DNA from: Candidatus Amesbacteria bacterium
GTDB lineage: Bacteria; Patescibacteriota; Microgenomatia; CAZETR01; Amesbacteraceae
Direction: 5' to 3'
DNA: 64,000 bases
Assembly: GCA_027371535.1 (NCBI GenBank)
Contig: DAHXMV010000004.1
Span: 3,666-67,665 of the forward strand
Positions within the stretch are counted from its first letter, which is position 1. Each line of letters starts with the position of its first letter. This document shows, piece by piece, positions 1-64,000 of this stretch. The translations under genes were made by a program, and so were the position numbers. Below the pieces are notes generated by a model. That model did not search any database, had not been told where the DNA came from, and saw only the letters and a program-made list of their open reading frames with translations.

Positions 1-2
1 AA

Positions 3-137
3 ATTACCGGCACGGATGCTACCAGTCTGTCGAATCTGATTTCACCGCATAAAGTCGGGGATACAGTACAGGTGGAATACTGGCGCAGCGGTAATACCAA
101 GACGGTGGCGGTGACGCTATCGGAAGCCAGCCAGTAG
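3..137 (+). CDS. 3' end of a PDZ-domain protein, possibly the C-terminal PDZ of an HtrA/DegP-like serine protease (partial; start lies outside the window)
   Basis: Frame 3 reads ITGTDATSLSNLISPHKVGDTVQVEYWRSGNTKTVAVTLSEASQ then stop. This resembles the C-terminal PDZ strand pattern of HtrA-family proteases. Only 45 aa are visible. Confidence 0.35.
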   Translation: MTGTDATSLSNLISPHKVGDTVQVEYWRSGNTKTVAVTLSEASQ

Positions 138-169
138 CCGGGAAGCTATTAATTTGGTAAAATAAGGAT

Positions 170-499
170 ATGAGAGCTAAAATTCATCCCCAGTATTTTG
201 ATGCTGTCGTGACGTGCGCCTGCGGTAACACATTTACGGTAGGGTCAACCAAATCCAAGATTGATGTGGAAATCTGCTCCAAATGCCATCCGTTTTTTAC
301 GGGTGAAATGAAATTTGTGGATACAATGGGGCGGGTGGAGAGGTTTAAGCAAAAAATGGCAACGGCTCCTTTGGGTACGGCAGCCATGTCCAAGAAGGCC
401 AGGAAACAGCTGAAGAAACAACAGGAAGAGGAAGCTGAAGCCAATAAACCAAAAAATCTTAAAGAGATGTTCGACCGGGTGAGAAATCAGGTAAGTTAA
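170..499 (+). CDS. rpmE: 50S ribosomal protein L31 with a Lys/Glu-rich C-terminal extension
   Basis: [29 protein letters not shown]...[10 protein letters not shown] matches the L31 zinc-ribbon motif (CxxC...CxxC and HPFFTG). About 40 extra charged residues follow. Confidence 0.9.
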
Positions 500-502
500 G
501 AT

Positions 503-1438
503 ATGCCGGATGAGGCTAAAAAATATTTGGAAGAAGAGTTGGCCGTATTGGACAAAAAAATTACGGAAGCCGGAAATTTGCAGACTGATCCTGATTTTTT
601 TGAAATGGCCAGGAGTGAAATTGCAGAATTGGAAAATCAAAAAGCGGAGATCCTGTCGGCATTGAACGGGCGGACATCTTCACGTGATCTTTCAGAAGTA
701 CAAATTGATAATTTTAATAAAATAATCATAGAGGCCAGACCGGGTGTGGGGGGGGATGAAGCCAAGATTTGGGCTGATGATCTGGTAAGAATGTATTCCA
801 GGTACGCCACAAACAAGGGTTGGAAGATCGAGGTGATAGATGACGGGGTGATAAAAATATCCGGTAAAGAGGTATTTGAAAAACTCAGGCGGGAGACCGG
901 AGTACACAGAGTGCAGCGGGTTCCGGTAACGGAAGCATCAGGGAGAATACACACATCGACAGCTTCGATTGTGGTGCTACCTGAAGTTCCGGAAAATCAA
1001 ATTATCATCAGGGAGGACGATTTATTATGGGAGTTTACGCGGGGAGGGGGACACGGAGGGCAGAATGTGAATAAAGTGGCCACGGCGGTCAGATTAACCC
1101 ATAAACCGACCGGGATTGTGGTCCAGTCCAGGCAGGAAAGATTTCAGGAACAAAACCGGAAAATAGCCCTGTCGTTATTAAGGTCGCAGTTATGGGAGAT
1201 TGAAGAGGAGAAAAAATCAGCCAGCCTCAAGGATCAGCGGGCAAAGATTGGCCGGAGTATGCGGGCGGAAAAGATCAGAACTTATAATTACCCTCAAAAC
1301 CGGGTGACTGACCACCGGATTAGCAAGAGCTGGTATAAATTGGAAAGAATTATGGAAGGGGATTTAGATGAAGTGGTGGCGGCGATGGCGGGATTCGGCA
1401 TAGATCACGCCGATGGTGACAACCAGACTACCGAATAA
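503..1438 (+). CDS. prfA: Peptide chain release factor 1 (N-terminally short form)
   Basis: Universal GGQ motif (RGGGHGGQNVNKVATAVRLTHKPTGIVV). The PVT tripeptide sits at the RF1 PxT position. Only 3 nt separate it from rpmE. Confidence 0.9.
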   Translation: MPDEAKKYLEEELAVLDKKITEAGNLQTDPDFFEMARSEIAELENQKAEILSALNGRTSSRDLSEVQIDNFNKIIIEARPGVGGDEAKIWADDLVRMYSRYATNKGWKIEVIDDGVIKISGKEVFEKLRRETGVHRVQRVPVTEASGRIHTSTASIVVLPEVPENQIIIREDDLLWEFTRGGGHGGQNVNKVATAVRLTHKPTGIVVQSRQERFQEQNRKIALSLLRSQLWEIEEEKKSASLKDQRAKIGRSMRAEKIRTYNYPQNRVTDHRISKSWYKLERIMEGDLDEVVAAMAGFGIDHADGDNQTTE

Positions 1439-2296
1439 AAACATCAAACTGATATGTTCGTGCAGCCAGAAATATGCCAACGGCAGAGTAAAAACCGGAG
1501 GAAGATACAGGAAAATGTTGGCTTCGGCGACGGTGACGGTTTTCTGCGCTTCCTGGTAGGCCCAATACGCCAGGGCTCCCGAAAACAGAGCCATATACAG
1601 TACACCCAAATGGGCAGATATGGGGGCGGATATCAATATGGACTGGATTTTTGACGGAGGGTAGGTAAAGAAAGTGATCACGGACATGGAGACCAAACCG
1701 GTAAAAAACATGGTCACAGTAAGTAAAAGGGGAGACATTTTATGTTTTAGTTCACGTTTGGTGATCAGGGCATAAATTACCCAGGCAATTGTCCCTGATA
1801 ATATCAGGAGGTTTCCGGTTATAGATCCGGAGAACAGTCTGTGCCCTTCGAACATCGGCTGGACAACGATGATTAATGAACCAATAAAGGCGATTATATG
1901 ACCGATTTTCTCGCGGGGAGGGATAAATTCACGCAGGATGTAATGGCTTGCCAGAGCAGCCAAAATTGGTGAGGTGGCGTTAATAACCGAAGCGTCAAGC
2001 GAGGTGGTGAGCTCCAGACCCCAGAACAGTAGCCCAAGCTGGACAGTGGATCCGACAAAACCACAGGCGATGAGAATCAACCAGTCACGCGGTTTCAATT
2101 CACCCATACTTTGCCAGGAATCAGGCTCGGTGATCAAAAGGTAGGGAATCATTACCGCAGAAATCATCAGGAAACGGTAGGTGAGAAATAATGTAGTCGG
2201 AAAATACCCAAGAGTGTATTTAATTACAGGCGGGGCGATGCCCCAGAAGACAGCCACCAGAATCAACAGAAGATAGGTTTTATAGCGGGCAGGCAT
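1364..2296 (-). CDS. EamA/DMT-family membrane transporter (10 predicted TM helices)
   Basis: Two repeated hydrophobic halves with EamA-like G-rich helices (VFWGIAPPVIKYTL, LGVLYMALFSGALAYWAY). The 3' end overlaps the prfA 3' end by about 75 nt convergently. Confidence 0.55.
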   Translation of the reverse strand: MPARYKTYLLLILVAVFWGIAPPVIKYTLGYFPTTLFLTYRFLMISAVMIPYLLITEPDSWQSMGELKPRDWLILIACGFVGSTVQLGLLFWGLELTTSLDASVINATSPILAALASHYILREFIPPREKIGHIIAFIGSLIIVVQPMFEGHRLFSGSITGNLLILSGTIAWVIYALITKRELKHKMSPLLLTVTMFFTGLVSMSVITFFTYPPSKIQSILISAPISAHLGVLYMALFSGALAYWAYQEAQKTVTVAEANIFLYLPPVFTLPLAYFWLHEHISLMFLFGSLVVTIGVIYAESRHRRHHFI

Positions 2297-2311
2297 CAGT
2301 CAATTATCAAT

Positions 2312-3520
2312 TTACAATTTACAATTATCAATGACCTGATCCGGAGTTATTTGTTTTTGTTCCCCGGTTTGCATGTTTTTCAGAGTAATGAGATTTTTTT
2401 CGGCTTCTTCAGGCCCGATAATAATTACAAAAGGGATGCCTTTTTTGGAGGCAAATTTTAATTGTTTGTCGAGTTTGACAGCCGGATCGGGATAAACCTC
2501 TACGGACAGCCCAAGTTTACGTAGAGTAAGAGTAAGGGTAAGAGTAAGAGACAAAAGATTAGGGGAAAACACAGTGATCAGGATTTGAGTTCGGGGAGAA
2601 TAAGCCGGAACAAGATTTTGGGTCTGGGCAGCCTCCAAAGTCCGGTCGACACCGACGGCGATGCCGGTTCCCGGAAAAGGGCGGCCGATTAATCCGGTGA
2701 AGATGCCGTCATAGCGTTCACCTCCGGCTACGGAACCGGACGGATATTCCGGAATAATAATTTCCCAAATCGGGCCCTGGGAATAAGAAAAGGATCTGGC
2801 CAGGGTGGGCTGGAATTGGTAAGCAGTTTTGGCAATACCGCAGTTATTTAAATAATTAAAGATGGTATTTATTTCATCATTCGGTTTTAAATTATTAACG
2901 TACTCCAAATATTTTTTGGCATCTTCCCCGGAAATATTTTTGGCTGCCATGTCGGCAATTACTCCCGATTCGCCGATTTTGGCTAATTTGTCGATAGCCA
3001 CAATAGCCGGATACGGAAGATCTTTTAACAGTTCCCGGCTGTTAAGCAGGACTTTGGCGGTTTTAAAGCCCAGCTGTTTATATATATCCAGTGTCAGGGC
3101 GATAATTTCTGCATCGGCATTTCGTGATTCGACGCCGAAGATGTCAAAATCGATCTGGGTGAATTCCCGGAACCGGCCGGCCTGGGGCTTTTCGGCCCGG
3201 AAGTTATTCTGGATCTGGTACCGGCGCCAGGGAAAAACCAAAGTGTTAAGGTTTTGGGCTACCACCCGGCAAGTAGGCAAAGTCTGGTCATAGCGGAGCA
3301 TAACTTCCCGGCTGCCGAAATCGGTGAATTTATAAAATAATTTTTCATCTTCACCGACTTCACCGGTAAAAAGTTCGACCGGTTCCAGGGTCGGGGTTTC
3401 CAGAGGTTCGTAACCCCAGGATTCCAGAATAGGGATAATTTTGTTTTTCAGCCATGTCCGGGCCGCCGCGTCAGCGGGTAAAAAATCACGAAAACCTTTT
3501 AAAGGCTGAATTTGGTTCAT
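2312..3520 (-). CDS. hisS: Histidine--tRNA ligase
   Basis: Class II aaRS motifs and HisRS-specific N-terminus (MNQIQPLKGFRDFLP...). A C-terminal anticodon-binding domain is present. It contains an in-frame (LT)n hexanucleotide-repeat insertion at 2519-2552. Confidence 0.9.
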   Translation of the reverse strand: MNQIQPLKGFRDFLPADAAARTWLKNKIIPILESWGYEPLETPTLEPVELFTGEVGEDEKLFYKFTDFGSREVMLRYDQTLPTCRVVAQNLNTLVFPWRRYQIQNNFRAEKPQAGRFREFTQIDFDIFGVESRNADAEIIALTLDIYKQLGFKTAKVLLNSRELLKDLPYPAIVAIDKLAKIGESGVIADMAAKNISGEDAKKYLEYVNNLKPNDEINTIFNYLNNCGIAKTAYQFQPTLARSFSYSQGPIWEIIIPEYPSGSVAGGERYDGIFTGLIGRPFPGTGIAVGVDRTLEAAQTQNLVPAYSPRTQILITVFSPNLLSLTLTLTLTLRKLGLSVEVYPDPAVKLDKQLKFASKKGIPFVIIIGPEEAEKNLITLKNMQTGEQKQITPDQVIDNCKL

Positions 3521-3535
3521 ATTTTTAGTTTAGCA

Positions 3536-4063
3536 TTATTTAATTAATATGACACGATTGGGATTTTCAGGATCTTTAAAATCTAAATCGGGAGAAATAA
3601 TCGGTTGCATTAATAATTGTTTTAAAGCGATGGATAACATAGGTGAAGTTTTAAGCGTACGCATAAGCAGGGGTTTGTCTGTAGAAGCTAATTTATTTGT
3701 TAGCCGGCTGCCAATTCTGTTATTCTGGAAATCAGGGTCGACACCAACTTCTGATATGTAAAAACTTAGAGTTTCGTCCTGACGGAAATTTCTAAGTAAA
3801 ATTTTACCTTCTTTGGTATCGTATTTGGTTTCAACAAATTTTTCCCAATCAAGTTGATACCCCCAACCAAAACCAATAGGAATATTCTCTGAAATTGCCA
3901 AATATGCGACAGCTATTTTTTTGGAGAGTTCCATTGAAATATATTTCATAGCTTTTTTCTCACCTAAAGGCGGATCAAACCATGGTGAGCCTGTAAAAAC
4001 CCGGTCATATAAACCGGCAACTGATTTCAGATAGTTTTGGGAAAACTCAATAATTTCTATCAT
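3536..4063 (-). CDS. GNAT-family N-acetyltransferase (start trimmed to the first Met outside the tRNA)
   Basis: ISEVGVDPDFQNNRIGSRL resembles GNAT motif A (Q/RxxGxG/A). The 189-aa ORF runs into tRNA-His, so the start was moved to the Met at 4063. Confidence 0.45.
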   Translation of the reverse strand: MIEIIEFSQNYLKSVAGLYDRVFTGSPWFDPPLGEKKAMKYISMELSKKIAVAYLAISENIPIGFGWGYQLDWEKFVETKYDTKEGKILLRNFRQDETLSFYISEVGVDPDFQNNRIGSRLTNKLASTDKPLLMRTLKTSPMLSIALKQLLMQPIISPDLDFKDPENPNRVILIK

Positions 4064-4064
4064 A

Positions 4065-4138
4065 GGGGCGGGTGGAGGGATTCGGACCCTCGATAGTCCG
4101 CTCACAACGGACTGTGTTGCCTTTACACTACACCTGCC
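4065..4138 (-). tRNA. tRNA-His (anticodon GTG), with encoded G-1
   Basis: Manual fold of the reverse complement: G-1, acceptor GCAGGTG/CACCCGC (one A.C mismatch at 3:70), D-stem GTGT/ACAC, anticodon stem GTCCG/CGGAC with loop TTGTGAG, T-arm GAGGG-TCCGAAT-CCCTC, discriminator C73. The 3' tail is CCT, so CCA is not encoded. Confidence 0.75.
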
Positions 4139-4141
4139 ATT

Positions 4142-4363
4142 TTATTTACCGGGTTCCCCCGGATAAGGTATTGAGGTAGACTTTTGGGAAAGATCCTCAT
4201 CACGATCAGATATTAATAAAGTCGGGTCGGACTTGATTATTCCGGCGATCCAATCGTCAACTAGTTGATCTGGTGTACGGGGATCGTAAACAAAATTGGG
4301 CGGTTTGATCCTGGACCAATCAATTTTTAACCCTTTAGGAATTTCATTAATCATGTTTTTCAC
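4142..4363 (-). CDS. Hypothetical small acidic protein (73 aa)
   Basis: ORF only; no recognisable motif. Confidence 0.3.
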   Translation of the reverse strand: MKNMINEIPKGLKIDWSRIKPPNFVYDPRTPDQLVDDWIAGIIKSDPTLLISDRDEDLSQKSTSIPYPGEPGK

Positions 4364-4380
4364 CTCCTTTGAGGTAAATT

Positions 4381-4419
4381 AAATAAAAAAGCCTCCGTCC
4401 ACCAAAGGCACAAGAGGCT
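4381..4419 (-). terminator. Rho-independent terminator (second of a tandem pair) downstream of the 4617-5291 gene
   Basis: On the minus strand: AGCCTC...GAGGC hairpin followed by TTTTTTATTT. Confidence 0.55.
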
Positions 4420-4425
4420 AAACCA

Positions 4426-4452
4426 CAAAAAAAGCTGTGTCCAACACAGCCA
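4426..4452 (-). terminator. Rho-independent terminator (first of a tandem pair)
   Basis: Perfect hairpin GCTGTGT-TGGA-ACACAGC followed by TTTTTTT on the minus strand. Confidence 0.65.
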
Positions 4453-4616
4453 AATTTTATTTTTGTCTGGCTCGTTCCTATTGGAGGATGAATTCAGATG
4501 GAGGATTTTTACAGTTCTCCTTCTGTCTGATATTTGGTCAGCAGCTTTGGGATCGTGACTCCCATGCAAACGCTTTCACGAATTATTGTTAAGATACACC
4601 TATTAACCTATAGTTG

Positions 4617-5291
4617 TCAAGGGGTAGGGGTAGCCGGCGGGGTAGGATAAATGTACAGGTCGGTAATTGACGGTACAGCCGCTGGTTTGGCGATAATAAC
4701 TACCAGACTGCCGATTTTGACGTCCGTGCTTTTGAGTGTAGCCGGTTTGCCGTTTTTAGTGGTAGTTACAGTGGTATCTGAAAACAACCGGCCGGTAAAA
4801 TTGTCTCCGGTTGAAGTGGTGAGTTTGATGGTATTGCCAATTGATGTCACCATTCCCCAGACAGCCTGTCTTTTTTCCGCCGGAGGTGAAGCAATGACCA
4901 GCAGGCGTTTGGCAGTCATATTTCCTGAACCGTCGACGTCTCCCATCACCAGAATATAATCGCCTGTTTTCAGGTCGGCAGGGGTGCCGTCGCTATTGTC
5001 TTTCAGCTTGATGGCCGTATCGGTGGTAACCAGGGCAGACCTGTTTTGACCTGCATAATTGACCAAATTTACGGTAGCTTCGGTTTTGGAAGAAATACTG
5101 CCGACAAAAGCTTTTTTAGAAATATCCTGTTTAATCTGAGCCAGCTCCTCGCTGACTTTCTGTTTTACTGAATTTCTCAACTGATCAGCACTATCGGAAG
5201 CTGTCTGTGCGAATGCGGGGACGGAATGTAAAATGTAAAATGTAAAAAGTAAAATTAGAACAGGATAAATTTTAAATTTTAAATTATGCAT
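4617..5291 (-). CDS. Secreted/surface protein of unknown function with a signal peptide and a Thr/Pro-rich C-terminus
   Basis: N-terminal hydrophobic signal peptide (KIYPVLILLFTFYILHSVPAFA) and a C-terminal PTPPATPTP linker-like tail. No catalytic motif is visible. Confidence 0.45.
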   Translation of the reverse strand: MHNLKFKIYPVLILLFTFYILHSVPAFAQTASDSADQLRNSVKQKVSEELAQIKQDISKKAFVGSISSKTEATVNLVNYAGQNRSALVTTDTAIKLKDNSDGTPADLKTGDYILVMGDVDGSGNMTAKRLLVIASPPAEKRQAVWGMVTSIGNTIKLTTSTGDNFTGRLFSDTTVTTTKNGKPATLKSTDVKIGSLVVIIAKPAAVPSITDLYIYPTPPATPTP

Positions 5292-5292
5292 T

Positions 5293-5739
5293 TTAAATTT
5301 TACTGGTGGTATAAGTTACCAGGAGTTTAGCGACTCCGGAATGGCCGTTTTGATCAAAAGCCGTAGCTGTAATCCGGTTATAGCCCCCGTCAAGTTTGAT
5401 GTCAGCGGAGAAGGCCCCGGTGGTATCAGCTGTAAGAATGTTTTCTCCGGTATCGTAGGTGAGGGCCACGACGGCGTTAGGAACGGTTTTGCCGGTGACG
5501 GTGAGCGAGTCTGATGAAAATAGCGATTCATCGTCCGGCGAAGTGAATGAAATGGCCAACTGCGGCGGGGGAGTAGGGGAAACCTGAGCAGACGGAGAAG
5601 GGGAGACTTTTGCGGCAGATATTGCCGGTTTGCCCAAGGGGTGGTTTTTCAGACTGTTGTTGGCGGTCCAGATCCCGAACGTGATGATCAGACCCAATAT
5701 AAAACCCACTGAAACGGCCAGAAATACTTCTTTATTCAT
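5293..5739 (-). CDS. Membrane-anchored protein with a Pro/Ser-rich linker and a bacterial Ig-like/beta-sandwich domain
   Basis: N-terminal TM helix, an SPSPSAQVSPTPPPQ linker, then a beta-rich domain (TVTGKTVPNAVVALTY...ITATAFDQNGHSG) typical of Big-like domains. Confidence 0.4.
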   Translation of the reverse strand: MNKEVFLAVSVGFILGLIITFGIWTANNSLKNHPLGKPAISAAKVSPSPSAQVSPTPPPQLAISFTSPDDESLFSSDSLTVTGKTVPNAVVALTYDTGENILTADTTGAFSADIKLDGGYNRITATAFDQNGHSGVAKLLVTYTTSKI

Positions 5740-5814
5740 AGCTGTCTTGGAAGAGATTAATCAACAACCGTCTGATTGTCAAGTCACCCTTTGGGTGTGC
5801 TACAATGCTAAATT

Positions 5815-6453
5815 ATGGAAATCACATATTTAGGACATGCCAGTTTTAAAATAAAAGGCAAACAGAAAACGGTGGTTACCGATCCGTACGGTGAACAGGT
5901 GGGTAAATATCCAAAAGATGTTGAGGCGGATATTGTGACTGTTTCCCATGGGCATTTTGACCACAATGCGGTTGACAGGGTCAAGGGAACGCCGTTTGTA
6001 ATTAACGGGTCCGGAGAGTACGAAGTCGGAGGTATTTCCGTAATCGGTATGCCGACATATCACGATGACCAGCAAGGGGCCCAGAGAGGCCAAAATACGG
6101 TGTTTATTATTGAAATTGACGGCCTCAGGGTGGCCCACCTGGGGGACCTGGGCCATAAATTTTCAGATGCACAACTGGAAGACATGGGACCGATAGATGT
6201 ACTTATGCTGCCCGTCGGCGGTTTTTATACCATAGATGCCAAAACAGCAAAAGAAGTGACCGGCCAGGTTGATCCGTGGGTGGTGATTCCCATGCATTAT
6301 GTGATGGCAGGTATGGGTGTGGATAAGATCGCCCCGCTGGATCAGTTCCTTTCCGAAATGGGCAAGACGGGAATAGTACCCGTACCCAAATATTCGGTAT
6401 CCGTAGACAAATTACCGGAAGAATTGCAGGTAGTGGTACTTGAAAAAAAGTAG
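5815..6453 (+). CDS. MBL-fold metal-dependent hydrolase (UPF0173-like)
   Basis: The SHGHFDHN metallo-beta-lactamase His motif and the N-terminus MEITYLGHASFKIKG are characteristic of the UPF0173 family. Confidence 0.7.
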   Translation: MEITYLGHASFKIKGKQKTVVTDPYGEQVGKYPKDVEADIVTVSHGHFDHNAVDRVKGTPFVINGSGEYEVGGISVIGMPTYHDDQQGAQRGQNTVFIIEIDGLRVAHLGDLGHKFSDAQLEDMGPIDVLMLPVGGFYTIDAKTAKEVTGQVDPWVVIPMHYVMAGMGVDKIAPLDQFLSEMGKTGIVPVPKYSVSVDKLPEELQVVVLEKK

Positions 6454-6480
6454 GAGTCAGTGTAAGAGTAACTCACATAT

Positions 6481-7800
6481 ATGGCAGAGTTGAAAGTCCC
6501 TCCGCATTCGCAAACGGCCGAACAATCGGTGATCGGGGCACTGCTTTTGGACAGGGATGCAGTGATTGCGGTAGTAGAGTTTCTCAAACCGGAACATTTT
6601 TATGAGGAGAGACATCAGAAAATTTTTGAGATAGTACTTGATCTCTACCAGGAGAGAGAACCGGTGGATATTGTAACGGTCACCGAGAAGCTTAAGAAAA
6701 GCAAGGATTTAAAGATCATAGGCGGGGCGGAATATCTGAGCAGCCTGGTGAATATGGTGCCGACTTCGGCGCACGCAGAACATTATGGACGCCTGGTGCG
6801 GGATGACTACACTAAAAGACAGTTGATTTCGGCAGCAGCCAAAATCTCAGACATGTCATTTGATGATTCCGGGGATGTGAGAAACATTCTGGATAATGCC
6901 GAATCCACGGTATTTGCCTTGGCACAGCAGCACTTAAAGCAGGTATTTACCCCGGTGAAAAACATTCTGGTCGAATCATTCGACAGACTGGATGAATTGC
7001 ATAAAAGTGCGGGGAGCTTAAGGGGGGTGCCCACCGGTTATACGGATCTGGATGAAACTCTGGCCGGAATGCAGGACTCAAACCTGCTGATACTGGCAGC
7101 CAGACCGGGAGTGGGAAAAACAGCATTAGCCCTGAATATTGCCCAAAACGCGTCTTTTAAAAGCCGTCTGCCTGTCGGGTTTTTCTCGCTGGAAATGAGT
7201 AAGGAGGAATTGATGGACCGGCTGCTGGTGTCCCAGGCGGAGATTGACGCCTGGAAAATGAAAACCGGCAGGCTGGATGAAGAAGAATTTACCAAATTAT
7301 CAGATGCGATGGGGGAGCTATATGAAACGCCGCTTTTTATTGATGATACCCCGGGGATGTCAATTCTGGAAATGCGGACCAAAGCCCGGAGACTGCAGGC
7401 AGAACACGGATTAAAACTGATAATTGTGGATTATCTGCAGCTCGCCCGTCCGACAAGGAATCTGGATAACCGGGTACAGGAGGTGTCGGAGATTTCCCAG
7501 GGTTTGAAAAATCTGGCCCGGGAACTGAAAATACCGGTACTGGCTTTGTCCCAGTTGTCCCGGCAGGTGGAAGCCAGAGGAATTAAAAGGCCGCAACTGG
7601 CAGACTTAAGGGAATCGGGAGCGATTGAACAGGATGCCGATGTGGTGATGTTTTTATGGCGGGAAAATGATGAAGATCTGGAGAACATGAGTCTGGATAT
7701 AGCCAAACACAGGAACGGACCATTAAAGTCCATTAAACTCCGTTTCAGGGGGGACAGAATCAAGTTCTACTCGGTAGAAGGCAAACGGAAAGAGAAGTAG
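6481..7800 (+). CDS. dnaB: Replicative DNA helicase DnaB (no intein)
   Basis: N-terminal DnaB domain (PPHSQTAEQSVIGALLLD), Walker A ARPGVGKTALALNIA, and an H4 motif region. The 439-aa length is standard. Confidence 0.92.
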   Translation: MAELKVPPHSQTAEQSVIGALLLDRDAVIAVVEFLKPEHFYEERHQKIFEIVLDLYQEREPVDIVTVTEKLKKSKDLKIIGGAEYLSSLVNMVPTSAHAEHYGRLVRDDYTKRQLISAAAKISDMSFDDSGDVRNILDNAESTVFALAQQHLKQVFTPVKNILVESFDRLDELHKSAGSLRGVPTGYTDLDETLAGMQDSNLLILAARPGVGKTALALNIAQNASFKSRLPVGFFSLEMSKEELMDRLLVSQAEIDAWKMKTGRLDEEEFTKLSDAMGELYETPLFIDDTPGMSILEMRTKARRLQAEHGLKLIIVDYLQLARPTRNLDNRVQEVSEISQGLKNLARELKIPVLALSQLSRQVEARGIKRPQLADLRESGAIEQDADVVMFLWRENDEDLENMSLDIAKHRNGPLKSIKLRFRGDRIKFYSVEGKRKEK

Positions 7801-7801
7801 A

Positions 7802-7960
7802 TCAGCGGTACCAGTAGCCGGTAGCTACAAAGACAAATACGGCCAGGCAAAGGACAAAAACCAGCAGGAAAACGATCTCCAGAAAAATCCTGGCTGTTTC
7901 GGCTTTGACCTGAACCGGACGTTTAGACGGCAGTTTTTTGGCGGGCAGCTTTTTGGCCAT
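7802..7960 (-). CDS. Small (52 aa) single-pass membrane protein with a Lys-rich N-terminus
   Basis: Manual translation: MAKKLPAKKLPSKRPVQVKAETARIFLEIVFLLVFVLCLAVFVFVATGYWYR. It lies just past dnaB and falls below the ORF-track size cutoff. Confidence 0.25.
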   Translation of the reverse strand: MAKKLPAKKLPSKRPVQVKAETARIFLEIVFLLVFVLCLAVFVFVATGYWYR

Positions 7961-7963
7961 AAA

Positions 7964-8128
7964 TTATTTAACTTCCTGGACGACCAGGTGACCGGAACTG
8001 GCCCCGGCAGCTAACTGCTGCCTTTCCTGAACCAGTAGGACGGAGAATGCCATAATAAAGAGGGTGACTAAAATAATAAACAAACCCAGGAGACGGTATT
8101 TAACAATAGTTTTTTTCTGATTGGCCAC
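7964..8128 (-). CDS. Small (about 54 aa) membrane protein with a GTG start, upstream of and tandem with the previous small ORF
   Basis: Manual translation: VANQKKTIVKYRLLGLFIILVTLFIMAFSVLLVQERQQLAAGASSGHLVVQEVK. Its stop lies 4 nt before the next ATG. Confidence 0.2.
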   Translation of the reverse strand: MANQKKTIVKYRLLGLFIILVTLFIMAFSVLLVQERQQLAAGASSGHLVVQEVK

Positions 8129-8199
8129 TAATCCAGTATGAAACTCTTATATCATTCTTGTCAAGAGTTTTATTGTCTTAAATATATCTGTGGTCATAA

Positions 8200-8532
8200 T
8201 TAACCAATCATAAAATGTGAACCGATGTCATGAATAGCAATTGCCATAATGACAAGTAATACACAAATAAAGGTTAAGAACGTTGTTAGTAGTAAAAAAG
8301 CTTTGAAATGTTTGTTGTTTCTTTGTCGAGTAAAAAGATAAATATAAAAAGTACTTAAAAAAATGACAGGACCCGATATTGAAGCTGAAATTCGGTAAAT
8401 ATTTGCACTACCGTTATTCATTATTCCGTTGACATCTATATAACCCCAGTAGAAAAGACTAAAACCGAATAATTGGTATACAGGTATCCAGAAAGGAAAA
8501 GCCTGTTTTTTAGTCGGGGATATAATCGGCAT
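8200..8532 (-). CDS. Hypothetical AT-rich small membrane protein (3 TM), immediately adjacent to the tRNA-Leu 3' end
   Basis: About 28% GC against about 47% locally. Hydrophobic segments are present; no motif was recognised. Confidence 0.35.
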   Translation of the reverse strand: MPIISPTKKQAFPFWIPVYQLFGFSLFYWGYIDVNGIMNNGSANIYRISASISGPVIFLSTFYIYLFTRQRNNKHFKAFLLLTTFLTFICVLLVIMAIAIHDIGSHFMIG

Positions 8533-8541
8533 ATTTATTAT

Positions 8542-8626
8542 TAAAATGTGCCCAGGGTGGGAGTCGGACCCACACGAGCTTTTGGCTCATTAGTTTTTGA
8601 GACTAACGCGTATACCATTCCGCCAC
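8542..8626 (-). tRNA. tRNA-Leu (anticodon CAA), type II with a long variable arm
   Basis: Manual fold of the reverse complement: acceptor GCCCAGG/CCTGGGC, anticodon stem TTAGT/ACTAA with loop CTCAAAA, variable arm TGAGCCAAAAGCTCG, T-arm GTGGG-TCCGACT-CCCAC, discriminator A. Confidence 0.75.
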
Positions 8627-8658
8627 CTGGGCAAACTTGAAAACAATTATCCCACAGT

Positions 8659-9369
8659 GTGATGGTTCGTGTAAAATGGGGAGTTATGTGGCCGGCGATT
8701 GTACATTTGGGGAAATTCCAGATCACCTGGTGGTGGTTGTATGTGTTGACGGCGTTGGTCAGTAGCAGTTTTTTAATCTGGCGACGGCTGAGGGAAGATT
8801 ATCCGGATGAGGAAATATTTACTTTTAACGTGTTTGTGCTGGCTGCCGGAATAGCCGGTGCCCTGGCTGCCGGCTGGCTGGAACGTGGATATTTCGGGGC
8901 TTTTTCCGGATGGGGAATGTTTGTTACCGGTACAGCCGCCATTTGGCAATGGTGCAAAAGAAAGAAGTGGGATTTTTGGGATTTATCTGATTATCTGGCG
9001 GTATTGTCCATGTGGCTATGGTTACTCGGCAGCCTGGCTCTGGGGCCGGAACGGAAATTGGATATGGGGTTTGCGGCCGGGGGAATTATTATCCTGTCGG
9101 GGGTGAAAAATAATTATCGGAAGTTCAGATGGTACAAATCTGGTAAAGTGGGTTTGACAGGGTTAATCGGAGTGTTGTATTTTTGTGCGGCTGAAATTTC
9201 TGTTGCAATGCTGTCGCCAATCAAGGTATACTGGGGAGGATTGACGGCTGGCCAATGGATTTCGTCCTGGACTGCGGCTTTTACCCTGGTGGGAATATAC
9301 ATCAGGGCCGGCAGAAAACCCAGGGAGGAGTGGTGGTGGCCGGTTAAAAATAAAATATATGGCAGCTAA
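8659..9369 (+). CDS. Polytopic membrane protein, possibly a short Lgt-like (prolipoprotein diacylglyceryl transferase-like) protein
   Basis: N-terminal LGKFQITWWWLYVLTALVSSSFLIWRR resembles the Lgt Y-G-L-M-Y-L...RR helix. The canonical Lgt GNFIN signature was not found, so the call is tentative. Confidence 0.3.
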   Translation: MMVRVKWGVMWPAIVHLGKFQITWWWLYVLTALVSSSFLIWRRLREDYPDEEIFTFNVFVLAAGIAGALAAGWLERGYFGAFSGWGMFVTGTAAIWQWCKRKKWDFWDLSDYLAVLSMWLWLLGSLALGPERKLDMGFAAGGIIILSGVKNNYRKFRWYKSGKVGLTGLIGVLYFCAAEISVAMLSPIKVYWGGLTAGQWISSWTAAFTLVGIYIRAGRKPREEWWWPVKNKIYGS

Positions 9370-9742
9370 AAAACACCCGATTATTGCGTATCCGGAAGAA
9401 GTCCTGCGTCCGGTCAGGGATTACCTGTCCGGCCGGTTATTTGGCCTGGAAAGGAGAAAAAAAGAGCTGGTTAAGTCGGATCCTTATGAAGATAAGGCCA
9501 GACTGGATGACAATGCGGCAATGGATGCGGATGCGGCTGAAACTACGGGACATATGGAGGTATCAGCTGTTAAACAGGCGATGGACCGGAGCATAATTCA
9601 GGTCCGGAAAGCTCTGTCGAGGATAAAATTCGGTAAGTATGGAGTGTGTGAAAAATGCGGCAAGATGATAGATACGGACAGACTGATGATTATGCCGGAA
9701 ACGACAATCTGTGTTGACTGTGAAAGAAGAAGGGAAAAATAA
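9359..9742 (+). CDS. DksA/TraR-family C4 zinc-finger protein
   Basis: C-terminal CEKCGKMIDTDRLMIMPETTICVDCE (CxxC-17-CxxC) preceded by a coiled-coil region, as in the DksA/TraR fold. Confidence 0.7.
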   Translation: MAAKKHPIIAYPEEVLRPVRDYLSGRLFGLERRKKELVKSDPYEDKARLDDNAAMDADAAETTGHMEVSAVKQAMDRSIIQVRKALSRIKFGKYGVCEKCGKMIDTDRLMIMPETTICVDCERRREK

Positions 9743-9758
9743 CCAGGAGTTATGGGTT

Positions 9759-10469
9759 ATGAGTTGGGAGCCTAAAATAATATTTGAGGATGAGAGCCTG
9801 TGTGTGATTAATAAACCGGCAGGGATGGTGGCGAATAACTCTCAAACCAGCATAGAAGAAACCGTACAGGATTGGTTTGAGAAAAATTACAAGATACAAA
9901 ATCCAAGATACAAAGATACGGAGTTCGGGCAGAAGGGAGGAGTGGTGCACCGGCTGGATAAGGAAACCAGCGGGGTAATGATTCTGGCAAAGACGGAAGC
10001 CGCATACGGGCAACTGAAAATCCAGTTTCTGGAAAGGAAAACGGTGAAGAAATACCTGGCGCTGGTACATGGAGTAATCAATCCGGAAAAGGGGATAATC
10101 AGCCTGCCGGTGGTCAGAAACCCCAAAGCCTGGGGAAAATTTACCGTCGGGTCAGATTTATCCAGGACGGCAATTACGGAATGGAATTTATTAAAGAAAT
10201 TTCCGGAGTTGGCATTTTTGGAGGTACAACCTCTGACGGGCAGGACGCATCAGATCAGGGTCCATATGAAATATCTCGGCTATCCGATAGTTTCCGATCC
10301 GTTGTATGCCGGACGGAAACAATATCAGAGCGACCTGAAATGGTGCCCGAGATTATTTTTACATGCGAATACAATTACCCTGGCACATCCGGTGACAGGT
10401 GCGGTGATGACCTGGACCGGGGAACTACCCGACGATTTACAACAAGTGCTGGCAAAACTGGTAAACTGA
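9759..10469 (+). CDS. RluA-family pseudouridine synthase (no S4 domain)
   Basis: Catalytic HRLDKETSGVMILAKT motif (Asp in HRLD). The start is set at the Met (MSWEPKI) after the DksA stop; the longer ORF from 9711 overlaps DksA. Confidence 0.8.
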   Translation: MSWEPKIIFEDESLCVINKPAGMVANNSQTSIEETVQDWFEKNYKIQNPRYKDTEFGQKGGVVHRLDKETSGVMILAKTEAAYGQLKIQFLERKTVKKYLALVHGVINPEKGIISLPVVRNPKAWGKFTVGSDLSRTAITEWNLLKKFPELAFLEVQPLTGRTHQIRVHMKYLGYPIVSDPLYAGRKQYQSDLKWCPRLFLHANTITLAHPVTGAVMTWTGELPDDLQQVLAKLVN

Positions 10470-10477
10470 ATAAAAGT

Positions 10478-12160
10478 ATGCCGGATGCGTTTACTTCGAT
10501 GGCGGTGATTTTGGGTTTGGCGGCTGCCGGCGGGGTTTTGGCCAGGGCCGTCAGGCAGCCGCCCCTGGTGGGGTATATTCTGGCGGGAGTTTTGCTCACG
10601 TTTTTCGGAGGGAGTATGGGTCAGGGCCAGATTAAAGGGTTACTGGAAACAATGAGCCGGTTGGGAGTCACACTGTTATTATTTTTGGCGGGGCTGGAAC
10701 TGCCTTTGGAAGAACTGAAAAGAATGGGCCGGGTGTCGCTGGTCACGGGTCTCGGACAAATAGCCATTACATCCGTGCTGGGTTTTGGTTTAGCAAGACT
10801 TTTAGGTTTCGGCAGCGTGTCGGCGGTATATATCGGTCTGGCGATGACTTTCGGCAGTACGATACTGGTGGTGAAGCTATTGTCGGAAAAAGGGGAGTTG
10901 CAGAGCCTGCATGGGAAAATTGCGGTGGGATATCTGTTAGTCCAGGATTTTGTAGCCATAGGGTTACTGGTGATTCTGGCCGGATACAACAGCGGTAAAT
11001 TGGATTTACCCGGTTTAGTACTTGTTTTGACCAAAGGGATATTGATGGTGACAACGGCATTATGGGTATCGGAAAAATTCATGGGCCGGATTATGAATTA
11101 CCTGGCCAAGTCGACGGAATTGTTATTTATTTCTTCCATAGGCTGGTGTCTCGTTGTGGCGGCGGTAGTAGCATCACCTTTATTGGGGTTTTCGGTGGAA
11201 ATCGGCGGGTTTCTGGCCGGTCTGGCCCTGGCCAATGCGGCAGAACAATCCCAGATAATATCCAGAGTCAGGCCCCTGAGAGATTTTTTTCTGACCTGGT
11301 TTTTTGTGGCTTTGGGGTCAAATCTGGGCTGGACGGGATGGGAAAAGATCCTGTTTCCGGGGCTGGTAATGACGATTTACGTATTTATCGGCGGACCGGT
11401 AATTGTAATGGCGATTTTGGGGCTGTTAGGTTACAAGAAACGGACCTATTTTATGGCCAGTCTGGCGGTGGCCCAGGTATCAGAGTTTTCCCTGATTCTG
11501 GTGACCAATGCGGTGAATAACGGCCAGGTAGGCCCGGAAATACAGACTCTGGTGACGGCTGTCGGGGTGGTAACCATGACCCTGTCCACTTATCTGATCT
11601 GGCATGCCGATAGCGTGTATAGGAAATTGTCCGGGGTTGTGGGGATATTTGAGAGAAAGGATGCCAAAGAAGATGCTGGGTTTAACCAAATGAAAGAACA
11701 TGTGGTGCTTTTCGGACATAACCGGGTAGGCAGCCGGATCCGGCCGGTGCTGGAAAAAACCGGCTGGGAAGTGGTGGTAGTAGATTTTAATCCGGAAATT
11801 GTTGAAAGTCTCAAAAATTCCGGTGTCAGGGTAATTTATGGAGACATGTCAGATCAGGAATTATACGAAAAGCTGGCTCTTAACGAGGCCAGCCTGATAA
11901 TTTCAACGGTTCCGGATATTACGGAAAATCTGTATTTATTAAAAAGTCTGGGGAAAAGGAAAAGTCAGATGCTGATTTTATCGGCGTCAGATATATCCGA
12001 AGCCCACAGGCTTTATAAGGCAGGGGCTGATTATGTCCTGGTTCCGCATAGTGTGGGCGGGGAATTTTTGGCCCAGACGTTTTTGCATCATAGCCATGGG
12101 CGGGAAGCAAGTGCCAGGCTGGAAAATCTCAGAGACTATTTAAGTAAAGTGACATTATAA
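10478..12160 (+). CDS. CPA2-family (Kef-type) monovalent cation/H+ antiporter with a C-terminal RCK/TrkA-N domain
   Basis: Twelve-TM Na_H exchanger-type core, then a Rossmann GHNRVGSRIRPVLEKTGWEVVVVDFNPE motif (GxGxxG, KTN NAD-binding). The start was moved to the Met at 10478; the upstream 99 codons of the ORF overlap RluA out of frame. Confidence 0.8.
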   Translation: MPDAFTSMAVILGLAAAGGVLARAVRQPPLVGYILAGVLLTFFGGSMGQGQIKGLLETMSRLGVTLLLFLAGLELPLEELKRMGRVSLVTGLGQIAITSVLGFGLARLLGFGSVSAVYIGLAMTFGSTILVVKLLSEKGELQSLHGKIAVGYLLVQDFVAIGLLVILAGYNSGKLDLPGLVLVLTKGILMVTTALWVSEKFMGRIMNYLAKSTELLFISSIGWCLVVAAVVASPLLGFSVEIGGFLAGLALANAAEQSQIISRVRPLRDFFLTWFFVALGSNLGWTGWEKILFPGLVMTIYVFIGGPVIVMAILGLLGYKKRTYFMASLAVAQVSEFSLILVTNAVNNGQVGPEIQTLVTAVGVVTMTLSTYLIWHADSVYRKLSGVVGIFERKDAKEDAGFNQMKEHVVLFGHNRVGSRIRPVLEKTGWEVVVVDFNPEIVESLKNSGVRVIYGDMSDQELYEKLALNEASLIISTVPDITENLYLLKSLGKRKSQMLILSASDISEAHRLYKAGADYVLVPHSVGGEFLAQTFLHHSHGREASARLENLRDYLSKVTL

Positions 12161-12168
12161 TTCAACCG

Positions 12169-12999
12169 ATGAGAAAATTTTTGGGTTGGGTGGTTCTTGT
12201 CGGCGTTTTGGTAGCCGGGGCAATACTGGCAGGCCAGGTAGCCAACGCCTGGAACAACAGACACTGGGACGGACGGAACAGGTTTACCCTCATTTCCATG
12301 AATAAAAAAGATCAGACAGCCGAGCTTTACAGTATAGATCCGGAATCAGGACAGGCTATTCATCTGGTATTGCCGTCGGAAATGGAAGTGGACACCATCG
12401 GCGGCAGGGGAGTATGGAAGATCAGTGCAGTAGTGTCCCTGGCAGATAAATACGGACCGGTTTGGGCAGCTGATTCCATTGCCAATTTCCTGGATATTCC
12501 TTATACGGCAGTGAAAGAAAAGATCGATGTTTGGGATAAACTATCCTGGTGGAATCTGAGCCGGGGGGTAGATTTTCAGGACATCAGTTTAAAAAATACC
12601 GATCTGGTAAGGAAAATTGAGACACCGGACGGAGAGACAGTATTGGGGTTGACCAGCTGGTGGCAGAATAAAGCCGGTGATTTGTTTTATTCATCAAATT
12701 TAGCCAAGGAGGAGCTGAATGTGGAAGTATATAACACCACCAACGTGACCGGGTTGGCATCCAGAGTAGCCCAGCTTTTGGAAAATGCGGGGGTAAAAGT
12801 TACCATCACCGGAGAAGCTGGCGAAATAGCCGGCAGATGTCAGGTGGCCAGCTCACATCAGATGGTGTCAGATCCCGGGGTTGAATGGATTACCCGGTTT
12901 ATGTCATGCAGTCGGATAGAAAAAAATGATCTGGATACAAAACAGGTGCAGATATATTTAGGTAATGATTATGTCAGCTGGCTGAAGGGAGCGTTCTAG
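12169..12999 (+). CDS. Membrane-anchored protein with a LytR_C (LytR/CpsA/Psr C-terminal) domain
   Basis: N-terminal TM helix. C-terminal VEVYNTTNVTGLASRVAQLLENAGVKV matches the LytR_C consensus (V.V.NGtg..GlA......L...G..v). Confidence 0.45.
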   Translation: MRKFLGWVVLVGVLVAGAILAGQVANAWNNRHWDGRNRFTLISMNKKDQTAELYSIDPESGQAIHLVLPSEMEVDTIGGRGVWKISAVVSLADKYGPVWAADSIANFLDIPYTAVKEKIDVWDKLSWWNLSRGVDFQDISLKNTDLVRKIETPDGETVLGLTSWWQNKAGDLFYSSNLAKEELNVEVYNTTNVTGLASRVAQLLENAGVKVTITGEAGEIAGRCQVASSHQMVSDPGVEWITRFMSCSRIEKNDLDTKQVQIYLGNDYVSWLKGAF

Positions 13000-13006
13000 C
13001 AGGCAA

Positions 13007-13813
13007 TCAATTGTCGCTGTCAGAGTCGATTGCTGCCCGGACAGCGTCTTCGTTTTCCAGGTTTTCCAGTTCTTTTTCAGGATTAGGGATAACTTCATTA
13101 TCTTCTTCGGGAGTAGATATATCAGGCTTATCCAAATCATGGTAGACCAGTTCCGGAGGGGTAAAAGCGGCATAATTAAGTTTTTCGGTAGAAGGAAACG
13201 AGGGGATGTTTCTGTATTTGGGGACCCGTCTGACTTCCTTGATAAAGATTTTCAGACTTTGTTTATCCTGTGACTTACTGAGAAAGTCGACGGATTTCAG
13301 CCAAGCTTGGTAGATATTACCGGCTTTGATAAACGGGCGCAGCCGGGAAGCCAGATCATCAGGCAGGCGGCCTAAATATTCCTGGGCCCGGTTTACAATT
13401 GAGACACAGTGTTCTCTGGCTACCAGAAAGACTTCATCTCCGGGCTGGAGGCGGCTTAAGATTTTATTGTCTCCCAAACGGGTCAGACTGACAGTTTTGG
13501 TGGTACCCGGTTCCTCCAAAAATGCCGAGGAAAAATCAGGCGGCGGTGCGGTTCCGGTATTTCGATCTGCCCGGTAGCTTTTGACAGATTCCAGCCCCTT
13601 AATGGCTATAGTATTATATTTGTCTATTTTAAGGACTTTTTTGTACATCAATTCGGATTTGGTCTTGAGTCCTGATTGGAGGTAGGCTTTGGCCAGGCGG
13701 TTTAAGGCTTCCGTATCCAACGGGCGATTTTTGAGAATCCGGAGGTTTAAATTAATGGCTTCTTTCCAGTTGTGGTTTAAGGAAGCCTGAATGGCAAGGT
13801 TTACAGGATCCAT
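13007..13813 (-). CDS. TPR-repeat protein with an acidic C-terminus; unknown function
   Basis: The N-terminal 100 aa contain TPR-like helical repeats (WKEAINLNLRILKNRPLDTEALNRLAKAYLQSG...). The DSDSDN tail is acidic. Confidence 0.35.
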   Translation of the reverse strand: MDPVNLAIQASLNHNWKEAINLNLRILKNRPLDTEALNRLAKAYLQSGLKTKSELMYKKVLKIDKYNTIAIKGLESVKSYRADRNTGTAPPPDFSSAFLEEPGTTKTVSLTRLGDNKILSRLQPGDEVFLVAREHCVSIVNRAQEYLGRLPDDLASRLRPFIKAGNIYQAWLKSVDFLSKSQDKQSLKIFIKEVRRVPKYRNIPSFPSTEKLNYAAFTPPELVYHDLDKPDISTPEEDNEVIPNPEKELENLENEDAVRAAIDSDSDN

Positions 13814-13897
13814 AACTATACTCCAGCAAAGTATATATGGCGTTTAGGAAAATGCAACAGCAAAATGAACCGGGCTTGGTGGTAAAATCAGGATGTC

Positions 13898-14626
13898 ATG
13901 TCAGGGCATTCCAAATGGGCGACTACACACCGGCAGAAAGAGGCAAAAGATGCCAAGCGGGGGGCAATATTTACCAAATTAGCAGCCCAGATTGCAGTAG
14001 CTGTCAGAGAGGGCGGGGGGGTCGGCGATCCGGATAAGAATTTCCGGTTAAGGCTGGTAATGGATAAAGCCAGGGAATTCAATATGCCCAAGGACAATAT
14101 CTCCCGGGCTATTGAAAAGGGGATGGGGACCGCGGGAGGGGAAGCTTTGGTAAATGTGACATATGAAGGTTTTGTTCCCGGCGGAGCAGCAGTGATGATC
14201 GAAACTGTGACAGATAATAAAGCCAGGACGGTTCAGCTGGTCCGGAACGTGATGGAAAACGGAGGCGGAACATTGGGAGGCAGCGGAGCTGTCAGCTATC
14301 TGTTTATACCTTTGGGGGAGCTGGTAATGGATACTGAAGGGAAAAATGCCGAACAGGCAGAACTGGATGCCATTGATGCCGGAGTCAATGATTTTGAAGC
14401 TGACGGACTGAAGCTCATTCTTTACTGCGACCGCGATAAAATCTTTTTACTGAAAGAGGCGATGGAAAAAAAAGGTTACCGGGTAGAGTCGGCAGAATTG
14501 GTGATGAAACCAGAGGTTTTAGTGGAAGTTACCGACCCGGATGTCCGGGGAAAAGTGGAAAATCTACTCGAGAAAATAGAAGAACTGGATGATGTGTCCA
14601 AAGTCTGGACAAATTACGCCGGATAA
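13898..14626 (+). CDS. yebC: YebC/PmpR-family probable transcriptional regulator
   Basis: MSGHSKWATTHRQKEAKDAKRGAIFTKL is the diagnostic YebC N-terminus (GHSKW). Full-length at 242 aa. Confidence 0.9.
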   Translation: MSGHSKWATTHRQKEAKDAKRGAIFTKLAAQIAVAVREGGGVGDPDKNFRLRLVMDKAREFNMPKDNISRAIEKGMGTAGGEALVNVTYEGFVPGGAAVMIETVTDNKARTVQLVRNVMENGGGTLGGSGAVSYLFIPLGELVMDTEGKNAEQAELDAIDAGVNDFEADGLKLILYCDRDKIFLLKEAMEKKGYRVESAELVMKPEVLVEVTDPDVRGKVENLLEKIEELDDVSKVWTNYAG

Positions 14627-14637
14627 CAATTGAAACT

Positions 14638-15408
14638 ATGAGGAAACGGCAGAAATTAGTACTCACGGCTTTTACCCTGGCGGTTTTGTTGTTGGTAATC
14701 CAGTCGGTTAACCTGGACATCAGATATCTGTTAATCGGGGTGCTGGCGGTTTTCAGCTGGTTATTGTCCGCATGGGCTCTGAAAGAAGGATTGGTAGGGA
14801 TTGAATGGCTGACGGTGACCCTGCCGTCGGCGTTATTCACTGCCAGTGTGGGATTATTTTATATTCTGCTGCCGCAATCTGTCTGGGCCAGAGGCTTAAT
14901 AGCAGTAATTTTTGGGATAGGGCAGTACGCCCTGTTGCTATCGGCGAATATATTCTCGGTGGCGGCTATTCGGACTATCGCCCTTTTTCGGGCGGCTTCA
15001 GCAGTAGGTTTTGTGATGACTCTGGTAACGGGTTTTTTCCTTTTTGATACCATTCTGTCTTTCAGGTTTGAGTTTTATGTTATCGGCCTGTTAGTCATGC
15101 TGACCAGTTTCTGCCTGACTTTGCCTGCCTTGTGGTCGGTAGAGCTATTACCCAAATTAAACGCCCGTACAATGGTCTTTTCCGTATTTCTGGCTTTTTC
15201 GATGGGGATGTTTTCGGTAGCGGTGAGTTTTTGGCCGATTAGTACCTCGGTGGCGTCGCTTTTTTTATCAACCATGCTGTATGTGGTGCTGGGTTTGTCC
15301 CAACATCATTTTTCGGAAAGATTATTTAACCGGACGGTGTGGGAATATGTGGTAGTGGGCCTGGTAGTCACTGCCACCATGTTGCTGACAGTGGGGTGGG
15401 GAGTGTAA
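14638..15408 (+). CDS. Polytopic membrane protein (about 8 TM), unknown function
   Basis: Hydropathy only. Confidence 0.4.
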   Translation: MRKRQKLVLTAFTLAVLLLVIQSVNLDIRYLLIGVLAVFSWLLSAWALKEGLVGIEWLTVTLPSALFTASVGLFYILLPQSVWARGLIAVIFGIGQYALLLSANIFSVAAIRTIALFRAASAVGFVMTLVTGFFLFDTILSFRFEFYVIGLLVMLTSFCLTLPALWSVELLPKLNARTMVFSVFLAFSMGMFSVAVSFWPISTSVASLFLSTMLYVVLGLSQHHFSERLFNRTVWEYVVVGLVVTATMLLTVGWGV

Positions 15409-15417
15409 AATATAGCT

Positions 15418-15708
15418 ATGTCTTTGGAGTCTGTTGAGTCGTTGTCCGATGAAAATACGGTCCGGAAGGTTAAAGGAGGATATTTGTTAGTCACCCCCAC
15501 CGGAATGGAAATCAAATTAGAGCGTAATCGGACTACTCCCGGAACCTGGGGCTGGTGGGAAAAAAACAGATGGGGGAGGAAGACTGCCTGGCATCAGGTT
15601 GATGTGCATGGAGTTTCAGAGAATACGACAACAAGCCAATCTCAAACAAGCCAACTGCCAAAGCTACCGGATTTGGACACTGATAATATGTGGTGGCTAA
15701 AAGATTAG
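15418..15708 (+). CDS. Hypothetical small Trp-rich protein
   Basis: ORF only. Its stop overlaps the first copy of an 11-bp direct repeat. Confidence 0.3.
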   Translation: MSLESVESLSDENTVRKVKGGYLLVTPTGMEIKLERNRTTPGTWGWWEKNRWGRKTAWHQVDVHGVSENTTTSQSQTSQLPKLPDLDTDNMWWLKD

Positions 15709-16103
15709 GGGATAGAGGAGAGATAGCCCTATAGTATTATTGGTTTTTTCACGAGGTTAGGGGATAGTTTTCACATTTTATCGCGATAAATCGGCATAAA
15801 TAGCTCCAGATGATATAGTTTGATGGTAAAATATTTACACACCGGAGTAGCTGCTGATGTGGATAAGTGTCAGACGGTTAGAAGGAGTGAAGTAAGAGTA
15901 GTCAGTTATTAGTTATCAGAGTAATTAATTAAAAGTTAATAGAAGTAAATAAATAAACTAATAAACTACTAAGATTATATATTAGTATTCTGATCCTCTC
16001 TTTGTTCCGATAGATGTAATTTACATATATAAATAACTGAGTATAATATCTCTAACACTCGGTTTCTCATGTTGAGAGAAGTCTGAGCATTACAGCCAGT
16101 TAG

Positions 16104-17084
16104 ATGTACAATCATTTTATGGATGATGATAAAACAACCAAGTTTAATCGAGCCTGGTTACCCTACTTTGATGACTTCCTCCTGTATATTAAGACCCAAA
16201 ATTATTCCGAAGAAACTTTGTATAATTATGAACGGGATTTAAGATATCTGATAAACTTTCTGGATGACGAAAAACTGCACTACAAAGCCCTAAATAAACA
16301 AGTTTTTAACCGTTTCAAGGCATGGTTAATCAGCCGGGACAGAAAACTGCCGATTACGGGGCTTACAGCGGGTCGCAGCCTTGAGCCAGGCTCAATAAAC
16401 AGGTGTTTATCGTCAATCCGTACCTATTTGAGGTACCTGATAGATATAGACCAAAAAGTTCCGGTTCCCCCCGATGCCATAAAAATGGTAAAGGCCCCAA
16501 TAAAACATAAACAAGTGGCGGAATTGGACGATCTGATCCGTCTGGTTGAATCACCGGAAAAATTTGAAAAAGATGTTTTGATCGGTTTGAGAAACCGGGT
16601 GATGCTGGAAGTATTAATTTCCACCGGGATGAGAATTTCGGAGCTGGTATCACTGAATAAAAACCAACTGGACGGGACCGGCCGGTTATTTATCAGGGGT
16701 AAAGGCAAAAAAGAAAGATTTGTGTATCTGACGGATCGGGCAACCAAGTGGCTGAATCTATATCTGTCCAAGCGGGACGATACAGCCCCGGCGATGTTTG
16801 TGCCATACAGGGGACTTAACGGGGGGAAAATAACCCGAAGGGTCTCCCCTAACTATTTACAGGCAAAAATCAAGATATACAGGGAAAAGTTAAAAATAAA
16901 TGTGCCGACTTCGGCACATTCCCTGCGGCACGGATTTGCCACATACCTGGCCGAATCGGGAGCCAATCCGGCGGCAATACAGGTACTTCTGGGCCATGAG
17001 TCGCTTGATACGACTACCAGATATGTACATGCTTCTGATAAGTTTGCCGAAGAAACGCATAGAAAATTCCACCCCGTAAAATAA
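16104..17084 (+). CDS. Tyrosine site-specific recombinase/integrase (XerC/XerD family)
   Basis: N-terminal core-binding domain (LLYIKTQNYSEETLYNYERDLRYL). Catalytic region HSLRHGFATYLAESGANPAAIQVLLGHESLDTTTRYVHA shows the R..H..R..Y motif. The gene is flanked by AT-rich non-coding stretches of about 400 bp (5') and about 230 bp (3'). Confidence 0.85.
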   Translation: MYNHFMDDDKTTKFNRAWLPYFDDFLLYIKTQNYSEETLYNYERDLRYLINFLDDEKLHYKALNKQVFNRFKAWLISRDRKLPITGLTAGRSLEPGSINRCLSSIRTYLRYLIDIDQKVPVPPDAIKMVKAPIKHKQVAELDDLIRLVESPEKFEKDVLIGLRNRVMLEVLISTGMRISELVSLNKNQLDGTGRLFIRGKGKKERFVYLTDRATKWLNLYLSKRDDTAPAMFVPYRGLNGGKITRRVSPNYLQAKIKIYREKLKINVPTSAHSLRHGFATYLAESGANPAAIQVLLGHESLDTTTRYVHASDKFAEETHRKFHPVK

Positions 17085-17316
17085 TCCGGACTCCCCTACC
17101 CTCTCCCCTGCCCGTGAAAAATATATGTGTGAAAAACACCGATAAATAGGCAAATTTAGCCCCTTAACTGATGAATAGGATTAGGCAAAAAATATTTTTA
17201 TTATTTAGGCATAAACACGGTAATAAATGTCTATGTGAAGACATTATATAATTTGACAGGAGTTTTATATTTAATACAAACTACAATTATATATATCTCT
17301 GTGTAACAAAATATAA

Positions 17317-18360
17317 ATGAAAGTGACAGTAATTTATAATCAGGGCAGTCTTTTTGAGACAAATTCCGAACAGCAGATCGCCGACAGGGATACATATCTG
17401 TCGGCAAAGCAGGTTTATGACTCGTTAGTCAGAAATGGCCATACAGCCGTATTATATGAAATGCGGCCGGATAATTATGAGATGATCAGTAAAATTAAAA
17501 CCGAGGTGATTTTTAATCTCTGTGAATGGTCCGGAAGAGATTACCCACTGGCTATCAAAGTGCTGGAAATACTTGAGACCATGAATATTCCGTTTACCGG
17601 CACCAATAAAGCATCCATGAAATGGAGCGCGGATAAGGTAGTGATGAAAGGATTATTTGAAAAATACAAAATTCCCACACCGGCATATGTGATATATAAA
17701 AAAAGCCCGGGGAACAGGCCGCTTAAAAAATCGGACAGTATCCCCTACCCCCTCCTGATCAAACCGGCGCTGGAACATTGCGGAATCGGTATTCATCAGA
17801 GTTCGATCGTCCCGAATTATCGGGAACTGAAAAAGAGAGTGGCCCGACTGCGGGATTTATACAAGCAGCCGATACTGGTTGAGGAATACATTGAGGGAAG
17901 GGAAATTCAGGTGACGGTAATAAATAACGGAGAGATAAAAATTTTACCTCCGGCTGAAATTATATTCAGCGATAAGCCCGGGATGAAGAAAATATTTTCA
18001 TTTGAGAGCAAGTGGCAAAATGAGCGGGAAGAATCCAATTATGAAAAAACCATTGTGGCAAAAATGGACCGGCGGCTGAAAATTAAGATGATGAATTTAT
18101 GCAAGAAAATATATACAGAACTGAATTGCGTGGCTTATATCAGAATAGATACCCGGGTAAGGGACGGCCAAATATTTGTTCTGGAAGTAAATGTGGATCC
18201 GGGATTGGATGCGGATCCGGAATACGGGATGTATGCATCCTGTATTGCCGAGGGCTGGAGTTTTGACGGGCTGGTAGAAGAAATAGTTAAAGCAGCTTTA
18301 TTACGGTTCGATAAGGAAAATATTATCAGAAGCACTTATGAAAATAGGAATATTGTATAA
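17317..18360 (+). CDS. ATP-grasp ligase, D-Ala-D-Ala-ligase (Ddl) superfamily, non-canonical paralog 1
   Basis: The C-terminal half matches the Ddl ATP-grasp core (LVEEYIEGREIQVTVINNG...AYIRIDTRVRDGQIFVLEVNVDPGLD, cf. Ddl EEFI.GrE..v.vl......RvDf...dg.pyllEvNt.PG). The N-terminus is unlike canonical Ddl. Confidence 0.7.
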   Translation: MKVTVIYNQGSLFETNSEQQIADRDTYLSAKQVYDSLVRNGHTAVLYEMRPDNYEMISKIKTEVIFNLCEWSGRDYPLAIKVLEILETMNIPFTGTNKASMKWSADKVVMKGLFEKYKIPTPAYVIYKKSPGNRPLKKSDSIPYPLLIKPALEHCGIGIHQSSIVPNYRELKKRVARLRDLYKQPILVEEYIEGREIQVTVINNGEIKILPPAEIIFSDKPGMKKIFSFESKWQNEREESNYEKTIVAKMDRRLKIKMMNLCKKIYTELNCVAYIRIDTRVRDGQIFVLEVNVDPGLDADPEYGMYASCIAEGWSFDGLVEEIVKAALLRFDKENIIRSTYENRNIV

Positions 18361-19387
18361 CTCGCCCTCAGAGGGAGGATTTTTAAAAGAGGATGTGAAG
18401 TATGCTCAGGATGCAATTATGACTGTTAAAAGAATCCAAAAGACATTAATAAAAGGTGGGCACGAGGTAAAACTGTTTAAAATTACCATGAATAATCTGG
18501 GAAAGGAACTCAGGGAAGTGAAGGCATTTGCCGATGTGGTTTTTAATCTGACCGAGGGTGTGGGTTTAACCCTGGTGCTGGAAGTAATCAAGAAACTGGA
18601 GGATTTAAAAATTCCTTTTGCCGGGGCTACGGCATATGGCCATAAACTGACATCGGATAAAACATTAGTAAAAAAAGAATTTGTCAAATACGGTATCCCG
18701 ACTCCGGGATGGAAAGTTTATAACCGGGATAATATCAATCAAAAATGGGAATACGGTTTTCCGGCGATAGTCAAAGCCAGCACGGAACACGGCAGTATGA
18801 GTATTCATCAGGATGCGGTGGCAAAAAATAAAAAAGAGTTGGATTTAAGAATTAATTATCTGCTGGAAAAATACCAAAATCTGCCAGTGCTGGTTGAAGA
18901 GTATATATACGGCAGAGAAATTAATTCCACGGTTATCGGAAGTTATTCATGGGTAAAAAGCCTGCCTTTATCGGAGGTAGTCTTTGAAGGATTTTATAAA
19001 AATAAAGATAAATGGCCAATTTATACTTATGAAGCCAAATACGACCACGGCAGGCCGGAATTCAGAGACGCTCCGGCAAGACTAGTTGACTGGCTGACGG
19101 AAAAAGAAATCAGGGAAATAAATGGGATGACTGAAAAGATCTGCAGGGTAACAGAGTGTTTTGATTATGCACGCATTGATATCAGATATGATATAAATAA
19201 AAGAGTTCCGTATTTTATAGATTTAAACAGTTACCCGTGCCTTTTGGACGATCCGATTGCCGATACGATTACCGTATCCAGACTGGCCATGGGCTGGAAT
19301 TATTTAAAAATCCTGGAAGAAATTGCAATTTCGGGAATAAAGAGATTTAATAATATCAGTTATAAAAAATATAAAAAAATAAAATGA
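18338..19387 (+). CDS. ATP-grasp ligase, Ddl superfamily, non-canonical paralog 2 (overlaps paralog 1 by 23 nt)
   Basis: Same architecture (LVEEYIYGREINSTVIGS...ARIDIRYDINKRVPYFIDLNSYP). The two are distinct paralogs in tandem. Confidence 0.7.
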   Translation: MKIGILYNSPSEGGFLKEDVKYAQDAIMTVKRIQKTLIKGGHEVKLFKITMNNLGKELREVKAFADVVFNLTEGVGLTLVLEVIKKLEDLKIPFAGATAYGHKLTSDKTLVKKEFVKYGIPTPGWKVYNRDNINQKWEYGFPAIVKASTEHGSMSIHQDAVAKNKKELDLRINYLLEKYQNLPVLVEEYIYGREINSTVIGSYSWVKSLPLSEVVFEGFYKNKDKWPIYTYEAKYDHGRPEFRDAPARLVDWLTEKEIREINGMTEKICRVTECFDYARIDIRYDINKRVPYFIDLNSYPCLLDDPIADTITVSRLAMGWNYLKILEEIAISGIKRFNNISYKKYKKIK

Positions 19388-19767
19388 TCAGACCAAACGG
19401 TAAAGACGACGAACAATTCGGACAGGAACTGATTTTAAATTTATACGACTGCGATTTGCAGAAGATTTCCGACGGCGACCATATTAAAAATTACATCGTC
19501 AAGTTGTGCGACGAGGTGATTTTTATGAAGCGGTACGGCGAGGCCCTTATCCCGCATTTCGGACATGACAACCCGGTCACTTCGGGTTATTCGCTGGTGC
19601 AATTAATAGAAACCAGCTGCGTATCGGCACATTTTTCGGAATATAAAAAATCAGTTTATATAAACATATTTTCATGCAAGTGGTTTGATCCCCAAAAAGC
19701 CGAAGAGTTTTCCAAAAAGTGGTTCGGGGCCAATAAAACGGAAACGCATCTGTTGCAAAGATTTTAA
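19384..19767 (+). CDS. Small pyruvoyl-dependent S-adenosylmethionine decarboxylase (SpeH/class 1b AdoMetDC)-like protein
   Basis: Alignable by eye to B. subtilis SpeH over the full length (GQELILNLYDCD vs GRHVISELWGCD; SGYSLVQLIETSCVSAHFSEY vs SGVVIISESHLTIHSFPEH; IFSCKWFDP vs VYTCGDLDP). The processing-site Ser appears replaced by Thr. There is a 4-nt overlap with the upstream ATP-grasp gene. Confidence 0.6.
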   Translation: MIRPNGKDDEQFGQELILNLYDCDLQKISDGDHIKNYIVKLCDEVIFMKRYGEALIPHFGHDNPVTSGYSLVQLIETSCVSAHFSEYKKSVYINIFSCKWFDPQKAEEFSKKWFGANKTETHLLQRF

Positions 19768-20360
19768 ACTTCCGGAAGAAAAAGTCTGGCTGAAGAAGTG
19801 GTGAATTTGGGCAAGTGGGCTGATTCTTTGGCAATCACCAGCATCAGACGATTGTAATATTTACGAGCCAGTCTGAAACCGCGTTTATGATGATTATTTT
19901 TTATCCTCCGGAAATCATAGTCGTACCAAATATCAATAAAATCAGTCCACTTGTAGGATTTTTTACCGCCCCAGGAGGAATCAAATAAAACTATCCGGCT
20001 GTTGCGATTGGAGTAAGATGCCACTGAAGAGTAATGGCCGCTTTCGCCTTCTTTATCATCGGTATCAATTTCCTGGTAATTAACCATAACTGCCCGGGGG
20101 CGGTCGGGAAACGATTTGAGACCGGACTGGAGATGCTTTAAAGTGGACCATTCAATCGCCAAAACCGGATAACCCAGACGGTTGATGGCTGAAATCAGAT
20201 TTTTGACCGAAGTTCCGTTTCGGGGAGTGGTCTTACACAGGCTGATCAGCCGGTCCAAAGGGATCCGCCGGCCAAGAATATCCAGGGCGGTTTTTAAGGC
20301 CGCAGGGCCGCAGGTGTAGCCATCCGGCTGGGGGTGGGTTTTGACTTTGGATCTGCTCAT
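19764..20360 (-). CDS. Papain-fold C39-like (Peptidase_C39_2/BtrH-like) cysteine peptidase or acyltransferase
   Basis: N-terminal PQPDGYTCGPAALKTALDILG is the Cys-containing motif of C39-like domains. A downstream GHYSSV supplies a candidate His. It is convergent with the SpeH-like gene and shares its stop region. Confidence 0.5.
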   Translation of the reverse strand: MSRSKVKTHPQPDGYTCGPAALKTALDILGRRIPLDRLISLCKTTPRNGTSVKNLISAINRLGYPVLAIEWSTLKHLQSGLKSFPDRPRAVMVNYQEIDTDDKEGESGHYSSVASYSNRNSRIVLFDSSWGGKKSYKWTDFIDIWYDYDFRRIKNNHHKRGFRLARKYYNRLMLVIAKESAHLPKFTTSSARLFLPEV

Positions 20361-20410
20361 GGAAATGTCATTTTACTGCAAAGTCAAACAGTTGGAAACA
20401 ATACCCGAAG

Positions 20411-21964
20411 TTATACCGAAGGGGTGATTTTTCGGTATAAAATTGTGTGGTTTTTCAGATCAGTCATTACAATTTTCCAGTTTTCAGGAGGAATCAGTTT
20501 GGAGTCCGGATACCGCACTAATAAAAAATCATAGAGATTGAAATTAAGCGGACCCGTAATTTGCGAAATGTGAACCAGATGAATATTATCGGGCAGGTAA
20601 AATAAATTGTTGACGCCGGCAATTAACAGAGTTTTTCCGGCAGGAATATTTTCAGCCAGATAATTGCCGGTATCATAATAATCTCCGAAAGAAAAATTCA
20701 AATGACTGATTAAAAATTCCTGGCGGGTCTGTTTACCTATTATCACCGGCAAATATTTGAAATTAGCGGCGGATCTGTAAATTATAGAAAAAAGTGACAA
20801 CAACAGAGTCAGAATAATAAGAGAATATTTTAATATCAGGGGCGAGCAGGCATTGATTATAAATACCGTTAATAAAGAAAAGGCAGGCAAGAAAGGTAAA
20901 AACAAACGGCCTTCTCCCTGGTGGGGGGTAATAAACCAGGCAATTAATGATAAGCCGCAATATAAAAATATCAGCCGCACTCCCCTACTCTTTTCCCGGA
21001 CTGATCTGAGAAAAAGCAATGGTGCGGAAATTATATACACCGGTGAAATCGGATCCGGCGCTTGTGTAAACAGAATCCAAAAATCCCGCAAATCAAATTT
21101 AATCAGTGTATTCAGATAAGGTTGCGAAAAGACGGGATAAAAAGGATTTCCGGTAGTCAGCCAGGAGAAAAGCCACCAGGGCAGCGGAACCAGCAGGCAA
21201 AAAAAAGTAAAACGAAAAAGTTCCGAAAGGGATTTTTTTCGAAAAAGTAACAGAATAAGAAATACCGGCAGACCGGTGAGGGAAAGAAATTTTACAGTTA
21301 TTGCCAGTCCTAACGTAATGCTTGCAGCCACGGGTTTATTATCGAATAACAATTTGAGAGCTAATATTTCAAAAAATGTCCTGGCGAGGTCTACATAGGC
21401 GGTGACAGATTCCCAACCAACTACCAAATTGGTGTAAAAAAGCACCAGCACTAACAGGGACATAAACCTTCCGAGAAATTTACGGCTTAATCCGTACAGA
21501 GGAATGAGAATCAAAAGGCCGAAACAGAAATGGATTAATTTGGCCCATATTTCATTTCCCAAAGATAAAGCAACGGCGTATAAGGGCTCAATTAATTTGG
21601 GCATCACGGAGTATTCAAAAACCGATCCGGGGATATATCTGATAGAGTGTTCTGCCAGCCAGATTTTTGGCAGGGTGAGATGGTACCACAAGGCGTCGAA
21701 ACCGATTTCCGGTCCCAGGGCACCAAGAATATTTATTACAGCCGCGGCCAAAAGCAGTATGACCAACAACCACTCCCTTTTTCGGAGTCTCATTTCAGGC
21801 AGGGAAATTTTATTGTGGAAATAGAAAACGACCAAAAATAACCAGGAAGCAGTCAATCCGATCAGATTTTTTGAGGTTAACCAGCCGAATACTCCCAGTC
21901 CGAATACGGTATAGGATAGAATGGCTAATAACAGGCTTAGAGCAAACATAAATGCTGTCTGCAA
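20411..21964 (-). CDS. GT-C fold membrane glycosyltransferase (ArnT/PMT-like, GT39/GT83-type), 13 or more TM
   Basis: The first extracytoplasmic loop, PEIGFDALWYHLTLPKIW, resembles the DE/DxxxY-type loop motif of the dolichyl/undecaprenyl-phosphate-sugar transferases. Hydropathy is consistent. Confidence 0.45.
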   Translation of the reverse strand: MQTAFMFALSLLLAILSYTVFGLGVFGWLTSKNLIGLTASWLFLVVFYFHNKISLPEMRLRKREWLLVILLLAAAVINILGALGPEIGFDALWYHLTLPKIWLAEHSIRYIPGSVFEYSVMPKLIEPLYAVALSLGNEIWAKLIHFCFGLLILIPLYGLSRKFLGRFMSLLVLVLFYTNLVVGWESVTAYVDLARTFFEILALKLLFDNKPVAASITLGLAITVKFLSLTGLPVFLILLLFRKKSLSELFRFTFFCLLVPLPWWLFSWLTTGNPFYPVFSQPYLNTLIKFDLRDFWILFTQAPDPISPVYIISAPLLFLRSVREKSRGVRLIFLYCGLSLIAWFITPHQGEGRLFLPFLPAFSLLTVFIINACSPLILKYSLIILTLLLSLFSIIYRSAANFKYLPVIIGKQTRQEFLISHLNFSFGDYYDTGNYLAENIPAGKTLLIAGVNNLFYLPDNIHLVHISQITGPLNFNLYDFLLVRYPDSKLIPPENWKIVMTDLKNHTILYRKITPSV

Positions 21965-22065
21965 AGCAGGGAATTAAAATACAGAAACAAAACCAGCAAA
22001 ACAAAAAACAAATATAAAAAAAAGAGAAATATCTTCACGAGGCTTATTTTACACTATCCAAAACT

Positions 22066-22812
22066 TCAGCGGGTTTCATAAGAGAGAGTAACAGTCGTTG
22101 TAATATCGGTGGAACCGGGTTCAATACCGGTGGGCGCTCCCCCGCCGCTTTTAACTGACAGATCGGCAGTCGCATACATGCGAACGGGGACGGGAGCGTT
22201 ACCCGATTCCTCGACATTGACTATCCTGCCCAACGTAATCCCCGCGGCCGAGGCCAGATTGGCCGCCTTGGATTTGGCGTCGTTGACAGCCTGAATCCGG
22301 GCCTGGTTTAAAAGTTCTTTCTGTTTTGTCTCGTCCACTGTCAATTGAATGCCGCTGACGGTATTGGCCCCATCGGCGGTGGCGGTATCGATGACCCGGT
22401 TAATATTGTCAAAATCTTTAACGGTAACCGTCAGACTGGCGGTAACCTGATACCCGGTGATCCGGTACGGAGTGGTCTGGTAATTGTATTGGGGAGAGAT
22501 GGAATAATTATTGGTTTGGATATATTTTGGCTCGACACCGAGGCTTTTTGCATCATCAGAAATTTTCTTAATTACCGAATTGGCCTGGTTCTGGGCGGAT
22601 TTAACTGTGGGCTGGGTAACGGAAATCCCCAGATTAATAATTGCCGTGTCGGGGACGACAGTCATTTTACCGGTACCGGTGACGGTAAAAAGTGAGTTTT
22701 TTTGGGTCACAATCGAGGATACCGACAGCGGAGGACTAAACCTGATGATTAAAATCAGTCCCACAGAAACCGCGGCCACAACCGAAACCATTTTCAATAG
22801 CCATGTAGACAT
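22066..22812 (-). CDS. SIMPL-domain (DUF541) periplasmic/secreted protein
   Basis: Signal anchor followed by the SIMPL pattern (GYQVTASLTVTVKDFDNINRVID...ELLNQARIQAVNDAKSKAANLASAAGITLGRIVNV). Confidence 0.6.
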   Translation of the reverse strand: MSTWLLKMVSVVAAVSVGLILIIRFSPPLSVSSIVTQKNSLFTVTGTGKMTVVPDTAIINLGISVTQPTVKSAQNQANSVIKKISDDAKSLGVEPKYIQTNNYSISPQYNYQTTPYRITGYQVTASLTVTVKDFDNINRVIDTATADGANTVSGIQLTVDETKQKELLNQARIQAVNDAKSKAANLASAAGITLGRIVNVEESGNAPVPVRMYATADLSVKSGGGAPTGIEPGSTDITTTVTLSYETR

Positions 22813-23079
22813 AAAATTATATTAACATAAAACCGATAAAAGAAGGCCGCTGATCGAAATGCCGGAAAATATCAGGGGCGGATTTTTGATCTTAATGCGG
22901 AAGCCGGAATTCCGGATTAACCGGCGGACGGTTTTGATATCGGTTTTTTTGTTGCGGTTAACTTCATAGGTAATCGCCGATAACTGTTCCCGGCGGCAGG
23001 TTTTTGACCGCAAACAATCCCGGTCCGCGATTCAGGGTTTTCCTGATTTGCCATGAGTCAGGATCTAAAAGAATTATTT

Positions 23080-25578
23080 TCAGGGTGTTTCTGTATCTTT
23101 TTCCAGGCAGGTGACAGCAGCCACAGTGTCGCTTTTGTGGGAAAAGCGCATCAGGATTACTCCTTGGGTGTCACGGCCGAGCTGGGGGATATTTCTGATC
23201 GGCAATTTAATTATCTGGGCACTTTTACTGGTCAAGACGATCTGGTCGACCAGTTCATCTATAGCGATACAGGAAACTATCTTGCCGGTTTTGGGAGTGA
23301 TTTGGGCCGGTTTTACACCCTGCCCGCCGCGTTTTTGCAGCGGCCAGGCATTTACGGAAGTCCGCTTGCCCAAACCATTTTCAGTGACAATTAAGACATC
23401 TTCGAAGGATTTACGCCGCCGGTCCCTGGGGGCTTCCTTTGTGGACGGAAAAACTTCCATACCGACAACATAGTCACCGGCTTTTAATTCGATACCCCGG
23501 ACACCCATGGTATCGCGGGCTGTCGGCCGGACATCTTCTTCTTTAAACCGGATCGATTTGCCGTCATGGGAGACTAAAAGGATATGATCGGAACCGGTGG
23601 TGGATTTGACCCATTCCAGGGAATCGCCGCTGTCGAGTTTGATGGAAATGATACCCGTGGTCCGGATATTTGCATAATCGGAAAGTTTGGTTTTTTTGAC
23701 GGTGCCGTTTTTGGTGGCCATCAAAAGGAATTTAATCTCGTCGCCTTTACCGAGGGCCAAGACGGTCTGCAATTTTTCATCCTGATTGATATTAATCAGG
23801 TTAACGACAGCCTGACCTTTGGCCTGACGGGAGCCTTCTGGCAGATCATAGACCTTTATCTTAAAGACCCGGCCGGTGGTGGTAAAAAACAACATATCAT
23901 CATGGGTATTGGCGGTAATCATGTGGGCAATATCGTCCTCTTCCTTGGTGGTCATACCGGTAACACCCTTGCCCCCCCGGTGCTGGGTTCTGAAAACCGC
24001 CGGATCCTGGCGCTTGATGTAGCCGGTGGAAGTAATGGTAATGACGGTGTCTTCTGAAGGAATAAGGTCTTCTTCACTGAGTTCCCCCAGGGCCAGTTTA
24101 TAGACTTTGGTCCGGCGGGGATCACCGTATTTATCTTTGATTTCAGCCAGTTCGGTCTTAATAAGCCCCAGGATTTTTTCGGGATGGGCCAATAAGTCTT
24201 CCAGAAATCCGATTAAGTCCAGGACTTCTTTGTATTCATCTTCTATTTTTTGTCTTTCCAGAGCGGCTAAACGCCTCAGCTGCATGTCCAGAATTGCCAC
24301 AGACTGAATTTCCGACAGACCGAACCGGGACATTAAATTGGTCTTGGCCTCGTCGGAATCGCGGGATTCGCGGATGGTTTTGATGACGGCATCCAGATGA
24401 TCAAGGGCGATCTTTAAGCCTTCCAGAATATGGGCCCGGGCTTTGGCAATTTTTAAATCGTACTGGGTTCTTCTAGTGACTACCAGCTGGCGGTGTTTGA
24501 TATATTCACCCAGGATCTGGGATAAACCCAGAGTCAGCGGAGTGCCGTCTACCAGGGCCACAAAATTGGCAGGAAACGTAGTCTGGAGAGCGGTATGCTT
24601 CCAGAGGTTGTTTAACAAGGCTTTGGGCTTGGCGTCGCGTTTTAACTCGATTACCATCCTGATACCATGGCGGTCAGACTCGTCTCTCAGGTCAGAGATG
24701 CCGTCGATCTTTTTTTCATGTACCAGATCGGCAATATGGGCTACTAATTCGGCTTTGTTTACCTGATACGGCAGTTCTGTGACTACAATCTGGGATTTAC
24801 CGGACTTGGTTTCTTCGATTTCGGCTTTGCCCCGGACGACGATGCGGCCGCGGCCGGTGGCGTAAACTTCGGCGATGGCTTTGGAGTCATAAATGGCCCC
24901 GGAGGTGGGAAAATCCGGACCTTTGATAAATTGCATCAATTCTTCAACCGAAGCCCCGGGGTGGTCAATCTGATATGTCACCGCGTCGACCACCTCGGAC
25001 AGATTATGGGGAGGGATTTTGGTGGCCATACCGACGGCGATACCTTCGGAACCCATTAAGAGGAGATTTGGCAGTTTGGCAGGCAGGAAGACGGGTTCGT
25101 TGTGGGAACCGTCAAAATTGGGGGCCATATCCACTGTTTCCTTTTCGATGTCGGTGAGCATTTCGTCGGAAATACGGGAAAGTTTGGTCTCGGTGTAACG
25201 CATGGCAGCGGGAGAGTCGCCGTCTATCGAGCCAAAATTTCCCTGGCCGTCAACCAACGGATACCGCATGGAAAAATCCTGGGCCAGGCGGACCAGGGCA
25301 TCGTAAACCGGCATATCGCCGTGAGGATGGTATTTGCCTAAAACTTCACCGACTACCGTGGCGGATTTTTTATGCTTTGAACTGAATTTCAGACCCATGT
25401 CCCACATGGCATACAAAATCCGGCGATGGACGGGTTTTAATCCGTCACGGGCGTCCGGCAGGGCTCTCTGGACGATGACGGACATGGCATAGTCCAGAAA
25501 ATTTTTCTGCATTTCCTGGGTGATTTCCACCTGAAGAATTTTACCTATTTCATTTGTATTTTCCTCAATATCAGCCAC
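23080..25578 (-). CDS. gyrA: DNA gyrase subunit A
   Basis: Active-site region AMRYTE (Tyr). N-terminus [26 protein letters not shown]-terminal beta-pinwheel repeats. 832 aa. Confidence 0.95.
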
Positions 25579-25858
25579 CTGTCAATATTACCCGTTTTTA
25601 GCTTCAAAAGCAAGAGAATAAGAGGGATAAATTTAAAGAATATTTACCCTAATTTTGCGGGAACAACGGATTTTATTGTTCGTCGAGGGCACCGGTTAAG
25701 GCATTCTACCAAATGCGGGTTCTCCCATTGGGATGGATTAGGGACTAATACGTGTAATTTATTAAAAGCCACCAGGCAGACTAAATCCATTTTATCTGTT
25801 AAGCTCCAGGAAACCGGAACCGGTTCACCCGAGCAATTACAAATTTCCATAAGGGATG

Positions 25859-27883
25859 TTATTTGCCGAAGAACTGGATGACCAGGGGAGCGATGAGCAG
25901 GGCGACAATCTGGACAATTTTCATCATGGGATTTAAAGCCGGACCGGAGGTATCTTTCAAAGGATCACCCACAGTATCTCCCACAACAGCGGCCTTGTGA
26001 GTGTCTGACCCTTTGCCGCCAAAATGGCCGTCTTCGACGTATTTCTTGGCGTTGTCCCAGGCACCGCCGGTATTGCACATAAAGAAAGCCAGAATCAAGC
26101 CGGAAGCAACCACACCGCCCAAAAATCCTCCCAGAGATTCGGCGCCAAAAACACTCATCACCAGAGGCATGCAAATTACTATAGCGGCAGGAATGACTAA
26201 TTCGCGCTGGGCCGCAGCAGTGACTATTTCAACGGCTTTGGAATAATCAGGCAGAGCCTTGCCTTCCATGATACCTTTAATAGTTTTGAACTGACGGCGG
26301 ACTTCCTCCACGACTTCAAAAGCGGCCCTTCCGACAGACCCGACCAAGCGGGAAGAAAAGAGATACGGCAGGGCACAACCAGCTAAAAGGCCGATAAATA
26401 CCTGGGGTTTGGCGATATCGATCCCGACCAAACCCGTCTTTTCAAAGTAGGTAGCAAAGAGCGATGAGGCGGCAACTGCGGCTGATCCGACGGCAAATCC
26501 CTTGGTCAGGGCTTTAGTCGTATTTCCGACGGCATCCAGGCTACCGGTAACAAAGGCAGCTTTGCCTTTTAACCCGGCCATTTCCACCATACCCTGGGCG
26601 TTATCGGAAATCGGACCGAAAGTATCCAGAGCCATAATAATTCCGGTAGTAGCCAACATACCCATACCGGCTAAAGAAATCCCGTAAAAACCAATTAATT
26701 TATAACCAATAAAGATTGTAGCAATAATGATCAGGGTGGAAATGAAGGTGGATTCCATGCCATAGGACAGACCGGAAATAATATTGGTGCCGGCGCCAGT
26801 TTGGGAAGCTTTGGAAATCGCCACGACCGGTTTTTCTCCGGGGCCGGTGTAGTATTTGGTGATATAAAGCAAAGCCAGCATGGATACTATTCCTGAAATA
26901 GCCGCAAAACCGGCCTTCGGTTCACCCAGCAGGAAAATTGCCAGCAGCATAAAGACCACCACTGCAGCCACTGCCGAGACAATAAAACCGCGCATCAGGG
27001 GCTTTATGGGATCTTCTTTATCCGAGCGGGCTTTTACGAAGAAAGTTCCCAGGATGGAAGCCAAAATACCGCCGGAGCGGGCCAAAAGCGGGAAAACCAC
27101 ACCTTTGAGGCCAAACATGGCACCGCCTAAAATCATGGCAGCCACAATGGTTAAGGCATAGGACTCGAAAACATCAGCCGCCATACCGGCACAATCACCG
27201 ACGTTATCACCGACATTGTCTGCAATAGTGGCGGGGTTTCGGGGATCATCCTCGGGGATTCCTTTTTCCACTTTACCAACCAGATCGGCTCCGACATCAG
27301 CGGCTTTGGTAAAAATGCCTCCGCCGACCCGCATAAAAAGAGCTAAAAGAGCGGCCCCGAAGCCATAACCTACTAAAACGGTGGTGGCTTCCCTGGCAAC
27401 CATAGCCGCACCCTGACTGATAAAGGCAAAATAGGCCCAGGCATATATCAGAGAAACTCCTAACAGACCCAACCCCACAACGAGCATTCCGTTGACGGTG
27501 CCAGCACCGAAAGCGACTCTTAAAGCCGGATTCAGCCCCCGGATAGCGTTGTTGGCGGTTCTGACGTTGGCTCTGACGGCGATCCACATACCAAAATAGC
27601 CAATCACGGCAGAGAAAACAGCTCCCAGCAGAAAAGTAACGGCAATGCCCAATCCGAGCGTTAAAGCAATTAATACTGACAGGACGCCCATAATCGGGAA
27701 GACGACGGAAAATTGTTTTTTAAGATAGGCCATGGCTCCATCACGAACGGCTTTGCCGATGGCCTGCAATTTGGGGGAACCTTCATCTTCCTTTAAAACT
27801 TTTTTAGCCAGAAAAACACCATAACCCAGGGCAATCAGAGCGGTTGCGGGGGCGGTAAAAAGAGCTATGAGTTGGATATCCAT
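25859..27883 (-). CDS. hppA: Membrane-bound proton-translocating pyrophosphatase (H+-PPase)
   Basis: [40 protein letters not shown] and the C-terminal [17 protein letters not shown] are diagnostic PPase motifs. 674 aa with about 16 TM. Confidence 0.92.
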
Positions 27884-27963
27884 GCTGGTTGTAAAAACAA
27901 AAACGCACTGTTGTGCGATAAGTTGATTTTACTTTAGATGTTTAGTAGATGTCAAGGGATCCG

Positions 27964-29679
27964 TCACGGATGGGTAATCTGTGTGACAGAAGAGGAGAAA
28001 GGTATTCCCAGCGTGCCGGCATAGTTGGAAATGATTCCGTTATTCGACCAGTCAGCTGTAGGAATCAGACTATTGAGAGAAGAGTTGGTTAAAAAAGGTC
28101 TGACGGAGAATGTGGTTGAATATGTCGAAGTCCGGCCAAGATTTCCATAAGCAGCCTGGGGGATAATTACTGAGCCGTGACTGACATAAATAGGGCGACG
28201 ATTAATGTCCCGCCAGAGGGAAGCCGTGCCGGTTTTAATTTCCAGGAAGCCACTGTAGGGAATGCCGTTGCTTTGGCGAACAAGTAATTCATAAGGTTGG
28301 CCCCAATGAATGGTGAGATTATCAGATCCGGTTCCTGCGGAGCCCGGGACTTTTAAACTGATGTATAGCGGAGATGTTTTGGGAATAAACGACTCTACTA
28401 CTTTGGCAGTCAGGTTTTTACTGTCGTTACCGGCTTCGCACTGGGGCGGAGTTCGGTCCCAGCATCTGGTTGGAGGATTCCACCACTGACGGATCATATT
28501 AAATAAACCCTGAGGGGAAAATGTCCAATCTTCAGTCAAAGACCACATTATCTGAGTTGCCCGGTTTTTCCAACCGCTTTCCACCTGTCGGAAAGTGACG
28601 AGGGAATTTGGCGGAGCGACTGAAGACGGGGCCAACATATCCACATGCCAGATATCAAAATTGGTATCGATTCCGTTTAAAGGATGTCCCAGGGCAGTGT
28701 TAATCATAGGTTGCGGAGTGGCAGATAAGTTGGCAGGAAGAATCCGATTATACGGATAGAGCTGGTAGAAATAGGACATATCACCGTCATTATGATTTGA
28801 ATCCCAGGATCCGGTGGCACCCGTGAAACCGCCGAGCAATGCCTGGTAAGACTGATCATACGGGAAACTATCAGAATACTGGACGTTTATAATACCGGAG
28901 GCGCCGGGGGGATAGAGGGTGTTGTAAAAGTCAAAGTTATAAATTTTTCCCGATACTGCTCTGACTTGCAGACCGTTTGGAGTAGAAGACTCGGTTATGC
29001 ACCAACGCAAAACTGACGGGGAACCGGTATTCCAATAGGCGGAGGAATTACTTTTAGTGTATCTCCAAACGTAACCTCCGGGAGGGCAAAATGAAGTATC
29101 AGTATCGGTTTCAACATCAATCCGGGAATAGCCCTTAAAGTTGCCATATGCATCCCTGTTTTCCAGAATAGAATAGGCACCCCGGGGTGGAAGGGGTAAT
29201 TGGGTGCCGGAAAAGGAAACATTCTTATAGACAACAGAACTGGCAGAAACGATTTGCAAATCAAAATTACTGTAATAGTCGGTTGTTTTTCCCCGAGGTT
29301 TGTAGCGGACCAGGTAGTAGGCCAAAGGTAAAGTATAAGATCCAGGGATAGTAATAGTCCCGTTTGAGACCAGGAAGTTACCCCATTGACCCTGGATATT
29401 TTTACAGGGATTTAGTACGGGGTCGAAATTTAAGGGGCACATGGTCAGGTCGTAATCAAGATATCCGTAATAGGGTACCCCGTCGACGGTTATTTTCAGG
29501 GTATATCCGTCATTCGGGCCAATCGATGTGGGAAGAATTTCAATAGCTGTATGGGCAGCAGCCCGGGTGGCAGTTTGGGGTGTAACCTGCTTAATAAAGA
29601 TGACAGATACTACAAGAATGGGCAGAAACACCAAAGTCAATATAAGTTGTTTGGGGAGGAGTCGCATTTTCCGAACCAC
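27964..29679 (-). CDS. Large secreted protein of unknown function (signal peptide; Tyr/Trp/Asn-rich beta-type composition)
   Basis: N-terminal signal peptide (LILTLVFLPILVVSVIFI). No recognisable catalytic motif. It lies between gyrB and hppA. Confidence 0.4.
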   Translation of the reverse strand: MVRKMRLLPKQLILTLVFLPILVVSVIFIKQVTPQTATRAAAHTAIEILPTSIGPNDGYTLKITVDGVPYYGYLDYDLTMCPLNFDPVLNPCKNIQGQWGNFLVSNGTITIPGSYTLPLAYYLVRYKPRGKTTDYYSNFDLQIVSASSVVYKNVSFSGTQLPLPPRGAYSILENRDAYGNFKGYSRIDVETDTDTSFCPPGGYVWRYTKSNSSAYWNTGSPSVLRWCITESSTPNGLQVRAVSGKIYNFDFYNTLYPPGASGIINVQYSDSFPYDQSYQALLGGFTGATGSWDSNHNDGDMSYFYQLYPYNRILPANLSATPQPMINTALGHPLNGIDTNFDIWHVDMLAPSSVAPPNSLVTFRQVESGWKNRATQIMWSLTEDWTFSPQGLFNMIRQWWNPPTRCWDRTPPQCEAGNDSKNLTAKVVESFIPKTSPLYISLKVPGSAGTGSDNLTIHWGQPYELLVRQSNGIPYSGFLEIKTGTASLWRDINRRPIYVSHGSVIIPQAAYGNLGRTSTYSTTFSVRPFLTNSSLNSLIPTADWSNNGIISNYAGTLGIPFSSSVTQITHP

Positions 29680-29764
29680 TGGGAGTAAGTATCAGATGCG
29701 CAAGTTCAGATGTCAAGAGTAGCGCTTTTGGTCCTTCGACAAAGCTTAAGACTGCGAGTGCGAC

Positions 29765-31738
<1,974 letters not shown>

Positions 31739-31884
31739 TCATTTAATAATGTTTACGATAATATGCGATATATAAGAACAGGCCGAAAATCTGTGGAAGG
31801 TTGTGTCGGTAGTGCGGAATTATTTTATGTAACCGGACGGCGGGTTATTTTGTCCGGAATGCCTGAGAGATTGCGGAAGCCACA

Positions 31885-32484
31885 TTAAAGTTTAATGACA
31901 AAATTATCCAGGGCGAGTTTTAAGCTGACATTGGCTTTTAAGTATTTGCGCGTTTTGGCCAGAAGCGGATAAATACCAGTGACATTGGGAAAATTTTGAA
32001 AGTCGCGGTGAATAATAATTTCCAGATAATCCAGGAATTCTAGAGCGGTTTCGCGGGTAAATTCCCGGCTGTCCAAAATTTCCAGCCTCTCCCCTTCTCC
32101 GGCAGCTGCCAGACGGGAAAATAATTTTTGGTAATCGGCCTGTTTTTGGTCATCCGCCTGAAGTTTGGAAACATTTTCGACGATTACCACCCGGGACAGA
32201 ATAGTCGGCAACAGGACTTCGGGTTTGGCAGTGACGAGGTAGATCAAAGAATTACCGGGCGGTTCTTCCAGGGTTTTTAAAAGAGCCTGCTGGGCAGGCA
32301 GAGTAAGTTTTTCCGCCTGGCAAATAACTACCACGTTTTGTTTTTCCCTGAGGGGTTTTCGGGACAGAAATGCAGCCACCCGCCGGATATCTTCGATACC
32401 AATAGAAATTTCCGGGGTGAGGTACAAAGTATCTATCCCCGGAGGATGTTTTTCGGGATTTTCGGGGACTAAAAAAGCATGCAT
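31885..32484 (-). CDS. holB: DNA polymerase III delta-prime (HolB)-like clamp-loader subunit, short form
   Basis: LTLPAQQALLKTLEEPPGNSLIYLVT (sensor-1/box VII-like) and LLPTILSRV (SRC-type motif). No intact Walker A, which is typical of delta-prime. Confidence 0.55.
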   Translation of the reverse strand: MHAFLVPENPEKHPPGIDTLYLTPEISIGIEDIRRVAAFLSRKPLREKQNVVVICQAEKLTLPAQQALLKTLEEPPGNSLIYLVTAKPEVLLPTILSRVVIVENVSKLQADDQKQADYQKLFSRLAAAGEGERLEILDSREFTRETALEFLDYLEIIIHRDFQNFPNVTGIYPLLAKTRKYLKANVSLKLALDNFVIKL

Positions 32485-32618
32485 ATCAATTGTATTTTAG
32501 CAGGGTAGGCTACATATCCCAATGATTATAATTTGCAGCTGCAAACCATTGGGATATATCCAATTATACAATTGCCTTCGCAATTGAATGTTAATTGGCT
32601 ATAATATTATTTATATAT

Positions 32619-34370
32619 ATGAATCCTGCCCAGGGAAACTTTAAAGGTGTCGGGGAAGTTGAAGCCAGTAATATTCTGGGGATTTTGGTAAAAGACGGCA
32701 AGCTGACAAGCGAAAATTACGAGAAAGCCAGAATGGCATATGTAAACAGCGGGGCTACGATGACTGACTGGCTGGTTTCACAACAGTTAGTCTCCCTGGA
32801 AGATATTATGAAGGCCAGGGCCAAGTATTACAACGTACCGTTTGTACATCTGTCCGAAGTGGCGATTTCCCCGATGGCTCTGGGATTTATCGACAAAGAT
32901 ATAGCAGAGAGACTGAATGCGCTGCCGTTTGATTACAACCAGTCATTAGGACAGCTGTCTGTAGCTATGGGAAATCCGGTAGATTTATCGGCGCTGGAAT
33001 TTTTGGAGAAGAAAACCGGGGTCAAAATAAAACCCTATGCAGCCATCCCCGATGAGGTCCAGACAAATATTGATATCCGGTATGAGCAGAGCCTGTCGAC
33101 TGAAGTAACGGCGGCGTTGAAAGAAGCTGGCGGGACGGTGCCGACAGAAGTTAAAACGATCAATATCCGCAGGGTGAATGAAGTGATTAAAGAAGCTCCG
33201 ATAGCTAAAATTGTGACCACGATTCTGGAGTTTGCCATGAAGTCCAGGGCTTCGGATGTGCACATTGAGCCATTGGAGGAGCGGACCAGAGTGCGGTACA
33301 GGATAGACGGAATTTTACACGAAAAGCTGGTACTGCCTAAAAAGATTCATGACGCGCTGATATCCAGGATAAAAATATTATCGGATATAAAAATCGACGA
33401 AAAAAGAATTCCCCAGGACGGCAGATTTAATTTTCAGACCGAAGATGACGAGGTGGACCTGCGGGTATCAACTTTGCCGACGGTGCACGGGGAAAAAATT
33501 GTAATGCGGCTTCTGAAGAAAAGCGGTTCAGTGCCCACAATGCAGCAATTGGGACTGCGCGGCAAGGCTTTGGCAAATCTGGAAGAAGCGATATTAAGAC
33601 CGCACGGAATTATTCTGGTAACCGGACCCACCGGTTCGGGGAAAACGACTACTCTGTATTCGGTACTGTCAAAAATAAATACCATCAAAGTGAATATCAT
33701 GACCCTGGAGGATCCGGTGGAGTATCAGATGGCCGGGGTCAACCAGGTACAGATAAATCCCCAGGCGGGGCTGACATTTGCCTCAGGTCTGAGATCATTT
33801 CTGAGGCAGGATCCGAATATCATTATGGTCGGCGAAGTCCGGGATGAAGAAACAGCCGAGCTGGCGATTCAGGCCTCACTTACCGGTCATTTGGTATTTT
33901 CCACCCTGCATACCAATTCGGCTTCCGGCGCCCTACCGCGGCTTTTGGATATGAAAGCCGAACCATACCTTTTAGCATCTTCCATAACGGCGATTGTGGC
34001 CCAAAGGGTAGCCAGAAACATCTGTACGGTTTGCAAAAAGGAATATGTTCCGGCACCTGAAGTAATTACCGATATGAAAAGTGTCCTGGGTAAATTGTGG
34101 GCCATTGACCCGGCTAAAAAACCGGTTTTATACAGAGGCACGGGGTGTGACCAGTGTGCGAATACCGGATTTAAAGGGAGGATAGGAATTTTTGAGGTCT
34201 TGCCCGTAAGCGAAAGAATTGGTAGGCTGATATTAGAACGGGCGTCTGCAGGCGACATCGAAAGAGCCGCAGTCGAAGACGGTATGATCACCATGAAACA
34301 GGACGGTTATTTAAAAGTAGTCGAGGGAATTACCTCGATTGATGAAGTGCTGAGAGTGGCACAGGAGTAG
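32619..34370 (+). CDS. pilB: Type IV pilus assembly ATPase PilB (GspE family)
   Basis: T2SE N-terminal domain, Walker A GPTGSGKTTTLYSVL, Asp and His boxes, and a C-terminal tetracysteine CTVC...CDQC. Confidence 0.9.
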   Translation: MNPAQGNFKGVGEVEASNILGILVKDGKLTSENYEKARMAYVNSGATMTDWLVSQQLVSLEDIMKARAKYYNVPFVHLSEVAISPMALGFIDKDIAERLNALPFDYNQSLGQLSVAMGNPVDLSALEFLEKKTGVKIKPYAAIPDEVQTNIDIRYEQSLSTEVTAALKEAGGTVPTEVKTINIRRVNEVIKEAPIAKIVTTILEFAMKSRASDVHIEPLEERTRVRYRIDGILHEKLVLPKKIHDALISRIKILSDIKIDEKRIPQDGRFNFQTEDDEVDLRVSTLPTVHGEKIVMRLLKKSGSVPTMQQLGLRGKALANLEEAILRPHGIILVTGPTGSGKTTTLYSVLSKINTIKVNIMTLEDPVEYQMAGVNQVQINPQAGLTFASGLRSFLRQDPNIIMVGEVRDEETAELAIQASLTGHLVFSTLHTNSASGALPRLLDMKAEPYLLASSITAIVAQRVARNICTVCKKEYVPAPEVITDMKSVLGKLWAIDPAKKPVLYRGTGCDQCANTGFKGRIGIFEVLPVSERIGRLILERASAGDIERAAVEDGMITMKQDGYLKVVEGITSIDEVLRVAQE

Positions 34371-34373
34371 AAC

Positions 34374-35432
34374 ATGACCATACAACAAATGCTGACATAT
34401 ATTATTGAACACCGGGGTTCGGACCTGCATCTGGTACCCGGTCACCCGCCGCTGATCAGGATTGACGGAATTCTGCTGCCGATTGCCGGCCAAAAAGTGC
34501 TCGGGGCGACGGAAGTGGAACAACTGATTTCCGGGGTGATGTCCGCGGAACAGAAACAGATGTTTATCGTGAACAAAGAACTGGATTTTTCGTTTTCATA
34601 CGGCGAGGATGCCAGGTACAGGGTGAATTCATATTTCCAGAAAGGGGTGATGGCAGCCAGCTTCAGGTTAATTTTATCGAAAATTCCGGAGATTGATGAG
34701 CTGGGTTTGCCGCGGATCTGCCATGAGTTTGCGACCCTGAGACAGGGTTTTGTGCTGGTAACCGGGCCGACCGGACAAGGGAAGTCCACCACTCTGGCCT
34801 CGGTACTGCAGGAGATTAATAACACCCGCCCGGTGCACATCATTACTATCGAAGACCCGATTGAATATATATATGCCCCATCCAAGGCAATAATCTCTCA
34901 AAGGGAGGTGCATAATGACACCCATTCGTGGGAACTGGCTCTGCGGTCTGTCCTGCGCGAAGATCCTGATGTAGTCCTGATAGGGGAAATGCGGGATTAT
35001 GAGACGATCGCGGCGGCTCTGACAATTGCGGAAACGGGCCATCTGGTGTTTGCCACCCTGCATACCAATTCAGCGGCGCAGACAATCGACCGTATCGTGG
35101 ACGTTTTTCCGGAAAATCAGCAGCCGCAGGTACGGATGCAGTTATCCGCCAATCTGGAAGCCGTGCTATCCCAGAGGTTATTGCCCAGAAAAAGCGGCGG
35201 CCGGGTGGTGGGCTATGAAATTATGGTAGGAACAGCCGCAGTCAGGACATCCATCAGGGAAGGCCGGACGCATATGATCGATAACATTATTCAGACTTCG
35301 GCAGAATACGGGATGAAGACCCTGGAATCAACCCTGGGGGAATTGGTCAATTCCGGAGTGATCGCCAGGGAAACGGCCGAGGCATATGCTACCCGTCCCG
35401 AGGATATCAAGCGTTACATAAAAGGAGCTTAA
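34374..35432 (+). CDS. pilT: Twitching-motility retraction ATPase PilT
   Basis: Walker A GPTGQGKSTTLASVL, IITIEDPIEY and GEMRD motifs. 352 aa. Confidence 0.9.
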   Translation: MTIQQMLTYIIEHRGSDLHLVPGHPPLIRIDGILLPIAGQKVLGATEVEQLISGVMSAEQKQMFIVNKELDFSFSYGEDARYRVNSYFQKGVMAASFRLILSKIPEIDELGLPRICHEFATLRQGFVLVTGPTGQGKSTTLASVLQEINNTRPVHIITIEDPIEYIYAPSKAIISQREVHNDTHSWELALRSVLREDPDVVLIGEMRDYETIAAALTIAETGHLVFATLHTNSAAQTIDRIVDVFPENQQPQVRMQLSANLEAVLSQRLLPRKSGGRVVGYEIMVGTAAVRTSIREGRTHMIDNIIQTSAEYGMKTLESTLGELVNSGVIARETAEAYATRPEDIKRYIKGA

Positions 35433-35433
35433 A

Positions 35434-36636
35434 GTGAGGATTAAATATTCGGCCAAGGATAACTCCGGCAGGAATATAAAGGGATTTGTGGAGGCGGCAA
35501 ATGTTCATGCAGCGGCGGGGATATTAAGGGAGCAAAAAATGCTGCCGATTGAAATGCAGGAAGTTAAAAAAGGCCTAAACCTATCCGTTTTTATGGATAA
35601 CCTAAAAGGGGTGTCTTCAAAAGAACTGACTAATTTTACGAGACAGCTGGCGACGATGATGACTGCCGGGTTGCCCCTGACCGACGCGTTAAACTTGCTA
35701 AAAGCCCAGTCACCACCCGTACTATCGGGAATTGTCGGAATGGTGCTGGTGGATGTGCAATCAGGAGTTGCTTTGTCTGCAGCGCTGGGAAAATTCCCGA
35801 AAGTATTTAACCGGATTTACGTTTCGCTGGTAAAAGCGGGTGAATCCGCAGGACTGATGGAAAAGATCCTGAACCGGCTGGCGGATACGGCAGAGAAAAA
35901 CCAGGAGTTTAAAGGCAAAATAATAGGCGCCATGATTTACCCGATAATTATTCTGGTGGGTATGGTGCTGGTGTTTATATTGATGATTGTATTAGTTGTA
36001 CCGCAAATGAAATCAATGTATGCGGATTTAAATTCCGAGCTGCCGTTTGCCACCAGAGCGTTGATAGCAATTTCAGATTTTTCTGTTAATAACGGGCCAT
36101 TAATAATTATCGCCCTGGTCGGAATATTTTTCGGGATCCGTTCATACGTCCAGACGGATAAAGGCAGGGAGAACGCAGCCAGGTTGAAATTTGCCTTTCC
36201 TTTAATAGGTTCATTGTTGCGCCAATCCGCAATGGCCGAATTTTCTCGGGTGATGTCACTATTATTATCCGCCGGAATTTCGATAGTCGAATCACTGAGA
36301 ATTTCTGCCGATTCAGCGGGAAATATAGTCATGGTAAATGACATCAAAAAAATTGCCAATCAGGTGGAAAAAGGTTTCCCGGTCTCAATTTGTTTTTCGG
36401 AGAGCGAGACGTTTCCGCCAATATTCGGGCAAATGGTAGCTGTCGGCGAGGAAACCGGAAAGATGGACGATGTAATGAATAAGCTGTCGTATTATTTTGA
36501 AACGGAATCAGACCAGAGGGTCAAAGGCTTGACAACCGCTATTGAACCGATAATACTAATTGTAATGGCAGTCGGAGTAGGACTTTTGATGTATGCAATT
36601 ATCATGCCGATGTACGGAGTTATGAATAAAGTTTAG
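35434..36636 (+). CDS. pilC: Type IV pilus inner-membrane platform protein PilC (GspF family)
   Basis: Two T2SSF repeats (LATMMTAGLPLTDAL... and LSLLLSAGISIVESL...). 400 aa. Confidence 0.85.
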   Translation: MRIKYSAKDNSGRNIKGFVEAANVHAAAGILREQKMLPIEMQEVKKGLNLSVFMDNLKGVSSKELTNFTRQLATMMTAGLPLTDALNLLKAQSPPVLSGIVGMVLVDVQSGVALSAALGKFPKVFNRIYVSLVKAGESAGLMEKILNRLADTAEKNQEFKGKIIGAMIYPIIILVGMVLVFILMIVLVVPQMKSMYADLNSELPFATRALIAISDFSVNNGPLIIIALVGIFFGIRSYVQTDKGRENAARLKFAFPLIGSLLRQSAMAEFSRVMSLLLSAGISIVESLRISADSAGNIVMVNDIKKIANQVEKGFPVSICFSESETFPPIFGQMVAVGEETGKMDDVMNKLSYYFETESDQRVKGLTTAIEPIILIVMAVGVGLLMYAIIMPMYGVMNKV

Positions 36637-36668
36637 TTTCCCTGGAAGGAGGTGAAATAACCGAAAAT

Positions 36669-37127
36669 ATGTTAAAAAGAGCATTCACATTAATAGAGCT
36701 TTTGGTAGTTATTGGTATACTGGCTGTCCTAATGGCCGGTGTTGTGGCGTTAATCGATCCGGTTGACAAAAACAGAGCGGCCAATGATGCCCAAATGCAA
36801 TCGTTGGTTGCCAACGCAGCCACGGCTGAAGAGTCATATGCGGCTACCCATAACGGTTGTTATGCGAGGACATGGGCGAACCTGAATACTGCAGGAGAAT
36901 TAAAAACCGCTACCCCAAATATTCCTTCTACAGGTGGTTATGTAGCTCCTACGTTTACCATAGGTGCAGTTGCAACCTGTACTAACGCAAACGAAACAGA
37001 TTCGATAAACGTTTGTGCTAATTTGAAGTCAAAGAGGTACACTGGCCCGGCTACCCCGAATTGGCATTATGATTCCATTTCCGGAAAGACATGTGCCACC
37101 GTAAATTGTACAGATGCGTGTCCGTGA
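36669..37127 (+). CDS. pilA: Type IV major pilin (PilA-like), class III signal peptide
   Basis: MLKRAFTLIELLVVIGILAVL. Glu at +5. A C-terminal Cys pair is present. Ala, not Gly, precedes the Phe. Confidence 0.8.
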   Translation: MLKRAFTLIELLVVIGILAVLMAGVVALIDPVDKNRAANDAQMQSLVANAATAEESYAATHNGCYARTWANLNTAGELKTATPNIPSTGGYVAPTFTIGAVATCTNANETDSINVCANLKSKRYTGPATPNWHYDSISGKTCATVNCTDACP

Positions 37128-37154
37128 TGGTTTGAAAGTACTTTCAGACACAAC

Positions 37155-37187
37155 AATCCCGCCCCAAACGGCGGGATTGTTTTTTTG
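37155..37187 (+). terminator. Rho-independent terminator after pilA
   Basis: AATCCCGCC-CCAAAC-GGCGGGATT hairpin followed by GTTTTTTT. Confidence 0.75.
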
Positions 37188-37211
37188 GTAGTATATTAAA
37201 AGAATTGATTT

Positions 37212-37952
37212 ATGAACGGGCTTATTTATGCAATTGTTTTTTGTTACGGAATAATCATGGGGAGTGCGGCCAATGCGCTGATTGACCGTTTGCCCAAAGG
37301 AAAATCCTGGTTTAAGGGCAGGTCGGAATGTGATAAATGCCATCACCAACTTAAATTTGGGGATCTGATTCCGGTGTTTTCCTACCTCTATTTGAAAGGG
37401 AAATGCGGGTATTGCCACTCACCTATTCCGGTAAGAAACCTGATAGTCGAGATAATAACGGGATTGGCATTCATTGTTATTCTTGGTCATTCATGGTCAT
37501 ACAGTAGTTTATTGTTAGCAGGGATTGCTTGGGTGACGGTGATAATTGCGTTCATGGATTGGGAGACGAAGCTGGTCAGCGAGGCGATGGTGGTGATATG
37601 GGGTGTGCTGGCACTTTTGGGTAATTGGGGAAATTTGGGCAATTTGGGAAATTGGGGCGGATTGTTAATCGGGGTGGGGGTGATTGGCGGAATATGGCTG
37701 GTGACAAGGGGACGGGCCATGGGCGAGGGAGATATAGAAATTGCCGCAGTCATGGGCTGGTGGCTGGGATGGGCAAATACCCCCGTGGCTTTGTGGCTGG
37801 CATTTGTACTGGGATCAGTGGTCGGAGTGTGGAAACTGGCGAAAAAGAAAAGTCATTTAAAAGACCAAATAGCATTCGGGCCGTTTTTGGTATTGGGCAG
37901 CTGGATAGCCTATTGGTGGGGGGAAAAGATCTGGGCTTTCATAGTAAAATAG
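37212..37952 (+). CDS. pilD: Prepilin peptidase PilD (A24 family), with an internal 9-nt tandem-repeat-encoded GNWGNLGNLGNWG loop
   Basis: N-terminal Zn-binding CDKCHH...CGYCH tetracysteine and two catalytic Asp regions (IAFMDWETK, GEGDIEIAAV). Confidence 0.85.
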   Translation: MNGLIYAIVFCYGIIMGSAANALIDRLPKGKSWFKGRSECDKCHHQLKFGDLIPVFSYLYLKGKCGYCHSPIPVRNLIVEIITGLAFIVILGHSWSYSSLLLAGIAWVTVIIAFMDWETKLVSEAMVVIWGVLALLGNWGNLGNLGNWGGLLIGVGVIGGIWLVTRGRAMGEGDIEIAAVMGWWLGWANTPVALWLAFVLGSVVGVWKLAKKKSHLKDQIAFGPFLVLGSWIAYWWGEKIWAFIVK

Positions 37953-37956
37953 AGGG

Positions 37957-38445
37957 GTGGAAAAGTTTTCCGTGTTGGCGTGGAGTAGAAAAGAAATATC
38001 GTTTGTGACGGCGATTATTACCCTGGTATTCGGATTATCATGGTATCAGATAATAATCGGAGAGATGAAGACCAGGGATTCACAGAGGATGCAGGATGTG
38101 GAGGCTATCAGCCGGGCGATCAGGACTTATTGGGATGATTATAAGGTCTATCCCGAGGAGGCTACAGGAGAGGGAAAAATGGTCCAATGCGGCGAAAAGG
38201 GCGGTCAGGTATGTGAATGGGGTAAAAGCACCATCAGGGATAAATATAATGTAGTGTATATGAATCTGGTGCCCGGCGATCCCCTGACGAGCAAAGGTTA
38301 CCATTACGTTTACATTCCGGATGCCGAAAGACAGCATTTCAGGATTTACATTGCCCTGGAATACGATGGCGATGCGAGGGTAAAACCTGATTTGACAATC
38401 CAGTGCGGAAACCGTGTACAATGTAATTGGTATGTACAGGAATGA
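37957..38445 (+). CDS. GspG-like pseudopilin-fold protein with a non-canonical N-terminus (GTG start)
   Basis: EAISRAIRTYWDDYKVYPE matches the GspG signature (I..A...Y..d.g.YP). There is a hydrophobic N-terminal helix but no G-F-T-L-I-E cleavage motif. Confidence 0.4.
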   Translation: MEKFSVLAWSRKEISFVTAIITLVFGLSWYQIIIGEMKTRDSQRMQDVEAISRAIRTYWDDYKVYPEEATGEGKMVQCGEKGGQVCEWGKSTIRDKYNVVYMNLVPGDPLTSKGYHYVYIPDAERQHFRIYIALEYDGDARVKPDLTIQCGNRVQCNWYVQE

Positions 38446-38836
38446 ACCTCAGGGATTTACTTTAATAGAATTAGTAATAACCATGGGTTTAATAGCAATT
38501 TTGTCGGCGGGGACGTTGTCTGTTTTGGGTCAGGGACCGCAAAAATATGCCAGAGATTCAAGACGAAAGGCTGACCTGCAGTCAATTGCTTCCGCTCTGG
38601 AATTATACAGGAACGACCATAGCGGTTATCCAATTGCCGGAAACTATCCCTCGGGAATTCAGGGGACTTATATGAATACCATTCCGAAAGATCCCAAAAA
38701 AAGTACATTGGACTATGCTTATACCCCCGGAAATTGCGGTCCGACATATTGTTCGACTTTCAGTATTTGTACTAATAGTTCACAACCCCCTGAATCTTAC
38801 GGAGAGCCGCTCCAGTACTGTGTTTATAACCCATGA
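38432..38836 (+). CDS. Type IV pilin/pseudopilin (GspG-like)
   Basis: Class III signal QGFTLIELVITMGLIAIL plus LELYRNDHSGYP. The start is ambiguous (38414 or 38432). Confidence 0.65.
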   Translation: MYRNEPQGFTLIELVITMGLIAILSAGTLSVLGQGPQKYARDSRRKADLQSIASALELYRNDHSGYPIAGNYPSGIQGTYMNTIPKDPKKSTLDYAYTPGNCGPTYCSTFSICTNSSQPPESYGEPLQYCVYNP

Positions 38837-39402
38837 AGAAAGCCTATACGTTATTGGAAATAGTCCTGGCAATAGGTTTAACGGTAGTCATGTCCGGATC
38901 TGCAATTGCAGCGTATGTTAAATACAACAGATCACAAATGGTCAATTCAGCATATCAGGAAATTATGAATGTTTTCAGGGAAGCCAGAACTAATGCCATG
39001 ACCGGTAAAATGGATTGTAACCAGTGCGATTGTGACGGCAGCGGAGCTCATCCGGCCTTTAACGGGTGGATGGTCTATATAGATTGTTCAAAAAAACACA
39101 CGAATGGCAATAATAATGTCGGGTATGAAATAGAAGGTGAATGCCAGGGACCGCCGGGGAGTCCGCCGATGTTTGGATACCGGTCAAAATATTTTTCCAA
39201 AATAGATATCCGGATTAATGATTTCGGCCCCGTTAATCTAGCCCAATGCAACGCCAACAACAATAACAATGTCCGGTACTTATCGGGTGGAACGGGGGTG
39301 TCTTTTGCTACCGGAACATCGCTGGTGATTAAGCTTAGATCCCAGTTTGACAATTCAATAATCAAAACAATTAATGTGGATTCATCAGGAGTAGTGCACT
39401 GA
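38833..39402 (+). CDS. Minor pilin/pseudopilin with a Cys-rich insert
   Basis: MKKAYTLLEIVLAIGLTVVM prepilin-like leader with A-Y instead of G-F. Also CNQCDCDGSG. Confidence 0.55.
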   Translation: MKKAYTLLEIVLAIGLTVVMSGSAIAAYVKYNRSQMVNSAYQEIMNVFREARTNAMTGKMDCNQCDCDGSGAHPAFNGWMVYIDCSKKHTNGNNNVGYEIEGECQGPPGSPPMFGYRSKYFSKIDIRINDFGPVNLAQCNANNNNNVRYLSGGTGVSFATGTSLVIKLRSQFDNSIIKTINVDSSGVVH

Positions 39403-39407
39403 TTAAT

Positions 39408-39878
39408 ATGGGGAAATCCGGCTTTAAAAAAGGTCAAATACTGTTAGAAACTTTAATTGCGTTTTCAATTGCCGTTGTGGTGCTAATAGCGGTGATGAAT
39501 CTGGCTACCAGATCTGTGAATAATTCCGGTGTATCAGACAGAACCAGTGAAGCCACGTCATATGCCGATCAGGGTATAAACTGGGTCAAAAGCCAGGTGG
39601 TGCTATCATGGTCGGACTTTAATGATTCATTTACATCGGGGAGCCACTATTGCCTGCAGACATTATCCAATTGGACACCATCGCCGACTCCGGCTGCGGG
39701 TTCCTGCGGTACGGGGCAAGAAATATCAGGAACACAATTTTTCAGGGAGGCAGTATTGTTTAAATTAACTGACTCAAACTTAAGGAATTATATTGAAGCT
39801 ACGGTAACAGTTACCTGGACTGAAGGCATGAACACAAAAACCGTATCCAGATACGGAGTGTATTACAACAATACATAG
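39408..39878 (+). CDS. Minor pilin/pseudopilin
   Basis: MGKSGFKKGQILLETLIAFSIAVVVL: Glu at +5 after G-Q. Confidence 0.5.
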   Translation: MGKSGFKKGQILLETLIAFSIAVVVLIAVMNLATRSVNNSGVSDRTSEATSYADQGINWVKSQVVLSWSDFNDSFTSGSHYCLQTLSNWTPSPTPAAGSCGTGQEISGTQFFREAVLFKLTDSNLRNYIEATVTVTWTEGMNTKTVSRYGVYYNNT

Positions 39879-39881
39879 GAG

Positions 39882-40388
39882 ATGATTAAAAAAGGTTTTT
39901 CACTGATCGAAATACTATTGGGGATATCGTTATTTATTATTATGTCCGCAACTGCCGGAGCAGTACTTGTGAATTCTCTTAGAAGCGCACGCAAAGCTTC
40001 GGCGACAACTCTGGCCAAAAATGAAGGGCAGTATGCCCTGAAAACTATACAGCAGGCAATTTTATTTGCGGCAGATGCGACGTGCGTTTCGGGGACAACG
40101 CTGAATTATCATGTGGAGAATGATCCTACAAACACTTTACACACTTATTCCCTTAACGGGGCGGCTATCCGGGCGGACGGAAATCCGATGACTTCGACCA
40201 GTGTGTCTATCGCCCAGGGATCATGCACCAATGTGTTCACCTGTTCGACAAACGGCAGTGGTTTTGTGACCACAGTGGAAATTTGCTTTGTAATTAACAA
40301 TGCCAACGGAATTGATGTTTCAGATACAGCTGGTATTTCGGGATTAAAGTTTGACACACTGGCGACGCTATTAAATACGAAAAATTAG
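39882..40388 (+). CDS. Minor pilin/pseudopilin
   Basis: MIKKGFSLIEILLGISLFII canonical prepilin leader. Confidence 0.6.
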   Translation: MIKKGFSLIEILLGISLFIIMSATAGAVLVNSLRSARKASATTLAKNEGQYALKTIQQAILFAADATCVSGTTLNYHVENDPTNTLHTYSLNGAAIRADGNPMTSTSVSIAQGSCTNVFTCSTNGSGFVTTVEICFVINNANGIDVSDTAGISGLKFDTLATLLNTKN

Positions 40389-40435
40389 GGTTGGAAATTG
40401 CATAAAGATGTGCGATAGTTATAATAAATAAAGAT

Positions 40436-41269
40436 ATGAAATCGGGGCAGGTGCTGATAATTACTTTGTTGGTTTTAAGCGTGGTGGCTACAGTCGCCAT
40501 GTCGATTGCTTCCAGAAGCGTGACGGAGGTGCAGGTATCGACGACACAGGATGAATCTTCCAGGGCGCTGGATGCGGCAGAAGTGGGACTGGAAAAATTT
40601 TTAAGTGTGACGGGAGTACCTTCAACCGGAATTTCTTCAACCAGTGTGAACAGTATTAATGCCAGCTATACAATTCCGGCACCAACGGGTTTGGGAAATT
40701 CATCTTCGTTTGATGTCCCCTACTCTCTGGATGAAGGCGATGTGGCGACGGTGGATTTACCGGCAAATCCCGGGACTTCAGTCAAAGTCTGTTGGAATGG
40801 CGGTACCGGAGCAACTTCGTCTAAAGTGGAAGTGGCATTTTTTTATCAGGATAGAGCGCATAAAGTATATGTAAAAAGAATGGGTTATGACCCTGTAGCA
40901 AGCGGCAATAATTTTATTACTTCAGGGGTAGTGACTTCATCAGCAACCTGCGGATCTACCAGTTATAGTTTTTCAAAAACAATACAACTGAATAACGATA
41001 ACCCGCCGGGGAGCGGGAATATGAATTTAGGTTTGCCAACAAATTCGACCATATTTATGCGGATCAGGATGTTGGGTAACAGTTCCACTGGTCCCCAAAA
41101 TGTGGGGGTGGCACTGAGCGGGGTAAATTTACCGCAGCAGGGAGGAATAGTTGAGGCGGTGGGAGTTGCCGGTTCGACATCACAAAGAGTCAGGGCGACA
41201 GTCAGTTACTATGATCTGCCGACAATGTTTGACAGTGCCATTTTTTCCGGAGGACAGATAGTTAAATGA
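40436..41269 (+). CDS. PilX-like minor pilin (PilX_N domain)
   Basis: MKSGQVLIITLLVLSVVATVAMSIASRS...ALDAAEVGLE resembles the PilX N-terminal domain. Confidence 0.5.
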   Translation: MKSGQVLIITLLVLSVVATVAMSIASRSVTEVQVSTTQDESSRALDAAEVGLEKFLSVTGVPSTGISSTSVNSINASYTIPAPTGLGNSSSFDVPYSLDEGDVATVDLPANPGTSVKVCWNGGTGATSSKVEVAFFYQDRAHKVYVKRMGYDPVASGNNFITSGVVTSSATCGSTSYSFSKTIQLNNDNPPGSGNMNLGLPTNSTIFMRIRMLGNSSTGPQNVGVALSGVNLPQQGGIVEAVGVAGSTSQRVRATVSYYDLPTMFDSAIFSGGQIVK

Positions 41270-41286
41270 ACTTTTCGATATAGATT

Positions 41287-42309
41287 ATGAGCAACCTGCC
41301 CAGAATCGGAATAGATATAGGGACGACATCCATCAAAATGGTGGAGCTTTTGCCGGCGGGGAGAGATAAATGGAGACTGTTGACTGCGGCATCGATGCCG
41401 TCGGTGGCCGGCGGGATATTGGCTAACCAAGCTAATCTGGCAGCATTTTCCCAAGTGATTATAAAAATGCGTAAAGAAGCGGGGATGAAAAGCCAAAGGG
41501 TGATTGCCGCACTGCCTGAGGAACAGGTATCTTCACATGTGGTAGAACTGCCACTCATGAGCGAGGACGAGGTAAAACAGGCCCTGCAATGGCAGGTAGA
41601 GCAGTATATTCCTATCCCGGCTGACCGGGCAGTTTGGAGTTCGCAGACGATCAGGAAAGACCCGGCTACCGGCGGAATGGAGGTATTACTGGTGGCCGCG
41701 GCAAAAAATCTGGTTAATGCCTATATTAACGTTTTGGAACAGGCGGGACTGGAAGTGGTGGCAATGGAGACGGAATTGATGGCCACAGCCAGAGCGGAGG
41801 TGCCGGCTGACTATCCCCTATCGCTTGTCGTAGACATCGGCTCAAAAAGCACGGACATGGGCGTGGTCCAAAAGGGCCAATTGGTTTTTGCCCGAACGGT
41901 GGCTACGGCCGGGGATGCTTTTACCCGGGCAATCCAGGCTGCTCTCGGTTTGGATGCAGCCCAGGCGGAACAATATAAAAACACTTACGGGTTTTCTGGG
42001 GATAAACTCAATGGGAAATTGGCTGAAGCCATGCGGCCGGTTTTGAATGTAATCGCCTCGGAAATTAAAAAAACGGTCGATTTTTATACTTCCAAACACT
42101 TAGGCGAAGGCCTGAACCTGGTGACAATTTCCGGAGGGGTTTCGGTTTTGCCCGATATGGTAGGAGTGTTGACGGGGATGCTCGGTTTGGAGGTATCTAT
42201 CGGCAACCCGTTTATGAAATTGGTAATGGATAAAAATCAGACTCAGGCTCTGGCCGGCAACGGGCCGATTTACGGTGTGGCGGTGGGCCTGGCAATGAGA
42301 GATATATGA
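41287..42309 (+). CDS. pilM: Type IV pilus assembly protein PilM (actin-like ATPase fold)
   Basis: IGIDIGTTSIKMVEL and two actin-fold phosphate motifs (VVDIGSKSTD). Confidence 0.8.
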   Translation: MSNLPRIGIDIGTTSIKMVELLPAGRDKWRLLTAASMPSVAGGILANQANLAAFSQVIIKMRKEAGMKSQRVIAALPEEQVSSHVVELPLMSEDEVKQALQWQVEQYIPIPADRAVWSSQTIRKDPATGGMEVLLVAAAKNLVNAYINVLEQAGLEVVAMETELMATARAEVPADYPLSLVVDIGSKSTDMGVVQKGQLVFARTVATAGDAFTRAIQAALGLDAAQAEQYKNTYGFSGDKLNGKLAEAMRPVLNVIASEIKKTVDFYTSKHLGEGLNLVTISGGVSVLPDMVGVLTGMLGLEVSIGNPFMKLVMDKNQTQALAGNGPIYGVAVGLAMRDI

Positions 42310-42824
42310 TAAATTTTGTCATCAAAGAGGACAAGAGCGGACAGATAATAGATCAGGTTAAACGGGTAGTCACGGTAATTACTTCCGTGGTACTGATAGT
42401 TTATATCGTGGTAGCAGCGGGAGTAATCGGCTGGATGGTATGGGAGAATTCCCGGGCGAAAAAAACCACTGTGGATACCAGTGATGTAATAAAACAGATT
42501 CAGGATTTATCGGCAAAAGAGATAGTAATAAGGAATTTAGCCGACCGGGCCAATCTGGTGGAAAGTTTTTTGGGCGAACGCGGTGATTCATCCCAGTCGG
42601 CATATTTGCTGGGTTCACCGGGAAACAAAATTGTGAGTTGGAATTATGTTTTGGGAGGAGCGGAAGTAGTGAGTGTAGCCGCCAGCCAACCGGCAGAGCT
42701 GAAAGTTTATATGGATTACCTGGGCGAAAAATACGTGCAGGTCAGAACTGAAAAAGTGGAGTGGACACCTGAGAATGGATGGAAAGGGATATTTGACGTA
42801 ACGAGAAAGAAAGGGGCCACATGA
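42306..42824 (+). CDS. PilN-like bitopic membrane protein
   Basis: Single TM after a short cytoplasmic N-terminus, in the pilM-pilN-pilO position, with a 4-nt overlap with pilM. Confidence 0.5.
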   Translation: MINFVIKEDKSGQIIDQVKRVVTVITSVVLIVYIVVAAGVIGWMVWENSRAKKTTVDTSDVIKQIQDLSAKEIVIRNLADRANLVESFLGERGDSSQSAYLLGSPGNKIVSWNYVLGGAEVVSVAASQPAELKVYMDYLGEKYVQVRTEKVEWTPENGWKGIFDVTRKKGAT

Positions 42825-43513
42825 ATACGGGTTTAAACAGGTTCAAAATATCGGACTGGGTGTGGATTTTTTATCCGCTGATAGTAGTGACATTTATTAT
42901 AGTCAGCGCCGGTTATTTGTTGGGTTCCGGGTCGACCAGTATTCAGGTATTGCTGAGTAAACAACAAAAAACGGATGACCAGCAAAACCAATTATCCAAA
43001 CTGAAACTAAAACTGGAAACTTTAAAAAGTGCGGATACTGATCAGGAGGGCCAAAAACTAACCCAGCTTTTAGTAGCCATGCCGCCGGCCAAAAGGGTAT
43101 GGTATTTATTAGAAGCTGTAAATAAATCAGCCAGCGATGCGGGAGTGCTGATCAATCAATTTAACGGTAATGTTGGCGATGTCAAAGAAGCTACTGCTTC
43201 AGCAACGGTATCGGGTCAGATAACTCCTACGGATCAGACACAAAAAACCATGAGTCTCAATGTGGAATTTGCCCAGATGGATTTTCCGAGTATGACTAAA
43301 ATAATTTCAGAGCTGGAAGGAGATTTACCACTGGTCAAAGTAAAAAAGGTTGATTTTACCTTATCCAAAACGACGATTGATTTGGAAGGCGGATGGGGAC
43401 AGTTGATAAAGCCATCATTGGATGCCACCCTGCCGTTACCAAATTATATCGTGATATCCCAACGGGCTTTACAGCATATTCAGGGGATGTCTGACCTGAC
43501 CACTCTGAATTAA
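42821..43513 (+). CDS. PilO-like bitopic membrane protein
   Basis: Single TM plus a coiled-coil (LSKLKLKLETLKSAD), with a 4-nt overlap with pilN. Confidence 0.5.
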   Translation: MNTGLNRFKISDWVWIFYPLIVVTFIIVSAGYLLGSGSTSIQVLLSKQQKTDDQQNQLSKLKLKLETLKSADTDQEGQKLTQLLVAMPPAKRVWYLLEAVNKSASDAGVLINQFNGNVGDVKEATASATVSGQITPTDQTQKTMSLNVEFAQMDFPSMTKIISELEGDLPLVKVKKVDFTLSKTTIDLEGGWGQLIKPSLDATLPLPNYIVISQRALQHIQGMSDLTTLN

Positions 43514-43514
43514 A

Positions 43515-43757
43515 TTAAGGGCTTTCGGGGGCCGGCGGAGTCAACAAAGTGAGATTCGGAGGAGGTAATTGATGAATGGCGCAGTAGGTTTTTAAAAGGG
43601 TGCGGACAGCGTTAATAACATTTCCCTGCTTCCCAATTACCCGGCCGACGTCGGCATCGGCAACCTTGAGACTGATATTTCCTGATTCGACGGTGATTTT
43701 TAAGGCGTCGGGTTCGGTCAAAAGCGGAGAAACGATAAATTTTAAAAAATCCTGCAT
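43515..43757 (-). CDS. KH-domain RNA-binding protein (YlqC/UPF0109 family)
   Basis: VGRVIGKQGNVINAVRTL is the KH GxxG loop. Its position after rpsP is conserved. Confidence 0.6.
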   Translation of the reverse strand: MQDFLKFIVSPLLTEPDALKITVESGNISLKVADADVGRVIGKQGNVINAVRTLLKTYCAIHQLPPPNLTLLTPPAPESP

Positions 43758-43761
43758 GGTA

Positions 43762-43983
43762 TCAGATTTTTAACAGGCGTTTAACTTTGGGGGTAGGCTG
43801 GGCGCCTTTTTTGATCCATTCACTGACCGCGTCCTGATCAAATGTCAGTTTGTTAGCCAACGGATGGTAATCACCCAGAATTACCAAATTGTCACTGGTG
43901 AGCTTGGAGTTTTCTTCCATTACCACTATCCGGTAATGCGGTTCATGTTTTTTACCTAAGGGAGAAAGTTTGATTTTCAACAT
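43762..43983 (-). CDS. rpsP: 30S ribosomal protein S16
   Basis: MLKIKLSPLGKKHEPHYRIVV matches the S16 N-terminus (R..G.K..P.YRIVV). Confidence 0.9.
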   Translation of the reverse strand: MLKIKLSPLGKKHEPHYRIVVMEENSKLTSDNLVILGDYHPLANKLTFDQDAVSEWIKKGAQPTPKVKRLLKI

Positions 43984-44011
43984 GAGATGATTTTACCATG
44001 AAACGGTTTTT

Positions 44012-44674
44012 TTAGGGAAAAAGAGCGGCTAAGGCAACTTTGGCAGCCTGAGTTTCGGCTTTTTGTTTGCTGGCTCCGGTGCCTGTCCCCCTGGACTGGC
44101 CGTTGATATCCACAGATATAGTGAATTGTTTGGCATGGTCGGGTCCGGAAGTTTCGGTGATGCGGTAGGTAGGCGTGCCCAAACCTTTGGCCTGGGAAAG
44201 CTCCTGCAACAAACTTTTGGGGTCTTTGGCTTTTATTTCTTCCGAGAGGAGAATACTATCCGGGAAGATCAGGTTCAGAAATCGGTAGCAGGCGGATATT
44301 CCGGAATCGATAAAAATGGCCCCCAGGACGGCTTCAAAGGTGTTAGCCAGCAAGCCCGAATTAGTCCGGCCGCCGGATTCTTCCTCTCCCCGGCTAAGTC
44401 TGAGCAGTTTGTCAAAACCCAGCTCGGCGGATTTTTGGGCAAGGGTAGCCGTTTGGACCAGATATGATCTGCGGCTGGTTAATTCACCTTCGGGGGAAAC
44501 AGGGAGTTTTCTAAACAGTCTGTCGGAGATGATCAATGACAGAACAGAATCCCCTAAAAATTCCAGTCTTTCGTTGTGGACAGTCCCGGGGTGTTCATTA
44601 CAAAATGAACGATGGGTCAGAGCTTCGGTTAAAAGCTCCTGAGATTTTAAAAAGTCAGACAGGTTCAGGTTCAT
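44012..44674 (-). CDS. rnc: Ribonuclease III
   Basis: Catalytic ERLEFLGDSVLSLIISDRLF signature plus a C-terminal dsRBD. Confidence 0.9.
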   Translation of the reverse strand: MNLNLSDFLKSQELLTEALTHRSFCNEHPGTVHNERLEFLGDSVLSLIISDRLFRKLPVSPEGELTSRRSYLVQTATLAQKSAELGFDKLLRLSRGEEESGGRTNSGLLANTFEAVLGAIFIDSGISACYRFLNLIFPDSILLSEEIKAKDPKSLLQELSQAKGLGTPTYRITETSGPDHAKQFTISVDINGQSRGTGTGASKQKAETQAAKVALAALFP

Positions 44675-44909
44675 GACTATCCGGCTCCAGACTGTTTAAA
44701 AGGTCGCCGACGGTTTTGATGTCGTTTATTTTATCCTCGGGTAATATAAAGTCCAGAGCGTCCTGCATTCTGGTAATCAGGTCGGCCAGCTGCTCCGGGG
44801 TGAGATTGAAATCCGGCAGGAATTCACTATCCGGCAGGATATCTTCCGGCCGGAGATGGTATTCATTGGCCAGAAACTGGATAACGGCCTTTTTGAGATT
44901 AGGATTCAT
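44655..44909 (-). CDS. Acyl-carrier-protein-like four-helix protein lacking the phosphopantetheinylation serine (DSL replaced by FNL)
   Basis: Alignable to ACP helices I to IV (SF...LPDFNLTPEQLADLI vs SF...LGADSLDTVELV; ILPEDKINDIKTVGD vs EIPDEEAEKITTVQ). It occupies the conserved acpP-rnc position. Confidence 0.45.
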   Translation of the reverse strand: MNPNLKKAVIQFLANEYHLRPEDILPDSEFLPDFNLTPEQLADLITRMQDALDFILPEDKINDIKTVGDLLNSLEPDSHEPEPV

Positions 44910-45267
44910 TTTGATCTATTTTTTGATCTTTAACTAATTTTCCCAAAGCCCCGTTAATAAAGCCAGGACTGTTGGCGCTGCCAAATTCCTTGGCCAATTC
45001 AATGGCTTCGTCAATAATAACCTTGTAGGGGGCGTTTTTGTCAATAGCAAGTTCGTAAACGGCCAAACGGAGAATGGCTAAATCGATGGGATTGAGCTTG
45101 TCCAGCGGCCATTCCGGGGCCGCATCGGAAATTAAGGGATCAATTTCAGACAATTTTTTCCAAATTGGCTTTACCATATTATCGGGTTTTTGCTGAAATT
45201 GGGCTGAAAACAGGTGCTGAACCAGGGTAACCCGGTTTTTGTGACGCGGATCGTAAGCAGTTTTCAT
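44899..45267 (-). CDS. nusB: Transcription antitermination factor NusB
   Basis: All-helical, about 120 aa; KNRVTLVQHLFSAQF...LAILRLAVYEL fits the NusB family. Confidence 0.8.
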   Translation of the reverse strand: MKTAYDPRHKNRVTLVQHLFSAQFQQKPDNMVKPIWKKLSEIDPLISDAAPEWPLDKLNPIDLAILRLAVYELAIDKNAPYKVIIDEAIELAKEFGSANSPGFINGALGKLVKDQKIDQNES

Positions 45268-45297
45268 AATAAAACCAGTATAACAAGTTAAAAAAAT

Positions 45298-45756
45298 ATG
45301 TTAACAGGCAAAGAAAGTATTATACGTCGATGTATCGATTCATGGTACACTGATATTATGACTCCACTTTCGAGGTGGAAAATGGAAAAAGATGACGAGG
45401 AAAAAATCTGGCTGGTGTTAGTAAATGAGCTGGTAAAAATCCAAGGTAACCAGGATATGGAAGCGCTTTTAAAAGTGATTTTGACAGATACAGAACAGCT
45501 GATAATAGGAAAAAGACTACTAGCATTGATAATGGTGAATCAGGAATTTACCGATGTGCAGATAGCCAAAAGACTTCACCTTACGCGGGAAACTGTTAAA
45601 AGATTAAAGCTGAGATTTAGACATGAGGATGATTTGCGGAAACCAGTTAAAGCTATCGTGAGGCAAATGGAACAATCGGATATTTTAAAATCTTTACTTA
45701 AGAAATTACTTAGTTATGCAATTCCCGCTTTGGGAGGGAGGGCGCCAAGGAATTGA
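45298..45756 (+). CDS. TrpR-like YerC/YecD-family DNA-binding protein
   Basis: LTDTEQLIIGKRLLALIMVNQEFTDVQIAKRLHLTRETVKR is the TrpR_YerC helix-turn-helix region. The true start may be the internal Met at 45358. Confidence 0.55.
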   Translation: MLTGKESIIRRCIDSWYTDIMTPLSRWKMEKDDEEKIWLVLVNELVKIQGNQDMEALLKVILTDTEQLIIGKRLLALIMVNQEFTDVQIAKRLHLTRETVKRLKLRFRHEDDLRKPVKAIVRQMEQSDILKSLLKKLLSYAIPALGGRAPRN

Positions 45757-45955
45757 CAATGTATTATGCGTCGATGTATCGACGCATAATTTTGTTTTAA
45801 GGAGTTTTGTCGGTTATGACCAAACCGTTTCTGAAATGCATAGGTATAGTCTGTCATGACCTTAAATTGATTGATAAAAGTTTGGGGCGTTTTTTGGGAT
45901 TTATAAAATAAATAAAATATTTCATTTATTAACTTGTGTAACTATAATAATCATA

Positions 45956-46390
45956 GTGAGGGGAAATAAGTCAAAAGGAATAAAAGTTTTTTGTATTGTT
46001 GGAGTGATAGTAGCATTATTCACATTGATGGTCTTTATAAAGACAAGAGATTTGAGAGAGTTAGAGAGTGTTGCGTCAAAAATCCAAGTGAAGACAGGAC
46101 AATTAATAAGCAGATCGAGTCAAAATTCAGGTAATGTGTTGGGGAAGCCAATATATGCGGATCTAAATTTGTATTATAAACCGCTTAATAATTACTCTAA
46201 AAGAGATTTATATAATGAGATAATATCGTTACTTGAAAAAAACAATTGTAAAAGAGATTCAATAAACATTGTGCCTGATTATTATAGCGGCTCTATGAGG
46301 GGCGATACAGACAGTTTCGCTTTAATAAGAGTAGGTGTATATATTTATCCGGATATTAATCTGGTAGGAATTAGATACACACATAGATAA
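45956..46390 (+). CDS. Hypothetical AT-rich membrane-anchored protein
   Basis: N-terminal TM only; low GC. Confidence 0.3.
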   Translation: MRGNKSKGIKVFCIVGVIVALFTLMVFIKTRDLRELESVASKIQVKTGQLISRSSQNSGNVLGKPIYADLNLYYKPLNNYSKRDLYNEIISLLEKNNCKRDSINIVPDYYSGSMRGDTDSFALIRVGVYIYPDINLVGIRYTHR

Positions 46391-46419
46391 CTGAATGTTG
46401 TGGAATTTAAAAAAGAAGG

Positions 46420-46593
46420 CTAGCGGGTGACTTTGAGACCTTTGTAAAAACCGCAGTAGTGGCAGGCAGAATGGGAGCGGGTGGGCTTGTGGCAATTCGG
46501 ACATTCTACCAGAGTCGGCAGTTTCAGACGAATGCTGGCCCGGCGTTTGCCCTGGCGCATGGTGCTATTTCGGCGTTTTTGTAAGGGAGTCAT
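46420..46593 (-). CDS. rpmF: 50S ribosomal protein L32
   Basis: Manual translation: MTPLQKRRNSTMRQGKRRASIRLKLPTLVECPNCHKPTRSHSACHYCGFYKG, with the L32 CxxC...CxxC zinc ribbon. Below the ORF-track cutoff. Confidence 0.8.
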   Translation of the reverse strand: MTPLQKRRNSTMRQGKRRASIRLKLPTLVECPNCHKPTRSHSACHYCGFYKGLKVTR

Positions 46594-46594
46594 A

Positions 46595-48583
46595 TCAGTT
46601 TGGTTCGATGATGTGTATTTTATCTTCTTTGATTAACTGACGCAACAAGGGATATTCCTGAAGTTTGGGCAGGGTTTTTTGAGCAACGGATCTGGCTTTT
46701 TCAATTAGGGAGAAGTCATCATAGGTGGCGACTTTAAAATCGGGGAAACCATGCTGGGCGGTGCCGTAAATTTCACCCGGACCACGGTATTTGAGATCGG
46801 CTTCCGCCAATTCCATGCCCGAATCCAGGTGTTCCAGGTTTTTTAAACGGGTTATGCCTGTTTCATCACTGGTGAAAAGCAGGCAGTAGGACTGGATCTG
46901 ACTGCGACCCACCCGACCACGCAATTGGTGCAACTGGGCCAGCCCGAAACGTTCAGCCCCCTCAATGATCATCAGAGCGGCTCCCGGAATGTCCAGCCCG
47001 ACTTCCACCACCGGAGTGGCAACCAGAATATCCAGTTTTTTGGACCGGAATTTATCCAGAACATCATTTTTTTCCGCAGCTTTTAATTTCCCGTGCAGAA
47101 GACCCAATTTAAGGCGGGGGAAAATTTCCTGCAGGTGGATAAATTCGGCTTTGGCGGCTTTGACGGAAGTCAGGGTGTCGCTATCCTCGATAAAAGGGCA
47201 GACCCAAAAAGCTTGAGAGGCGTATTTAACCATTTGATCATTTAACCATTTGTATGAGGATTCGCGTTTGTATTCCGGAACCACCCAGGTTTTGACGGGC
47301 AACCTGCCGGCGGGTTTGGCATCCAATACCGACAGGTCCAGATCTCCGTACATGGCGAGGGCAACCGTTCGGGGTATGGGGGTGGCGGTCATAGTCAGAG
47401 TGTGGGGGGTTTCCCCGATTTTGGCGGCCCGGGAGCGCTGCATGACACCGAAACGATGCTGTTCGTCGATGACAACCAAACCCACATCGGAAAAATTCAG
47501 ATTTTGGGACAGGAGGGCATGGGTACCGACAACAATTTTTAATTTTGTATTTTCAATTTTTAATTTTGAAGCGCCGGTGATCAGGCCGATGTCTACACCG
47601 TATGGCTTAAACATGGCGGAAAAGGTCTGAAAATGCTGCTCGGCTAAAATTTGGGTGGGAGCAAGAATTACCGTCCTGAAGCCGTTTAAGTGAGCAACGT
47701 ATGCCGCCACGGCGGCTACTACGGTTTTACCGCTGCCGACATCGCCTTCCAACAGACGGTTCATAGGCCGGCTGAGACTCAGATCCGACAATATTTCTTT
47801 CAATGACCGGTTTTGGGAGGCAGTAAGGGAAAAAGGCAAGTTGTTCATAAATTTCAGAATTTTTTCCTGATCGACAATAAAAGCGTGAGTCAGTCTGGTC
47901 CGCTCCCAGATATCTTTTCTGATAAGTGATGCCAATTGAAGCAGGAACAATTCGTCAAAAGCCAGACGGTTTCTGGCGACCCGGGCGGTTTCCAGATTTT
48001 GGGGGAAATGAACATCTTTCAGGGCTGCCAGCCAACCGGGCATATCAATATCCGGGGGAAGAATTTCGGCCGTGTCCATAACTGATAATAAGTGATGGAT
48101 TTTGGTGCGGAGCCATTTGGATGAGATTCCGGCGGTTTCCGGATAAATCGGGACAATCCTGCCCATATGCAATAATATGCCGGAAGGAATTTCAAAATCC
48201 GGAGAAACCAGGGCGGGTAGATTTTTGTAATAATCCACCTTGCCCCAAAGGGCAATTCCCTGGTTCTTGGCCAGGGATTTTACCAGGTAAGGCTGGTTAA
48301 ACCAGATAACATTGATGCTGCCCGTGCCGTCGGTGACCTGGCCAACCTGGATAAACTTTCCCCGGTGGGTAAATTCGTTTTTCAAGGAAGTGATTTTTCC
48401 GATGACGGTAGATGTTTCTCCGGGCTGAAGCCGGTCAACAGCTGAGGTAAATGTCCGGTCTTCATAACGAAAGGGTAAGTGGTACAGAAAGTCAAAAACG
48501 GTTTTAATACCCAGTTTTTCCAGTTTTTTACCCAATGCCCCTCCGATTCCCGGGAGAGTGGTTACCGGAGAAGAAAGATCCAT
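46595..48583 (-). CDS. recG: ATP-dependent DNA helicase RecG
   Basis: Wedge/OB N-terminal domain, Walker A GDVGSGKT, DEQHRFGV, TATPIPRT and QLRGRVGR motifs. Confidence 0.9.
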   Translation of the reverse strand: MDLSSPVTTLPGIGGALGKKLEKLGIKTVFDFLYHLPFRYEDRTFTSAVDRLQPGETSTVIGKITSLKNEFTHRGKFIQVGQVTDGTGSINVIWFNQPYLVKSLAKNQGIALWGKVDYYKNLPALVSPDFEIPSGILLHMGRIVPIYPETAGISSKWLRTKIHHLLSVMDTAEILPPDIDMPGWLAALKDVHFPQNLETARVARNRLAFDELFLLQLASLIRKDIWERTRLTHAFIVDQEKILKFMNNLPFSLTASQNRSLKEILSDLSLSRPMNRLLEGDVGSGKTVVAAVAAYVAHLNGFRTVILAPTQILAEQHFQTFSAMFKPYGVDIGLITGASKLKIENTKLKIVVGTHALLSQNLNFSDVGLVVIDEQHRFGVMQRSRAAKIGETPHTLTMTATPIPRTVALAMYGDLDLSVLDAKPAGRLPVKTWVVPEYKRESSYKWLNDQMVKYASQAFWVCPFIEDSDTLTSVKAAKAEFIHLQEIFPRLKLGLLHGKLKAAEKNDVLDKFRSKKLDILVATPVVEVGLDIPGAALMIIEGAERFGLAQLHQLRGRVGRSQIQSYCLLFTSDETGITRLKNLEHLDSGMELAEADLKYRGPGEIYGTAQHGFPDFKVATYDDFSLIEKARSVAQKTLPKLQEYPLLRQLIKEDKIHIIEPN

Positions 48584-48656
48584 TATTTTATAATATAGGA
48601 AATGTAGGGAAGGACTGTTCCCAACAAAAGAGCGAGAGAACTGATGACGATTAAAA

Positions 48657-51278
48657 TTGAAAACAAGCGGCGTTTTTTACGGGACAAGGCCATGTTATGA
48701 TCATTATATATCATTCATGTCCAAGTCATCCTGGTATGATGTGTGGCAGGAAAAACAAATGAGGTTAACCGGCCGAAAACCAAAAATCAGAGGGAAGTGG
48801 TGGGTTTACCTGGCCGCCACGGCTTTTTTCGGGATATTGGCCAGCTGGGTGGTATTGCTTTTGGTATTTGCGTATTTTGCCAAAGACTTACCCAGCCCGG
48901 ACAGCGTGGTAAGAACCTCCGGTTTTTCCAGTAAAATATTTGATCGCAACGGAAAACTGCTGTATGACGTGTTTAACGGTGAGAGGCAGACGCCGGTGAA
49001 GATAACGGAAGTACCTAAAACTCTGACTGAAGCGACAGTAGCCGTGGAAGATAAGAATTTCTACACCAATCGGGGAGTAGACACGCTGACCCCCTTAAGA
49101 ATTTTATATAATCTGGCATTCAAGGGGAGAATCATCGGCGGTTCGACCTTGACCCAGCAACTGGTAAAAAATGCCCTCCTGACTAATGAGAGAACTATAA
49201 CCAGGAAGATAAAAGAATTTATTCTGACGTTGCAGGTGGACAGCAAATACAGCAAGAACCAGATTCTGGAGATGTATCTGAATGAGGTGCCTTACGGCGG
49301 AACGGCCAAGGGGGTGGGAGAGGCAGCGGAACTGTATTTCGGAAAGAAGATATCGGAGGTGAACCTGGCAGAATCGGCGATTTTGGCGGGTTTACCCCAG
49401 TCCCCGACCGAATACTCGCCGTATACGGGAAAATTATATATTAACCGAGCCAAGGAGGTTCTGAGGCGGATGCGGGAAGACGGATATATCAGCAGCCAGC
49501 TGGAAAAAGACACTGATGCGAGTCTTTCCGGGGTACTCATTTCCACTTCTTCGGGGGAATTGCGGGCACCGCACTTTGTATTTTATGTCAAACAACAATT
49601 GGCAGCCAAATACGGGGAACAGGTCCTGGAACAGGGCGGCCTGAGAGTGACGACCACGCTGGATTTGGATTTACAAAATAAGGTTCAGCAGATTGTCAGC
49701 CAGGAAATAAATAAGGTAAAGATTTATAAAATTTCCAACGGAGCGGCGGTGGTGATGGATGTGAAAACCGGGCAGATACTGGCGATGGTAGGCAGTAAGG
49801 ATTGGAATGACCAGACGGACGGAAAATTTAACGTGGTGACCGCACTGAGACAACCGGGATCTTCGATTAAACCGGTCGTTTATCTGGAAGCGCTGAAAAA
49901 GGGCTACACTGCTTCGACAATGCTGATGGATGTCCAGACGTCTTTTCCCGGGGGTGATAAGCCGGAATACGTTCCTGTCGATTATGACGGCAAGTGGCGG
50001 GGTCCGGTACTCGTCCGTGATGCACTGGGCAACTCGTTGAATATCCCGGCGGTAAAAATGGTGGCCCTGGTCGGTGTCAAGGATATGCTGGCACAAGCCT
50101 ATGACATGGGCTTTAATTCGCTTAATCCGACACCGGACTTATTGAAACGGGTGGGATTATCCATAGCTCTGGGCGGCGGCGAAGTCAGTCTGTTGGACGA
50201 AGCCACGGCATACAGCGCTTTCGGAAACGGTGGTAATAAAGTGGATGCCGTATCTATTCTGAAAGTGACGGATGTCAACGGTAAAGTATTGGAAGAGTGG
50301 AAACCCAGCCAGGGCAGACAAGTAATGACTCCGTCGGAGGCATTTATAATTTCCGATATTCTGTCCGATAAGAATGCCCGGAAAATTACATTCGGGGTTA
50401 ACAGCATGTTTGAAATACCTAACCATACGGTAGCCGTCAAGACCGGAACTACAAATGACAAAAAAGATAACTGGACGATCGGCTGGACGCCCTCGTATAT
50501 TGCCGGGGTATGGGTGGGCAACAATGACGGTACACCGATGAAACAAGTGGCCTCCGGCGTGACCGGTGCCTCACCTATCTGGCGAAGGATAATTATGGAA
50601 GTTTTGAAAAATACTCCAGAAGAACCTTTTTATAAACCGGATGATATTTTACAGGTAAATGTGGATAAAATTTCCGGATACAGGGCACATGACGGTTTTG
50701 ATTCCAAACCGGAATATTTTATTAAAGGAACCGAACCCTGGGCGAATGATCCGACACATGTCATGCTGAAGCTCTGCAAGGGGCAGGATAAACTGGCAAA
50801 CCCTTCAGATGTGGCCAGCGGGAATTATGACATAAAAGAATACTTTATATTCAGGGAGGAGGATCCGTTTATTGCCGAAGACAAGACTAATAAATGGCAG
50901 GAAGGGATTCAAAACTGGCTGAATACGCAAGCAGATCCGAAGTATCATCCCCCGAAGGATAACTGCAACAGCAGCAGTCCAATCTGGCTGTCGATGGTCA
51001 GCCCAACCGATAAATCCAGAATTAACGGGAATGACGTGGATATCAAAGTAAATGTAACCAATACCAATCCGATTCAGAAGGTGGAGTTTTACATCGACGG
51101 TAGTCTGAAGTTTACATCTACAAATTCTCCTTATGAAGTTACCGTACCCAATGTCACTGATGGTTACCACCGAATTGATATCAAGGCATATGATGATCAC
51201 GGCAACGTCGGGTCGATGTACATCCAGGTATCCGTGAACCGGGATTATGCAGATCCGACACCTACCCCAGGGCCTTAA
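48657..51278 (+). CDS. Class A penicillin-binding protein (PBP1A-type, bifunctional GT51 glycosyltransferase/transpeptidase) with a C-terminal Ig-like extension
   Basis: GT51 EDKNFYTNRGVD and RKIKEF motifs. Transpeptidase SSIKP, SLN and KTGTT motifs. A C-terminal beta-sandwich is present (VEFYIDGSLKFTST...YHRIDIKAYDDHGNVG). The start is ambiguous among three in-frame Met. Confidence 0.85.
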   Translation: MKTSGVFYGTRPCYDHYISFMSKSSWYDVWQEKQMRLTGRKPKIRGKWWVYLAATAFFGILASWVVLLLVFAYFAKDLPSPDSVVRTSGFSSKIFDRNGKLLYDVFNGERQTPVKITEVPKTLTEATVAVEDKNFYTNRGVDTLTPLRILYNLAFKGRIIGGSTLTQQLVKNALLTNERTITRKIKEFILTLQVDSKYSKNQILEMYLNEVPYGGTAKGVGEAAELYFGKKISEVNLAESAILAGLPQSPTEYSPYTGKLYINRAKEVLRRMREDGYISSQLEKDTDASLSGVLISTSSGELRAPHFVFYVKQQLAAKYGEQVLEQGGLRVTTTLDLDLQNKVQQIVSQEINKVKIYKISNGAAVVMDVKTGQILAMVGSKDWNDQTDGKFNVVTALRQPGSSIKPVVYLEALKKGYTASTMLMDVQTSFPGGDKPEYVPVDYDGKWRGPVLVRDALGNSLNIPAVKMVALVGVKDMLAQAYDMGFNSLNPTPDLLKRVGLSIALGGGEVSLLDEATAYSAFGNGGNKVDAVSILKVTDVNGKVLEEWKPSQGRQVMTPSEAFIISDILSDKNARKITFGVNSMFEIPNHTVAVKTGTTNDKKDNWTIGWTPSYIAGVWVGNNDGTPMKQVASGVTGASPIWRRIIMEVLKNTPEEPFYKPDDILQVNVDKISGYRAHDGFDSKPEYFIKGTEPWANDPTHVMLKLCKGQDKLANPSDVASGNYDIKEYFIFREEDPFIAEDKTNKWQEGIQNWLNTQADPKYHPPKDNCNSSSPIWLSMVSPTDKSRINGNDVDIKVNVTNTNPIQKVEFYIDGSLKFTSTNSPYEVTVPNVTDGYHRIDIKAYDDHGNVGSMYIQVSVNRDYADPTPTPGP

Positions 51279-52609
51279 TTCAGGTTATGAGTTTCGTATA
51301 AAAGCGGCAGAGTGATTTCGGATACAGATGTATCGGATTTAATTTTTTCAGACAGTCCCTGTCTTTGAGGATTTTCACCGTGAGTTATGAATACCTGTCT
51401 GACACTGTGGATGTTTTTGAGCCAATTAATCAGCCGGGGCTGGTCGGCATGAGAACTCATAGATTCCAATTTGGTGATATGGGCGTGAACCGGCAGAATT
51501 TCTTTATAAATACTGACCTCGGAAACACCGTTTTCCAGCTCACGGCCCAACGTACCGGGCGCCTGAAAACCGACAATTAAAATTCTGGTTGCCGGGTCGG
51601 AAAGATAGTTTTTTAAGTGATGCAGAATCCGGCCCCCGCTCATCATACCGGAACCGGCGATGATTATTTTCGGGCCATGGCGGTCAAGGATTTTTTTGCT
51701 ATCTTCGGAGCCTTTTGTAAGGATCAGATTGGGGAAGTCAAAAGGGTGACGGTCTCCAGTCAGTTCCGGATTATATAAATTGGGATACGCTTTAAAAATA
51801 GCCGTGACCTGGATAGCCATGGGACTATCCAAATAAACCGGCATGTCAGGCGGAAGCTGCCGGTTTTGGGAAATATGGCTTAATAAATGGAGTATTTCCT
51901 GGGTACGTTCGATTGAAAATGCGGGAATGATCAAAACTCCGCCGGTGTTTCGGATCCGGCTTATTTCCCCGGTCAGCACATCCTGAACGTTTTCTTCGGG
52001 ATGAACGGAATTACCGTAGGTGGATTCGATCACCACCCAGTCAGCCGCGGAGATGCTTTCCGTGGGTTGAATCAGATCTTCGGGGGTATTGCCCAGATCG
52101 CCGGAAAAAACCAGTTTGCGGTCGGCGAATTGGATTTCAATACTGGCAGATCCCAAAATATGACCGGCGTTCTTGAAGTTTATCGCAAACTCTCCTATAG
52201 TCAGCGGCTGATCATAAGCAACTATTTGGGCCCGATCCAATAGCCGGTCTACGTCATCTTTGGTGAAAAGAGGCTGTTTATCAGTGTTTTCCTGAGCTAT
52301 GGCCGCCGCGTCAGCCAGCGAAACAGCGGTGATTTTTTGCGTGGGTTCGGTCATATAAATTTGGCCGCGGTAACCCTGAGGAAGCAATACGGGCAACCGG
52401 CCACAGTGATCCAAATGGGCGTGGGTAAGAATAACAGCTTTTATCCGACCCGGATCGAATGCCAGGGGAGCAAAATTTAATTTTTCTAATTCCTCAGAAC
52501 CCTGGAAAATGCCGTAATCAATCAGCAGTTCTCCCCCATCATTTCCGGTTAAAAGGTATCCCGAACCGGTTACTCCGCCGCTGGCACCTAAAAATTTAAT
52601 ACCGGCCAT
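51275..52609 (-). CDS. MBL-fold beta-CASP family hydrolase (RNA-metabolising metallo-beta-lactamase)
   Basis: VILTHAHLDHCGRLP (HxHxDH) plus downstream beta-CASP-type His/Asp motifs (SGDLGN..., HADQP, ITHGE). Confidence 0.7.
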   Translation of the reverse strand: MAGIKFLGASGGVTGSGYLLTGNDGGELLIDYGIFQGSEELEKLNFAPLAFDPGRIKAVILTHAHLDHCGRLPVLLPQGYRGQIYMTEPTQKITAVSLADAAAIAQENTDKQPLFTKDDVDRLLDRAQIVAYDQPLTIGEFAINFKNAGHILGSASIEIQFADRKLVFSGDLGNTPEDLIQPTESISAADWVVIESTYGNSVHPEENVQDVLTGEISRIRNTGGVLIIPAFSIERTQEILHLLSHISQNRQLPPDMPVYLDSPMAIQVTAIFKAYPNLYNPELTGDRHPFDFPNLILTKGSEDSKKILDRHGPKIIIAGSGMMSGGRILHHLKNYLSDPATRILIVGFQAPGTLGRELENGVSEVSIYKEILPVHAHITKLESMSSHADQPRLINWLKNIHSVRQVFITHGENPQRQGLSEKIKSDTSVSEITLPLLYETHNLN

Positions 52610-52693
52610 ATTTAAATACTATCATGACACAAAGGAGAGATTATGAGAAGGATCACAGTTTAGATGGCGATGTGAGAATAATATGGAAGACAT

Positions 52694-53146
52694 ATGGATG
52701 AAACCCAGGTAACCCCACCAACGCCTGAAAAAAAAGCGGCCGGACAGAAATCACTAATCTGGGGATTAGTGGTACTGATAGTTTTGGCGCTGGGGTATAT
52801 GTTATTTAAACCGGGGAAAAATACAGAGGGGGTGTTGCCAAACCAAGCCGGAGCAAATAATACCGCGAATACCCAGCAGGAAAATATTACAGGGACAGAG
52901 TTCAGTTTTTCACCGTCAACGTTTACGGTAAAAAAAGGCCGGCCGGTAAATATAGTGTTTAGAAATGACGGCAAATACCCTCATAACCTGACCATCGGCA
53001 GCCTGAATGTGGCGACCAAGACGATTGATCCGGGGAGCCGGGATACGGTAACTTTTACGCCTCAAAATTCAGGACAATTTCAATTTTCGTGTACCGTACC
53101 GGGACATGCAGACAGGGGCATGGTGGGGATGATGACGGTGGAATAA
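52694..53146 (+). CDS. Cupredoxin (type 1 blue-copper, plastocyanin/azurin-like) with an N-terminal membrane anchor
   Basis: Type 1 Cu ligand set: His in GKYPHNL, then Cys-x2-His-x4-Met in FSCTVPGHADRGMVGMM. Confidence 0.65.
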   Translation: MDETQVTPPTPEKKAAGQKSLIWGLVVLIVLALGYMLFKPGKNTEGVLPNQAGANNTANTQQENITGTEFSFSPSTFTVKKGRPVNIVFRNDGKYPHNLTIGSLNVATKTIDPGSRDTVTFTPQNSGQFQFSCTVPGHADRGMVGMMTVE

Positions 53147-53160
53147 TCAGCACTGAAAAA

Positions 53161-54987
53161 TTATAATGCTTTGGTAAGCTTTTCCCTGATGGGAGCAATA
53201 TCCACAGAACTCAGTTGTTTTATATCGGAATGATAAGTAATTTTTAGTGTCAGTTTGGTATCAAATTTGTCTTTAAGTTCAATGTTTTTTATTAAGGGAC
53301 TCAGGGAATATAATTTTTTTATAGTTTGGGCATAGTTTCCGGTATAAGGCAGATTGACGTCTTCAAAAATCGGAGTGAACTTGGATATCGGGGTGAAAGG
53401 GTGAAGGTCGGTGGCGAAATCTAGCAGTTCGGAAAGGGCAATTTCCCAATAGAAAATTCCGGAGTCGGAAATAATTCGGGGCGTCAGATTGAGAACACCG
53501 ATATCCTTTAACAGACTTTCAATCCGGCCTTTGAATTTATAATAATCAATGTCAGTGGTAGTGACTATCAGCCGGGATTGCTCAACCGGAAGATTATGTT
53601 TTCGGGGCAAATAAACATTGGCAATTTCGTAAAAATTCAGGGTGTCTGCCTTGCCCAGGTTTTGGCTGATTACCTGCCGGTGTGACGGAAATAAAGATGT
53701 CCGCAGGTATACCCATTCCGATGTCAGGGGGTTTTTTAATTTCAAACCGTCATCTCTGGCAACCAGAGAGTAGGTGTAGATTTCAGTAAAATTAAAATAT
53801 TTGAGAGCTGTCCTGATGCGATTTTCCCAGTAAAAAGCGGAATTGTGATCCGGCGGCGGCAGGGGTCCGGACATCAGGACCGGTTGGATATTATGATAGC
53901 CATATATTCTGGCAACTTCTTCTACGACGTCCTCGGGAAGACGGATATCCGCTTGGCGCCAGGGGGGAGGGATTACAGTCAGAATGTCACCGGTAACCGA
54001 AACCTGAAAATCCAGGCGGGTTAAAATATCCAGCACCTGTTTTTGACCGACTTCCTGGCCAATAAGGCGGGAGATCAACCCCAGCGGCAGGGTCACCGGT
54101 TCGGATTTTTGAGGATGCGGATACAGGTCGATCAGGCGGCTGATTTTTACCCCGGGATATATTTGGGTAATCAGATCCAACATTCTGGACATAGCCAATA
54201 GCGATGTGGCGGGATTAATATCTTTTTCCAGTAAAGTGGCGGCCTGGGTTCTGATGGCATGAGTCATGGAAGCAAACCGAACCCGGGCGTGGTCAACGTC
54301 GTCGACAAATAGAAGTGCGGAAGTGGTGTTTTCCACAACCACGCTATTGGCGGTGCCCATGACGGACGGGAGATCAATGATATTTCCGGTGCCATCGTCG
54401 ATGACTACTTCACCGCCTGCCAGAACATAGGTTTTGTTATCCAAAGTGGTGATTTGTTCGCCTTTTAACGCTTCACGGATTAACATTTGATGGGTCGTCA
54501 GCCTGTCGAAGTCAAAGACGTGACAGGGATGACCGGTCTCCCACATGACATAATTGGTGATATCCACGAGATTATTCAGAGGACGCTGACCAACGGCATT
54601 TAACCTGTCCTGAAGCCATTTCGGAGATGGTTCAACTTTAATACCCTCCAATTTGAGAGCCAGTATTCTCTGACACAACCGGGAATTGTTATCAATTGTG
54701 AAACCGGGAATGGTGCCAGATTTAATTGATCCGGGTAACAAGGGTTTTAACCGGGCAGTAAAACCAAACTGAGGCAGGATGGCGGCCGCTTCCCGGGCAA
54801 TCCCGTAGACGGACATGCAGTCAACCCGGTTAGTGGTGACTTCGATATCATAAACTACGTCACCCGCGGTTTTAACAGTTCTTTCAACAGAAGGGCCGCA
54901 AAGGGAAAGACCTTTTTGGATATCTTTGGGTGAGGCATCGGTAATCAGATATTCTCTGAGCCAGGAATCGGGAATTAAAATATTCAT
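53161..54987 (-). CDS. pheT: Phenylalanine--tRNA ligase beta subunit (shortened form)
   Basis: N-terminus MNILIPDSWLREYL, B3/4 and B5 regions, and its operon position after pheS. 608 aa against about 800 typical. Confidence 0.85.
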   Translation of the reverse strand: MNILIPDSWLREYLITDASPKDIQKGLSLCGPSVERTVKTAGDVVYDIEVTTNRVDCMSVYGIAREAAAILPQFGFTARLKPLLPGSIKSGTIPGFTIDNNSRLCQRILALKLEGIKVEPSPKWLQDRLNAVGQRPLNNLVDITNYVMWETGHPCHVFDFDRLTTHQMLIREALKGEQITTLDNKTYVLAGGEVVIDDGTGNIIDLPSVMGTANSVVVENTTSALLFVDDVDHARVRFASMTHAIRTQAATLLEKDINPATSLLAMSRMLDLITQIYPGVKISRLIDLYPHPQKSEPVTLPLGLISRLIGQEVGQKQVLDILTRLDFQVSVTGDILTVIPPPWRQADIRLPEDVVEEVARIYGYHNIQPVLMSGPLPPPDHNSAFYWENRIRTALKYFNFTEIYTYSLVARDDGLKLKNPLTSEWVYLRTSLFPSHRQVISQNLGKADTLNFYEIANVYLPRKHNLPVEQSRLIVTTTDIDYYKFKGRIESLLKDIGVLNLTPRIISDSGIFYWEIALSELLDFATDLHPFTPISKFTPIFEDVNLPYTGNYAQTIKKLYSLSPLIKNIELKDKFDTKLTLKITYHSDIKQLSSVDIAPIREKLTKAL

Positions 54988-54988
54988 T

Positions 54989-56062
54989 TTAAAATTGATT
55001 TAAGAATCTGATATCGTTGTCATATAACAGGCGAATGTCGTCGATCCGGGTGCCGGATTTCATCATATAGCAGCGTTCCACTCCCCAGCCGAAAGCAAAA
55101 CCGGTATACTTTCGGGGATCGATTTTTCCGGCTTTTAAAACGTTGGGGTGGACCATGCCCGAACCGCCCAGTTCCAGCCAGCCTTCCTTGCACAATTTAC
55201 AGCCCTTGCCATTACAAATCCCGCAGCTGATATCAACTTCAAATGAGGGTTCGGTAAACTGAAAGTGATAAGGCCTTAACCGCGAGGTGCGGTTTTCGCC
55301 AAAAAAGGTTTTGACGAAATATTCAATAGTTCCGCGGAGATTGGCAATGGAAATGCCTTCATCAATGACCAAACCTTCGAACTGGTGAAACATGGCGGTA
55401 TGAGACACGTCCGACTGGCGGCGGTAACATTTGGCGATATTGATCATTCTGACCGGAGGTTTGCCTACCCGCAGCATTTCCCGGACCTGACCGTTGGAAG
55501 TGTGGGGGGTAAGGACGATTTTGCCCATTTCGGGATCCGGGTCAGCTTCGACAAAGAAAGTCTCCCAGTCATCCCGGGCAGGGTGATTTTCAGGAAAATT
55601 AAGGGCTCCGAAGGCAAAATAATCCCATTCGACTTCCGGATAGCGGACCCGGGTAAAACCGATTTTTTCAAAGGCGGTACTGATTTCATTGATAGCGTAA
55701 GTAACCGGGTGAAGGTGGCCAATGGGGACCGGAGTCCCGGGAAGGGTGGAGTCATATTCAATTTTTAATTTTAAATTTTGAATTTTTGAACCCGAGGTTT
55801 CAAGGGCAATAGAAATGGCGGACTTAACGTCATTAAAAAGCAGGCCGATTTCGGCTTTTTCTTCCGGTTTTAAGCTTTTGAAGGTTTTGGCGATTTCGTT
55901 AAGGTCTCCGTTTTTGCCCAAATATTGGATCCGGATTCTTTCCAGATCTTCCGGACCGGTGGCACTGAGGATCTGGGCCAGGGCTTCATTTTTTATATTT
56001 TGCAGTTTTTCCTGCATAGGATGATTATAAAATAAAAACTCCCCTTTCGGGGAGATCTCCAA
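54989..56062 (-). CDS. pheS: Phenylalanine--tRNA ligase alpha subunit
   Basis: Class II motifs 2 and 3 (FRPSYFPFTEPS-like FQFTEPSFEVD; GFAFGWGVERC). Confidence 0.9.
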   Translation of the reverse strand: MEISPKGEFLFYNHPMQEKLQNIKNEALAQILSATGPEDLERIRIQYLGKNGDLNEIAKTFKSLKPEEKAEIGLLFNDVKSAISIALETSGSKIQNLKLKIEYDSTLPGTPVPIGHLHPVTYAINEISTAFEKIGFTRVRYPEVEWDYFAFGALNFPENHPARDDWETFFVEADPDPEMGKIVLTPHTSNGQVREMLRVGKPPVRMINIAKCYRRQSDVSHTAMFHQFEGLVIDEGISIANLRGTIEYFVKTFFGENRTSRLRPYHFQFTEPSFEVDISCGICNGKGCKLCKEGWLELGGSGMVHPNVLKAGKIDPRKYTGFAFGWGVERCYMMKSGTRIDDIRLLYDNDIRFLNQF

Positions 56063-56080
56063 AAAATTGGCTTTACTCCC

Positions 56081-56431
56081 CTACTTTGGGATTGTAAAAC
56101 CGGCGGATTTAACGATTCCGGCAAATACCTTGGGTTCTTTAGTAACCAGTTCGGACAGAATTTTCCGGTCCAGCCGGATTCCGGATTTTTTAAGGGCAGA
56201 AACAAACACAGAATATTTGATACCCATTTCTGCCAGGGCACCATTTATTCTGACGATCCATAAGGCTCTGAGATCGCGTTTTTTAAGTTTCCGGCCGGCA
56301 AACGCATACTGGCCGGCATGCATAACCGCTTCCCGGGCAACTTTATACAACCGGTGTTTTGTCATCCGGTAACCCTTGGCGTAATTCAGAATTTTATTGT
56401 GGCGCTGGCGGCGGGGAGACTTGACTCGCAT
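56081..56431 (-). CDS. rplT: 50S ribosomal protein L20
   Basis: MRVKSPRRQRHNKILNYAKGYR matches the L20 N-terminus. Confidence 0.92.
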   Translation of the reverse strand: MRVKSPRRQRHNKILNYAKGYRMTKHRLYKVAREAVMHAGQYAFAGRKLKKRDLRALWIVRINGALAEMGIKYSVFVSALKKSGIRLDRKILSELVTKEPKVFAGIVKSAGFTIPK

Positions 56432-56474
56432 ACTTTAGAGAAATTTAAAATTTATAATTTAAAATTTAATAACT

Positions 56475-56672
56475 TCAGGCGCGGGCAACGAGGCGTTTGA
56501 CGCGTCGGGCCATTTTACCAGAAACCAAGCGGTTTTTCTTGTAAGACCGCAGTTGGGATTTGGATTTATTTCTTCTTAAATGACGGCTGAAAGCCACCCG
56601 ACGCAGAACCTTGCCGGTTTTGGAAATTCTGAAGCGGCGGAAGGCTGATTTATTGGTTTTTTGCTTGGCCAT
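56475..56672 (-). CDS. rpmI: 50S ribosomal protein L35
   Basis: MAKQKTNKSAFRRFRISKTGKVLRR; 65 aa, basic. Confidence 0.9.
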   Translation of the reverse strand: MAKQKTNKSAFRRFRISKTGKVLRRVAFSRHLRRNKSKSQLRSYKKNRLVSGKMARRVKRLVARA

Positions 56673-56696
56673 CCGGTCAATTATACAATACCCGGA

Positions 56697-57215
56697 TCAT
56701 TTTTTCTTTGCGGGGGTCAGAGTGGCCATATACTGGCGGCCGACCCATTTGGCGGGCTGATCTACGGTAGACAAATCAACAAGCGCCGTGAAAGCTTTAT
56801 TCATCATAATGTCCCCGAATTCCTTTTTAGTCAGCTGGCGGCCAACAAATTTGACGGAAATACGGATTTTATTGCCGTCTGATAAAAATTCCTTGCCGCG
56901 GTTCAGTTTGGTCTGGAAGTCGTTTTCAGCCATAAAGGGGGTAAGCCGGATTTCTTTGAGCTCTACTTTTTTGGCAGCTGCCCGCTGGACCCGTTCTTTT
57001 TTGGAGAGCTGATAAAGGAATTTTTTAAAATCGATGAGTTTGACCACCGGCGGGACCGCCATGGGGGCTATTTCCACTGCATCAACGCCATCCGTGGCCG
57101 CCTGGGAAAGGGCTTCAGACAGGCTGACGATGCCGATCTGTGTACCATCCTCCCTTAAAAGCCTCACTTCCCTGGCGTGAATCTGATGATTGATCCTGTA
57201 GTTTAGTTCGCTCAC
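56697..57215 (-). CDS. infC: Translation initiation factor IF-3
   Basis: INHQIHAREVRLLREDGTQIGIVS N-domain plus C-domain, in the operon position thrS-infC-rpmI-rplT. Confidence 0.9.
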   Translation of the reverse strand: MSELNYRINHQIHAREVRLLREDGTQIGIVSLSEALSQAATDGVDAVEIAPMAVPPVVKLIDFKKFLYQLSKKERVQRAAAKKVELKEIRLTPFMAENDFQTKLNRGKEFLSDGNKIRISVKFVGRQLTKKEFGDIMMNKAFTALVDLSTVDQPAKWVGRQYMATLTPAKKK

Positions 57216-57295
57216 TTAACTTGTAAATTATAACATATGTATAACTCTCCCCTAACCCCTCCCTTAAATTAAGGGAGGGGGATAAAAGGGGTGAG

Positions 57296-59041
57296 TTAAA
57301 TAATCTTATCCTTTATTTCCTTTTGGATATTATCAATAAAAGTTTCTATCGGGAAAGGGCCATCCGGCTTGCCTGATCTGGCACGTTCGGTGACGGTTTG
57401 GGAAGCAACTTCTTTGTCACCGACTACTAGCATATAGGAGACTTTTTCCAATTGGGCGTCGCGGATACGGCCTGTCAGTGGTTCATTTCGGGAATCCAAT
57501 TCCGCCCGGATTCCGGCAGCCAACAATTTTTGATAAATATCTTTAGCGTATTCAAGGTGTTTTTCGGTTATCGGCAGGACTTTTACCTGGACCGGCGTCA
57601 GCCAGGTGGGAAAATTTCCGGCAAAATGTTCGAGGAGAACGCCTACAAACCGTTCACTTGAACCCAGGGGGGCCCGGTGCTGAACTACTACATATTTTTC
57701 AGATCCGTCTCTGTCGATATATTTGAGATCAAAGCGGCGGGGCATAAACAGGTCTATCTGGTTGGTGGATATACCATATTCGGTACCGATGGCGGATTTG
57801 ATTTTAAAGTCCATTTTCGGGCCGTAATGAGCGGCGCCTTCATTCTGAACGATATATTTGACTCCCGATTTATCCAATGCCTGACGGGACATGGCTTCGG
57901 CTTTTTGCCATAGCTCTTCCTCGCCGTGATATTTATCCATTTTGGCCGGATCTCTGAGACATAGGGCAATGTAATAATCTTTTAAACCCAATGTGTCGTA
58001 ATAATATTTGTGCAGGTTAATAATCTCTACAAATACGTCTACCGACTGCTCCTCGGTGCAGTACACATGGGCGTCATTTTGGACAAATACCCGGGGTCTT
58101 AAAATACCATTTAAAGCTCCGGCATTTTCGTACCTGGCCACCGTACCGTATTCGGCCAATTTAACGGGTAATTCACGATAACTTCTGGTTTTATGTTTGA
58201 AGATCATATGATGGAAGGGGCAATTCATAGGCTTGATATAGTAGGTATCCTCCTGATCATCTCCGGGGACGGTGACTTTGTACATTTCGTCTTCAAAATA
58301 GGGGACATGGGCAGACTTGATGAACAGCTCCCTTTTGGTAATAAAAGGTGTGCTGACGCGCTGATAACCCCATTTATTTTCCGTTTCCCGGCCCCATTTT
58401 TCCAGCTCGTCTTTGATGATTGTGCCTTTGGGAAGCCATAAAGGCAGACCGGGTCCGACTTCTTCGGCAAAAGTAAATATTTCCAGATCCTTACCGAGTT
58501 TTCTGTGATCGCGTTTTTTAACTTCCTCCAGCTGATTTAAATAATCAGTCAAACCTTTGGCTGTCGGCCAGCAGGTTCCATAAATACGAGTAAGCATTTT
58601 GTTTTTTTCAGATCCGCGCCAGTAAGCCCCGGCGACGGAGAGCAACTTAAAATGTTTGAGGTCGGATTTGGGATGGGGGGTGTGGCCTCCGCGACAAAGA
58701 TCTGTAAAATCTCCCGATTTATAAAAAGTGAGCACTTCTCCCCTATTCGTGATTTCATTAATCAGTTCCAATTTATAAGGATCATGGGCAAATTGTTTTT
58801 TAGCCTCATCGGAATTAATTTCAATTTTTTCAAAACCGGTCCAGGTTTTGGATATGTCATGCATTTTTGCCTCCAAGCCTGGGAAATCGGCTTCGGAAAT
58901 TTTGGTGTCGCCAAAATCAAAATCATAATAAAAACCGTTTTCGATAGCCGGGCCGAGAGTCGGCATGGCCTGAGGCCATAAAGAAGTGACAGCAGCTGCC
59001 AGTAAATGCGAGCAGGAATGATTTAGATTTTCGAGATTCAT
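57296..59041 (-). CDS. thrS: Threonine--tRNA ligase (lacks the N-terminal TGS domain)
   Basis: Editing-domain HSCSHLLA, class II catalytic core (FRPRVFVQNDAHVY-like motifs) and a C-terminal anticodon-binding domain. 581 aa. Confidence 0.92.
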   Translation of the reverse strand: MNLENLNHSCSHLLAAAVTSLWPQAMPTLGPAIENGFYYDFDFGDTKISEADFPGLEAKMHDISKTWTGFEKIEINSDEAKKQFAHDPYKLELINEITNRGEVLTFYKSGDFTDLCRGGHTPHPKSDLKHFKLLSVAGAYWRGSEKNKMLTRIYGTCWPTAKGLTDYLNQLEEVKKRDHRKLGKDLEIFTFAEEVGPGLPLWLPKGTIIKDELEKWGRETENKWGYQRVSTPFITKRELFIKSAHVPYFEDEMYKVTVPGDDQEDTYYIKPMNCPFHHMIFKHKTRSYRELPVKLAEYGTVARYENAGALNGILRPRVFVQNDAHVYCTEEQSVDVFVEIINLHKYYYDTLGLKDYYIALCLRDPAKMDKYHGEEELWQKAEAMSRQALDKSGVKYIVQNEGAAHYGPKMDFKIKSAIGTEYGISTNQIDLFMPRRFDLKYIDRDGSEKYVVVQHRAPLGSSERFVGVLLEHFAGNFPTWLTPVQVKVLPITEKHLEYAKDIYQKLLAAGIRAELDSRNEPLTGRIRDAQLEKVSYMLVVGDKEVASQTVTERARSGKPDGPFPIETFIDNIQKEIKDKII

Positions 59042-59160
59042 AATAAAAAACCACCTCTTTTGTCAGACCCGGGGTTCCATCTGACTACTATGGTGGCTTA
59101 ATTTTTTATTTAACCTCGGCAGGTGGTGAATCTGCCTGATAACGTTAAATATCCATTAAG

Positions 59161-60240
59161 CTAAATTTTAATACTAAAGAGAAACTTTTCAAGTACCCGG
59201 TAAAATTGGCCCAGACTTTTCAGGTCGACCCATTCGTAATCCCCATGCAAACCTTCACCGGCAGGTCCAATATCTAAAGCGGTACAACCGGCTGCGGAAT
59301 AATGACGGGCGTCGGAAGCCCCGTGGAATTTAACATAATCGGCTTTATTACCCGTAACCAATGTGACAGTTTCAGAAAGTAATTTAACCAATGGGTGATT
59401 TTTGTCTGCGTGGTTATAAGGCTCATCTTCAATGATTTCAATTACGGTATCAGAATAAATGAGATGCGATTTGATTTTAGCAATGATGTTTTTTGATAAA
59501 TCTGTGGAGATATGGCGAATATCCATCGTAACACCGGCGGTATCGGGTACCTGGTTGACGGTGTTTCCGCCCACGATAACGCCAAAATTGCAGGTGGTCT
59601 TCCAGGCCTCTTTTAGGGGGACAGGAAAGAGTTTTTTGATTGCTGTTATTTCTTCGGATAGTTTGGTGATGGCGTTGACGCCGTTCCAGAGAAATGCACC
59701 ATGTGCTTTTTTGCCGTGGGCCGTCAGTTTAATCCATAAAACACCCTTGGTATCACAACACAGACCCAAATCGGAAAATTCACCACAAAGATAAAAATCG
59801 GTCAGAATACCTTGGCTAATCTGATATTTGGTGCCGAAGTGGCCACCGATTTCCTCATCGGTCACCAGTTGGAGGGCCAGCGGGTAATTTACCCCGGGGG
59901 CCGCATTTTTAAAAGCGATAATTTCCGCCGCCCCGGCAGCTTTCATATCAATGGCTCCCCTACCGGTTAATTTTTTGTCTTTAACTTTGGCAGAATATTG
60001 TTCCGGTCTTCCGGGGACGACATCCAGATGGGCATTTAATATGACTTTGAACCTGCCATTTTCCGGCCACCGGTTATAAATCAAAAGACTTGGGCAGTCA
60101 TGATTGATGAATTTTTTGAATTTAAATCCGGGAAGTGTTTTCAGAGCCGTATCCAAAACTTCATGCAATTTTTCCGGGGATTCCCTGGTGGATGGCACTG
60201 AAATTAAATCAGAAGCCAAAGATACTATGCTATCTAGCAT
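59161..60240 (-). CDS. M20-family metallopeptidase/deacylase (ArgE/DapE-like)
   Basis: Metal-binding HLDVVPG and D..GAID (GRGAIDMK), plus a C-terminal GASDARHY and dimerisation-domain pattern. Confidence 0.65.
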   Translation of the reverse strand: MLDSIVSLASDLISVPSTRESPEKLHEVLDTALKTLPGFKFKKFINHDCPSLLIYNRWPENGRFKVILNAHLDVVPGRPEQYSAKVKDKKLTGRGAIDMKAAGAAEIIAFKNAAPGVNYPLALQLVTDEEIGGHFGTKYQISQGILTDFYLCGEFSDLGLCCDTKGVLWIKLTAHGKKAHGAFLWNGVNAITKLSEEITAIKKLFPVPLKEAWKTTCNFGVIVGGNTVNQVPDTAGVTMDIRHISTDLSKNIIAKIKSHLIYSDTVIEIIEDEPYNHADKNHPLVKLLSETVTLVTGNKADYVKFHGASDARHYSAAGCTALDIGPAGEGLHGDYEWVDLKSLGQFYRVLEKFLFSIKI

Positions 60241-61319
60241 AAATCTAAAATATGCGATGTAATATCCCTGATTTTATCACTTACTGCCGGATCAAGATGA
60301 ATATGATGCAAGCTTTCGTCATAGTGGTTGAATGTCAGACGAAAACCAACCTGCCATTTGGCCGGCGAGCTATGGGTGTTTTTCCAGGGACGGATCATGG
60401 CGGGTGAGAAGTCTGAGTTAATCAGATCACTGACAGTTTCCAAATCATCGGCATTACAATAAGCGGTGATAATTTGTAAACCGATTTCGGAGGATATTTT
60501 TGAAATCCGGGCAAGCTGATTCGGTTTGGTAATAAAACCCGAGGCATCGGGTTTAATCATAATAATTTCCCCGTTTTCAACAGATACCTGCTCAATATCC
60601 TCAGTTATTGAGGCATGTTTTAGCTGAATTAGTTCCAAATTAAGAGCTATTCTTTGTTTTACTTCTTTGGCAGAAGTCAAATATGCCCTGACAGAATCGC
60701 AATTTTTGGGAGCGGGATTTAATGATTCAGCCAGGTTCTTTGCCAAAGTCCTGACTGTCTCTTTGGGCCACTGCGTTAGTGCGGAATACAAATCATTTTG
60801 GGTAAGATTCAGACTGGTCATATGGACCATAGTTTCCCGACCGGGACCCAAATCATCGTTTCCGTAAATATGGTTGTATACCACATGTTTACCGGTTTCA
60901 AGGCTGATGGGTATTAATCCTGCATACAAAGCCGCTCTTTGCATGCCAATCTGGTCTCCCCGGACATCTGCCCAGGGGATACGCTGTCTGTCAGAAGCTA
61001 TTTGAAAGAGTTCAGCTGAAAGGTGCTTGGCAAAGCCGTTTTTTCTGGCGCAGGGATTGACCAAGACCCGTTTTATTTCACTCATGGGTTCTTCGGAATA
61101 TCCCAAGACGGCCGTAGCTAAAATTCCCAAATCCCGGGAATCTACGACCAGACGGATCTCACCATTTAATATGGCATCGGCGACACTTTCGGGATTGTAA
61201 ACCGATTCGAACGGGTATCCGGGGATTCCGATTTTGGCCAGGGCGGCCAGTTGGAAGGCGTCGTTCGGTAAGGCCGGTCTGATTTGATGATTTGGGTTTT
61301 CAAGAGACATAGTTGTCAC
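60234..61319 (-). CDS. GNAT N-acyltransferase domain fused to an uncharacterised C-terminal domain
   Basis: N-terminal 150 aa with GNAT motif A-like RVLVNPCARKNGFAKHL. The C-terminal roughly 200 aa are unrecognised. There is a 7-nt overlap with the downstream M20 gene. Confidence 0.4.
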   Translation of the reverse strand: MTTMSLENPNHQIRPALPNDAFQLAALAKIGIPGYPFESVYNPESVADAILNGEIRLVVDSRDLGILATAVLGYSEEPMSEIKRVLVNPCARKNGFAKHLSAELFQIASDRQRIPWADVRGDQIGMQRAALYAGLIPISLETGKHVVYNHIYGNDDLGPGRETMVHMTSLNLTQNDLYSALTQWPKETVRTLAKNLAESLNPAPKNCDSVRAYLTSAKEVKQRIALNLELIQLKHASITEDIEQVSVENGEIIMIKPDASGFITKPNQLARISKISSEIGLQIITAYCNADDLETVSDLINSDFSPAMIRPWKNTHSSPAKWQVGFRLTFNHYDESLHHIHLDPAVSDKIRDITSHILDLC

Positions 61320-61320
61320 T

Positions 61321-61347
61321 AAAAAACCCCGCTTAACGGGGTTTTGG
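61321..61347. terminator. Bidirectional rho-independent terminator
   Basis: AAAAAA-CCCCGC-TTAA-CGGGGTTTT: A-run and T-run on either side of a GC hairpin. Confidence 0.6.
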
Positions 61348-61467
61348 TTATAAGTAATTGAATGGTTTTTGTTAATTACAACCCAAAACCCCCGGACGGG
61401 GTAAAAAAGAAAGCAAAATAGCCTCTTTGGGTTGCTGACATGATGTAATTATAACACTAACTTAGGG

Positions 61468-61539
61468 TGGGCACTAAGGGTTTCGCACCCCTGACCTTCT
61501 CAATGTCAATGAGACGCTCTACTCCTGAGCTAAGTGCCC
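61468..61539 (-). tRNA. tRNA-Val (anticodon GAC)
   Basis: Manual fold of the reverse complement: acceptor GGGCACT/AGTGCCC, D-arm GCTC-AGGAGTA-GAGC, anticodon stem TCTCA/TGAGA with loop TTGACAT, T-arm AGGGG-TGCGAAA-CCCTT (one G.U), discriminator A. The T-loop is unusual (G at position 55). Confidence 0.6.
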
Positions 61540-61582
61540 TCCTACACTTTAGCTCATTTTACAATAAATCCGGCTATTTAAA

Positions 61583-61738
61583 ACCAGGCATGAGGGCCTA
61601 AACGCTCCTTCAACCATTGATCTAATTCCTTGGTTGTAGCCTGTTCAGTTGCGGGTTTTCGAACAGAATTTGAGTCAGTCTTTTTCTTGTCAGGTTGGGA
61701 ACCGTTTTTGGCAGGATCATTTTCTTTAACCATTATTT
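61583..61738 (-). CDS. Hypothetical small (51 aa) Lys-rich protein with a good RBS
   Basis: Manual translation: MVKENDPAKNGSQPDKKKTDSNSVRKPATEQATTKELDQWLKERLGPHAWF. AAGGTG sits 8 nt upstream. The ORF is flanked by terminators. Confidence 0.3.
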
Positions 61739-61754
61739 TTCACCTTCTTTCAAT

Positions 61755-61797
61755 TAAAAAAACCTCCTATTTACGGAGGTTTTGATTTATTTTTTTG
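61755..61797. terminator. Bidirectional rho-independent terminator
   Basis: AAAAAAA-CCTCC-TATTTAC-GGAGG-TTTTGATTTATTTTTTT. Confidence 0.6.
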
Positions 61798-61903
61798 GGC
61801 CTATGGTGTTAACCTCCCGAATCAGGCCCGCCCTTAATTATCAGGGTCAAACCGTTGATCAGGAGAACCGGATTTTTCATAGTTTGGGAGAATTATAGGT
61901 AAT

Positions 61904-63259
61904 CTATTTGGCGGATGTCAAGGCCGGCAAACGGCTGTAGATTTTGGTCATGGCGGCAATTCCCCCGGTAAAATTTTCCAGGGAAAAATGCTCGTTTGGG
62001 GCATGGACATTATCATCCGGTAAGCCAAAGCCGATTAAGACACAGGGAATATGATAATATCCGGCTATAGCAGGGATAAAACCGATAGAGCCACCCTGCC
62101 CGGTAAAGACTGCGTGGTGACCGAAAGTATCTGTCAGGATGTCCTTGGCCAGCGAATACACCGGATGAGCGGAGTCGGCTTTGTAGGGCATGGCCACAGC
62201 CGTCCGGGAGACGGAACAGACAGTGTTTTTGGGAATAAGTTTCTGGACAAAGTCTACAAATGACCGGTAAATTTTCCGGGGATCCTGGGATGGTACCAAC
62301 CGCAGACTGATTTTAGCCGAAGCCGTATTGGGAATTATAGTTTTAGTCCCCGGACCGGTATAACCCGAATCCAAACCGGTGATGTCCAAAGTCGGTTCGG
62401 ACCAGCGGCGGCGATTTAGGGAAATTCCGGGTTCTCCTCCTCCAAGATAATAAAAATGACCTTCCTTCAGAATCTCGGAGGCCTTAGGCTCCAGATGGCG
62501 AAAATCGGATAATTCTTTCGGTGACAGGGGGACAATATCCTCATAAAATCGGGGGATTTGGATTCTGCCACGGCCGTTTCTCAGTTTATTCAGAATATGG
62601 GTGAGAATAAATGCCGGATTCGGGGCCAAACCTCCGAATTGGCCGGAATGGAGATCATGGGAACCGGTTTGAACGGTGATTTCAAAATCCACACAGCCCC
62701 GCATGGTAATGTCTATGGAAGGTTCCCCGGGCGCTACCATTTCAGTATCTGACAAAAATACGTAATCAGCTGCAAATAAATCCGGATACTGAGTTATCAG
62801 TTTTTCCACACTGAGACTGCCGATTTCCTCCTCGCCTTCGATAATAAATTTAAAATTGACCGGTAAATTATCAAGACCATACTTCGCTATCAGATCTTTG
62901 ACCGTCAAAATATGAATTAACAGCTGGCCTTTATTGTCTGCGGCTCCGCGGGCATAGATACGCTCCTTTCTGATATCAGGCTCAAAGGGGGGGGTGGTCC
63001 AGGAACTGGGGGCCCCGGGGGGCTGGACGTCATAATGACCATAAACCAGGATTGTGGGTTTTGAGGGATCAGAGAATAGTGAAGCATAGACGGCGGGATG
63101 AACTTCTGAGGGGAGAACTTTTGATGTAAAACCCATGGAGTTAAAAAGATTTACCAGAAATTCACGGGCGGCAGCCATATCCGGCAAATGCTCCGGCTGG
63201 GAGGAGACGGAAGGAATCTTTAAAAAATCAGTGAGAAGATCCAAGGGGGGGCTCGTCAT
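61904..63259 (-). CDS. M20-family dipeptidase (PepV/DapE-like)
   Basis: VYGHYDVQPPG and ARGAADNKGQLL (the metal-binding D of the M20 D..GAxDxK motif). 451 aa with an inserted lid domain. Confidence 0.7.
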   Translation of the reverse strand: MTSPPLDLLTDFLKIPSVSSQPEHLPDMAAAREFLVNLFNSMGFTSKVLPSEVHPAVYASLFSDPSKPTILVYGHYDVQPPGAPSSWTTPPFEPDIRKERIYARGAADNKGQLLIHILTVKDLIAKYGLDNLPVNFKFIIEGEEEIGSLSVEKLITQYPDLFAADYVFLSDTEMVAPGEPSIDITMRGCVDFEITVQTGSHDLHSGQFGGLAPNPAFILTHILNKLRNGRGRIQIPRFYEDIVPLSPKELSDFRHLEPKASEILKEGHFYYLGGGEPGISLNRRRWSEPTLDITGLDSGYTGPGTKTIIPNTASAKISLRLVPSQDPRKIYRSFVDFVQKLIPKNTVCSVSRTAVAMPYKADSAHPVYSLAKDILTDTFGHHAVFTGQGGSIGFIPAIAGYYHIPCVLIGFGLPDDNVHAPNEHFSLENFTGGIAAMTKIYSRLPALTSAK

Positions 63260-63570
63260 TGGGGCCTCCTATGGTACCGGAATTTAAAATGGTATTTGAC
63301 ATATTGGGTTATTATATCTTAAATTTGGATTGAATGGCCAGGACTGAACCGGAAAACATATATGATTTTGTACCCCGGGAAGTTGTAGAAAGTATCAGGA
63401 AGAGCAATCCCAATCTGAATATTTTGGCTTTTATTACCCATAAGTGACGGGAAGAGACTAATACCGCCGGGACACCCGAGGGAGACTGGATAATAGCGGA
63501 AGATTTGGTTTCTGCAGTCAAAGTGGCTGAAAGCAAAATTGAATTAACTGAATACAAGAGAAGAAAAAAA

Positions 63571-64000
63571 TTAGCCCGTTGAGGTGACCATGTAGCGCTC
63601 TGAGGAAAGCATGTATTTGGTACCGGATTTACCGACCTGATTCCAATAATAGCCTTTTTTGCCGGCGCGATTATTGGCCGCTGCCAGCCAGTTTTTGGAA
63701 GACTCGGCTTTCTGGCGGAGAGCGGTAATCAAGGATTTCAAGTGGGCATAGAAATTTTTGTGATAGATGCCTGGATTTACCGGAGCCTGAATAGCAGCCA
63801 CCTGGACTTCCTGGGCAAAATCGCCCATGGATTTGGCCAGCTGGCGGATTTCAGTCAATATCGACTGGATCTGCTGCTTTGAGGCGGTTTCAGCCTGTAA
63901 AAGGCGCTGATGTTCCTGCTCCCACTGGCGGTGCAGCTTCAGGGAAAATTCCCTTTCCGCTTCCTCATATCCCTTTTCTTCAGCGGCCTGCATATCGTCC
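63571..64000 (-). CDS. Hypothetical protein, 5' end outside the window (helical, Gln/Glu-rich)
   Basis: The ORF runs off the window edge. No recognisable motif. Confidence 0.25.
   Translation of the reverse strand, partial: DDMQAAEEKGYEEAEREFSLKLHRQWEQEHQRLLQAETASKQQIQSILTEIRQLAKSMGDFAQEVQVAAIQAPVNPGIYHKNFYAHLKSLITALRQKAESSKNWLAAANNRAGKKGYYWNQVGKSGTKYMLSSERYMVTSTG

What the first reader, a model, noticed from the sequence alone, without database searches (positions are those of the whole stretch)
4065..61539. All three tRNAs visible in the window lack the near-universal U55 in the T-loop
The T-loops read TCCGAAT (His), TCCGACT (Leu) and TGCGAAA (Val): 54T, then C/C/G at 55, then 56C. Canonical bacterial tRNAs have T54-U55-C56, with U55 modified to pseudouridine by TruB and forming the reverse-Hoogsteen pair with G18. 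All other T-arm features (G53-C61, A58) are canonical, so the register is probably right. A lineage-wide loss of U55 would imply loss or redundancy of TruB and an altered D/T-loop interaction.
Basis: seen in the sequence. Interest (0 to 1): 0.55.

Follow-up and report, generated by a model that had tools for sequence, protein, structure and literature searches.

The report
Mosaic loss of tRNA U55
In this ultra-small (CPR/Patescibacteria) bacterium and its relatives, about a third to a half of otherwise normal tRNA genes carry C or G in place of the "universal" U55, and G55 always comes with a matching G18-to-A change; other tRNAs on the same contig are canonical, so U55 has not been lost genome-wide.

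Summary
ARAGORN and the Rfam tRNA covariance model find exactly three tRNAs in the window: His-GUG, Leu-CAA and Val-GAC. In the model's register their T-loops read UCCGAAU, UCCGACU and UGCGAAA, so position 55 is C, C and G. G53-C61, U54, C56 and A58 are canonical.

On the same 83,446-bp contig, 8-15 kb beyond the window end, tRNA-Phe, Gly-GCC and Leu-UAG have normal UUC loops.

Position 55 is a mosaic in this Microgenomates-like CPR lineage. Non-U55 tRNAs number 3/6 in this organism, 7/26 in close relatives, 3/31 in more distant relatives and 2/13 in other CPR. None of 43 control tRNAs from other bacteria lacks U55.

U55C arose repeatedly and independently. G55 is always paired with A18 (Val-GAC, Gly-GCC, Tyr-GUA), which indicates a compensated 18:55 tertiary pair. 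The Val-GAC gene is 71/71 identical between species whose ThrRS is only 77% identical, so these genes are under selection.

TruB status could not be tested. I rate this a real, apparently undescribed natural variant of the tRNA elbow, of moderate interest.

The parts
4065..4137 (-). tRNA-His(GUG). T-loop UCCGAAU at 4080-4086, C55 at 4085. D-loop AAAGGCA with G18 at 4121. G-1 is encoded at 4138 and the discriminator is C73. No CCA is encoded.
   Evidence: ARAGORN. Rfam model 51.9 bits. Sequence, coordinates. The cloverleaf is the minimum-free-energy fold. An identical gene is in the independent assembly L081/L162.
8548..8632 (-). tRNA-Leu(CAA), class II with a long variable arm. T-loop UCCGACU at 8562-8568, C55 at 8567. 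D-loop GAAUGGUAUA with G18 at 8616.
   Evidence: ARAGORN. Rfam model 58.0 bits. Sequence, coordinates. Orthologues in relatives at 50-72% HisRS identity mostly have UUC.
61466..61539 (-). tRNA-Val(GAC). T-loop UGCGAAA at 61481-61487, G55 at 61486. D-loop AGGAGUA at 61520-61526 with A18 at 61523 and G19 retained. This is the co-varying 18:55 tertiary pair.
   Evidence: ARAGORN. Rfam model 62.9 bits, which puts A at model G18. Sequence, coordinates. The gene is 71/71 identical in L168/L174 (ThrRS 77%), and L164 (ThrRS 82%) has the same A18/G55.

Best explanation
These are functional elongator tRNA genes of a CPR/Patescibacteria (Microgenomates-like) bacterium in which position 55 is no longer fixed as U. 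Shown: position 55 is a mosaic of U, C and G among the tRNAs of one genome and of its relatives. U55C has arisen several times independently. U55G is always accompanied by G18A. The rest of the T-loop scaffold is untouched (G53-C61, U54, A58, C56 with G19, and a 7-nt loop). The variant genes are conserved across species. Inferred: the T-loop fold tolerates G or C at its second position, as generic non-tRNA T-loops (UGNRA/YGNRA) do. With G55, the O6/N1-H edge would replace the O4/N3-H edge of U55, and A18 would replace G18 as its partner, giving a compensated tertiary pair. With C55, G18 is kept and the 18:55 contact must be altered or weakened. These tRNAs cannot carry pseudouridine-55, so they must fold and work without TruB catalysis. 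Relaxed selection on position 55 in small, reduced CPR genomes is the most economical cause. That all three tRNAs in the window are variants is a sampling coincidence in a genome where roughly a third to a half of the tRNAs are variants.
For: The covariance model confirms the register and gives high tRNA scores for the window tRNAs and for the variant tRNAs in relatives. Same contig: 3 variant and 3 canonical tRNAs. Counts of unique tRNAs lacking U55: 3/6 in this organism, 7/26 in close relatives (ThrRS 70-82%), 3/31 in HisRS relatives, 2/13 in other CPR and 0/43 in non-CPR or unclassified bacteria. Fisher's exact test of CPR against the rest gives p = 0.001. Independent origins: in a neighbour-joining tree of HisRS, each of the three tRNA-His C55 lineages (window, L096, L127) has a sister with U55, and Leu(CAA) C55 occurs separately in the window and in L116. 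Covariation: all 6 unique G55 tRNAs (Val-GAC three times, Gly-GCC, Tyr-GUA twice) have A18-G19, and all 113 U55 or C55 tRNAs have G18-G19. Gly(GCC) of this organism and of L174 differ at only 4 of 71 positions: G18A, U55G and the compensatory stem pair 51:63. Purifying selection: Val(GAC) is 71/71 identical between species with 77% ThrRS identity, and Pro(UGG) C55 is shared by L164 and L174. T-loop tolerance: in non-tRNA T-loops G is preferred at position 2 and C or U is tolerated (bioRxiv 10.1101/2022.12.26.521914).
Against: No expression, aminoacylation or modification data exist for these tRNAs. Only about 80 kb of the genome was seen, so canonical second copies of His, Leu(CAA) or Val(GAC) cannot be excluded. 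Numbers are small, and the tRNAs of a lineage are not fully independent samples. Most T-loops were read from ARAGORN folds, and only the key ones were checked with the covariance model. For the two tRNA-Tyr genes the model's D-loop alignment is ambiguous (posterior about 0.7), and the A18 assignment rests on position-by-position comparison with the E. coli tRNA-Tyr D-loop, recalled from memory, and on retention of C56. The hydrogen-bond geometry of A18:G55 and G18:C55 is inferred, not modelled. The cause (drift, TruB loss or positive selection) is not resolved.
Confidence: 0.7

Rival explanations
1. One reading: the lineage has lost U55 from all its tRNAs, because TruB was lost or became redundant.
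For: All 3 tRNAs in the window lack U55. No truB gene is in the window or in any fetched locus. The only pseudouridine synthase in the window belongs to the RluA subfamily.
Against: Three canonical UUC tRNAs lie on the same contig 8-15 kb beyond the window. In close relatives 19 of 26 unique tRNAs keep U55, and the 72%-identity HisRS relatives have U55 in His and Leu(CAA). Not finding truB in about 2.6 Mb of scattered 20-kb loci is close to what chance would give, so it is uninformative.
Confidence: 0.05
2. The C55 tRNAs are repaired after transcription. A cytidine deaminase would convert C55 to U, which might then be isomerised to pseudouridine, so the mature tRNAs would be canonical.
For: Nine of the 15 non-U55 tRNAs are C55 and keep G18 unchanged, as expected if U55 is restored in the RNA. 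From my own knowledge, not checked here: C-to-U or C-to-pseudouridine tRNA editing exists in prokaryotes (archaeal CDAT8 at position 8; Vibrio TrcP at position 32).
Against: No deaminase candidate was identified. Editing cannot explain G55, which is instead compensated genomically by A18. Repeated independent U-to-C changes are equally expected from simple tolerance.
Confidence: 0.1
3. The variant genes are pseudogenes or spare, non-translational tRNAs (as in the staphylococcal cell-wall tRNA-Gly), with canonical copies elsewhere in the genome.
For: Staphylococcal non-proteinogenic tRNA-Gly lack G18, G19, U55 and C56 (PMC4574755). Only about 80 kb of the genome was examined.
Against: The variants span six anticodons: His-GUG, Leu-CAA, Val-GAC, Val-CAC, Pro-UGG and Gly-UCC, plus Gly-GCC in L174. 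His-GUG is normally the only tRNA-His. The genes sit at conserved syntenic sites next to hisS and thrS. Model scores are 50-66 bits. G-1 of tRNA-His is encoded. Val(GAC) is 100% identical across species, and stem changes are compensatory. G19:C56 is retained, unlike in the staphylococcal case.
Confidence: 0.05
4. The variant T-arms come from integrated mobile elements, whose attachment sites replace the 3' half of a tRNA gene.
For: In L169 the C55 tRNA-Val(CAC) at 6754-6828 is overlapped by the end of a large serine recombinase gene at 6765-8324.
Against: There is no integrase or recombinase next to any of the three window tRNAs. The nearest, a XerC/D-like gene at 16104-17084, is more than 7 kb from tRNA-Leu. 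Replacing the 3' half cannot produce the matching A18 change in the 5' half.
Confidence: 0.04
5. Sequencing or assembly error.
For: None found.
Against: The same sequences appear in independent assemblies: ENA ERZ27233560, NCBI GCA_021836005.1 and Logan SRR13170412. They also appear in different species and samples.
Confidence: 0.01

Closest known systems
Canonical bacterial elongator tRNA (Rfam RF00005) with the U54-pseudouridine55-C56 loop
   Same: Full cloverleaf, 7-nt T-loop, G53-C61, U54, A58, and C56 paired with G19. Identity features are present: G-1 and C73 for His, and a long variable arm for Leu. The genes sit in the syntenic positions of their canonical orthologues.
   Different: Position 55 is C or G instead of the U described as the most universally conserved modified site in tRNA (PMC7912444). 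In the G55 tRNAs position 18 is A instead of G. These tRNAs cannot be TruB substrates at position 55.
Staphylococcal non-proteinogenic tRNA-Gly used for peptidoglycan bridges (PMC4574755; PMC7826273)
   Same: Bacterial tRNAs that naturally lack U55. From memory, the classical S. epidermidis sequences read G-U-G-C in place of G-T-pseudouridine-C, which would be the same U54-G55-C56 as here. I did not verify this.
   Different: The staphylococcal tRNAs lose G18, G19, U55 and C56 together, are extra copies of one isoacceptor, and are kept out of translation. Here G19:C56 is retained, only 18:55 changes, and the variants cover many amino acids, including the sole expected tRNA-His.
Generic T-loop motif of riboswitches, rRNA and RNase P (UGNRA/YGNRA; bioRxiv 10.1101/2022.12.26.521914)
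   Same: UGCGA (Val, Gly) and UGCAA (Tyr) fit UGNRA exactly. C at position 2 is reported as tolerated in some contexts, which matches UCCGA and UCCAA.
   Different: Those T-loops dock onto other receptors, not onto a tRNA D-loop. tRNA T-loops are singled out in that work as the U-at-position-2 class.
Eroded tRNAs of animal mitochondria and reduced endosymbionts (abstracts of PMC2777451 and PMC9427863 as listed; endosymbiont tRNA erosion from my own knowledge)
   Same: Small genomes with probably weak selection, and loss of 'invariant' elbow nucleotides.
   Different: Here the erosion is confined to one position. Loop sizes and all other tertiary partners are intact, and the purine substitution is compensated, which points to maintained structure rather than decay.

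Membership tests
tRNA (Rfam RF00005) | Cloverleaf that scores above the family's gathering threshold in the covariance model | tested here: met
   51.9, 58.0 and 62.9 bits against a threshold of 29. Variant tRNAs in relatives score 48-66 bits.
Canonical elongator tRNA elbow | U54-A58, G53-C61 and C56 paired with G19 | tested here: met
   Read directly from the model alignments for all three window tRNAs.
Canonical elongator tRNA elbow | U55 (pseudouridine-55) contacting G18 | tested here: not met
   C55 with G18 in His and Leu, and G55 with A18 in Val.
Bacterial tRNA-His | Genome-encoded G-1 opposite C73 | tested here: met
   G at window 4138 precedes G1, and the discriminator is C. G-1:C73 pairs in the minimum-free-energy fold.
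TruB (pseudouridine-55 synthase) substrates | A uridine at position 55 of the T-loop | tested here: not met
   There is no U at position 55 in the three window tRNAs. The three further tRNAs on the same contig do have U55.
   Phe(GAA), Gly(GCC) and Leu(UAG) on the same contig are canonical.
   Only about 80 kb of the genome was reachable. There was no motif or tblastn hit in the window or in 175 loci, but about one hit is expected by chance in that sample.
Non-proteinogenic / spare tRNAs (staphylococcal tRNA-Gly type) | Extra gene copies alongside a canonical isoacceptor with the same anticodon | tested here: inconclusive
   No second His-GUG, Leu-CAA or Val-GAC gene was seen in the 80 kb examined. 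The whole genome was not available.
Non-proteinogenic / spare tRNAs (staphylococcal tRNA-Gly type) | Joint loss of G18, G19, U55 and C56 | tested here: not met
   G19 and C56 are retained in every variant.
Generic T-loop motif (UGNRA/YGNRA) | Five-nucleotide core U-G-N-R-A, or Y-G/C-N-R-A | tested here: met
   Val reads UGCGA. His and Leu read UCCGA, the C-at-position-2 variant. Motif definition.

The most novel reading that the evidence does not exclude
In Microgenomates-like CPR bacteria the tRNA elbow has been partly rewired. A substantial fraction of translating tRNAs would work without pseudouridine-55. They would use either a previously undescribed A18:G55 tertiary pair, which turns the tRNA T-loop into the generic UGNRA type, or a G18:C55 contact. 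This would be possible because TruB has been lost, or its catalytic and chaperone role has become dispensable in these cells. Alternatively, C55 could be converted to U or pseudouridine by an unknown bacterial editing activity.
Probability: 0.3. Interest if true: 0.7.

Novelty: new variant of a known kind. Interest (0 to 1): 0.5.

Why it matters
U55/pseudouridine-55 and its contact with G18 are textbook invariants of tRNA, and TruB is among the most conserved RNA-modifying enzymes. A bacterial lineage in which a third to a half of ordinary elongator tRNAs lack U55 is a natural experiment on what position 55 and pseudouridine-55 are needed for. The clean double substitution G18A + U55G is directly testable in E. 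coli or in vitro. The finding also matters in practice: variant T-loops lower tRNA-detector scores, and any use of TruB as a universal marker gene in CPR genomes should be checked against it. I found no paper in the searchable library that links CPR/Patescibacteria to T-loop variation, or that describes A18 with G55.

Tried and rejected
- **Reaching the rest of the window's contig through window proteins.** Four look-ups failed or returned only tiny contigs. It finally worked through an orthologue of a methyltransferase that sits next to a tRNA cluster in a relative.
- **Looking for further tRNAs in the window.** Low-threshold or intron-allowing ARAGORN and an E-value-mode Rfam scan gave only noise inside ORFs.
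- **Searching for truB.** There was no hit. I rejected this as evidence of absence because the sample is too small.
- **Pfam/NCBIfam annotation of the window ORFs of at least 150 aa (those not nested in a larger ORF) plus one 140-aa ORF.** The only pseudouridine synthase is of the RluA subfamily, not TruB.
- **Cluster-member look-up for taxonomy.** It gave no names.
- **Three ARAGORN calls with odd T-loops** (L006 4667-4749, L067 13057-13144, L174 5932-6023). The Rfam model did not confirm them, so I excluded them from the counts.
- **T-stem composition as a correlate of the variants.** I saw no clear pattern.
- **An alternative register for Val with GG as positions 18-19.** I rejected it because it would leave no nucleotides for positions 15-17, and because the model and the 7-nt AGGGGUA D-loops of other Val(GAC) genes support A18.
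- **My simple D-loop heuristic.** It mislabels the three Val(GAC) genes as 'GG' for that reason.
Full report
**1. The observation**

ARAGORN finds three tRNA genes in the window, all on the minus strand: His(GUG) 4065-4137, Leu(CAA) 8548-8632 and Val(GAC) 61466-61539. The Rfam tRNA covariance model finds the same three at 51.9, 58.0 and 62.9 bits, against a gathering score of 29. Its alignment fixes the register:

| tRNA | T-arm | Position 55 | Window coordinate |
|---|---|---|---|
| His(GUG) | GAGGG-UCCGAAU-CCCUC | C | 4085 |
| Leu(CAA) | GUGGG-UCCGACU-CCCAC | C | 8567 |
| Val(GAC) | AGGGG-UGCGAAA-CCCUU | G | 61486 |

G53-C61, U54, C56 and A58 are canonical in all three. Relaxed ARAGORN settings and an E-value-mode Rfam scan add no credible tRNA. 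tRNA-His has an encoded G-1 and C73. His and Val fold into the cloverleaf as their minimum-free-energy structure.

In the D-loop, His and Leu keep G18-G19. Val reads AGGAGUA, and the model places A at position 18 and G at position 19.

**2. The organism**

The window is bacterial chromosome. It encodes gyrA, gyrB, an H+-pyrophosphatase, a type IV pilus operon, PBP1, RecG, DnaB, the thrS-infC-rplT-pheS-pheT block and hisS.

- The best named HisRS and ThrRS relatives are Microgenomates-group, Roizman-, Gottesman-, Woese- and Amesbacteria, and "Patescibacteria group" MAGs, at about 58-63% identity. The nearest unnamed relatives are at 74% (HisRS) and 82% (ThrRS).
- In a species-level genome collection the best ThrRS match was only 50%.
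- The same organism is present as NCBI MAG GCA_021836005.1 and as an 83,446-bp ENA contig.

**3. The decisive test: other tRNAs of the same genome**

A methyltransferase sits beside a tRNA cluster in the closest relative. Its orthologue P0286 was listed as lying on an 83,446-bp contig, and it is not encoded in the window. Looking it up returned L172, which is bases 1-16,863 of that contig. The last 1,082 nt of L172 are identical to window 62919-64000 on the reverse strand. L172 therefore extends the window by 15.8 kb.

It carries three more tRNAs, all with G18-G19:

| tRNA | T-loop | Rfam bits |
|---|---|---|
| Phe(GAA) | UUCGACU | 61.3 |
| Gly(GCC) | UUCGAAU | 70.7 |
| Leu(UAG) | UUCAAAU | 59.7 |

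That condition is met. In the 80 kb seen, the genome has 3 variant and 3 canonical tRNAs.

**4. Relatives**

I fetched 80 metagenomic loci around hisS (HisRS identity 50-72%) and loci around thrS and the methyltransferase in the closest relatives.

- The 72%-identity HisRS relatives have UUC in the orthologous His and Leu(CAA) genes.
- L164 (ThrRS 82%) has 10 tRNAs on 13 kb. Gly(UCC) and Pro(UGG) have C55, Val(GAC) has G55 with D-loop AGGAGUUA, and seven are canonical.
- L168/L174 (ThrRS 77%, GCA_964502885.1) has Pro(UGG) with C55, Gly(GCC) with G55 and D-loop AGCAGUA, Val(GAC) with G55, and six canonical tRNAs.
- L169 (ThrRS 70%) has Val(CAC) with C55 and three canonical tRNAs.

Three ARAGORN calls that the covariance model did not confirm were removed. 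Unique tRNAs lacking U55 are then as follows:

| Group | Non-U55 / total |
|---|---|
| This organism | 3/6 |
| Close relatives (ThrRS 70-82%) | 7/26 |
| HisRS relatives (50-72%) | 3/31 |
| Other CPR loci | 2/13 |
| Non-CPR or unclassified bacteria | 0/43 |

Fisher's exact test of CPR against the rest gives p = 0.001. With a background rate of a third to a half, three out of three in one window is an unremarkable draw.

**5. Evolutionary pattern**

In a neighbour-joining tree of HisRS, the three tRNA-His C55 lineages (window, L096, L127) each have a sister lineage with U55. Leu(CAA) C55 occurs separately in the window and in L116. U55C has therefore arisen repeatedly.

The variants are not decaying:

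- Val(GAC) is 71/71 identical between the window and L168, although their ThrRS proteins are only 77% identical.
- Pro(UGG) C55 is shared by L164 and L174.
- Differences between orthologues in stems are compensatory.

**6. The 18:55 covariation**

All six unique G55 tRNAs have A-G where G18-G19 should be. These are Val(GAC) in three lineages, Gly(GCC) in L174, and Tyr(GUA) in L017 and in the Parcubacteria locus L039. All 113 U55 or C55 tRNAs have G-G.

My simple heuristic mis-scores Val because of an upstream GG. The covariance model itself places A at position 18 for Val and Gly. For the two Tyr genes the model alignment is ambiguous. There the assignment rests on position-by-position comparison with the E. 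coli tRNA-Tyr D-loop, recalled from memory, and on retention of C56.

The cleanest case is Gly(GCC). The copy in this organism (L172) and the copy in L174 differ at 4 of 71 positions: G18A, U55G, and the two sides of stem pair 51:63. This is at least three independent co-substitutions of a tertiary pair.

**7. How it most likely works**

Shown:
- The T-loop scaffold is untouched and only position 55 varies (with position 18 for G55).
- G55 is compensated in the D-loop, and C55 is not.
- The variant genes are conserved.

Inferred:
- The T-loop fold accepts G or C at its second position. This matches non-tRNA T-loops, whose consensus is UGNRA/YGNRA with G preferred and C or U tolerated (bioRxiv 10.1101/2022.12.26.521914).
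- G offers an O6/N1-H edge resembling the O4/N3-H edge of U, and the partner changes from G to A to fit the larger base.
- C55 reverses donor and acceptor polarity, so the contact with G18 must be different or weaker.

[quoted passage not shown] They therefore function without TruB catalysis at that site. Relaxed selection in reduced CPR genomes is the simplest driver. Loss of TruB, a change in another factor that reads the elbow, and C-to-U editing all remain open.

**8. Rivals**

- **Genome-wide loss of U55:** refuted (section 3).
- **Assembly artefact:** excluded by independent assemblies and by other species.
- **Pseudogenes or spare copies:** unlikely, given conserved synteny, conservation, identity elements and the range of anticodons. 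Copy number could not be checked genome-wide.
- **Attachment-site replacement by mobile elements:** suggested only for L169 Val(CAC), which overlaps a serine recombinase gene. It cannot explain the A18 change in the 5' half.
- **Editing of C55:** possible for the C variants only.

**9. Comparison with what is known, and novelty**

The closest bacterial precedent for tRNAs without U55 is the staphylococcal non-proteinogenic tRNA-Gly. Those tRNAs lose G18, G19, U55 and C56 together and are extra copies kept out of translation (PMC4574755). Here G19:C56 is retained and ordinary isoacceptors are affected. Mitochondrial tRNA erosion is far more general than this single-site change.

Full-text searches found nothing that links CPR/Patescibacteria to T-loop variation, and nothing that describes A18 with G55. 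The library is incomplete, so I claim only "apparently undescribed".

**10. Verdict**

I classify it as a new variant of a known kind, with interest 0.5.

Noticed in passing
window 9711-10469 (+): An RluA-subfamily pseudouridine synthase (Pfam PF00849; NCBIfam TIGR00005, 224 bits) lies 1.1 kb from tRNA-Leu(CAA). It is not TruB. It appears to lack the N-terminal S4 domain of RluD-type enzymes, since the match starts at model position 55.
   Followed up: partly
L172 6096-6863 (same contig, about 9 kb beyond the window end); L164 2636-3379; L169 2236-3000; L174 10001-10750: A class I SAM-dependent methyltransferase of unknown function is conserved in synteny with tRNA genes across these relatives: tRNA-Leu(UAG) just downstream in all four loci, tRNA-Gly(GCC) just upstream in L172, L164 and L174. 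It could be an RNA methyltransferase.
   Followed up: no
L169 6754-6828 and 6765-8324: tRNA-Val(CAC), a C55 variant, is overlapped by the 3' end of a large serine recombinase gene. This suggests a mobile element integrated at this tRNA, so its T-arm may come from an att site.
   Followed up: no
window 4065-4067, 8548-8550, 61466-61468: None of the three tRNAs encodes the 3' CCA. After the discriminator base the sequences are CCU (His), CAU (Leu) and CCC (Val). The organism must therefore rely on a CCA-adding enzyme, which itself recognises the tRNA elbow.
   Followed up: no
window 51275-52609 (-): A beta-CASP / metallo-beta-lactamase ribonuclease resembles archaeal aCPSF1 and the Cas14-type MBL-CASP protein. 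The NCBIfam hits are below the curated cut-offs.
   Followed up: no
window 17317-18360 and 18338-19387 (+): Two tandem, slightly overlapping ATP-grasp genes resemble D-Ala-D-Ala ligase. A C39-type peptidase gene follows on the opposite strand at 19764-20360.
   Followed up: no
window 23080-31735 (-): gyrB and gyrA are separated by a 571-aa protein with no Pfam match (27964-29679) and a membrane H+-pyrophosphatase (25859-27883).
   Followed up: no
window 503-1438 (+) and 57296-59041 (-): Release factor 1 is short (311 aa; the match starts at about model position 50). ThrRS (581 aa) lacks the N-terminal TGS domain. Both look like N-terminal truncations, which would fit CPR genome reduction.
   Followed up: no
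L039 2720-4626: The 16S rRNA gene of Parcubacteria GBS-2 spans 1,907 nt for a 1,533-position model, so it carries insertions. tRNA-Ile, Tyr, Thr and Ala lie immediately downstream.
   Followed up: no
L112 309-384 and L142 5107-5179: Two tRNA-His genes of more distant Microgenomates-like relatives vary at position 54 instead (C54 in CUCAACU, A54 in AUCAUUU). Both are confirmed as tRNA by Rfam at about 55 bits. T-loop 'invariants' other than position 55 are therefore also occasionally relaxed in this group.
   Followed up: partly
L006 9568-9818: A T-box leader lies between tRNA-Val(GAC) and thrS in a Chloroflexota MAG. Rfam detected no T-box upstream of thrS or hisS in the window.
   Followed up: no

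Follow-up and report, generated by a model that had tools for sequence, protein, structure and literature searches.

Organization of the locus

The window, a stretch of 64,000 nucleotides from a Candidatus Amesbacteria bacterium (assembly GCA_027371535.1, contig DAHXMV010000004.1), contains at positions 15709 to 21964 the six genes, gene overlaps and AT-rich spacers which the original prediction had described:

15709-16103: spacer upstream of the recombinase gene, 395 bp, 32.9% GC
16104-17084, + strand: tyrosine recombinase (XerC/XerD-like); Phage_integrase 112.7 bits (Pfam)
17085-17316: spacer between the recombinase gene and AG1, presumed operon promoter region, 232 bp, 31.0% GC
17317-18360, + strand: AG1, Ddl-like ATP-grasp protein; Dala_Dala_lig_C 99.3 bits (Pfam)
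18338-19387, + strand: AG2, Ddl-like ATP-grasp protein; Dala_Dala_lig_C 55.0 bits (Pfam)
19384-19767, + strand: SpeDC-type protein, 127 aa; AdoMet_dc 58.4 bits (Pfam)
19764-20360, - strand: C39-like papain-fold protein; Peptidase_C39 39.3 bits, C39_2 26.8 bits (Pfam)
20411-21964, - strand: GT39/PMT_2-type GT-C membrane protein, 517 aa; assigned from the domains of its homologues

According to the ORF coordinates, AG1 and AG2 overlap by 23 nt and AG2 and the SpeDC gene by 4 nt, which bears out the translational coupling proposed for the AG1-AG2-SpeDC operon (17317-19767), the core of the region; the C39-like gene is convergent with the SpeDC gene and overlaps it by 4 nt. The profile searches agreed with the predicted domains overall, except that the label 'SpeH-like' for the 127-aa protein had to be corrected to the SpeDC clade. 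The predicted dip in GC content exists, but is smaller and patchier than claimed: the values are 43.6% (recombinase), 41.5% (AG1), 37.8% (AG2, the lowest in the block, z = -2.6), 41.4% (SpeDC) and 40.6% (GT39), compared with 50.1% for gyrA, 50.6% for hppA and a window mean of 45.9%, whereas the C39-like gene (47.4%) is not low in GC and does not belong to the dip. Stretches at 3.5-4.1 kb, 8.2-8.5 kb and 45.3-46.4 kb of the window are just as low in GC.

The recombinase and the exchanged block

The recombinase is the sole tyrosine recombinase in the window, carries the catalytic R/K/HxxR/H/Y residues and yielded 182 and 171 bits with the XerC and XerD models, both below the respective cut-offs; a promoter-like site is located ahead of its gene (16020-16047). 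In all related Amesbacteria (type-A loci) it is syntenic and 71-81% identical, and the synteny covers the recombinase, gyrA, SIMPL and the remaining neighbors. The interval between the recombinase gene and AG1 varies in gene content by locus, with variable small genes in the relatives.

Replacement of the adjoining genes was shown by comparing two related contigs (L091 and L103), which are 99.5-100% identical across a 6.97 kb flank (gyrA to GT39), whereas their DNA identity falls to approximately 50% from about 95 nt inside the C39-like gene to the start of AG1, exactly where haplotype similarity resumes (90.6%). Both junctions were confirmed by two independently sampled assemblies (L092 and L143). 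C39, SpeDC, AG2 and AG1 are thus exchanged as one unit between related strains, with the spacer at 17085-17316 as the right-hand edge of the block, and the recombinase is a conserved chromosomal neighbor outside it. Searches for direct repeats (att) flanking the region and for a tRNA near it found none. The original view of an integrase-associated cassette, i.e. an integrase-borne island, was rejected on account of the synteny of the recombinase, its position outside the block and the lack of att repeats and of a nearby tRNA.

ATP-grasp ligases

The closest relatives of AG1 and AG2 in sequence and structure are Ddl enzymes (Ddl/VanA family), with which they share the three-domain type and the conserved ATP-grasp catalytic residues; AG1 keeps the ATP/Mg residues K97, K144, E180, R255, D257, E270 and N272, whereas AG2 shows the changes E270 to D and G276 to C. 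They differ from that family in their scores with the Ddl models (NCBIfam; 132.9 bits at best for AG1 and 85 bits for AG2, against a cut-off of 243 bits), in yielding no match to Dala_Dala_lig_N, in a FNLxE motif which stands in place of the Ddl HG motif, and in the replacement of the Ddl residues E15, H63, S150, Y216, S281 and L282, the exception being AG2, which has Tyr at Y216. In AG1, E15 is absent, H63 is replaced by E, S150 by C and Y216 by W. Both proteins therefore combine a Ddl-like fold with the loss of the D-Ala-binding residues and do not rank as housekeeping Ddl, as had been anticipated; they are predicted not to be D-Ala-D-Ala ligases.

AG1 and AG2 share approximately 30% identity. 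AG1, the one ATP-grasp protein found in nearly all related loci, is 33-39% identical to its counterparts in other Amesbacteria and 49% identical to its closest relative, whereas GyrA reaches 80-87% there; AG1 is thus a very fast-evolving protein. The AG2 subtype is rare (58% identity to the copies in L091/L092, 71% to that in L178), and a different ATP-grasp protein (AG2'), only 32-37% identical to AG2, fills its slot in most relatives. With 33-57% identity among syntenic copies, the ligases diverge far more than a housekeeping enzyme would, and the very fast divergence of AG1 together with the replacement of the block points to a strain-specific product chemistry and to diversifying selection.

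Ornithine decarboxylase

The 127-aa protein had been regarded as a SpeH-like enzyme which decarboxylates a ligated adduct. Both its identity as SpeH (AdoMetDC) and the role of a novel enzyme for ligated adducts were rejected, the latter in favor of a conserved ornithine decarboxylase and the former since it yielded 28.7 bits with the AdoMetDC equivalog TIGR03330 (cut-off 75.65 bits), lacks the AdoMetDC Pro and has the SpeDC-diagnostic Gln/Thr/Phe/Tyr residues; the motif GYSLVQLIETSCVSAHFSEYKKSVYINIFSC comprises the processing Ser78, His83 and Cys98. Its identity reaches 43% with the assayed Omnitrophica SpeD2 ODC module and 46% with an Anaerolinea thermophila homologue. The SpeDC clade consists of pyruvoyl L-ornithine decarboxylases which arose from AdoMetDC/SpeD (Li, Liang, Phillips, Michael, J Biol Chem 2023; PMC10407285); it was assayed on free L-ornithine, arginine and lysine being inactive as substrates, and members have been reported in the candidate phyla radiation. 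With them the window protein shares the AdoMet_dc fold, Ser/His/Cys, the LVQLIETS...HF...Y signature and the loss of the AdoMetDC proline. It is accordingly predicted to be a well-conserved SpeDC-type pyruvoyl-dependent L-ornithine decarboxylase and, from its place in this clade, a putrescine maker. The genomic setting differs: in PMC10407285, speDC clusters with speD/speE, casdh/casdc or hss, and the term 'ATP-grasp' never occurs, whereas here SpeDC is the last cistron after two ATP-grasp ligases. Approximately 65 of 80 SpeDC species representatives (60-70% identity to the window copy) have neither ATP-grasp nor C39 genes nearby, so that SpeDC could be a mere housekeeping source of putrescine.

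C39-like protein and membrane glycosyltransferase

The C39-like protein has conserved Gln11, Cys17, His109 and Asp127 and neither a hydrophobic segment nor a signal peptide was found in it; it is a putative cytoplasmic papain-fold cysteine peptidase, amidase or transferase. An ATP-grasp gene is convergent with the C39-like gene in 27 of 29 C39-anchored loci. The gene had been counted as part of the pathway set, but is missing from the closest relatives of the window; the loci without it are L011, L012 and L177/L178, and it is thus an optional member of the block.

The 517-aa membrane protein yielded no direct Pfam match, even at E<=10, and has at least nine hydrophobic segments. Its homologues (40-48% identity, 87-98% coverage), from a family of 4788 representatives, carry PMT_2/PMT domains (PF13231/PF02366) and are named GT39. 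Being adjacent in only 6 of the 29 loci and showing 100% identity in the two haplotype contigs, the GT39 gene is an optional neighbor outside the exchanged block and not the cassette member it had been taken for.

Gene neighborhoods in other genomes

Other genomes carry these genes side by side as well, as had been predicted. The AG1-AG2-SpeDC arrangement is conserved across Amesbacteria, the order is permuted to AG-SpeDC-AG in L009, and SpeDC is flanked by two ATP-grasp genes in another lineage of Patescibacteria (L032). A sister lineage has AG1 and C39 only (13 loci with sufficient flanking sequence; about 25 such loci in total), and four type-A loci (L105, L106, L107 and L118) have AG1 and AG2' without SpeDC. 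In Desulfobacterales-like loci SpeDC adjoins unrelated amide-forming enzymes, with the order SpeDC, FemAB-like GNAT, L-amino-acid-ligase-type ATP-grasp and PLP decarboxylase-like gene in L083, L085 and L086; a GNAT of this family also precedes AG1 in L065. Distant homologues of the AG proteins accompany other enzymes for amine building blocks, as AG-AG-GNAT-lysine 2,3-aminomutase (L171) and as aminomutase-AG and AG-GNAT fusions close to PvlArgDC and a DS-like gene (L176). Ignavibacteria-like contigs (L088 and L089) pair an ATP-grasp ligase with a papain-fold peptidase.

Proposed function

The region is a strain-variable gene block of the chromosome, not a mobile element, and is tentatively interpreted as encoding a putrescine (or peptide) amide-conjugate pathway with an amino-acid–putrescine conjugate as predicted product; this reading is plausible at somewhat under an even chance. 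SpeDC, judging by its assayed clade, would decarboxylate free L-ornithine to putrescine. AG1 and AG2, which keep the acyl-phosphate chemistry of Ddl without the D-Ala pocket, would form one or two amide bonds, most likely between the carboxylates of amino acids and either putrescine or the amine of a peptide (e.g., a cell-wall stem peptide), and yield an aminoacyl- or dipeptidyl-diamine; the aminoacyl-polyamine guessed originally is reasonable. The C39-like enzyme, where present, might use its Cys-His-Asp residues to hydrolyze or transfer the amide. Related strains swap the block whole by recombination. The recurrent linkage of SpeDC to amide-forming enzymes in independent arrangements argues for this pathway, and so do the coupled operon, its conserved arrangement and the replacement of the block as one unit. 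The sister lineage and the four type-A loci without SpeDC, which make it accessory to the ligases, the many SpeDC loci with no ligase in the neighborhood, and the lack of C39 in the nearest relatives argue against it.

In phevamine A biosynthesis (hsvABC, Pseudomonas syringae) two ATP-grasp ligases and a polyamine-modifying enzyme make a dipeptidyl-polyamine (PMC6187163). The likeness would be one of logic, a polyamine prepared by one enzyme and a tandem ATP-grasp pair adding amino acids; the differences are an amidinotransferase acting on spermidine there instead of a decarboxylase here, no peptidase partner there, and a plant pathogen instead of a CPR bacterium as host. Glutathionylspermidine synthetase/amidase likewise pairs an ATP-grasp enzyme which makes a polyamine amide with a papain-like cysteine amidase which reverses it, but the activities are fused, the amidase is of the CHAP and not the C39-like type, and the acyl donor is glutathione. 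This amidase and phytochelatin synthase hydrolyze or transfer amides of their own substrates. Iyer, Abhiman, Burroughs and Aravind reportedly predicted systems of ATP-grasp and papain-like peptidase genes by comparative genomics (Mol Biosyst 2009), in which, as in the present one, an uncharacterized ligase stands beside a papain-fold peptidase; to our knowledge their description includes neither a SpeDC member nor strain-level block replacement.

A rather unlikely alternative, which overlaps the amide-conjugate pathway and names a specific acceptor, is the tailoring of peptidoglycan precursors, in which AG1 and AG2 would furnish cytoplasmic UDP-MurNAc-peptide with putrescine or with amino acids of the side chain or cross-bridge, C39 would trim or recycle stem peptides, and strain replacement would diversify the wall against lytic enzymes and phages. 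Enterococcal D-aspartate ligase performs an equivalent step using D-Asp, and putrescine-linked peptidoglycan would be a further parallel. Besides the relationship to Ddl, this alternative is favored by neighbors of peptidoglycan type, which also argue against a free metabolite, namely a muramoyltetrapeptide carboxypeptidase LdcA (112.8 bits) and a weak MurL-like match (24 bits) between the two ATP-grasp genes and SpeDC in L032, a FemAB-like GNAT of the family found in L083/L085/L086 which precedes and overlaps AG1 in L065, and an alanine racemase adjoining C39-AG1-AGc in L132. The N-terminal part of C39 gives a weak match to a PHROG endolysin family, envelope genes (SIMPL and GT39) adjoin the block, and hypervariability suits a surface structure. 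Each supporting neighbor is, however, limited to one lineage, the matches to MurL and endolysin are weak, a signal peptide is lacking in C39 and mur genes are absent from the block. That there is no pathway, SpeDC supplying housekeeping putrescine from a transcript shared with unrelated ligases, and C39, GT39 and the recombinase being neighbors by descent in a recombination-prone region, is improbable. Small genomes pack unrelated genes into operons, SpeDC is solitary in most Patescibacteria, and SpeDC, AG2, C39 and GT39 are each dispensable across loci; yet the four genes are swapped together with sharp boundaries, the overlaps are translational, and at least three arrangements unrelated to one another link SpeDC to amide-forming enzymes of the ATP-grasp or GNAT type.

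Modification of a ribosomal peptide or protein, with graspetide- or RimK-like ATP-grasp enzymes cross-linking or tagging it and C39 removing the leader or tag, is very improbable, even if double-glycine leaders are substrates of C39 peptidases and bacteriocin loci are typically hypervariable. The ligases are of the three-domain Ddl type with Ddl models as best matches, no conserved small ORF adjoins them, the recombinase gene of the sister lineage overlaps AG1 and so leaves no space for a precursor, and there is no ABC transporter. Graspetide loci are known in candidate-phyla-radiation bacteria (PMC8939145), but the partners reported there (cluster 23, TPR and SPASM) are absent here. The butirosin-like island proposed originally, in which integrase-mobilized genes would ligate glutamate, decarboxylate the adduct and pass it by a BtrH-like transfer to a GT-C-made glycan, is hardly credible and largely refuted. 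The parts are superficially similar (ATP-grasp, decarboxylase, C39/BtrH-clan protein) and GC is below that of gyrA and hppA, but a carrier protein gene is absent, the window C39 protein has no BtrH_N match (Pfam), the decarboxylase clade acts on the free amino acid, neither C39 nor GT39 is indispensable, the exchanged block includes neither GT39 nor the recombinase, and a recombinase syntenic in all relatives is accompanied by neither att repeats nor a tRNA target.

Organization and base composition of the locus

The region comprises six open reading frames, placed exactly where the original prediction had them, with SIMPL, gyrA and hppA as the genes downstream.

Features of the locus (coordinates, strand, product, G+C content)
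16104-17084, + strand, tyrosine recombinase (Int), Pfam Phage_integrase; 43.6% GC
17317-18360, + strand, AG1, Ddl-like ATP-grasp ligase, Pfam Dala_Dala_lig_C; 41.5% GC
18338-19387, + strand, AG2, second Ddl-like ATP-grasp ligase, Pfam Dala_Dala_lig_C, 23-nt overlap with AG1; 37.8% GC (z = -2.6)
19384-19767, + strand, 127-aa protein (predicted SpeDC), Pfam AdoMet_dc, 4-nt overlap with AG2; 41.4% GC (GC3 normal)
19764-20360, - strand, C39-like papain-fold protein, 198 aa, Pfam Peptidase_C39/C39_2, convergent on SpeDC with a 4-nt overlap; 47.4% GC (not low)
20411-21964, - strand, membrane protein GT39, 517 aa, homologues named GT39; 40.6% GC

The predicted overlaps were measured at 23 and 4 nt, and the AT-rich spacers around the recombinase at 395 bp (32.9% GC) and 232 bp (31.0% GC). 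The domain calls were recovered in Pfam (Phage_integrase, Dala_Dala_lig_C twice, AdoMet_dc and Peptidase_C39/C39_2), with the correction that the protein taken for SpeH appears to be a SpeDC. The original observation is confirmed, and its interpretation is supported in part.

Against a window mean of 45.9% GC and about 50% in gyrA and hppA, the predicted low GC content is a real dip, deepest in AG2, but it is moderate and uneven, C39 does not share it, and dips as deep or deeper occur elsewhere in the window. Three further low-GC patches (3536-4105, 8200-8532 and 45298-46390; 32-38% GC, z = -2.5 to -4.4) contain short ORFs and deviate more in composition than the feature itself; two of them adjoin tRNA genes (His, 4065-4137; Leu, 8548-8632).

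The 127-aa protein as a predicted ornithine decarboxylase

Among the AdoMetDC homologues, Li et al. delimited one clade, SpeDC, that decarboxylates L-ornithine only. It retains the processing Ser, His and Cys, lacks the AdoMetDC proline, has Gln, Thr, Phe and Tyr as diagnostic residues, and numbers CPR (candidate phyla radiation) bacteria among its members (PMC10407285). The protein of the window scores 58.4 bits against Pfam AdoMet_dc, above threshold, and reaches only 28.7 bits with TIGR03330, the equivalog model for AdoMetDC (cut-off 75.65). Over 27 aligned homologues the family identity is 65-90%, with the invariant core GYSLVQLIETS-V-AHFSE-K--Y-N-FSC, in which HFSE stands in place of the H(T/S)WPE of AdoMetDC and the proline is replaced by Ser; S78, H83 and C98 are invariant and match S63, H68 and C83 of the T. 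maritima enzyme. The pattern LVQLIETS..HF..VYIN is common to the window's protein and the assayed SpeD2 ODC modules (Fig. S5 of that paper), and the motif FSLVQLIETSLVSGHFANCSNGAYIDIFSC, carried by two assayed ODC modules in the supplementary alignment (PMC10407285), is also present in the window's protein. The diagnostic Gln, Thr, Phe and Tyr are present as well, their exact position assignment being inferred.

Identity is 43% to an assayed ODC module and 46% to a homologue in an Anaerolinea thermophila MAG, the assayed protein being that of A. thermophila UNI-1 (PMC10407285). Within the subfamily, speE and a separate true speD adjoin the gene only in non-CPR loci; proximity to these two genes is the pattern that was used to find SpeDC (PMC10407285), and the block itself holds no speE. 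When the 127-aa sequence by itself was searched against solved structures, no AdoMetDC was matched. On account of the SpeDC motif, the identity to assayed modules and the speD/speE context, the protein is predicted to be an ornithine decarboxylase of a known kind which, like its assayed homologues, would form putrescine from free ornithine. The SpeH identity originally proposed is rejected on the TIGR03330 score, the replaced proline, the clade motif and the lack of speE in the block.

The ATP-grasp ligases

AG1 and AG2, about 30% identical to each other, match Pfam Dala_Dala_lig_C and ATP-grasp_3, and all top solved-structure matches of both are Ddl. Against the curated Ddl models NF002378 and TIGR01205 (cut-offs 243 and 245.65 bits), AG1 reaches 132.9 and 119.6 bits and AG2 85.3 and 77.6 bits. 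In an alignment with E. coli DdlB, the ATP/Mg and acyl-phosphate residues K97, K144, E180, R255, D257, E/D270 and N272 are retained, while the D-Ala-binding set E15, H63, S150, Y216, S281 and L282 is not conserved as a whole: E15 is absent, H63 is replaced by Glu within a conserved FNLxE motif, S150 by Cys or Gly, S281 and L282 differ, and Y216 is Trp in AG1 and remains Tyr in AG2. The expectation that these are not ordinary Ddl was borne out, both proteins lying far under every curated cut-off with their D-Ala-binding residues replaced; AG1 and AG2 are predicted to be amide ligases and not D-Ala-D-Ala ligases. No canonical Ddl was found in the window or in any collected locus. Proteins of the AG1/AG2 type form a large uncharacterised Ddl-like branch in which D-Ala binding appears lost.

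The C39-like protein and GT39

The C39-like protein scores 39.3 bits against the C39 profile (cut-off 22), conserves Q11, C17, H109 and D127, and has no hydrophobic segment, as a cytoplasmic protein. Its N-terminus gives a weak match to an endolysin family. A single-sequence AlphaFold model had a mean pLDDT of 33, too low for use. A bacteriocin-processing context was rejected: neither an ABC exporter nor a conserved small ORF for a double-glycine precursor lies beside C39 in the window or in related loci.

GT39 has at least nine hydrophobic segments, and with hits up to E<=10 allowed it still matches no model of Pfam or NCBIfam. The GT-C glycosyltransferase call of the original prediction is supported transitively, because homologues, and not the protein itself, carry PF13231/PF02366 (PMT_2/PMT); many of these are 40-48% identical over 87-98% of the length and are named GT39.

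A longer protein, C39b (about 280 aa, motif YPQPD-x-CGPFALKHAL), is divergently paired with a Ddl-like ATP-grasp in two other loci (L088:6055-8044 and L089:6004-8068, the ATP-grasp of the latter bearing the NCBI name Ignavibacterium sp.). This pairing is not universal outside Microgenomates, since most other C39b members lie just upstream of genes resembling hslV-hslU by N-terminal sequence, where the ligase is absent.

Distribution of the gene combination

A SpeDC-anchored scan with one genome per species found the subfamily in at least 575 species, and the best 80 loci were taken for neighbourhood analysis. An ATP-grasp gene adjoins SpeDC in only nine of these 80: seven of Amesbacteria type (L007-L012 and L014), the related L065, and L032 from another Patescibacteria lineage. 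A C39-anchored metagenome scan with six-frame profile searches gave 29 loci with enough flank, in which at least one Ddl-like ATP-grasp converges on C39 in 27, SpeDC is present in 11 and GT39 is adjacent in six.

The composition of the block varies even among close relatives. Four related Amesbacteria loci that share the syntenic recombinase (type-A loci L105, L106, L107 and L118) have AG1 together with AG2', a different ATP-grasp in the AG2 slot, and lack SpeDC; C39 is absent from L011 and L012. The closest relatives of the window, L177/L178 (SpeDC 90%, AG2 71% and GyrA 87% identical), are without C39, and their GT39 converges straight on SpeDC. In a sister lineage, whose GyrA is about 60% identical, the locus consists only of the recombinase and AG1, convergent on C39-SIMPL, and the recombinase gene overlaps AG1. 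AG1 is the near-constant member, and AG2, SpeDC, C39 and GT39 are gained or lost. ATP-grasp genes beside SpeDC recur across Amesbacteria-type loci, L065 and L032; in most C39-anchored loci SpeDC is absent and GT39 is not adjacent, and the closest relatives lack C39. In the long-contig MAG represented by L004/L008 (contig_55612), AG1, gyrA and hppA are each fragmented, which looks like frameshift sequencing error and not real pseudogenes.

Several arrangements bear on a functional tie between SpeDC and the ligases. In its favour count the translational coupling of AG1-AG2-SpeDC, the joint replacement of C39, SpeDC, AG2 and AG1 described below, and the permuted order AG-SpeDC-AG in L009. Two ATP-grasp genes flank SpeDC in L032, which also encodes LD-carboxypeptidase, weakly MurL-like and SpeE-like proteins. 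In L083:9902-13871, L085:9293-13189 (both Desulfobacterales-like) and L086:9878-13851 (an unclassified MAG), SpeDC is followed by a FemAB/LPG-synthase-like GNAT (Acetyltransf_6), an ATP-grasp of the L-amino-acid-ligase type (ATP-grasp_4+LAL_C2) and a PLP-dependent Orn/DAP/Arg decarboxylase-like protein, an order suggestive of a putrescine- or ornithine-conjugate operon not described before; a GNAT of the same family overlaps AG1 in L065. Distant AG1/AG2 homologues in Bacteroidota-like and other contigs (L171, L173 and L176) adjoin other amine-building-block enzymes. Against the tie, the majority of SpeDC genes have no nearby ligase, a GDSL-type hydrolase lying downstream in 39 of 79 loci, and in the sister lineage the ligase occurs where SpeDC is lacking.

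In the contigs with distant ligase homologues the link is to KamA-family lysine/glutamate 2,3-aminomutases. L171:3871-7742 has two tandem ATP-grasp genes, a GNAT and a lysine 2,3-aminomutase (AG-AG-GNAT-aminomutase), and L173:3398-6011 a single ATP-grasp. In L176:299-4100 an aminomutase is fused to an ATP-grasp and an ATP-grasp to a GNAT, and a deoxyhypusine-synthase-like (DS-like) gene and a pyruvoyl arginine decarboxylase (PvlArgDC) lie about 1.3 kb away. A sigma-54 activator lies upstream of the four-gene arrangement in L083 and, by N-terminal similarity, in L085. The hydrolase downstream of SpeDC is a secreted GDSL/SGNH protein of about 303 aa that starts about 23 nt past the SpeDC stop on the same strand (for example L028:3022-3930, with 38 others among L007-L086, in records mostly titled Gottesmanbacteria); beyond it comes a conserved protein of about 176 aa that is likewise secreted.

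Each part belongs to a family already known, and SpeDC among them has been characterised before. The novelty appears to lie in the combination, in how it recurs with other amide-forming enzymes and in the replacement of the block between strains; no description of tandem ATP-grasp ligases with SpeDC and C39 was found in the literature searched, coverage of which was incomplete. For the recently found SpeDC this is a new genomic context, with ATP-grasp/Fem-like amide-forming neighbours in at least three unrelated arrangements.

Block replacement between strains

AG1 of the window is 49% identical to that of its closest relative and 33-39% to those of all other Amesbacteria (41-57% among most of the others), compared with 77-91% for GyrA, 55-85% for SpeDC and 51-89% for C39. 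This extreme divergence and the lost D-Ala-binding residues argue against a housekeeping Ddl role for AG1. The AG2 slot holds two deeply distinct ATP-grasp types, that of the window being found also in L091, L092 and L178, and AG2' in most other loci.

Over 6.97 kb that take in gyrA, SIMPL and GT39, contigs L091 and L103 share 99.5-100% identity. About 95 nt into C39 their DNA identity falls abruptly to about 50% and stays low through SpeDC, AG2 and AG1. The L091 junction is reproduced at 99.5% by L092, from another sample, and the L103 junction by L143; between L092 and L103, 90.6% identity is restored just beyond the AG1 start. Because identity drops inside C39 and returns just past the AG1 start, the exchanged unit is C39-SpeDC-AG2-AG1 (about 17317-20360 in the window), with GT39 and the recombinase outside it. 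The L091-type block, which resembles that of the window, has 38-44% GC; the alternative block, set in an identical background, has 42-53%. This difference fits import from a lower-GC relative. The case is a clean natural one of allelic replacement that covers an entire block, in a lineage yet to be cultivated.

At 20395-20456 an imperfect inverted repeat (26 nt, loop of 10 nt) lies across the stop of GT39 and the spacer that separates this gene from C39; the equivalent of the left L091/L103 breakpoint is about 100 bp away. The repeat may simply be a terminator.

The recombinase, whose best profile matches are XerC/XerD models, is the sole tyrosine recombinase in the window. It is 71-81% identical and syntenic across type-A loci; the Amesbacteria-type loci of the SpeDC-anchored scan all have the order Na/H exchanger, LytR_C, YebC, DUF5656, recombinase, ligases, SpeDC, (C39), (GT39), SIMPL and gyrA. 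The search for att sites returned just short low-identity repeats, none bracketing the feature, and the RNA families of the window amount to three tRNAs, the nearest of them 7 kb off. Recombination within conserved flanks accounts for the exchange. The integrase-associated cassette of the original prediction, taken as a mobilised island, is rejected, as flanking repeats and a tRNA target were not found and the recombinase is syntenic and outside the replaced block; 'cassette' remains apt in a population-genetic sense, since C39-SpeDC-AG2-AG1 is replaced as a unit between strains, though by borders and a mechanism other than those proposed. An integron was rejected on the integrase model (62.4 bits, cut-off 265; XerC/XerD models score higher), and a dif-site/terminus reading on the GC skew, which is positive throughout the region and never changes sign.

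The gap between recombinase and AG1 is a second variable spot next to the exchanged block. It is empty in the window (17085-17316) and filled in relatives by differing inserts, called mostly from N-terminal sequence: an 82-aa and 217-aa pair, the larger with an N-terminus resembling ribbon-helix-helix (L014:6875-7796), an MFS transporter (Pfam MFS_1 in the syntenic L004) with a 215-aa protein (L009:6812-8752), and an IS200-like transposase N-terminus with a 193-aa protein (L106:9479-10836).

Proposed pathway and alternatives

The best-supported reading is an amide-conjugate pathway, in which SpeDC would supply putrescine, AG1 and AG2 would each form one amide bond via an acyl-phosphate, and the cytoplasmic C39-like enzyme, with Gln11/Cys17/His109/Asp127 intact, would hydrolyse or transfer the product. 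Glutathionylspermidine synthetase/amidase is one of two analogies for such a pathway. The other is phevamine A: by the same logic, Phe-Val-amidinospermidine is produced there by two ATP-grasp ligases together with an amidinotransferase (PMC6187163).

The main rival places the ligation on a peptidoglycan precursor as acceptor. Genes found nearby in three other lineages (LdcA, MurL-like, Fem-like GNAT and alanine racemase) would point to it, and so would the weak endolysin-family match of the C39 N-terminus. A graspetide (omega-ester/amide RiPP) or peptide-tagging system is a weak candidate: the ligases are of Ddl type with Ddl as best models, the AT-rich spacers contain no credible small precursor ORF, no transporter is present, and the partners reported for CPR graspetide loci (PMC8939145) are absent here. 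The butirosin-like scheme of the original prediction, with its AHBA side-chain logic, is not supported, as the block has no carrier-protein ORF, the C39 of the window has no BtrH_N match, the decarboxylase falls in the free-ornithine clade, and neither C39 nor GT39 is indispensable. An anti-phage defence system was rejected, with no PADLOC match for any of seven proteins.

The genomes of CPR bacteria are tiny and their biosynthetic pathways few, so an operon that is conserved yet varies between strains, and that would spend ATP on amide bonds beside a putrescine-forming enzyme, probably matters to how they live. A further reading that we regard as rather improbable is that C39-SpeDC-AG2-AG1 would be a co-adapted, recombining specificity cassette for a strain-specific amino-acid-putrescine conjugate, wall-attached or released, and diversified by hosts, phages or competitors. 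In an episymbiotic CPR lineage it would amount to a counterpart, built on polyamines, of the variation in O-antigens or cross-bridges, and to the first physiological role of SpeDC-derived putrescine past bulk polyamine supply. The three cytoplasmic enzymes are small, soluble and expressible in E. coli, and the product should therefore be directly findable.

Other features of the window

The + strand GC skew is positive in nearly all 1-kb bins of 1-64000, independent of gene orientation, and the cumulative skew climbs steadily to 8.1. An unusual strand compositional disparity has been reported for a complete Microgenomates genome (PMC7143001), and the pattern in the window may be the same phenomenon. 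A long same-strand gene run at 34374-43513 may be a competence or type IV pilus cluster, judged solely by its N-terminal sequences, which are pilin-like (prepilin leaders of the FTLIELLVV type) or resemble those of PilT/PilB-like ATPases.

Follow-up and report, generated by a model that had tools for sequence, protein, structure and literature searches.

A stand-alone C39-family cysteine peptidase homolog encoded tail-to-tail with non-canonical ATP-grasp ligases in Patescibacteria, and its possible role as an amidase

We describe a C39-family cysteine peptidase homolog that is probably cytosolic and stands alone, and whose gene, in related genomes, nearly always lies tail-to-tail with a gene for a Ddl-like ATP-grasp ligase lacking the marks of a true D-Ala–D-Ala ligase. 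Because the partner genes encode amide-forming ligases, cutting or transferring their amide bond is the most likely role for the C39 protein. We tentatively propose, at somewhat less than even chances, that it works as an amidase, isopeptidase, or transpeptidase on the aminoacyl-alkylamine products of the neighboring ligases.

Results

Gene, start codon, and junction

The window, that is, the whole 64-kb stretch of DNA that was analyzed, is an ordinary Patescibacteria chromosome segment, and its host is an uncultivated Patescibacteria bacterium. The features discussed in this and the following sections are:

17317–18360, plus strand: ATP-grasp ligase 1 (AG1), 347 aa, non-canonical Ddl-like (Pfam Dala_Dala_lig_C, 99.3 bits)
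18338–19387, plus strand: ATP-grasp ligase 2 (AG2), 349 aa, Ddl-like (Pfam Dala_Dala_lig_C, 55 bits)
19384–19767, plus strand: AdoMet_dc-fold pyruvoyl-type decarboxylase homolog, 127 aa (Pfam AdoMet_dc, 58.4 bits)
19764–20360, minus strand: gene for the stand-alone C39-family cysteine peptidase homolog, 198 aa, with residues 1 to about 149 as the C39 core
19764–19767, both ORFs: TTAA common to the two convergent stop codons, a 4-nt tail-to-tail overlap read in the sequence
19767–19913, minus strand: family-specific basic C-terminal extension of the C39 protein, residues 150–198, pI 11.6, marked by invariant alignment columns

In the list of open reading frames, the C39 ORF starts with an ATG. 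Its product has 76 homologs at E ≤ 6e-41, every one between 190 and 238 aa long, and 28 of these, at 42–76% identity, were aligned to assess conservation. Since Met1 and Arg3 are invariant in this alignment, the start codon can be regarded as fixed, and on sequence grounds the ORF is a real gene rather than a chance reading frame. The preliminary description had reported, at 19764–20360, an ORF with the motifs YTCGPAAL and GHYSSV and a 4-nt convergent overlap without a terminator, and both observations hold. The Cys17 and His109 codons can be read directly; the AdoMet_dc-like ORF on the plus strand runs to 19767, its TAA stop occupying 19765–19767, the minus-strand stop reads TTA at 19764–19766, and inspection of the sequence leaves no intergenic DNA between the two ORFs. 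No terminator-like site was found at or near the C39/decarboxylase junction, the nearest ones (19514–19496, minus strand, and 20320–20337, plus strand) each lying within the opposing gene.

Family assignment and catalytic residues

C39 domains are usually found at the N terminus of ABC exporters. In Pfam, the C39 protein matches Peptidase_C39 (PF03412) at 39.3 bits (cut-off 22), with residues 6–146 aligned to profile positions 2–122 of 133, and a PF03412 match is precomputed for all 76 homologs. Peptidase_C39_2 (PF13529) passes marginally, at 26.8 bits (cut-off 24), and the architecture is that of a single domain followed by a C-terminal extension. With both profiles above their cut-offs, the papain-fold/C39 assignment made earlier is upheld. 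BtrH_N (PF14399) gives no Pfam match at E ≤ 1 in this protein. The same profile scores 23.3 bits (cut-off 29.7) in a distant C39-like homolog at another locus (L044). A phytochelatin synthase-like protein (PF05023, C83), which the preliminary description had listed as an option, is rejected at 16.3 bits, below the cut-off of 24.9, with only residues 73–129 covered; the PA2778-family C39 peptidase model (NCBIfam NF033920) is likewise rejected at 22.6 bits against an equivalog cut-off of 150. Weak NCBIfam matches to the N termini of bacteriocin-export ABC proteins were also seen, and the strongest sequence similarity, over residues 1–69, is to the leader-peptide peptidase domains of ComA-type exporters.

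Gln11, Cys17, Gly18, Pro19, His109, and Asp127 are invariant in all 28 aligned homologs, as is the Gly108–His109 pair. The codons of the predicted active-site residues, given as plus-strand letters and as read on the minus strand, are:

20328–20330, minus strand: Gln11, ctg read as cag, predicted oxyanion-hole residue
20310–20312, minus strand: Cys17, gca read as tgc, predicted nucleophile (YTCGPAAL)
20034–20036, minus strand: His109, atg read as cat, predicted general base (SGHY)
19980–19982, minus strand: Asp127, atc read as gat, predicted third member of the triad

Cys17 aligns with Cys17 of ComA and with the mutated Cys of PeiR entry 8z4n, and Gln11 aligns with the Gln found six residues ahead of the Cys in both proteins. 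His109 falls on the GHY of PeiR and Asp127 on the Asp of its “VVADP” segment. The His–Asp spacing is 18, compared with what we take to be 16 in ComA. The Cys/His pair proposed earlier is thus supported by its invariance, and the check for a triad adds Gln11 and Asp127, which had not been named. The protein is probably a catalytically competent cysteine peptidase with a Cys17/His109/Asp127 triad.

Location, C-terminal extension, and family range

The view that the protein is stand-alone and probably cytosolic also survived closer analysis. No signal peptide or membrane segment was found in it, there is no hydrophobic segment (the maximum Kyte–Doolittle mean over 19 residues is 0.87), and neither the 198-aa protein nor its close homologs, with the lengths given previously, leave room for a fused ABC transporter. 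No ABC gene lies beside the C39 gene in the related loci examined.

Members of the family are about 200 aa long and basic (median pI 10; about 10 for the window protein), a character that has no obvious fit to a cationic substrate. In the C-terminal extension, Leu183–Pro184 is invariant and Phe186 nearly so among the 28 homologs, and residues 171–198 are modeled with a pLDDT of 91–97. This extension is matched only by the 18 closest 50%-identity clusters; for C39 relatives of about 150–170 aa, which occur in highly varied gene contexts, the alignment stops near profile position 155. The family that carries the extension is specific to Microgenomates-type Patescibacteria. In the nearest multidomain C39 relatives, the fusion partner is an AAT, AAA_33, or LigD_N domain or a further C39 domain in tandem, and no Rosetta-stone fusions of close relatives with ATP-grasp domains were found.

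Neighboring ligases and decarboxylase homolog

Pfam, NCBIfam, and PDB comparisons all describe AG1 and AG2 as Ddl-like, and the best NCBIfam Ddl models score 132.9 bits (AG1) and 85.3 bits (AG2) against a cut-off of 243. Using the residue numbering of Escherichia coli DdlB, whose reference sequence was verified, the ATP/Mg residues Lys144, Arg255, Asp257, Glu270, and Asn272 are invariant in 120 members of the ligase family. Of the D-Ala-binding residues, Tyr216 is replaced by Trp in 120 of 120 and His63 by Glu in 109 of 120, and Glu15, Ser281, and Leu282 are not conserved; Asp occupies the His280 position in 89 of 120. A housekeeping Ddl was rejected as the identity of the neighbor on account of the subthreshold scores and the loss of these residues. 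As far as sequence can tell, the neighboring ligases are not true D-Ala–D-Ala ligases, and the acidic residues at their D-Ala-binding positions would be compatible with a cationic amine substrate. Outside Patescibacteria, ligase homologs sit in polyamine operons and in what are probably beta-lysine operons; in Thermodesulfobacteriota-type contigs they come after genes for DHS-like, agmatinase, and pyruvoyl arginine decarboxylase proteins.

Only some of the related loci carry the decarboxylase gene. Ser78, His83, and Cys98 of its product are spaced like Ser63, His68, and Cys83 of the Thermotoga maritima enzyme, which have been named as essential (PMC10407285), and this self-processing Ser/His/Cys motif is conserved in 103 of 120 homologs. 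One Pro is reported to be conserved in all true AdoMet decarboxylases (PMC10407285); the segment after His83 here reads F-S-E-Y and holds no Pro. Gln, Thr, Phe, and Tyr follow the order given for the ornithine-decarboxylase group, a candidate subgroup, and the NCBIfam AdoMet decarboxylase equivalog model gives 28.7 bits (cut-off 75.65). The window's “S-adenosylmethionine decarboxylase” is probably not an AdoMet decarboxylase, and its probable role is that of an amine supplier.

Gene neighborhood in related loci

The preliminary description had suggested looking for co-occurrence with ATP-grasp genes, and this was found. Among the 33 assessable related loci from GTDB representatives, the immediate convergent neighbor of the C39 gene is a Ddl-like ATP-grasp gene in 27, and loci L002 and L147 show the same arrangement. 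At 18 of the 28 distinct junctions the end of the C39 gene runs into that of its neighbor, the overlap being exactly 4 nt at six of them; at L147 it is also 4 nt. In most related genomes an AG1-type gene is the single convergent partner, there being one ligase and no decarboxylase, and the AG2 gene is found together with the decarboxylase gene. On the upstream side of the C39 gene, the neighbors differ between related loci. The ligases diverge to 27–38% identity yet keep their place beside it. At six related loci the C39 gene is kept and the ligase is replaced by xerC, a GH1 glycosidase, or a regulator. The order gyrA ... SIMPL–C39–ligase–xerC–DUF5656–yebC is syntenic across related genomes. 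Since the C39 and ligase genes are convergent, they are not co-transcribed.

A different arrangement is seen in Daviesbacteria and three metagenome loci, where a C39-like gene whose product is 30% identical ends a tight co-directional operon with the order KamA-like, Ddl-like ATP-grasp, ATPgrasp_ST, and C39, an ATP-grasp association independent of the convergent one. A conserved ligase association throughout this distant family was considered and rejected, the contexts of 54 metagenome loci being variable and only about 10 of the 54 having an ATP-grasp gene within three genes. In Ignavibacteriales/Bacteroidota operons that hold two homologous ATP-grasp genes, a GNAT gene, and a KamA-like gene, an M24 peptidase gene comes after the KamA-like gene and closes the co-directional run, as the C39-like gene does in the Daviesbacteria-type operons; the gene orders differ. 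Loci with AG1 homologs or the decarboxylase homolog but no C39 gene exist as well. An anti-phage defense system was considered as well and rejected, PADLOC giving no match for any of the five genes.

Discussion

Proposed reaction and rival explanations

In the scheme that we tentatively prefer, a C39 domain would have been separated from its usual ABC-transporter context, gained the basic C-terminal extension, and become the hydrolytic or transfer partner of the adjoining non-canonical Ddl-like ligases. These would use ATP to couple a cationic alkylamine to a carboxylate, probably that of a small amino acid. The amine could be a di- or polyamine made by the neighboring pyruvoyl decarboxylase, or a side-chain amine of the Lys/Orn type. 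Attack by Cys17 on the resulting amide would release the amine and leave a thioester acyl-enzyme; resolution by water would amount to an amidase or isopeptidase reaction and resolution by another amine to a transpeptidase reaction. Both the identity of this substrate and the direction of the reaction are what we infer. A fuller version, which we regard as unlikely in all its parts together, has the leader-peptidase fold turned into a cytoplasmic small-molecule isopeptidase/transpeptidase that, with fast-evolving Ddl-like ligases and, in some lineages, a neofunctionalized pyruvoyl decarboxylase, makes and unmakes an aminoacyl-polyamine or (epsilon)Lys-branched metabolite. The tail-to-tail overlap would then have a regulatory role, which we likewise infer, with convergent transcription separating synthesis from hydrolysis.

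The protein might instead be a cytoplasmic peptide- or protein-processing protease with a substrate unrelated to the ATP-grasp genes, a possibility that we consider rather doubtful but real. Since the whole region is syntenic, a housekeeping block in an ordinary Patescibacteria chromosome segment, the C39/ligase adjacency may be gene order inherited in a compact genome and not functional, and the six loci that keep the C39 gene without a ligase, the varied contexts of the shorter relatives, and the multidomain relatives without ATP-grasp fusions all fit this idea. It accounts less well for a junction that stays intact, and usually overlapping, despite changing upstream neighbors, for strongly diverged ligases that still adjoin the C39 gene, and for a distant homolog whose gene shares a co-directional operon with a pair of ATP-grasp genes at no fewer than four loci. 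A peptidoglycan-directed endo- or isopeptidase serving in autolysis or remodeling, comparable to PeiR or to the N-terminal peptidase domains of Lysin A from mycobacteriophages, seems improbable: none of the 76 homologs has a signal peptide, membrane anchor, or cell-wall-binding domain, the C39 locus has no phage context, and the phage lysins give TM-scores of only about 0.5. If the enzyme worked instead on wall precursors in the cytoplasm, which is conceivable, this reading would merge with the ligase-product explanation.

The resemblance to ComA/PCAT leader-peptidase domains, which is the highest in sequence and extends from residue 1 on, together with the weak matches to bacteriocin exporters and the use of ATP-grasp enzymes in graspetide pathways (PMC8939145), would suit a double-glycine leader peptidase maturing a ribosomal peptide (a bacteriocin, RiPP, or graspetide), with the ATP-grasp proteins as modifying enzymes. 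This is nevertheless very improbable, given that neither the 64-kb window (0 matches, against 1 in the reversed-sequence control) nor 11 related loci yielded a small ORF with a double-glycine-type leader, that no conserved small ORF lies upstream of the C39 gene across 16 loci, that no ABC exporter adjoins it, and that the ATP-grasp proteins are Ddl-like by every comparison made. We give hardly any credence to a BtrH/CtaG-type thiotemplated transacylase, which would pass a carrier-protein-bound (amino)acyl group, built by the ligases and the decarboxylase, to an amine acceptor. The combination of ATP-grasp, decarboxylase, and papain-fold genes recalls the butirosin and closthioamide sets (PMC7183216). 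No PP-binding carrier protein was found among the called genes of loci L001, L002, L003, and L147 or in the small ORFs scanned, and BtrH/CtaG is not the closest structural neighbor of the C39 protein.

If the coupling to the ligases is real, a C39-family enzyme would act on a ligase-made amide rather than on a ribosomal leader peptide, and the locus would point to uncharacterized amine-conjugate metabolism in Patescibacteria. These bacteria have a very reduced metabolism, and we know of no cultured representatives of the clade from which the DNA derives. The gene set is small: one or two ligases, in some loci a decarboxylase, and a single peptidase, all candidates for heterologous expression. 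If the adjacency is mere synteny, the protein is simply another stand-alone C39-like peptidase with no assigned substrate. For annotation, the proteins of these genomes named “D-alanine-D-alanine ligase” lack the D-Ala-binding residues and should not be used to infer the corresponding step of peptidoglycan synthesis, and the name “S-adenosylmethionine decarboxylase” is probably wrong here.

Comparison with known systems

The C39 domains of ComA, PCAT1, and LahT (PF03412) are fused to transporters, whereas the window protein is unfused, has no exporter or double-glycine precursor nearby, and carries an extra basic C-terminal extension of 45–50 aa; in the case of ComA, the similarity is confined to the N-terminal lobe (residues 1–69). 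The closest solved structure is that of PeiR (PDB 8z4h), a pseudomurein endoisopeptidase of a methanogen virus, which cleaves an Ala–(epsilon)Lys isopeptide, a bond resembling the one proposed for the window protein. PeiR is, however, a viral lytic enzyme that acts on archaeal walls outside the cytoplasm and has an extra N-terminal region, its catalytic part spanning approximately residues 81–210 of 228, whereas the window protein is chromosomal and bacterial and has no targeting domain.

BtrH of butirosin and CtaG of closthioamide share the protease clan and the catalytic triad with the window protein, and their gene sets (BtrJ/BtrK/BtrH and CtaD/CtaF/CtaG) likewise combine ATP-grasp, decarboxylase, and papain-fold genes (PMC7183216). 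For the partner genes, the phevamine (hsv) pathway may serve as a model: two ATP-grasp enzymes, HsvC and then HsvB, add Val and Phe to amidinospermidine (PMC6187163), so that an amine-modifying enzyme with two ligases would parallel the window's decarboxylase with AG1 and AG2. The hsv set has no peptidase gene, and most of the window-related loci have a single ligase and no decarboxylase.

Phytochelatin synthase and Alr0975 (C83) are structurally farther from the window protein than the C39 and PeiR proteins are. Glutathionylspermidine/trypanothione synthetase-amidase holds both activities in one polypeptide, and its amidase is of the CHAP rather than the C39 type. It serves as a functional analogy only, in which an ATP-dependent amide synthetase of the ATP-grasp type has as its counterpart a papain-fold amidase with a Cys–His pair, which undoes the amide link to the polyamine (PMC2427367). 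By analogy, the logic proposed here for the C39 protein and its ligases would resemble that of this enzyme and of phytochelatin synthase.

Fold, family and catalytic residues of the C39 protein

The protein encoded tail to tail with the decarboxylase gene scores 39.3 bits against the Pfam model Peptidase_C39 (cut-off 22), in agreement with the papain fold proposed in the preliminary description. Of the three families suggested there, Peptidase_C39_2 is passed marginally (26.8 bits, cut-off 24), whereas the phytochelatin synthase model scores under its cut-off and BtrH_N is absent from the matches; among NCBIfam models, only sub-threshold scores were obtained, against the PA2778 family and bacteriocin-exporter N-termini. 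A search of 5.8 billion proteins yielded 76 homologs, each a stand-alone protein of 190–238 residues, and those that are named belong to Patescibacteria or Gottesmanbacteria. In an alignment of 28 homologs (42–76% identity), residues that never vary include Met1, Arg3, Gln11, Cys17, Gly18, Pro19, and Cys42, as well as Gly108, His109, Asp127, Trp138, Trp145, Leu183, and Pro184. The Cys of YTCGPAAL and the His of GHYSSV, singled out earlier as a putative catalytic pair, are Cys17 and His109, and with Asp127 they would form a triad whose members are fully conserved.

19764–20360, minus strand: C39 ORF, 198 aa, ATG start
20328–20330, minus strand: Gln11 codon, read in the sequence
20310–20312, minus strand: Cys17 codon, read in the sequence
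20034–20036, minus strand: His109 codon, read in the sequence
19980–19982, minus strand: Asp127 codon, read in the sequence

The AlphaFold2 model built from this alignment is confident (pLDDT 87.8, pTM 0.86). Figures listed with the model are 17.4 for a "P210 CD lyase" entry, 17.4, 17.1, and 16.8 for the structural neighbors PCAT1, LahT, and ComA (C39 domains of peptidase-containing ABC transporters), 14.6 for a B. anthracis C39-like protein, 14.3 for the phytochelatin-synthase-like Alr0975, and only 10.2, the level of generic papain-like proteases, for CtaG, the solved BtrH-family transacylase. In a profile search of PDB sequences, Gln11 and Cys17 match residues of ComA in an alignment starting at position 1, and Cys17, Gly-His109, and Asp127 match residues of PeiR, a pseudomurein endoisopeptidase of a methanogen virus, whose entries 8z4n and 8z4h differ precisely at the Cys aligned with Cys17. 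The Pfam, conservation, structural, and PDB-profile results together identify the protein as a C39-proper/PeiR-like enzyme of papain fold whose catalytic set is intact; a BtrH-like identity was discarded given the missing BtrH_N match and the low figure for CtaG. We hold the fold and the predicted catalytic competence with high confidence. The fold assignment is not new, since "cysteine peptidase family C39 domain-containing protein" is a name that sources already give to relatives.

When 1.84 billion cluster representatives were searched exhaustively with the profile, only 18 clusters, of ~200-residue proteins covering the whole profile, were found at E ≤ 1e-30. The wider cloud at E ≤ 1e-3 numbers 2525, mostly stand-alone C39-like proteins of 145–170 residues that align only up to about profile position 155; the C-terminal extension (residues 150–198) thus defines the family. 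This extension is well modeled, strongly basic (pI 11.6), and bears the invariant Leu-Pro, and the family as a whole is basic (median pI 10.0, 76 members). As described earlier for the window protein, there is no ABC-transporter fusion (76/76 homologs stand alone); no hydrophobic segment occurs across the family. Because no member has a signal peptide or anchor, these sequences are most simply read as cytoplasmic proteins.

The tail-to-tail junction and its conservation

The plus-strand AdoMet_dc-like ORF is closed by TAA at 19765–19767 and the C39 ORF by TTA at 19764–19766 (TAA on its own strand), so that the two genes have TTAA in common, a 4-nt convergent overlap with zero intergenic DNA. 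A consensus scan found no terminator-like hairpin at the junction, also as reported before, and placed the nearest candidates within the opposing genes (19514–19496, minus; 20320–20337, plus). Promoter-like matches (17) were not in excess of those in shuffles (14.6 ± 3.8), and nothing was drawn from them. Upstream of the C39 gene, on the same strand and separated from it by 50 nt, lies the gene for a polytopic membrane protein of 517 aa (20411–21964). This protein matches no Pfam or NCBIfam model and is kept at the same position (44–46% identity) only in the related loci L001/L005 and L006.

Loci were taken from 54 GTDB species representatives, three look-ups, and one later addition, queried with the window's neighbor proteins. 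Orthologous loci share the block gyrA ... (folD)–SIMPL–C39 → ← ATP-grasp–xerC–DUF5656–yebC. Of the 33 loci that could be assessed (L018 stops just past the C39 gene), 27 have a Ddl-like ATP-grasp gene converging directly on the C39 gene, as the co-occurrence proposed earlier would have it; in the other six (L012, L031, L032, L034, L036, and L037), the C39 gene is kept and xerC, a GH1 glycosidase, or Trans_reg_C replaces the ligase. L002 and L147 likewise have the convergent pair. The decarboxylase gene and a second ATP-grasp gene, of the AG2 type, are confined to the closest relatives of the window (L001/L005, L006, L007, L013, and L147), with a different gene order in L001; L017 shows an AG2-type gene before its contig ends, and L030 and L035 have a second ATP-grasp gene without the decarboxylase. 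The gene ends overlap at 18 of the 28 distinct loci (median −4 nt, exactly 4 nt in six), and by 4 nt in L147 too. Upstream neighbors differ among loci (505–517-aa membrane protein, SIMPL, folD, or small ORFs). In L147, whose cluster is otherwise identical, the first ATP-grasp gene is cut down to 106 aa that match Dala_Dala_lig_C (3625–3945); loss of the gene's function or a frameshift in the assembly may be the cause.

Beyond the C39 gene, the window holds the following features.

23080–25578, minus strand: gyrA
25859–27883, minus strand: membrane H+-pyrophosphatase-like gene between gyrA and gyrB, judged from sequence only
27964–29679, minus strand: 571-aa ORF between gyrA and gyrB, no Pfam match
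29765–31738, minus strand: gyrB
32595–42309 and 48648–51275, plus strand: type IV pilus set (two T2SSE ATPases, T2SSF, prepilin peptidase A24, PilM) and a class A penicillin-binding protein with C-terminal Big_7

Distant C39-like operons

In the Daviesbacteria genome L044, a 170-aa C39-like gene (30% identical) lies in a tight co-directional operon, from which a class III aminotransferase gene diverges.

5557–9424 of L044: Ddl-like ATP-grasp, ATPgrasp_ST/PreATP-grasp, C39-like, lysine-2,3-aminomutase-like radical SAM; an alpha/beta hydrolase gene comes next

The metagenome loci L124, L128, and L129 read KamA-like/ATP-grasp/ATP-grasp/C39 with overlapping gene ends; here the KamA-like gene opens the run and the C39-like gene closes it, whereas in L044 the former follows the latter. 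Contexts of this distant family are varied, with an ATP-grasp gene within three genes in about 10 of 54 loci and NUDIX, canonical-looking Ddl, LdcA-like, and S51-like proteins as other repeated neighbors. NUDIX-domain genes recur near the distant family in 11 of 54 loci (L059–L138) and near the window-type cluster (L001, 11195–11842; L147, 2121–2765).

The partner ligases and the decarboxylase

Both ligases, AG1 and AG2, match Dala_Dala_lig_C and, with about 25% identity, Ddl proteins of solved structure, and both fall far under every NCBIfam Ddl cut-off. When 120 family members were aligned with E. coli DdlB (reference identical to PDB 2dln/1iov), the ATP/Mg and phosphoryl-transfer residues Lys144, Arg255, Asp257, Glu270, and Asn272 were invariant, whereas the D-Ala-binding residues were not kept: Tyr216 is Trp in 120/120, His63 is Glu in 109/120, Glu15, Ser281, and Leu282 are lost, and Asp occupies the His280 position in 89/120. 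Identity as Ddl was rejected on these grounds; the family comprises amide ligases whose substrates differ from those of Ddl, and the Ddl annotation of the genes at 17317–19387 is probably wrong, these belonging to a distinct ATP-grasp family. From the acidic replacements, a cationic amine may be expected as substrate. Outside Patescibacteria, ligase pairs are found in operons of two types, downstream of deoxyhypusine-synthase-like, agmatinase, and pyruvoyl arginine decarboxylase genes (L141 and L143) or ahead of GNAT, lysine-2,3-aminomutase, and M24 peptidase genes (L139 and L140, Ignavibacteriales/Bacteroidota); in L142, a homolog lies amid envelope glycosylation genes with no C39 gene. Compared with the nearest relatives (L001, L006, L007, and L013), GyrA is about 80%, XerC 75–85%, the decarboxylase 71%, and the C39 protein 52–57% identical, and the ligases only 27–38%, which makes them the fastest-evolving genes of the block; relaxed selection, diversifying selection, and paralog replacement are candidate causes.

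Ser78, His83, and Cys98 of the decarboxylase have the spacing of T. maritima Ser63/His68/Cys83, named essential (PMC10407285), and the motif VQLIETS[CS]V[ST]AHFSEY is kept in 103 of 120 homologs. Thr, not Glu, precedes the self-processing Ser, and the homolog lacks the Pro that PMC10407285 describes as conserved in all true AdoMetDCs. Its Gln, Thr, Phe, and Tyr (Q..ETS....HF.EY) agree in their order with the residues by which the same paper recognizes the ornithine-decarboxylase (SpeDC) group. The protein is highly conserved over Patescibacteria (at least 67% identity among the 120 best matches), and in L145 its gene has neither a ligase nor a C39 gene as neighbor.

Possible functions

The best-supported reading, held tentatively, is that ligases and C39 enzyme act as a ligase/amidase pair. 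The ATP-grasp enzymes would join a carboxylate and an alkylamine as an amide, which Cys17 would attack to give a thioester, resolved onto water or another amine. In a variant, the ligase would work in the cytoplasm on a precursor of the cell wall, branching it at a Lys/Orn side chain; the class A penicillin-binding protein in the window shows that the organism makes peptidoglycan. As a speculation, the overlapping convergent genes could allow either synthesis or hydrolysis to be expressed, but not both at once.

A protease that has nothing to do with the ligases is the less likely but serious competitor: being convergent, the C39 and ligase genes are not co-transcribed, the six loci with another gene in the ligase's place speak against a strict link, and inherited synteny alone could account for their adjacency, whereas the L044-type operon is an independent context in favor of a functional link. 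Structural kinship with viral lysin peptidase domains would suit a wall-directed isopeptidase, which we consider improbable given that export and wall-binding signals are missing. Cleavage of double-glycine leaders is more doubtful again, as no precursor was found in the window or in 11 related loci and no exporter adjoins the gene. Least probable is a thiotemplated transacylase of the BtrH/CtaG type, for which there is no family match, the structural rank is low, and no carrier protein was found among the genes of four related loci; a carrier protein is present in 95% of CtaD-type loci (PMC7183216). An anti-phage defense role was dropped after PADLOC gave no matches for the five genes submitted.

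What is new is the combination of a clade-specific, cytoplasmic, C-terminally extended C39 enzyme with tail-to-tail non-canonical Ddl-like ligases, a conserved and usually overlapping partnership whose ligases are elsewhere found in operons for polyamines or, probably, beta-lysine. The ligase/amidase reading has precedents. Phytochelatin synthase, a transpeptidase of papain fold, has an ATP-grasp product as its substrate. Trypanothione synthetase-amidase has a papain-fold amidase that undoes the ATP-dependent glutathione-spermidine bond (PMC2427367), and phevamine, an aminoacyl-polyamine, is assembled by two ATP-grasp enzymes (PMC6187163). The closest solved structure to the C39 protein is PeiR, which belongs to the pseudomurein endoisopeptidases. 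The Ala-(epsilon)Lys isopeptide is chemically the same bond as an aminoacyl-putrescine or aminoacyl-cadaverine amide. It is this isopeptide that pseudomurein endoisopeptidases cut (PMC4592898).

Follow-up and report, generated by a model that had tools for sequence, protein, structure and literature searches.

The 64-kb window, by which we mean the whole stretch of Candidatus Amesbacteria DNA analysed here (64,000 nucleotides), contains between nusB and rnc a small gene whose product is related to acyl carrier protein (ACP) and carries no Ser at the phosphopantetheine (Ppant) attachment site. We propose that this ACP-like protein is probably an apo-only acidic protein-binding module, which descended from the ACP gene of fatty acid synthesis (FAS) and has NusB and/or RNase III as its probable partner.

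The ACP-like gene and its neighbourhood

The ACP-like gene belongs to a run of genes on the minus strand, for which the following features were recorded (window coordinates):

43515..43757 (-): gene for a khpA-type KH-domain RNA-binding protein, ends the same-strand run (PF13083, 2.5e-15; order kept in related loci)
43762..43983 (-): rpsP, ribosomal protein bS16, 3' of rnc (PF00886, 4.9e-14; order kept in related loci)
44012..44674 (-): rnc, RNase III, 220 aa (TIGR02191, 231.8 bits)
44655..44909 (-): ACP-like gene, 84 aa, ATG start, pI 4.1, predicted four-helix ACP fold without the phosphopantetheine-attachment Ser (ORF, PF00550, PDB matches, AF2/Foldseek)
Residues 77-84 of the ACP-like protein: disordered acidic/proline tail (AF2 model)
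44796..44801 (-): Thr37-Pro38 codons, opposite Asp-Ser of the ACP DSL motif (alignments and AF2 helix II start)
44899..45267 (-): nusB, 122 aa (PF01029, 4.5e-25; TIGR01951, 100.5 bits, above cut-off)
45277..45304 (-): TTAACA-16-TATACT, a promoter-like site with TG extension whose end lies 10 nt ahead of the nusB ATG (consensus scan only)
46420..46593 (-): rpmF, ribosomal protein bL32 (ORF, matched in related loci; PF01783 on the L020 orthologue)
46595..48583 (-): recG, helicase gene that anchors the conserved block on its upstream side (ORF)

The ORF reported at 44655-44909 by the initial annotation is real, encoding 84 aa from an ATG start on the minus strand, and the overlaps claimed for it are exact: the last 11 nt of nusB overlap its start codon region and the first 20 nt of rnc overlap its 3' end. 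No Shine-Dalgarno (SD)-like sequence was found upstream of the ACP-like ATG, GGAG is located 10 nt upstream of the rnc ATG, and a consensus scan detected no terminator-like site between nusB and khpA on the minus strand. RecG was matched in every related locus whose available DNA extends upstream of nusB. In most related loci rpmF lies directly 5' of nusB; in the window two opposite-strand genes intervene.

Two observations concern nusB itself. Its ATG (45267, -) is only 30 bp away from a divergent HTH gene (45298-45756, +) with weak Sigma70_r4/Trp-repressor-like matches, which is also found in L008; as the promoter-like site ends 10 nt before this ATG, the nusB mRNA may be nearly leaderless. 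The window NusB is also short, and only its residues 29-112 match the Pfam and TIGRFAM profiles (profile positions about 46-132), which suggests that, compared with canonical NusB, it has a compressed N-terminal third. In the P0259 and P0206 loci (L026 and L027) the called NusB proteins reach 140-143 aa, yet they have the same ACP-like neighbour.

Homology to acyl carrier proteins

Taken together, the profile matches, PDB matches and structural model indicate that the gene product is a genuine ACP-fold protein and an ACP homologue, as first suggested. The single window sequence is a marginal case for Pfam, passing the PF00550 (PP-binding) gathering score of 20.8 narrowly (22.5 bits, E=1.4e-4, residues 8-72, profile 2-65/67), and precomputed PF00550 matches exist on many relatives. 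AcpP-type models of NCBIfam gave 22-26 bits, far under their cut-offs of about 70 (TIGR00517, 24.3 versus 70.45 bits for the equivalog cut-off; NF002148, 26 versus 71 bits). The best PDB sequence matches found with phmmer are ACPs (2kwl, 1.3e-6; 2ehs, 2.9e-5), in gap-free alignments of about 70 residues. An AF2 model built on 25 relatives (pLDDT 83.8, pTM 0.66) predicts helices at residues 3-16, 30-34, 38-52, 58-63 and 67-74, i.e., the ACP helix pattern, and all matches listed by Foldseek against PDB are ACPs or ACP-containing complexes (TM 0.62-0.71, rmsd about 2 A). The calculated pI, 4.14, is close to that of E. coli AcpP (4.05).

The cofactor site

In ungapped phmmer, MAFFT (with E. coli and B. 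subtilis ACP) and profile alignments, the ACP sequence DLGADSL stands opposite DFNLTPE of the window protein, so that D-S-L corresponds to T37-P38-E39 (window 44793-44801) and the Ser equivalent is Pro38. The attachment Ser of ACPs is located at the start of helix II, and helix II of the AF2 model begins at residue 38, matching this position; Thr37 is placed where a helix-II N-cap would be. The initial annotation, according to which DSL had become FNL, was thus right about the absence of Ser and wrong about the residues involved, its register being off by three: the phmmer, MAFFT and profile alignments rule out Asn35 as the Ser equivalent, and the profile alignment has no Ser at the modification site, with Pro38 in that column. 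A shifted attachment site at Thr37/Ser37 was also rejected, since the ungapped register pairs ACP L37, D38, V40, E41 and L42 with conserved hydrophobic and acidic columns and since column 37 varies between S, N, G, T, D and R.

On the strength of these alignments, the ACP-like protein is not phosphopantetheinylatable at the canonical site, and the claim that it cannot be converted to holo-ACP is supported as far as that site is concerned. Loss of the attachment Ser would make it an obligate apo-protein unable to shuttle acyl groups.

A conserved nusB-ACP-like-rnc locus

The nusB-ACP-like gene pair was found in all 26 loci examined that encode a Ser-less relative, rnc being the next gene wherever the contig extends that far. 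Seventeen of these loci form a close set (14 GTDB species representatives, mostly labelled Amesbacteria, and 3 metagenome contigs), in which nusB-ACP-like-rnc invariably lies, as far as the contigs extend, inside the block recG-rpmF-nusB-ACP-like-rnc-rpsP-khpA, followed by a divergent pilM cluster. Distant Ser-less members (about 25-50% identity) are each located between nusB and rnc where the contig extends to rnc. The nusB-ACP-like-rnc core was recorded for:

P0066 (L018)
P0040 (L019)
P0056, Beckwithbacteria (L020/21)
P0172 (L022/23)
P0259, 88% identical to a protein annotated WWE3 (L026)
P0206 (L027)
P0199, Gottesmanbacteria (L028)

Canonical ACPs recovered by the same profile have other neighbours. 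P0064, which has an intact DSLD motif, sits in rpmF-fabH-fabD-acp-fabF. P0198, the best-scoring ACP with the DS pair, was considered as a Ser-containing intermediate in the nusB-rnc context and rejected, as it adjoins an IscU-like gene instead. In that locus (L029 443-1249, also L030) the canonical Ser-containing ACP gene lies directly 3' of the NifU_N/IscU-like gene, an arrangement which recalls the link between ACP and Fe-S biogenesis in eukaryotes.

In the window and in every related locus extending to rnc, the ACP-like gene is directly upstream of rnc and co-oriented with it. In B. subtilis, we take recG-fapR-plsX-fabD-fabG to precede acpA and ffh-rpsP-khpA(ylqC)-rimM-trmD to come soon after ftsY, presumably with no nusB-ACP-like junction. 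B. subtilis has an acpA-rnc-smc-ftsY operon (PMC4838370), and the acpP-rnc position originally assigned to the gene agrees with this order. The CPR block therefore resembles a collapsed B. subtilis region from which fab genes were deleted and into which nusB moved, which supports positional orthology with acpA; we consider this the best reading of the ACP-like gene.

Five of the loci (L005, L006, L011, L013 and L017) come from GTDB representative MAGs titled "uncultured Gammaproteobacteria bacterium" despite a locus of the Microgenomates type. The title looks like a mislabel in view of the gene content and of the 43-67% identity to Amesbacteria proteins.

Serine loss as a family trait

Relatives were gathered by a word-indexed search (26 relatives), a HMMER scan of 1.84 billion representatives and two profile searches, one of which (A5) alone returned 390 clusters at E<=1e-8. 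Among the 102 proteins that the A5 search added, 3 have Ser at the ACP-Ser column. Named members are from Candidatus Amesbacteria, Beckwithbacteria, Gottesmanbacteria and Woesebacteria, "Microgenomates" and candidate division WWE3. Column statistics were computed in one profile for 206 stand-alone relatives without Ser at column 38 and for 101 stand-alone canonical ACPs; the latter were chosen for [D/E]-S at columns 37-38, and these two columns are therefore fixed by selection of the set.

Columns 37-38 (ACP Asp-Ser): Ser-less set (n=206), entropy 2.8 bits each, Ser column P 37%, E 18%, A 13%; canonical set (n=101), [D/E]-S by selection
Column 39: Ser-less set (n=206), entropy 3.4 bits; canonical set (n=101), L 79%
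Column 40: Ser-less set (n=206), E/D 73%; canonical set (n=101), D 84%
Column 43 (helix-II acidic): Ser-less set (n=206), D/E 95%; canonical set (n=101), E/D 96%

The Ser column of the Ser-less set is variable (P, E, A, K, Q and others) and changes from S to N between the close relatives P0199 and P0200, while column 37 shows S/N/G/T/D/R, the set typical of a helix N-cap. The core columns I9, L13, I24, F30, D33, L34, L41, L48, L52, I64, T66, V67, D69, L70 and L74 are equally conserved in Ser-less proteins and real ACPs, and protein length is constant (about 75-90 aa). Variable columns 37-39 next to a preserved core and preserved acidic residues at helix-II positions 40 and 43 suggest that the cofactor site was freed from selection while the fold and the charge of the "recognition helix" are still selected. 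From these comparisons we conclude that Ser loss is a family trait, as opposed to a one-off mutation or lesion.

Lipid genes in the window and in the lineage

The search for FAS and phosphopantetheinyl transferase (PPTase) genes covered the 64 kb and about 25 flanking loci. No fab, acpS, plsX or other acyl-ACP enzyme gene was detected by Pfam scan in 56 of the 71 candidate ORFs of at least 60 aa in the window, where the statement that fab genes are missing nearby consequently holds, and no PPTase or acyl-ACP-using enzyme is present in the Pfam-annotated flanks of related loci. Represented among the 56 proteins scanned are translation, replication and a type IV pilus cluster, besides H+-PPase, PBP1 and the like. 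CPR bacteria have been described as unable to make membrane lipids and devoid of fatty acid biosynthesis (PMC7242380; PMC12455944).

Family members are labelled "acyl carrier protein" or "hypothetical protein" in the source records. Such labels could wrongly imply residual fatty acid or phospholipid metabolism in CPR genomes.

Selection and translational coupling

Rates of substitution were estimated by the Nei-Gojobori method; 112 of the 120 pairs were saturated at synonymous sites, hence only the closest orthologue pairs were used, with the following dN/dS values for the least saturated pairs:

ACP-like protein: 0.07-0.15
NusB: 0.12-0.25
RNase III: 0.06-0.13

These values indicate that the ACP-like protein is kept under purifying selection. 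Together with the same neighbours being found across several Microgenomates lineages and WWE3, they bear out the earlier view that the gene is retained for a functional protein.

In nearly all loci, each of the two junctions of the ACP-like gene is either a stop/start overlap of 4-47 nt or a gap not exceeding 10 nt. The overlaps, present in most loci, are consistent with translational coupling, in line with the co-translation that the initial annotation had deduced from the window. Together with the promoter-like site, the GGAG before rnc and the failure to detect an SD-like sequence before the ACP-like gene or a terminator, they fit stoichiometric co-translation with NusB and RNase III.

Proposed role and alternatives

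A protein that is Ser-less yet conserved across a large clade of ultra-small, lipid-dependent bacteria should have some non-carrier job now. According to the explanation that we consider probable, its ancestor would be an ACP gene of fatty acid synthesis, located, as elsewhere among bacteria, upstream of rnc. The fab genes would have gone from the locus in a large CPR/Patescibacteria clade made up of Microgenomates lineages and WWE3, where the attachment Ser would also have been lost and the D-S-L positions fully relaxed. Produced from a tight nusB-ACP-like-rnc(-rpsP-khpA) operon whose stop and start codons overlap, the small acidic subunit would dock on its partner via the helix II/III face, a conserved acidic surface that ACPs use for every partner. 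This partner, probably NusB and/or RNase III, would assign the protein to rRNA antitermination, rRNA processing or ribosome biogenesis. NusB and RNase III both act on the pre-rRNA leader. We infer both the protein binding as such and the choice of partner.

The only partner-specific evidence found comes from two loci (L001 484-969 and L002 3764-4258) where the frame of NusB stays open into that of the ACP-like protein (...GALGHIIKSH-MNPNLKS...). This in-frame fusion, which stems from one population (two assemblies from two samples of one site) and retains an internal ATG that could still yield a separate protein, is a Rosetta-stone-type hint, read from sequence, that NusB is the partner. Both scaffolds have N-gaps inside nusB, and the fusion fragment P0025 covers only the last 43 NusB residues.

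The main rival explanation, which we judge somewhat unlikely, also assumes an apo-only ACP and attributes to it a function unrelated to its neighbours, with an Fe-S, SMC-type or stringent-response partner or with non-covalently bound scavenged lipids, the position being a leftover of acpA-rnc. The acp-rnc linkage is indeed older than Ser loss, as the acpA-rnc-smc-ftsY operon of B. subtilis illustrates, and such ancestral adjacency is by itself no sign of interaction. E. coli AcpP binds MukB, SpoT and IscS, the mitochondrial ACP (mACP) of Plasmodium is a Ppant-less ACP kept for Fe-S biogenesis, and a canonical ACP gene adjoins the IscU-like gene in L029, all of which would agree with such a function. 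What this explanation leaves aside is the nusB-ACP-like junction, which we take to be absent from B. subtilis and which, overlapping codons included, is conserved all the way from Amesbacteria to the WWE3-related group, having even turned into an in-frame fusion in one lineage.

Column statistics and dN/dS values make two further explanations unlikely. The protein might still be a carrier if an unusual transferase from another part of the genome modified a non-canonical residue (e.g., Ser/Thr37 or Ser28): position 37 is Ser or Thr in about 40% of the family, position 38 is Ser in about 12% of the relatives without the canonical [D/E]-S pair, and position 28 is frequently S or T. We regard this as very improbable because no hydroxyl residue is conserved, position 37 being of the helix N-cap type (S/N/G/T/D/R) and position 38 mostly Pro, with a change from S to N between P0199 and P0200; moreover, position 28 is opposite an unmodified A/T/S column of canonical ACPs, and neither a PPTase nor an acyl-ACP-using enzyme was found in the scanned window proteins or related loci. 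It is equally hard to credit that the product is irrelevant, the gene being a translated spacer which couples nusB to rnc translation or else a decaying pseudogene. The overlaps with both neighbours, the failure to find an SD-like sequence for the gene and a conserved N-terminus (MNPNL), on which the overlapping stop region of nusB places some constraint, would be expected of a spacer. However, dN/dS is as low as that of RNase III (0.07-0.15 for the ACP-like protein), lineages at <30% identity share the fold-core and helix-II acidic residues, the length stays constant at about 75-90 aa, and the fold is predicted with confidence.

More speculatively, the obligate apo-ACP that we favour might be a dedicated subunit of rRNA antitermination or processing in Microgenomates and WWE3, bound to NusB and possibly bridging to RNase III, although we think such a specific role rather unlikely. 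If this were true, the widespread acp-rnc linkage would be the trace of an old function in which ACP, independently of its cofactor, couples membrane-lipid status to ribosome biogenesis, and lipid-scavenging Microgenomates and WWE3 would have kept only that second role.

Comparison with known acyl carrier proteins

The ACP-like protein resembles ACPs of type II FAS (E. coli AcpP, B. subtilis AcpA; PF00550/TIGR00517) in its four-helix fold (TM about 0.7), size, acidity (pI 4.1 versus 4.05), conserved core including the D33-L34 and I-x-T-V-G-D motifs, helix-II acidic residues and position upstream of rnc like acpA of B. subtilis. It differs from them by a Ser-less DSL site (T-P-E in the window protein, the column being unconstrained in the family), by a TIGR00517 score of 24 bits against a 70-bit cut-off, by nusB as flanking gene instead of fabG/fabF, and by the absence of fab, plsX and acpS nearby (among 56 window proteins and the annotated flanks of related loci).

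The closest analogue is the divergent mACP of Plasmodium falciparum, which has no Ppant, binds Isd11-Nfs1 in Fe-S biogenesis and is essential (Falekun et al. 2021, PMC8547962). Both are ACP homologues, the ACP-like protein being predicted to lack Ppant as mACP does, and mACP was retained for protein binding after local loss of FAS II. Unlike this eukaryotic, organellar protein, the ACP-like protein belongs to a CPR bacterium and to a context of nusB, rnc and ribosomal protein genes, and its role is predicted; no LYR-type or Nfs1 gene was seen near the ACP-like gene of the window.

For the role that the nusB-rnc-rpsP context suggests, mitochondrial ACP (mt-ACP) provides a precedent: as part of the MALSU1-L0R8F8-mt-ACP module in assembly intermediates of the mitoribosome large subunit (PMC8208988), it is a structural subunit in ribosome biogenesis instead of an acyl shuttle. 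No MALSU1/RsfS or LYR homologue was found among the scanned window proteins, another difference from that module. The mitochondrial ACP of the module is the canonical holo/acyl form and is bound through the LYR protein. In the moonlighting of bacterial holo-AcpP (MukB, SpoT, IscS), it is likewise the helix-II acidic surface that binds and regulates non-FAS proteins; however, AcpP is modifiable and also serves FAS, whereas the ACP-like protein can retain the non-carrier capacity only.

Our literature searches returned nothing on a Ser-less ACP in CPR bacteria or on a link between ACP, NusB and RNase III. A clade-wide non-carrier ACP would be a bacterial counterpart to the Plasmodium mACP and a natural system in which the non-carrier function of ACP stands isolated. 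Its role is directly testable since both overlapping neighbours encode likely partners, and it may help to explain the acp-rnc linkage in bacteria that make fatty acids.

Other gene clusters of the window

A type IV pilus cluster occupies positions 32595-43513. It encodes two ATPases of the T2SSE type, a T2SSF protein resembling PilC, a prepilin peptidase and PilM, and further includes several N-methyl pilin-like ORFs and two genes without annotation; its PilM end abuts khpA in nearly all related loci. The gene for a membrane H+-translocating pyrophosphatase (25859-27883; PF03030, 833 bits) is flanked by gyrA and by a 571-aa gene for which Pfam gave no match. In region 17317-20360, two ATP-grasp genes of the D-Ala-D-Ala-ligase type lie side by side, accompanied by a gene similar to AdoMet decarboxylase and by a convergent gene with a C39 peptidase domain; the cluster may serve peptide modification or export. 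A tyrosine recombinase gene (16104-17084) lies just upstream of it.
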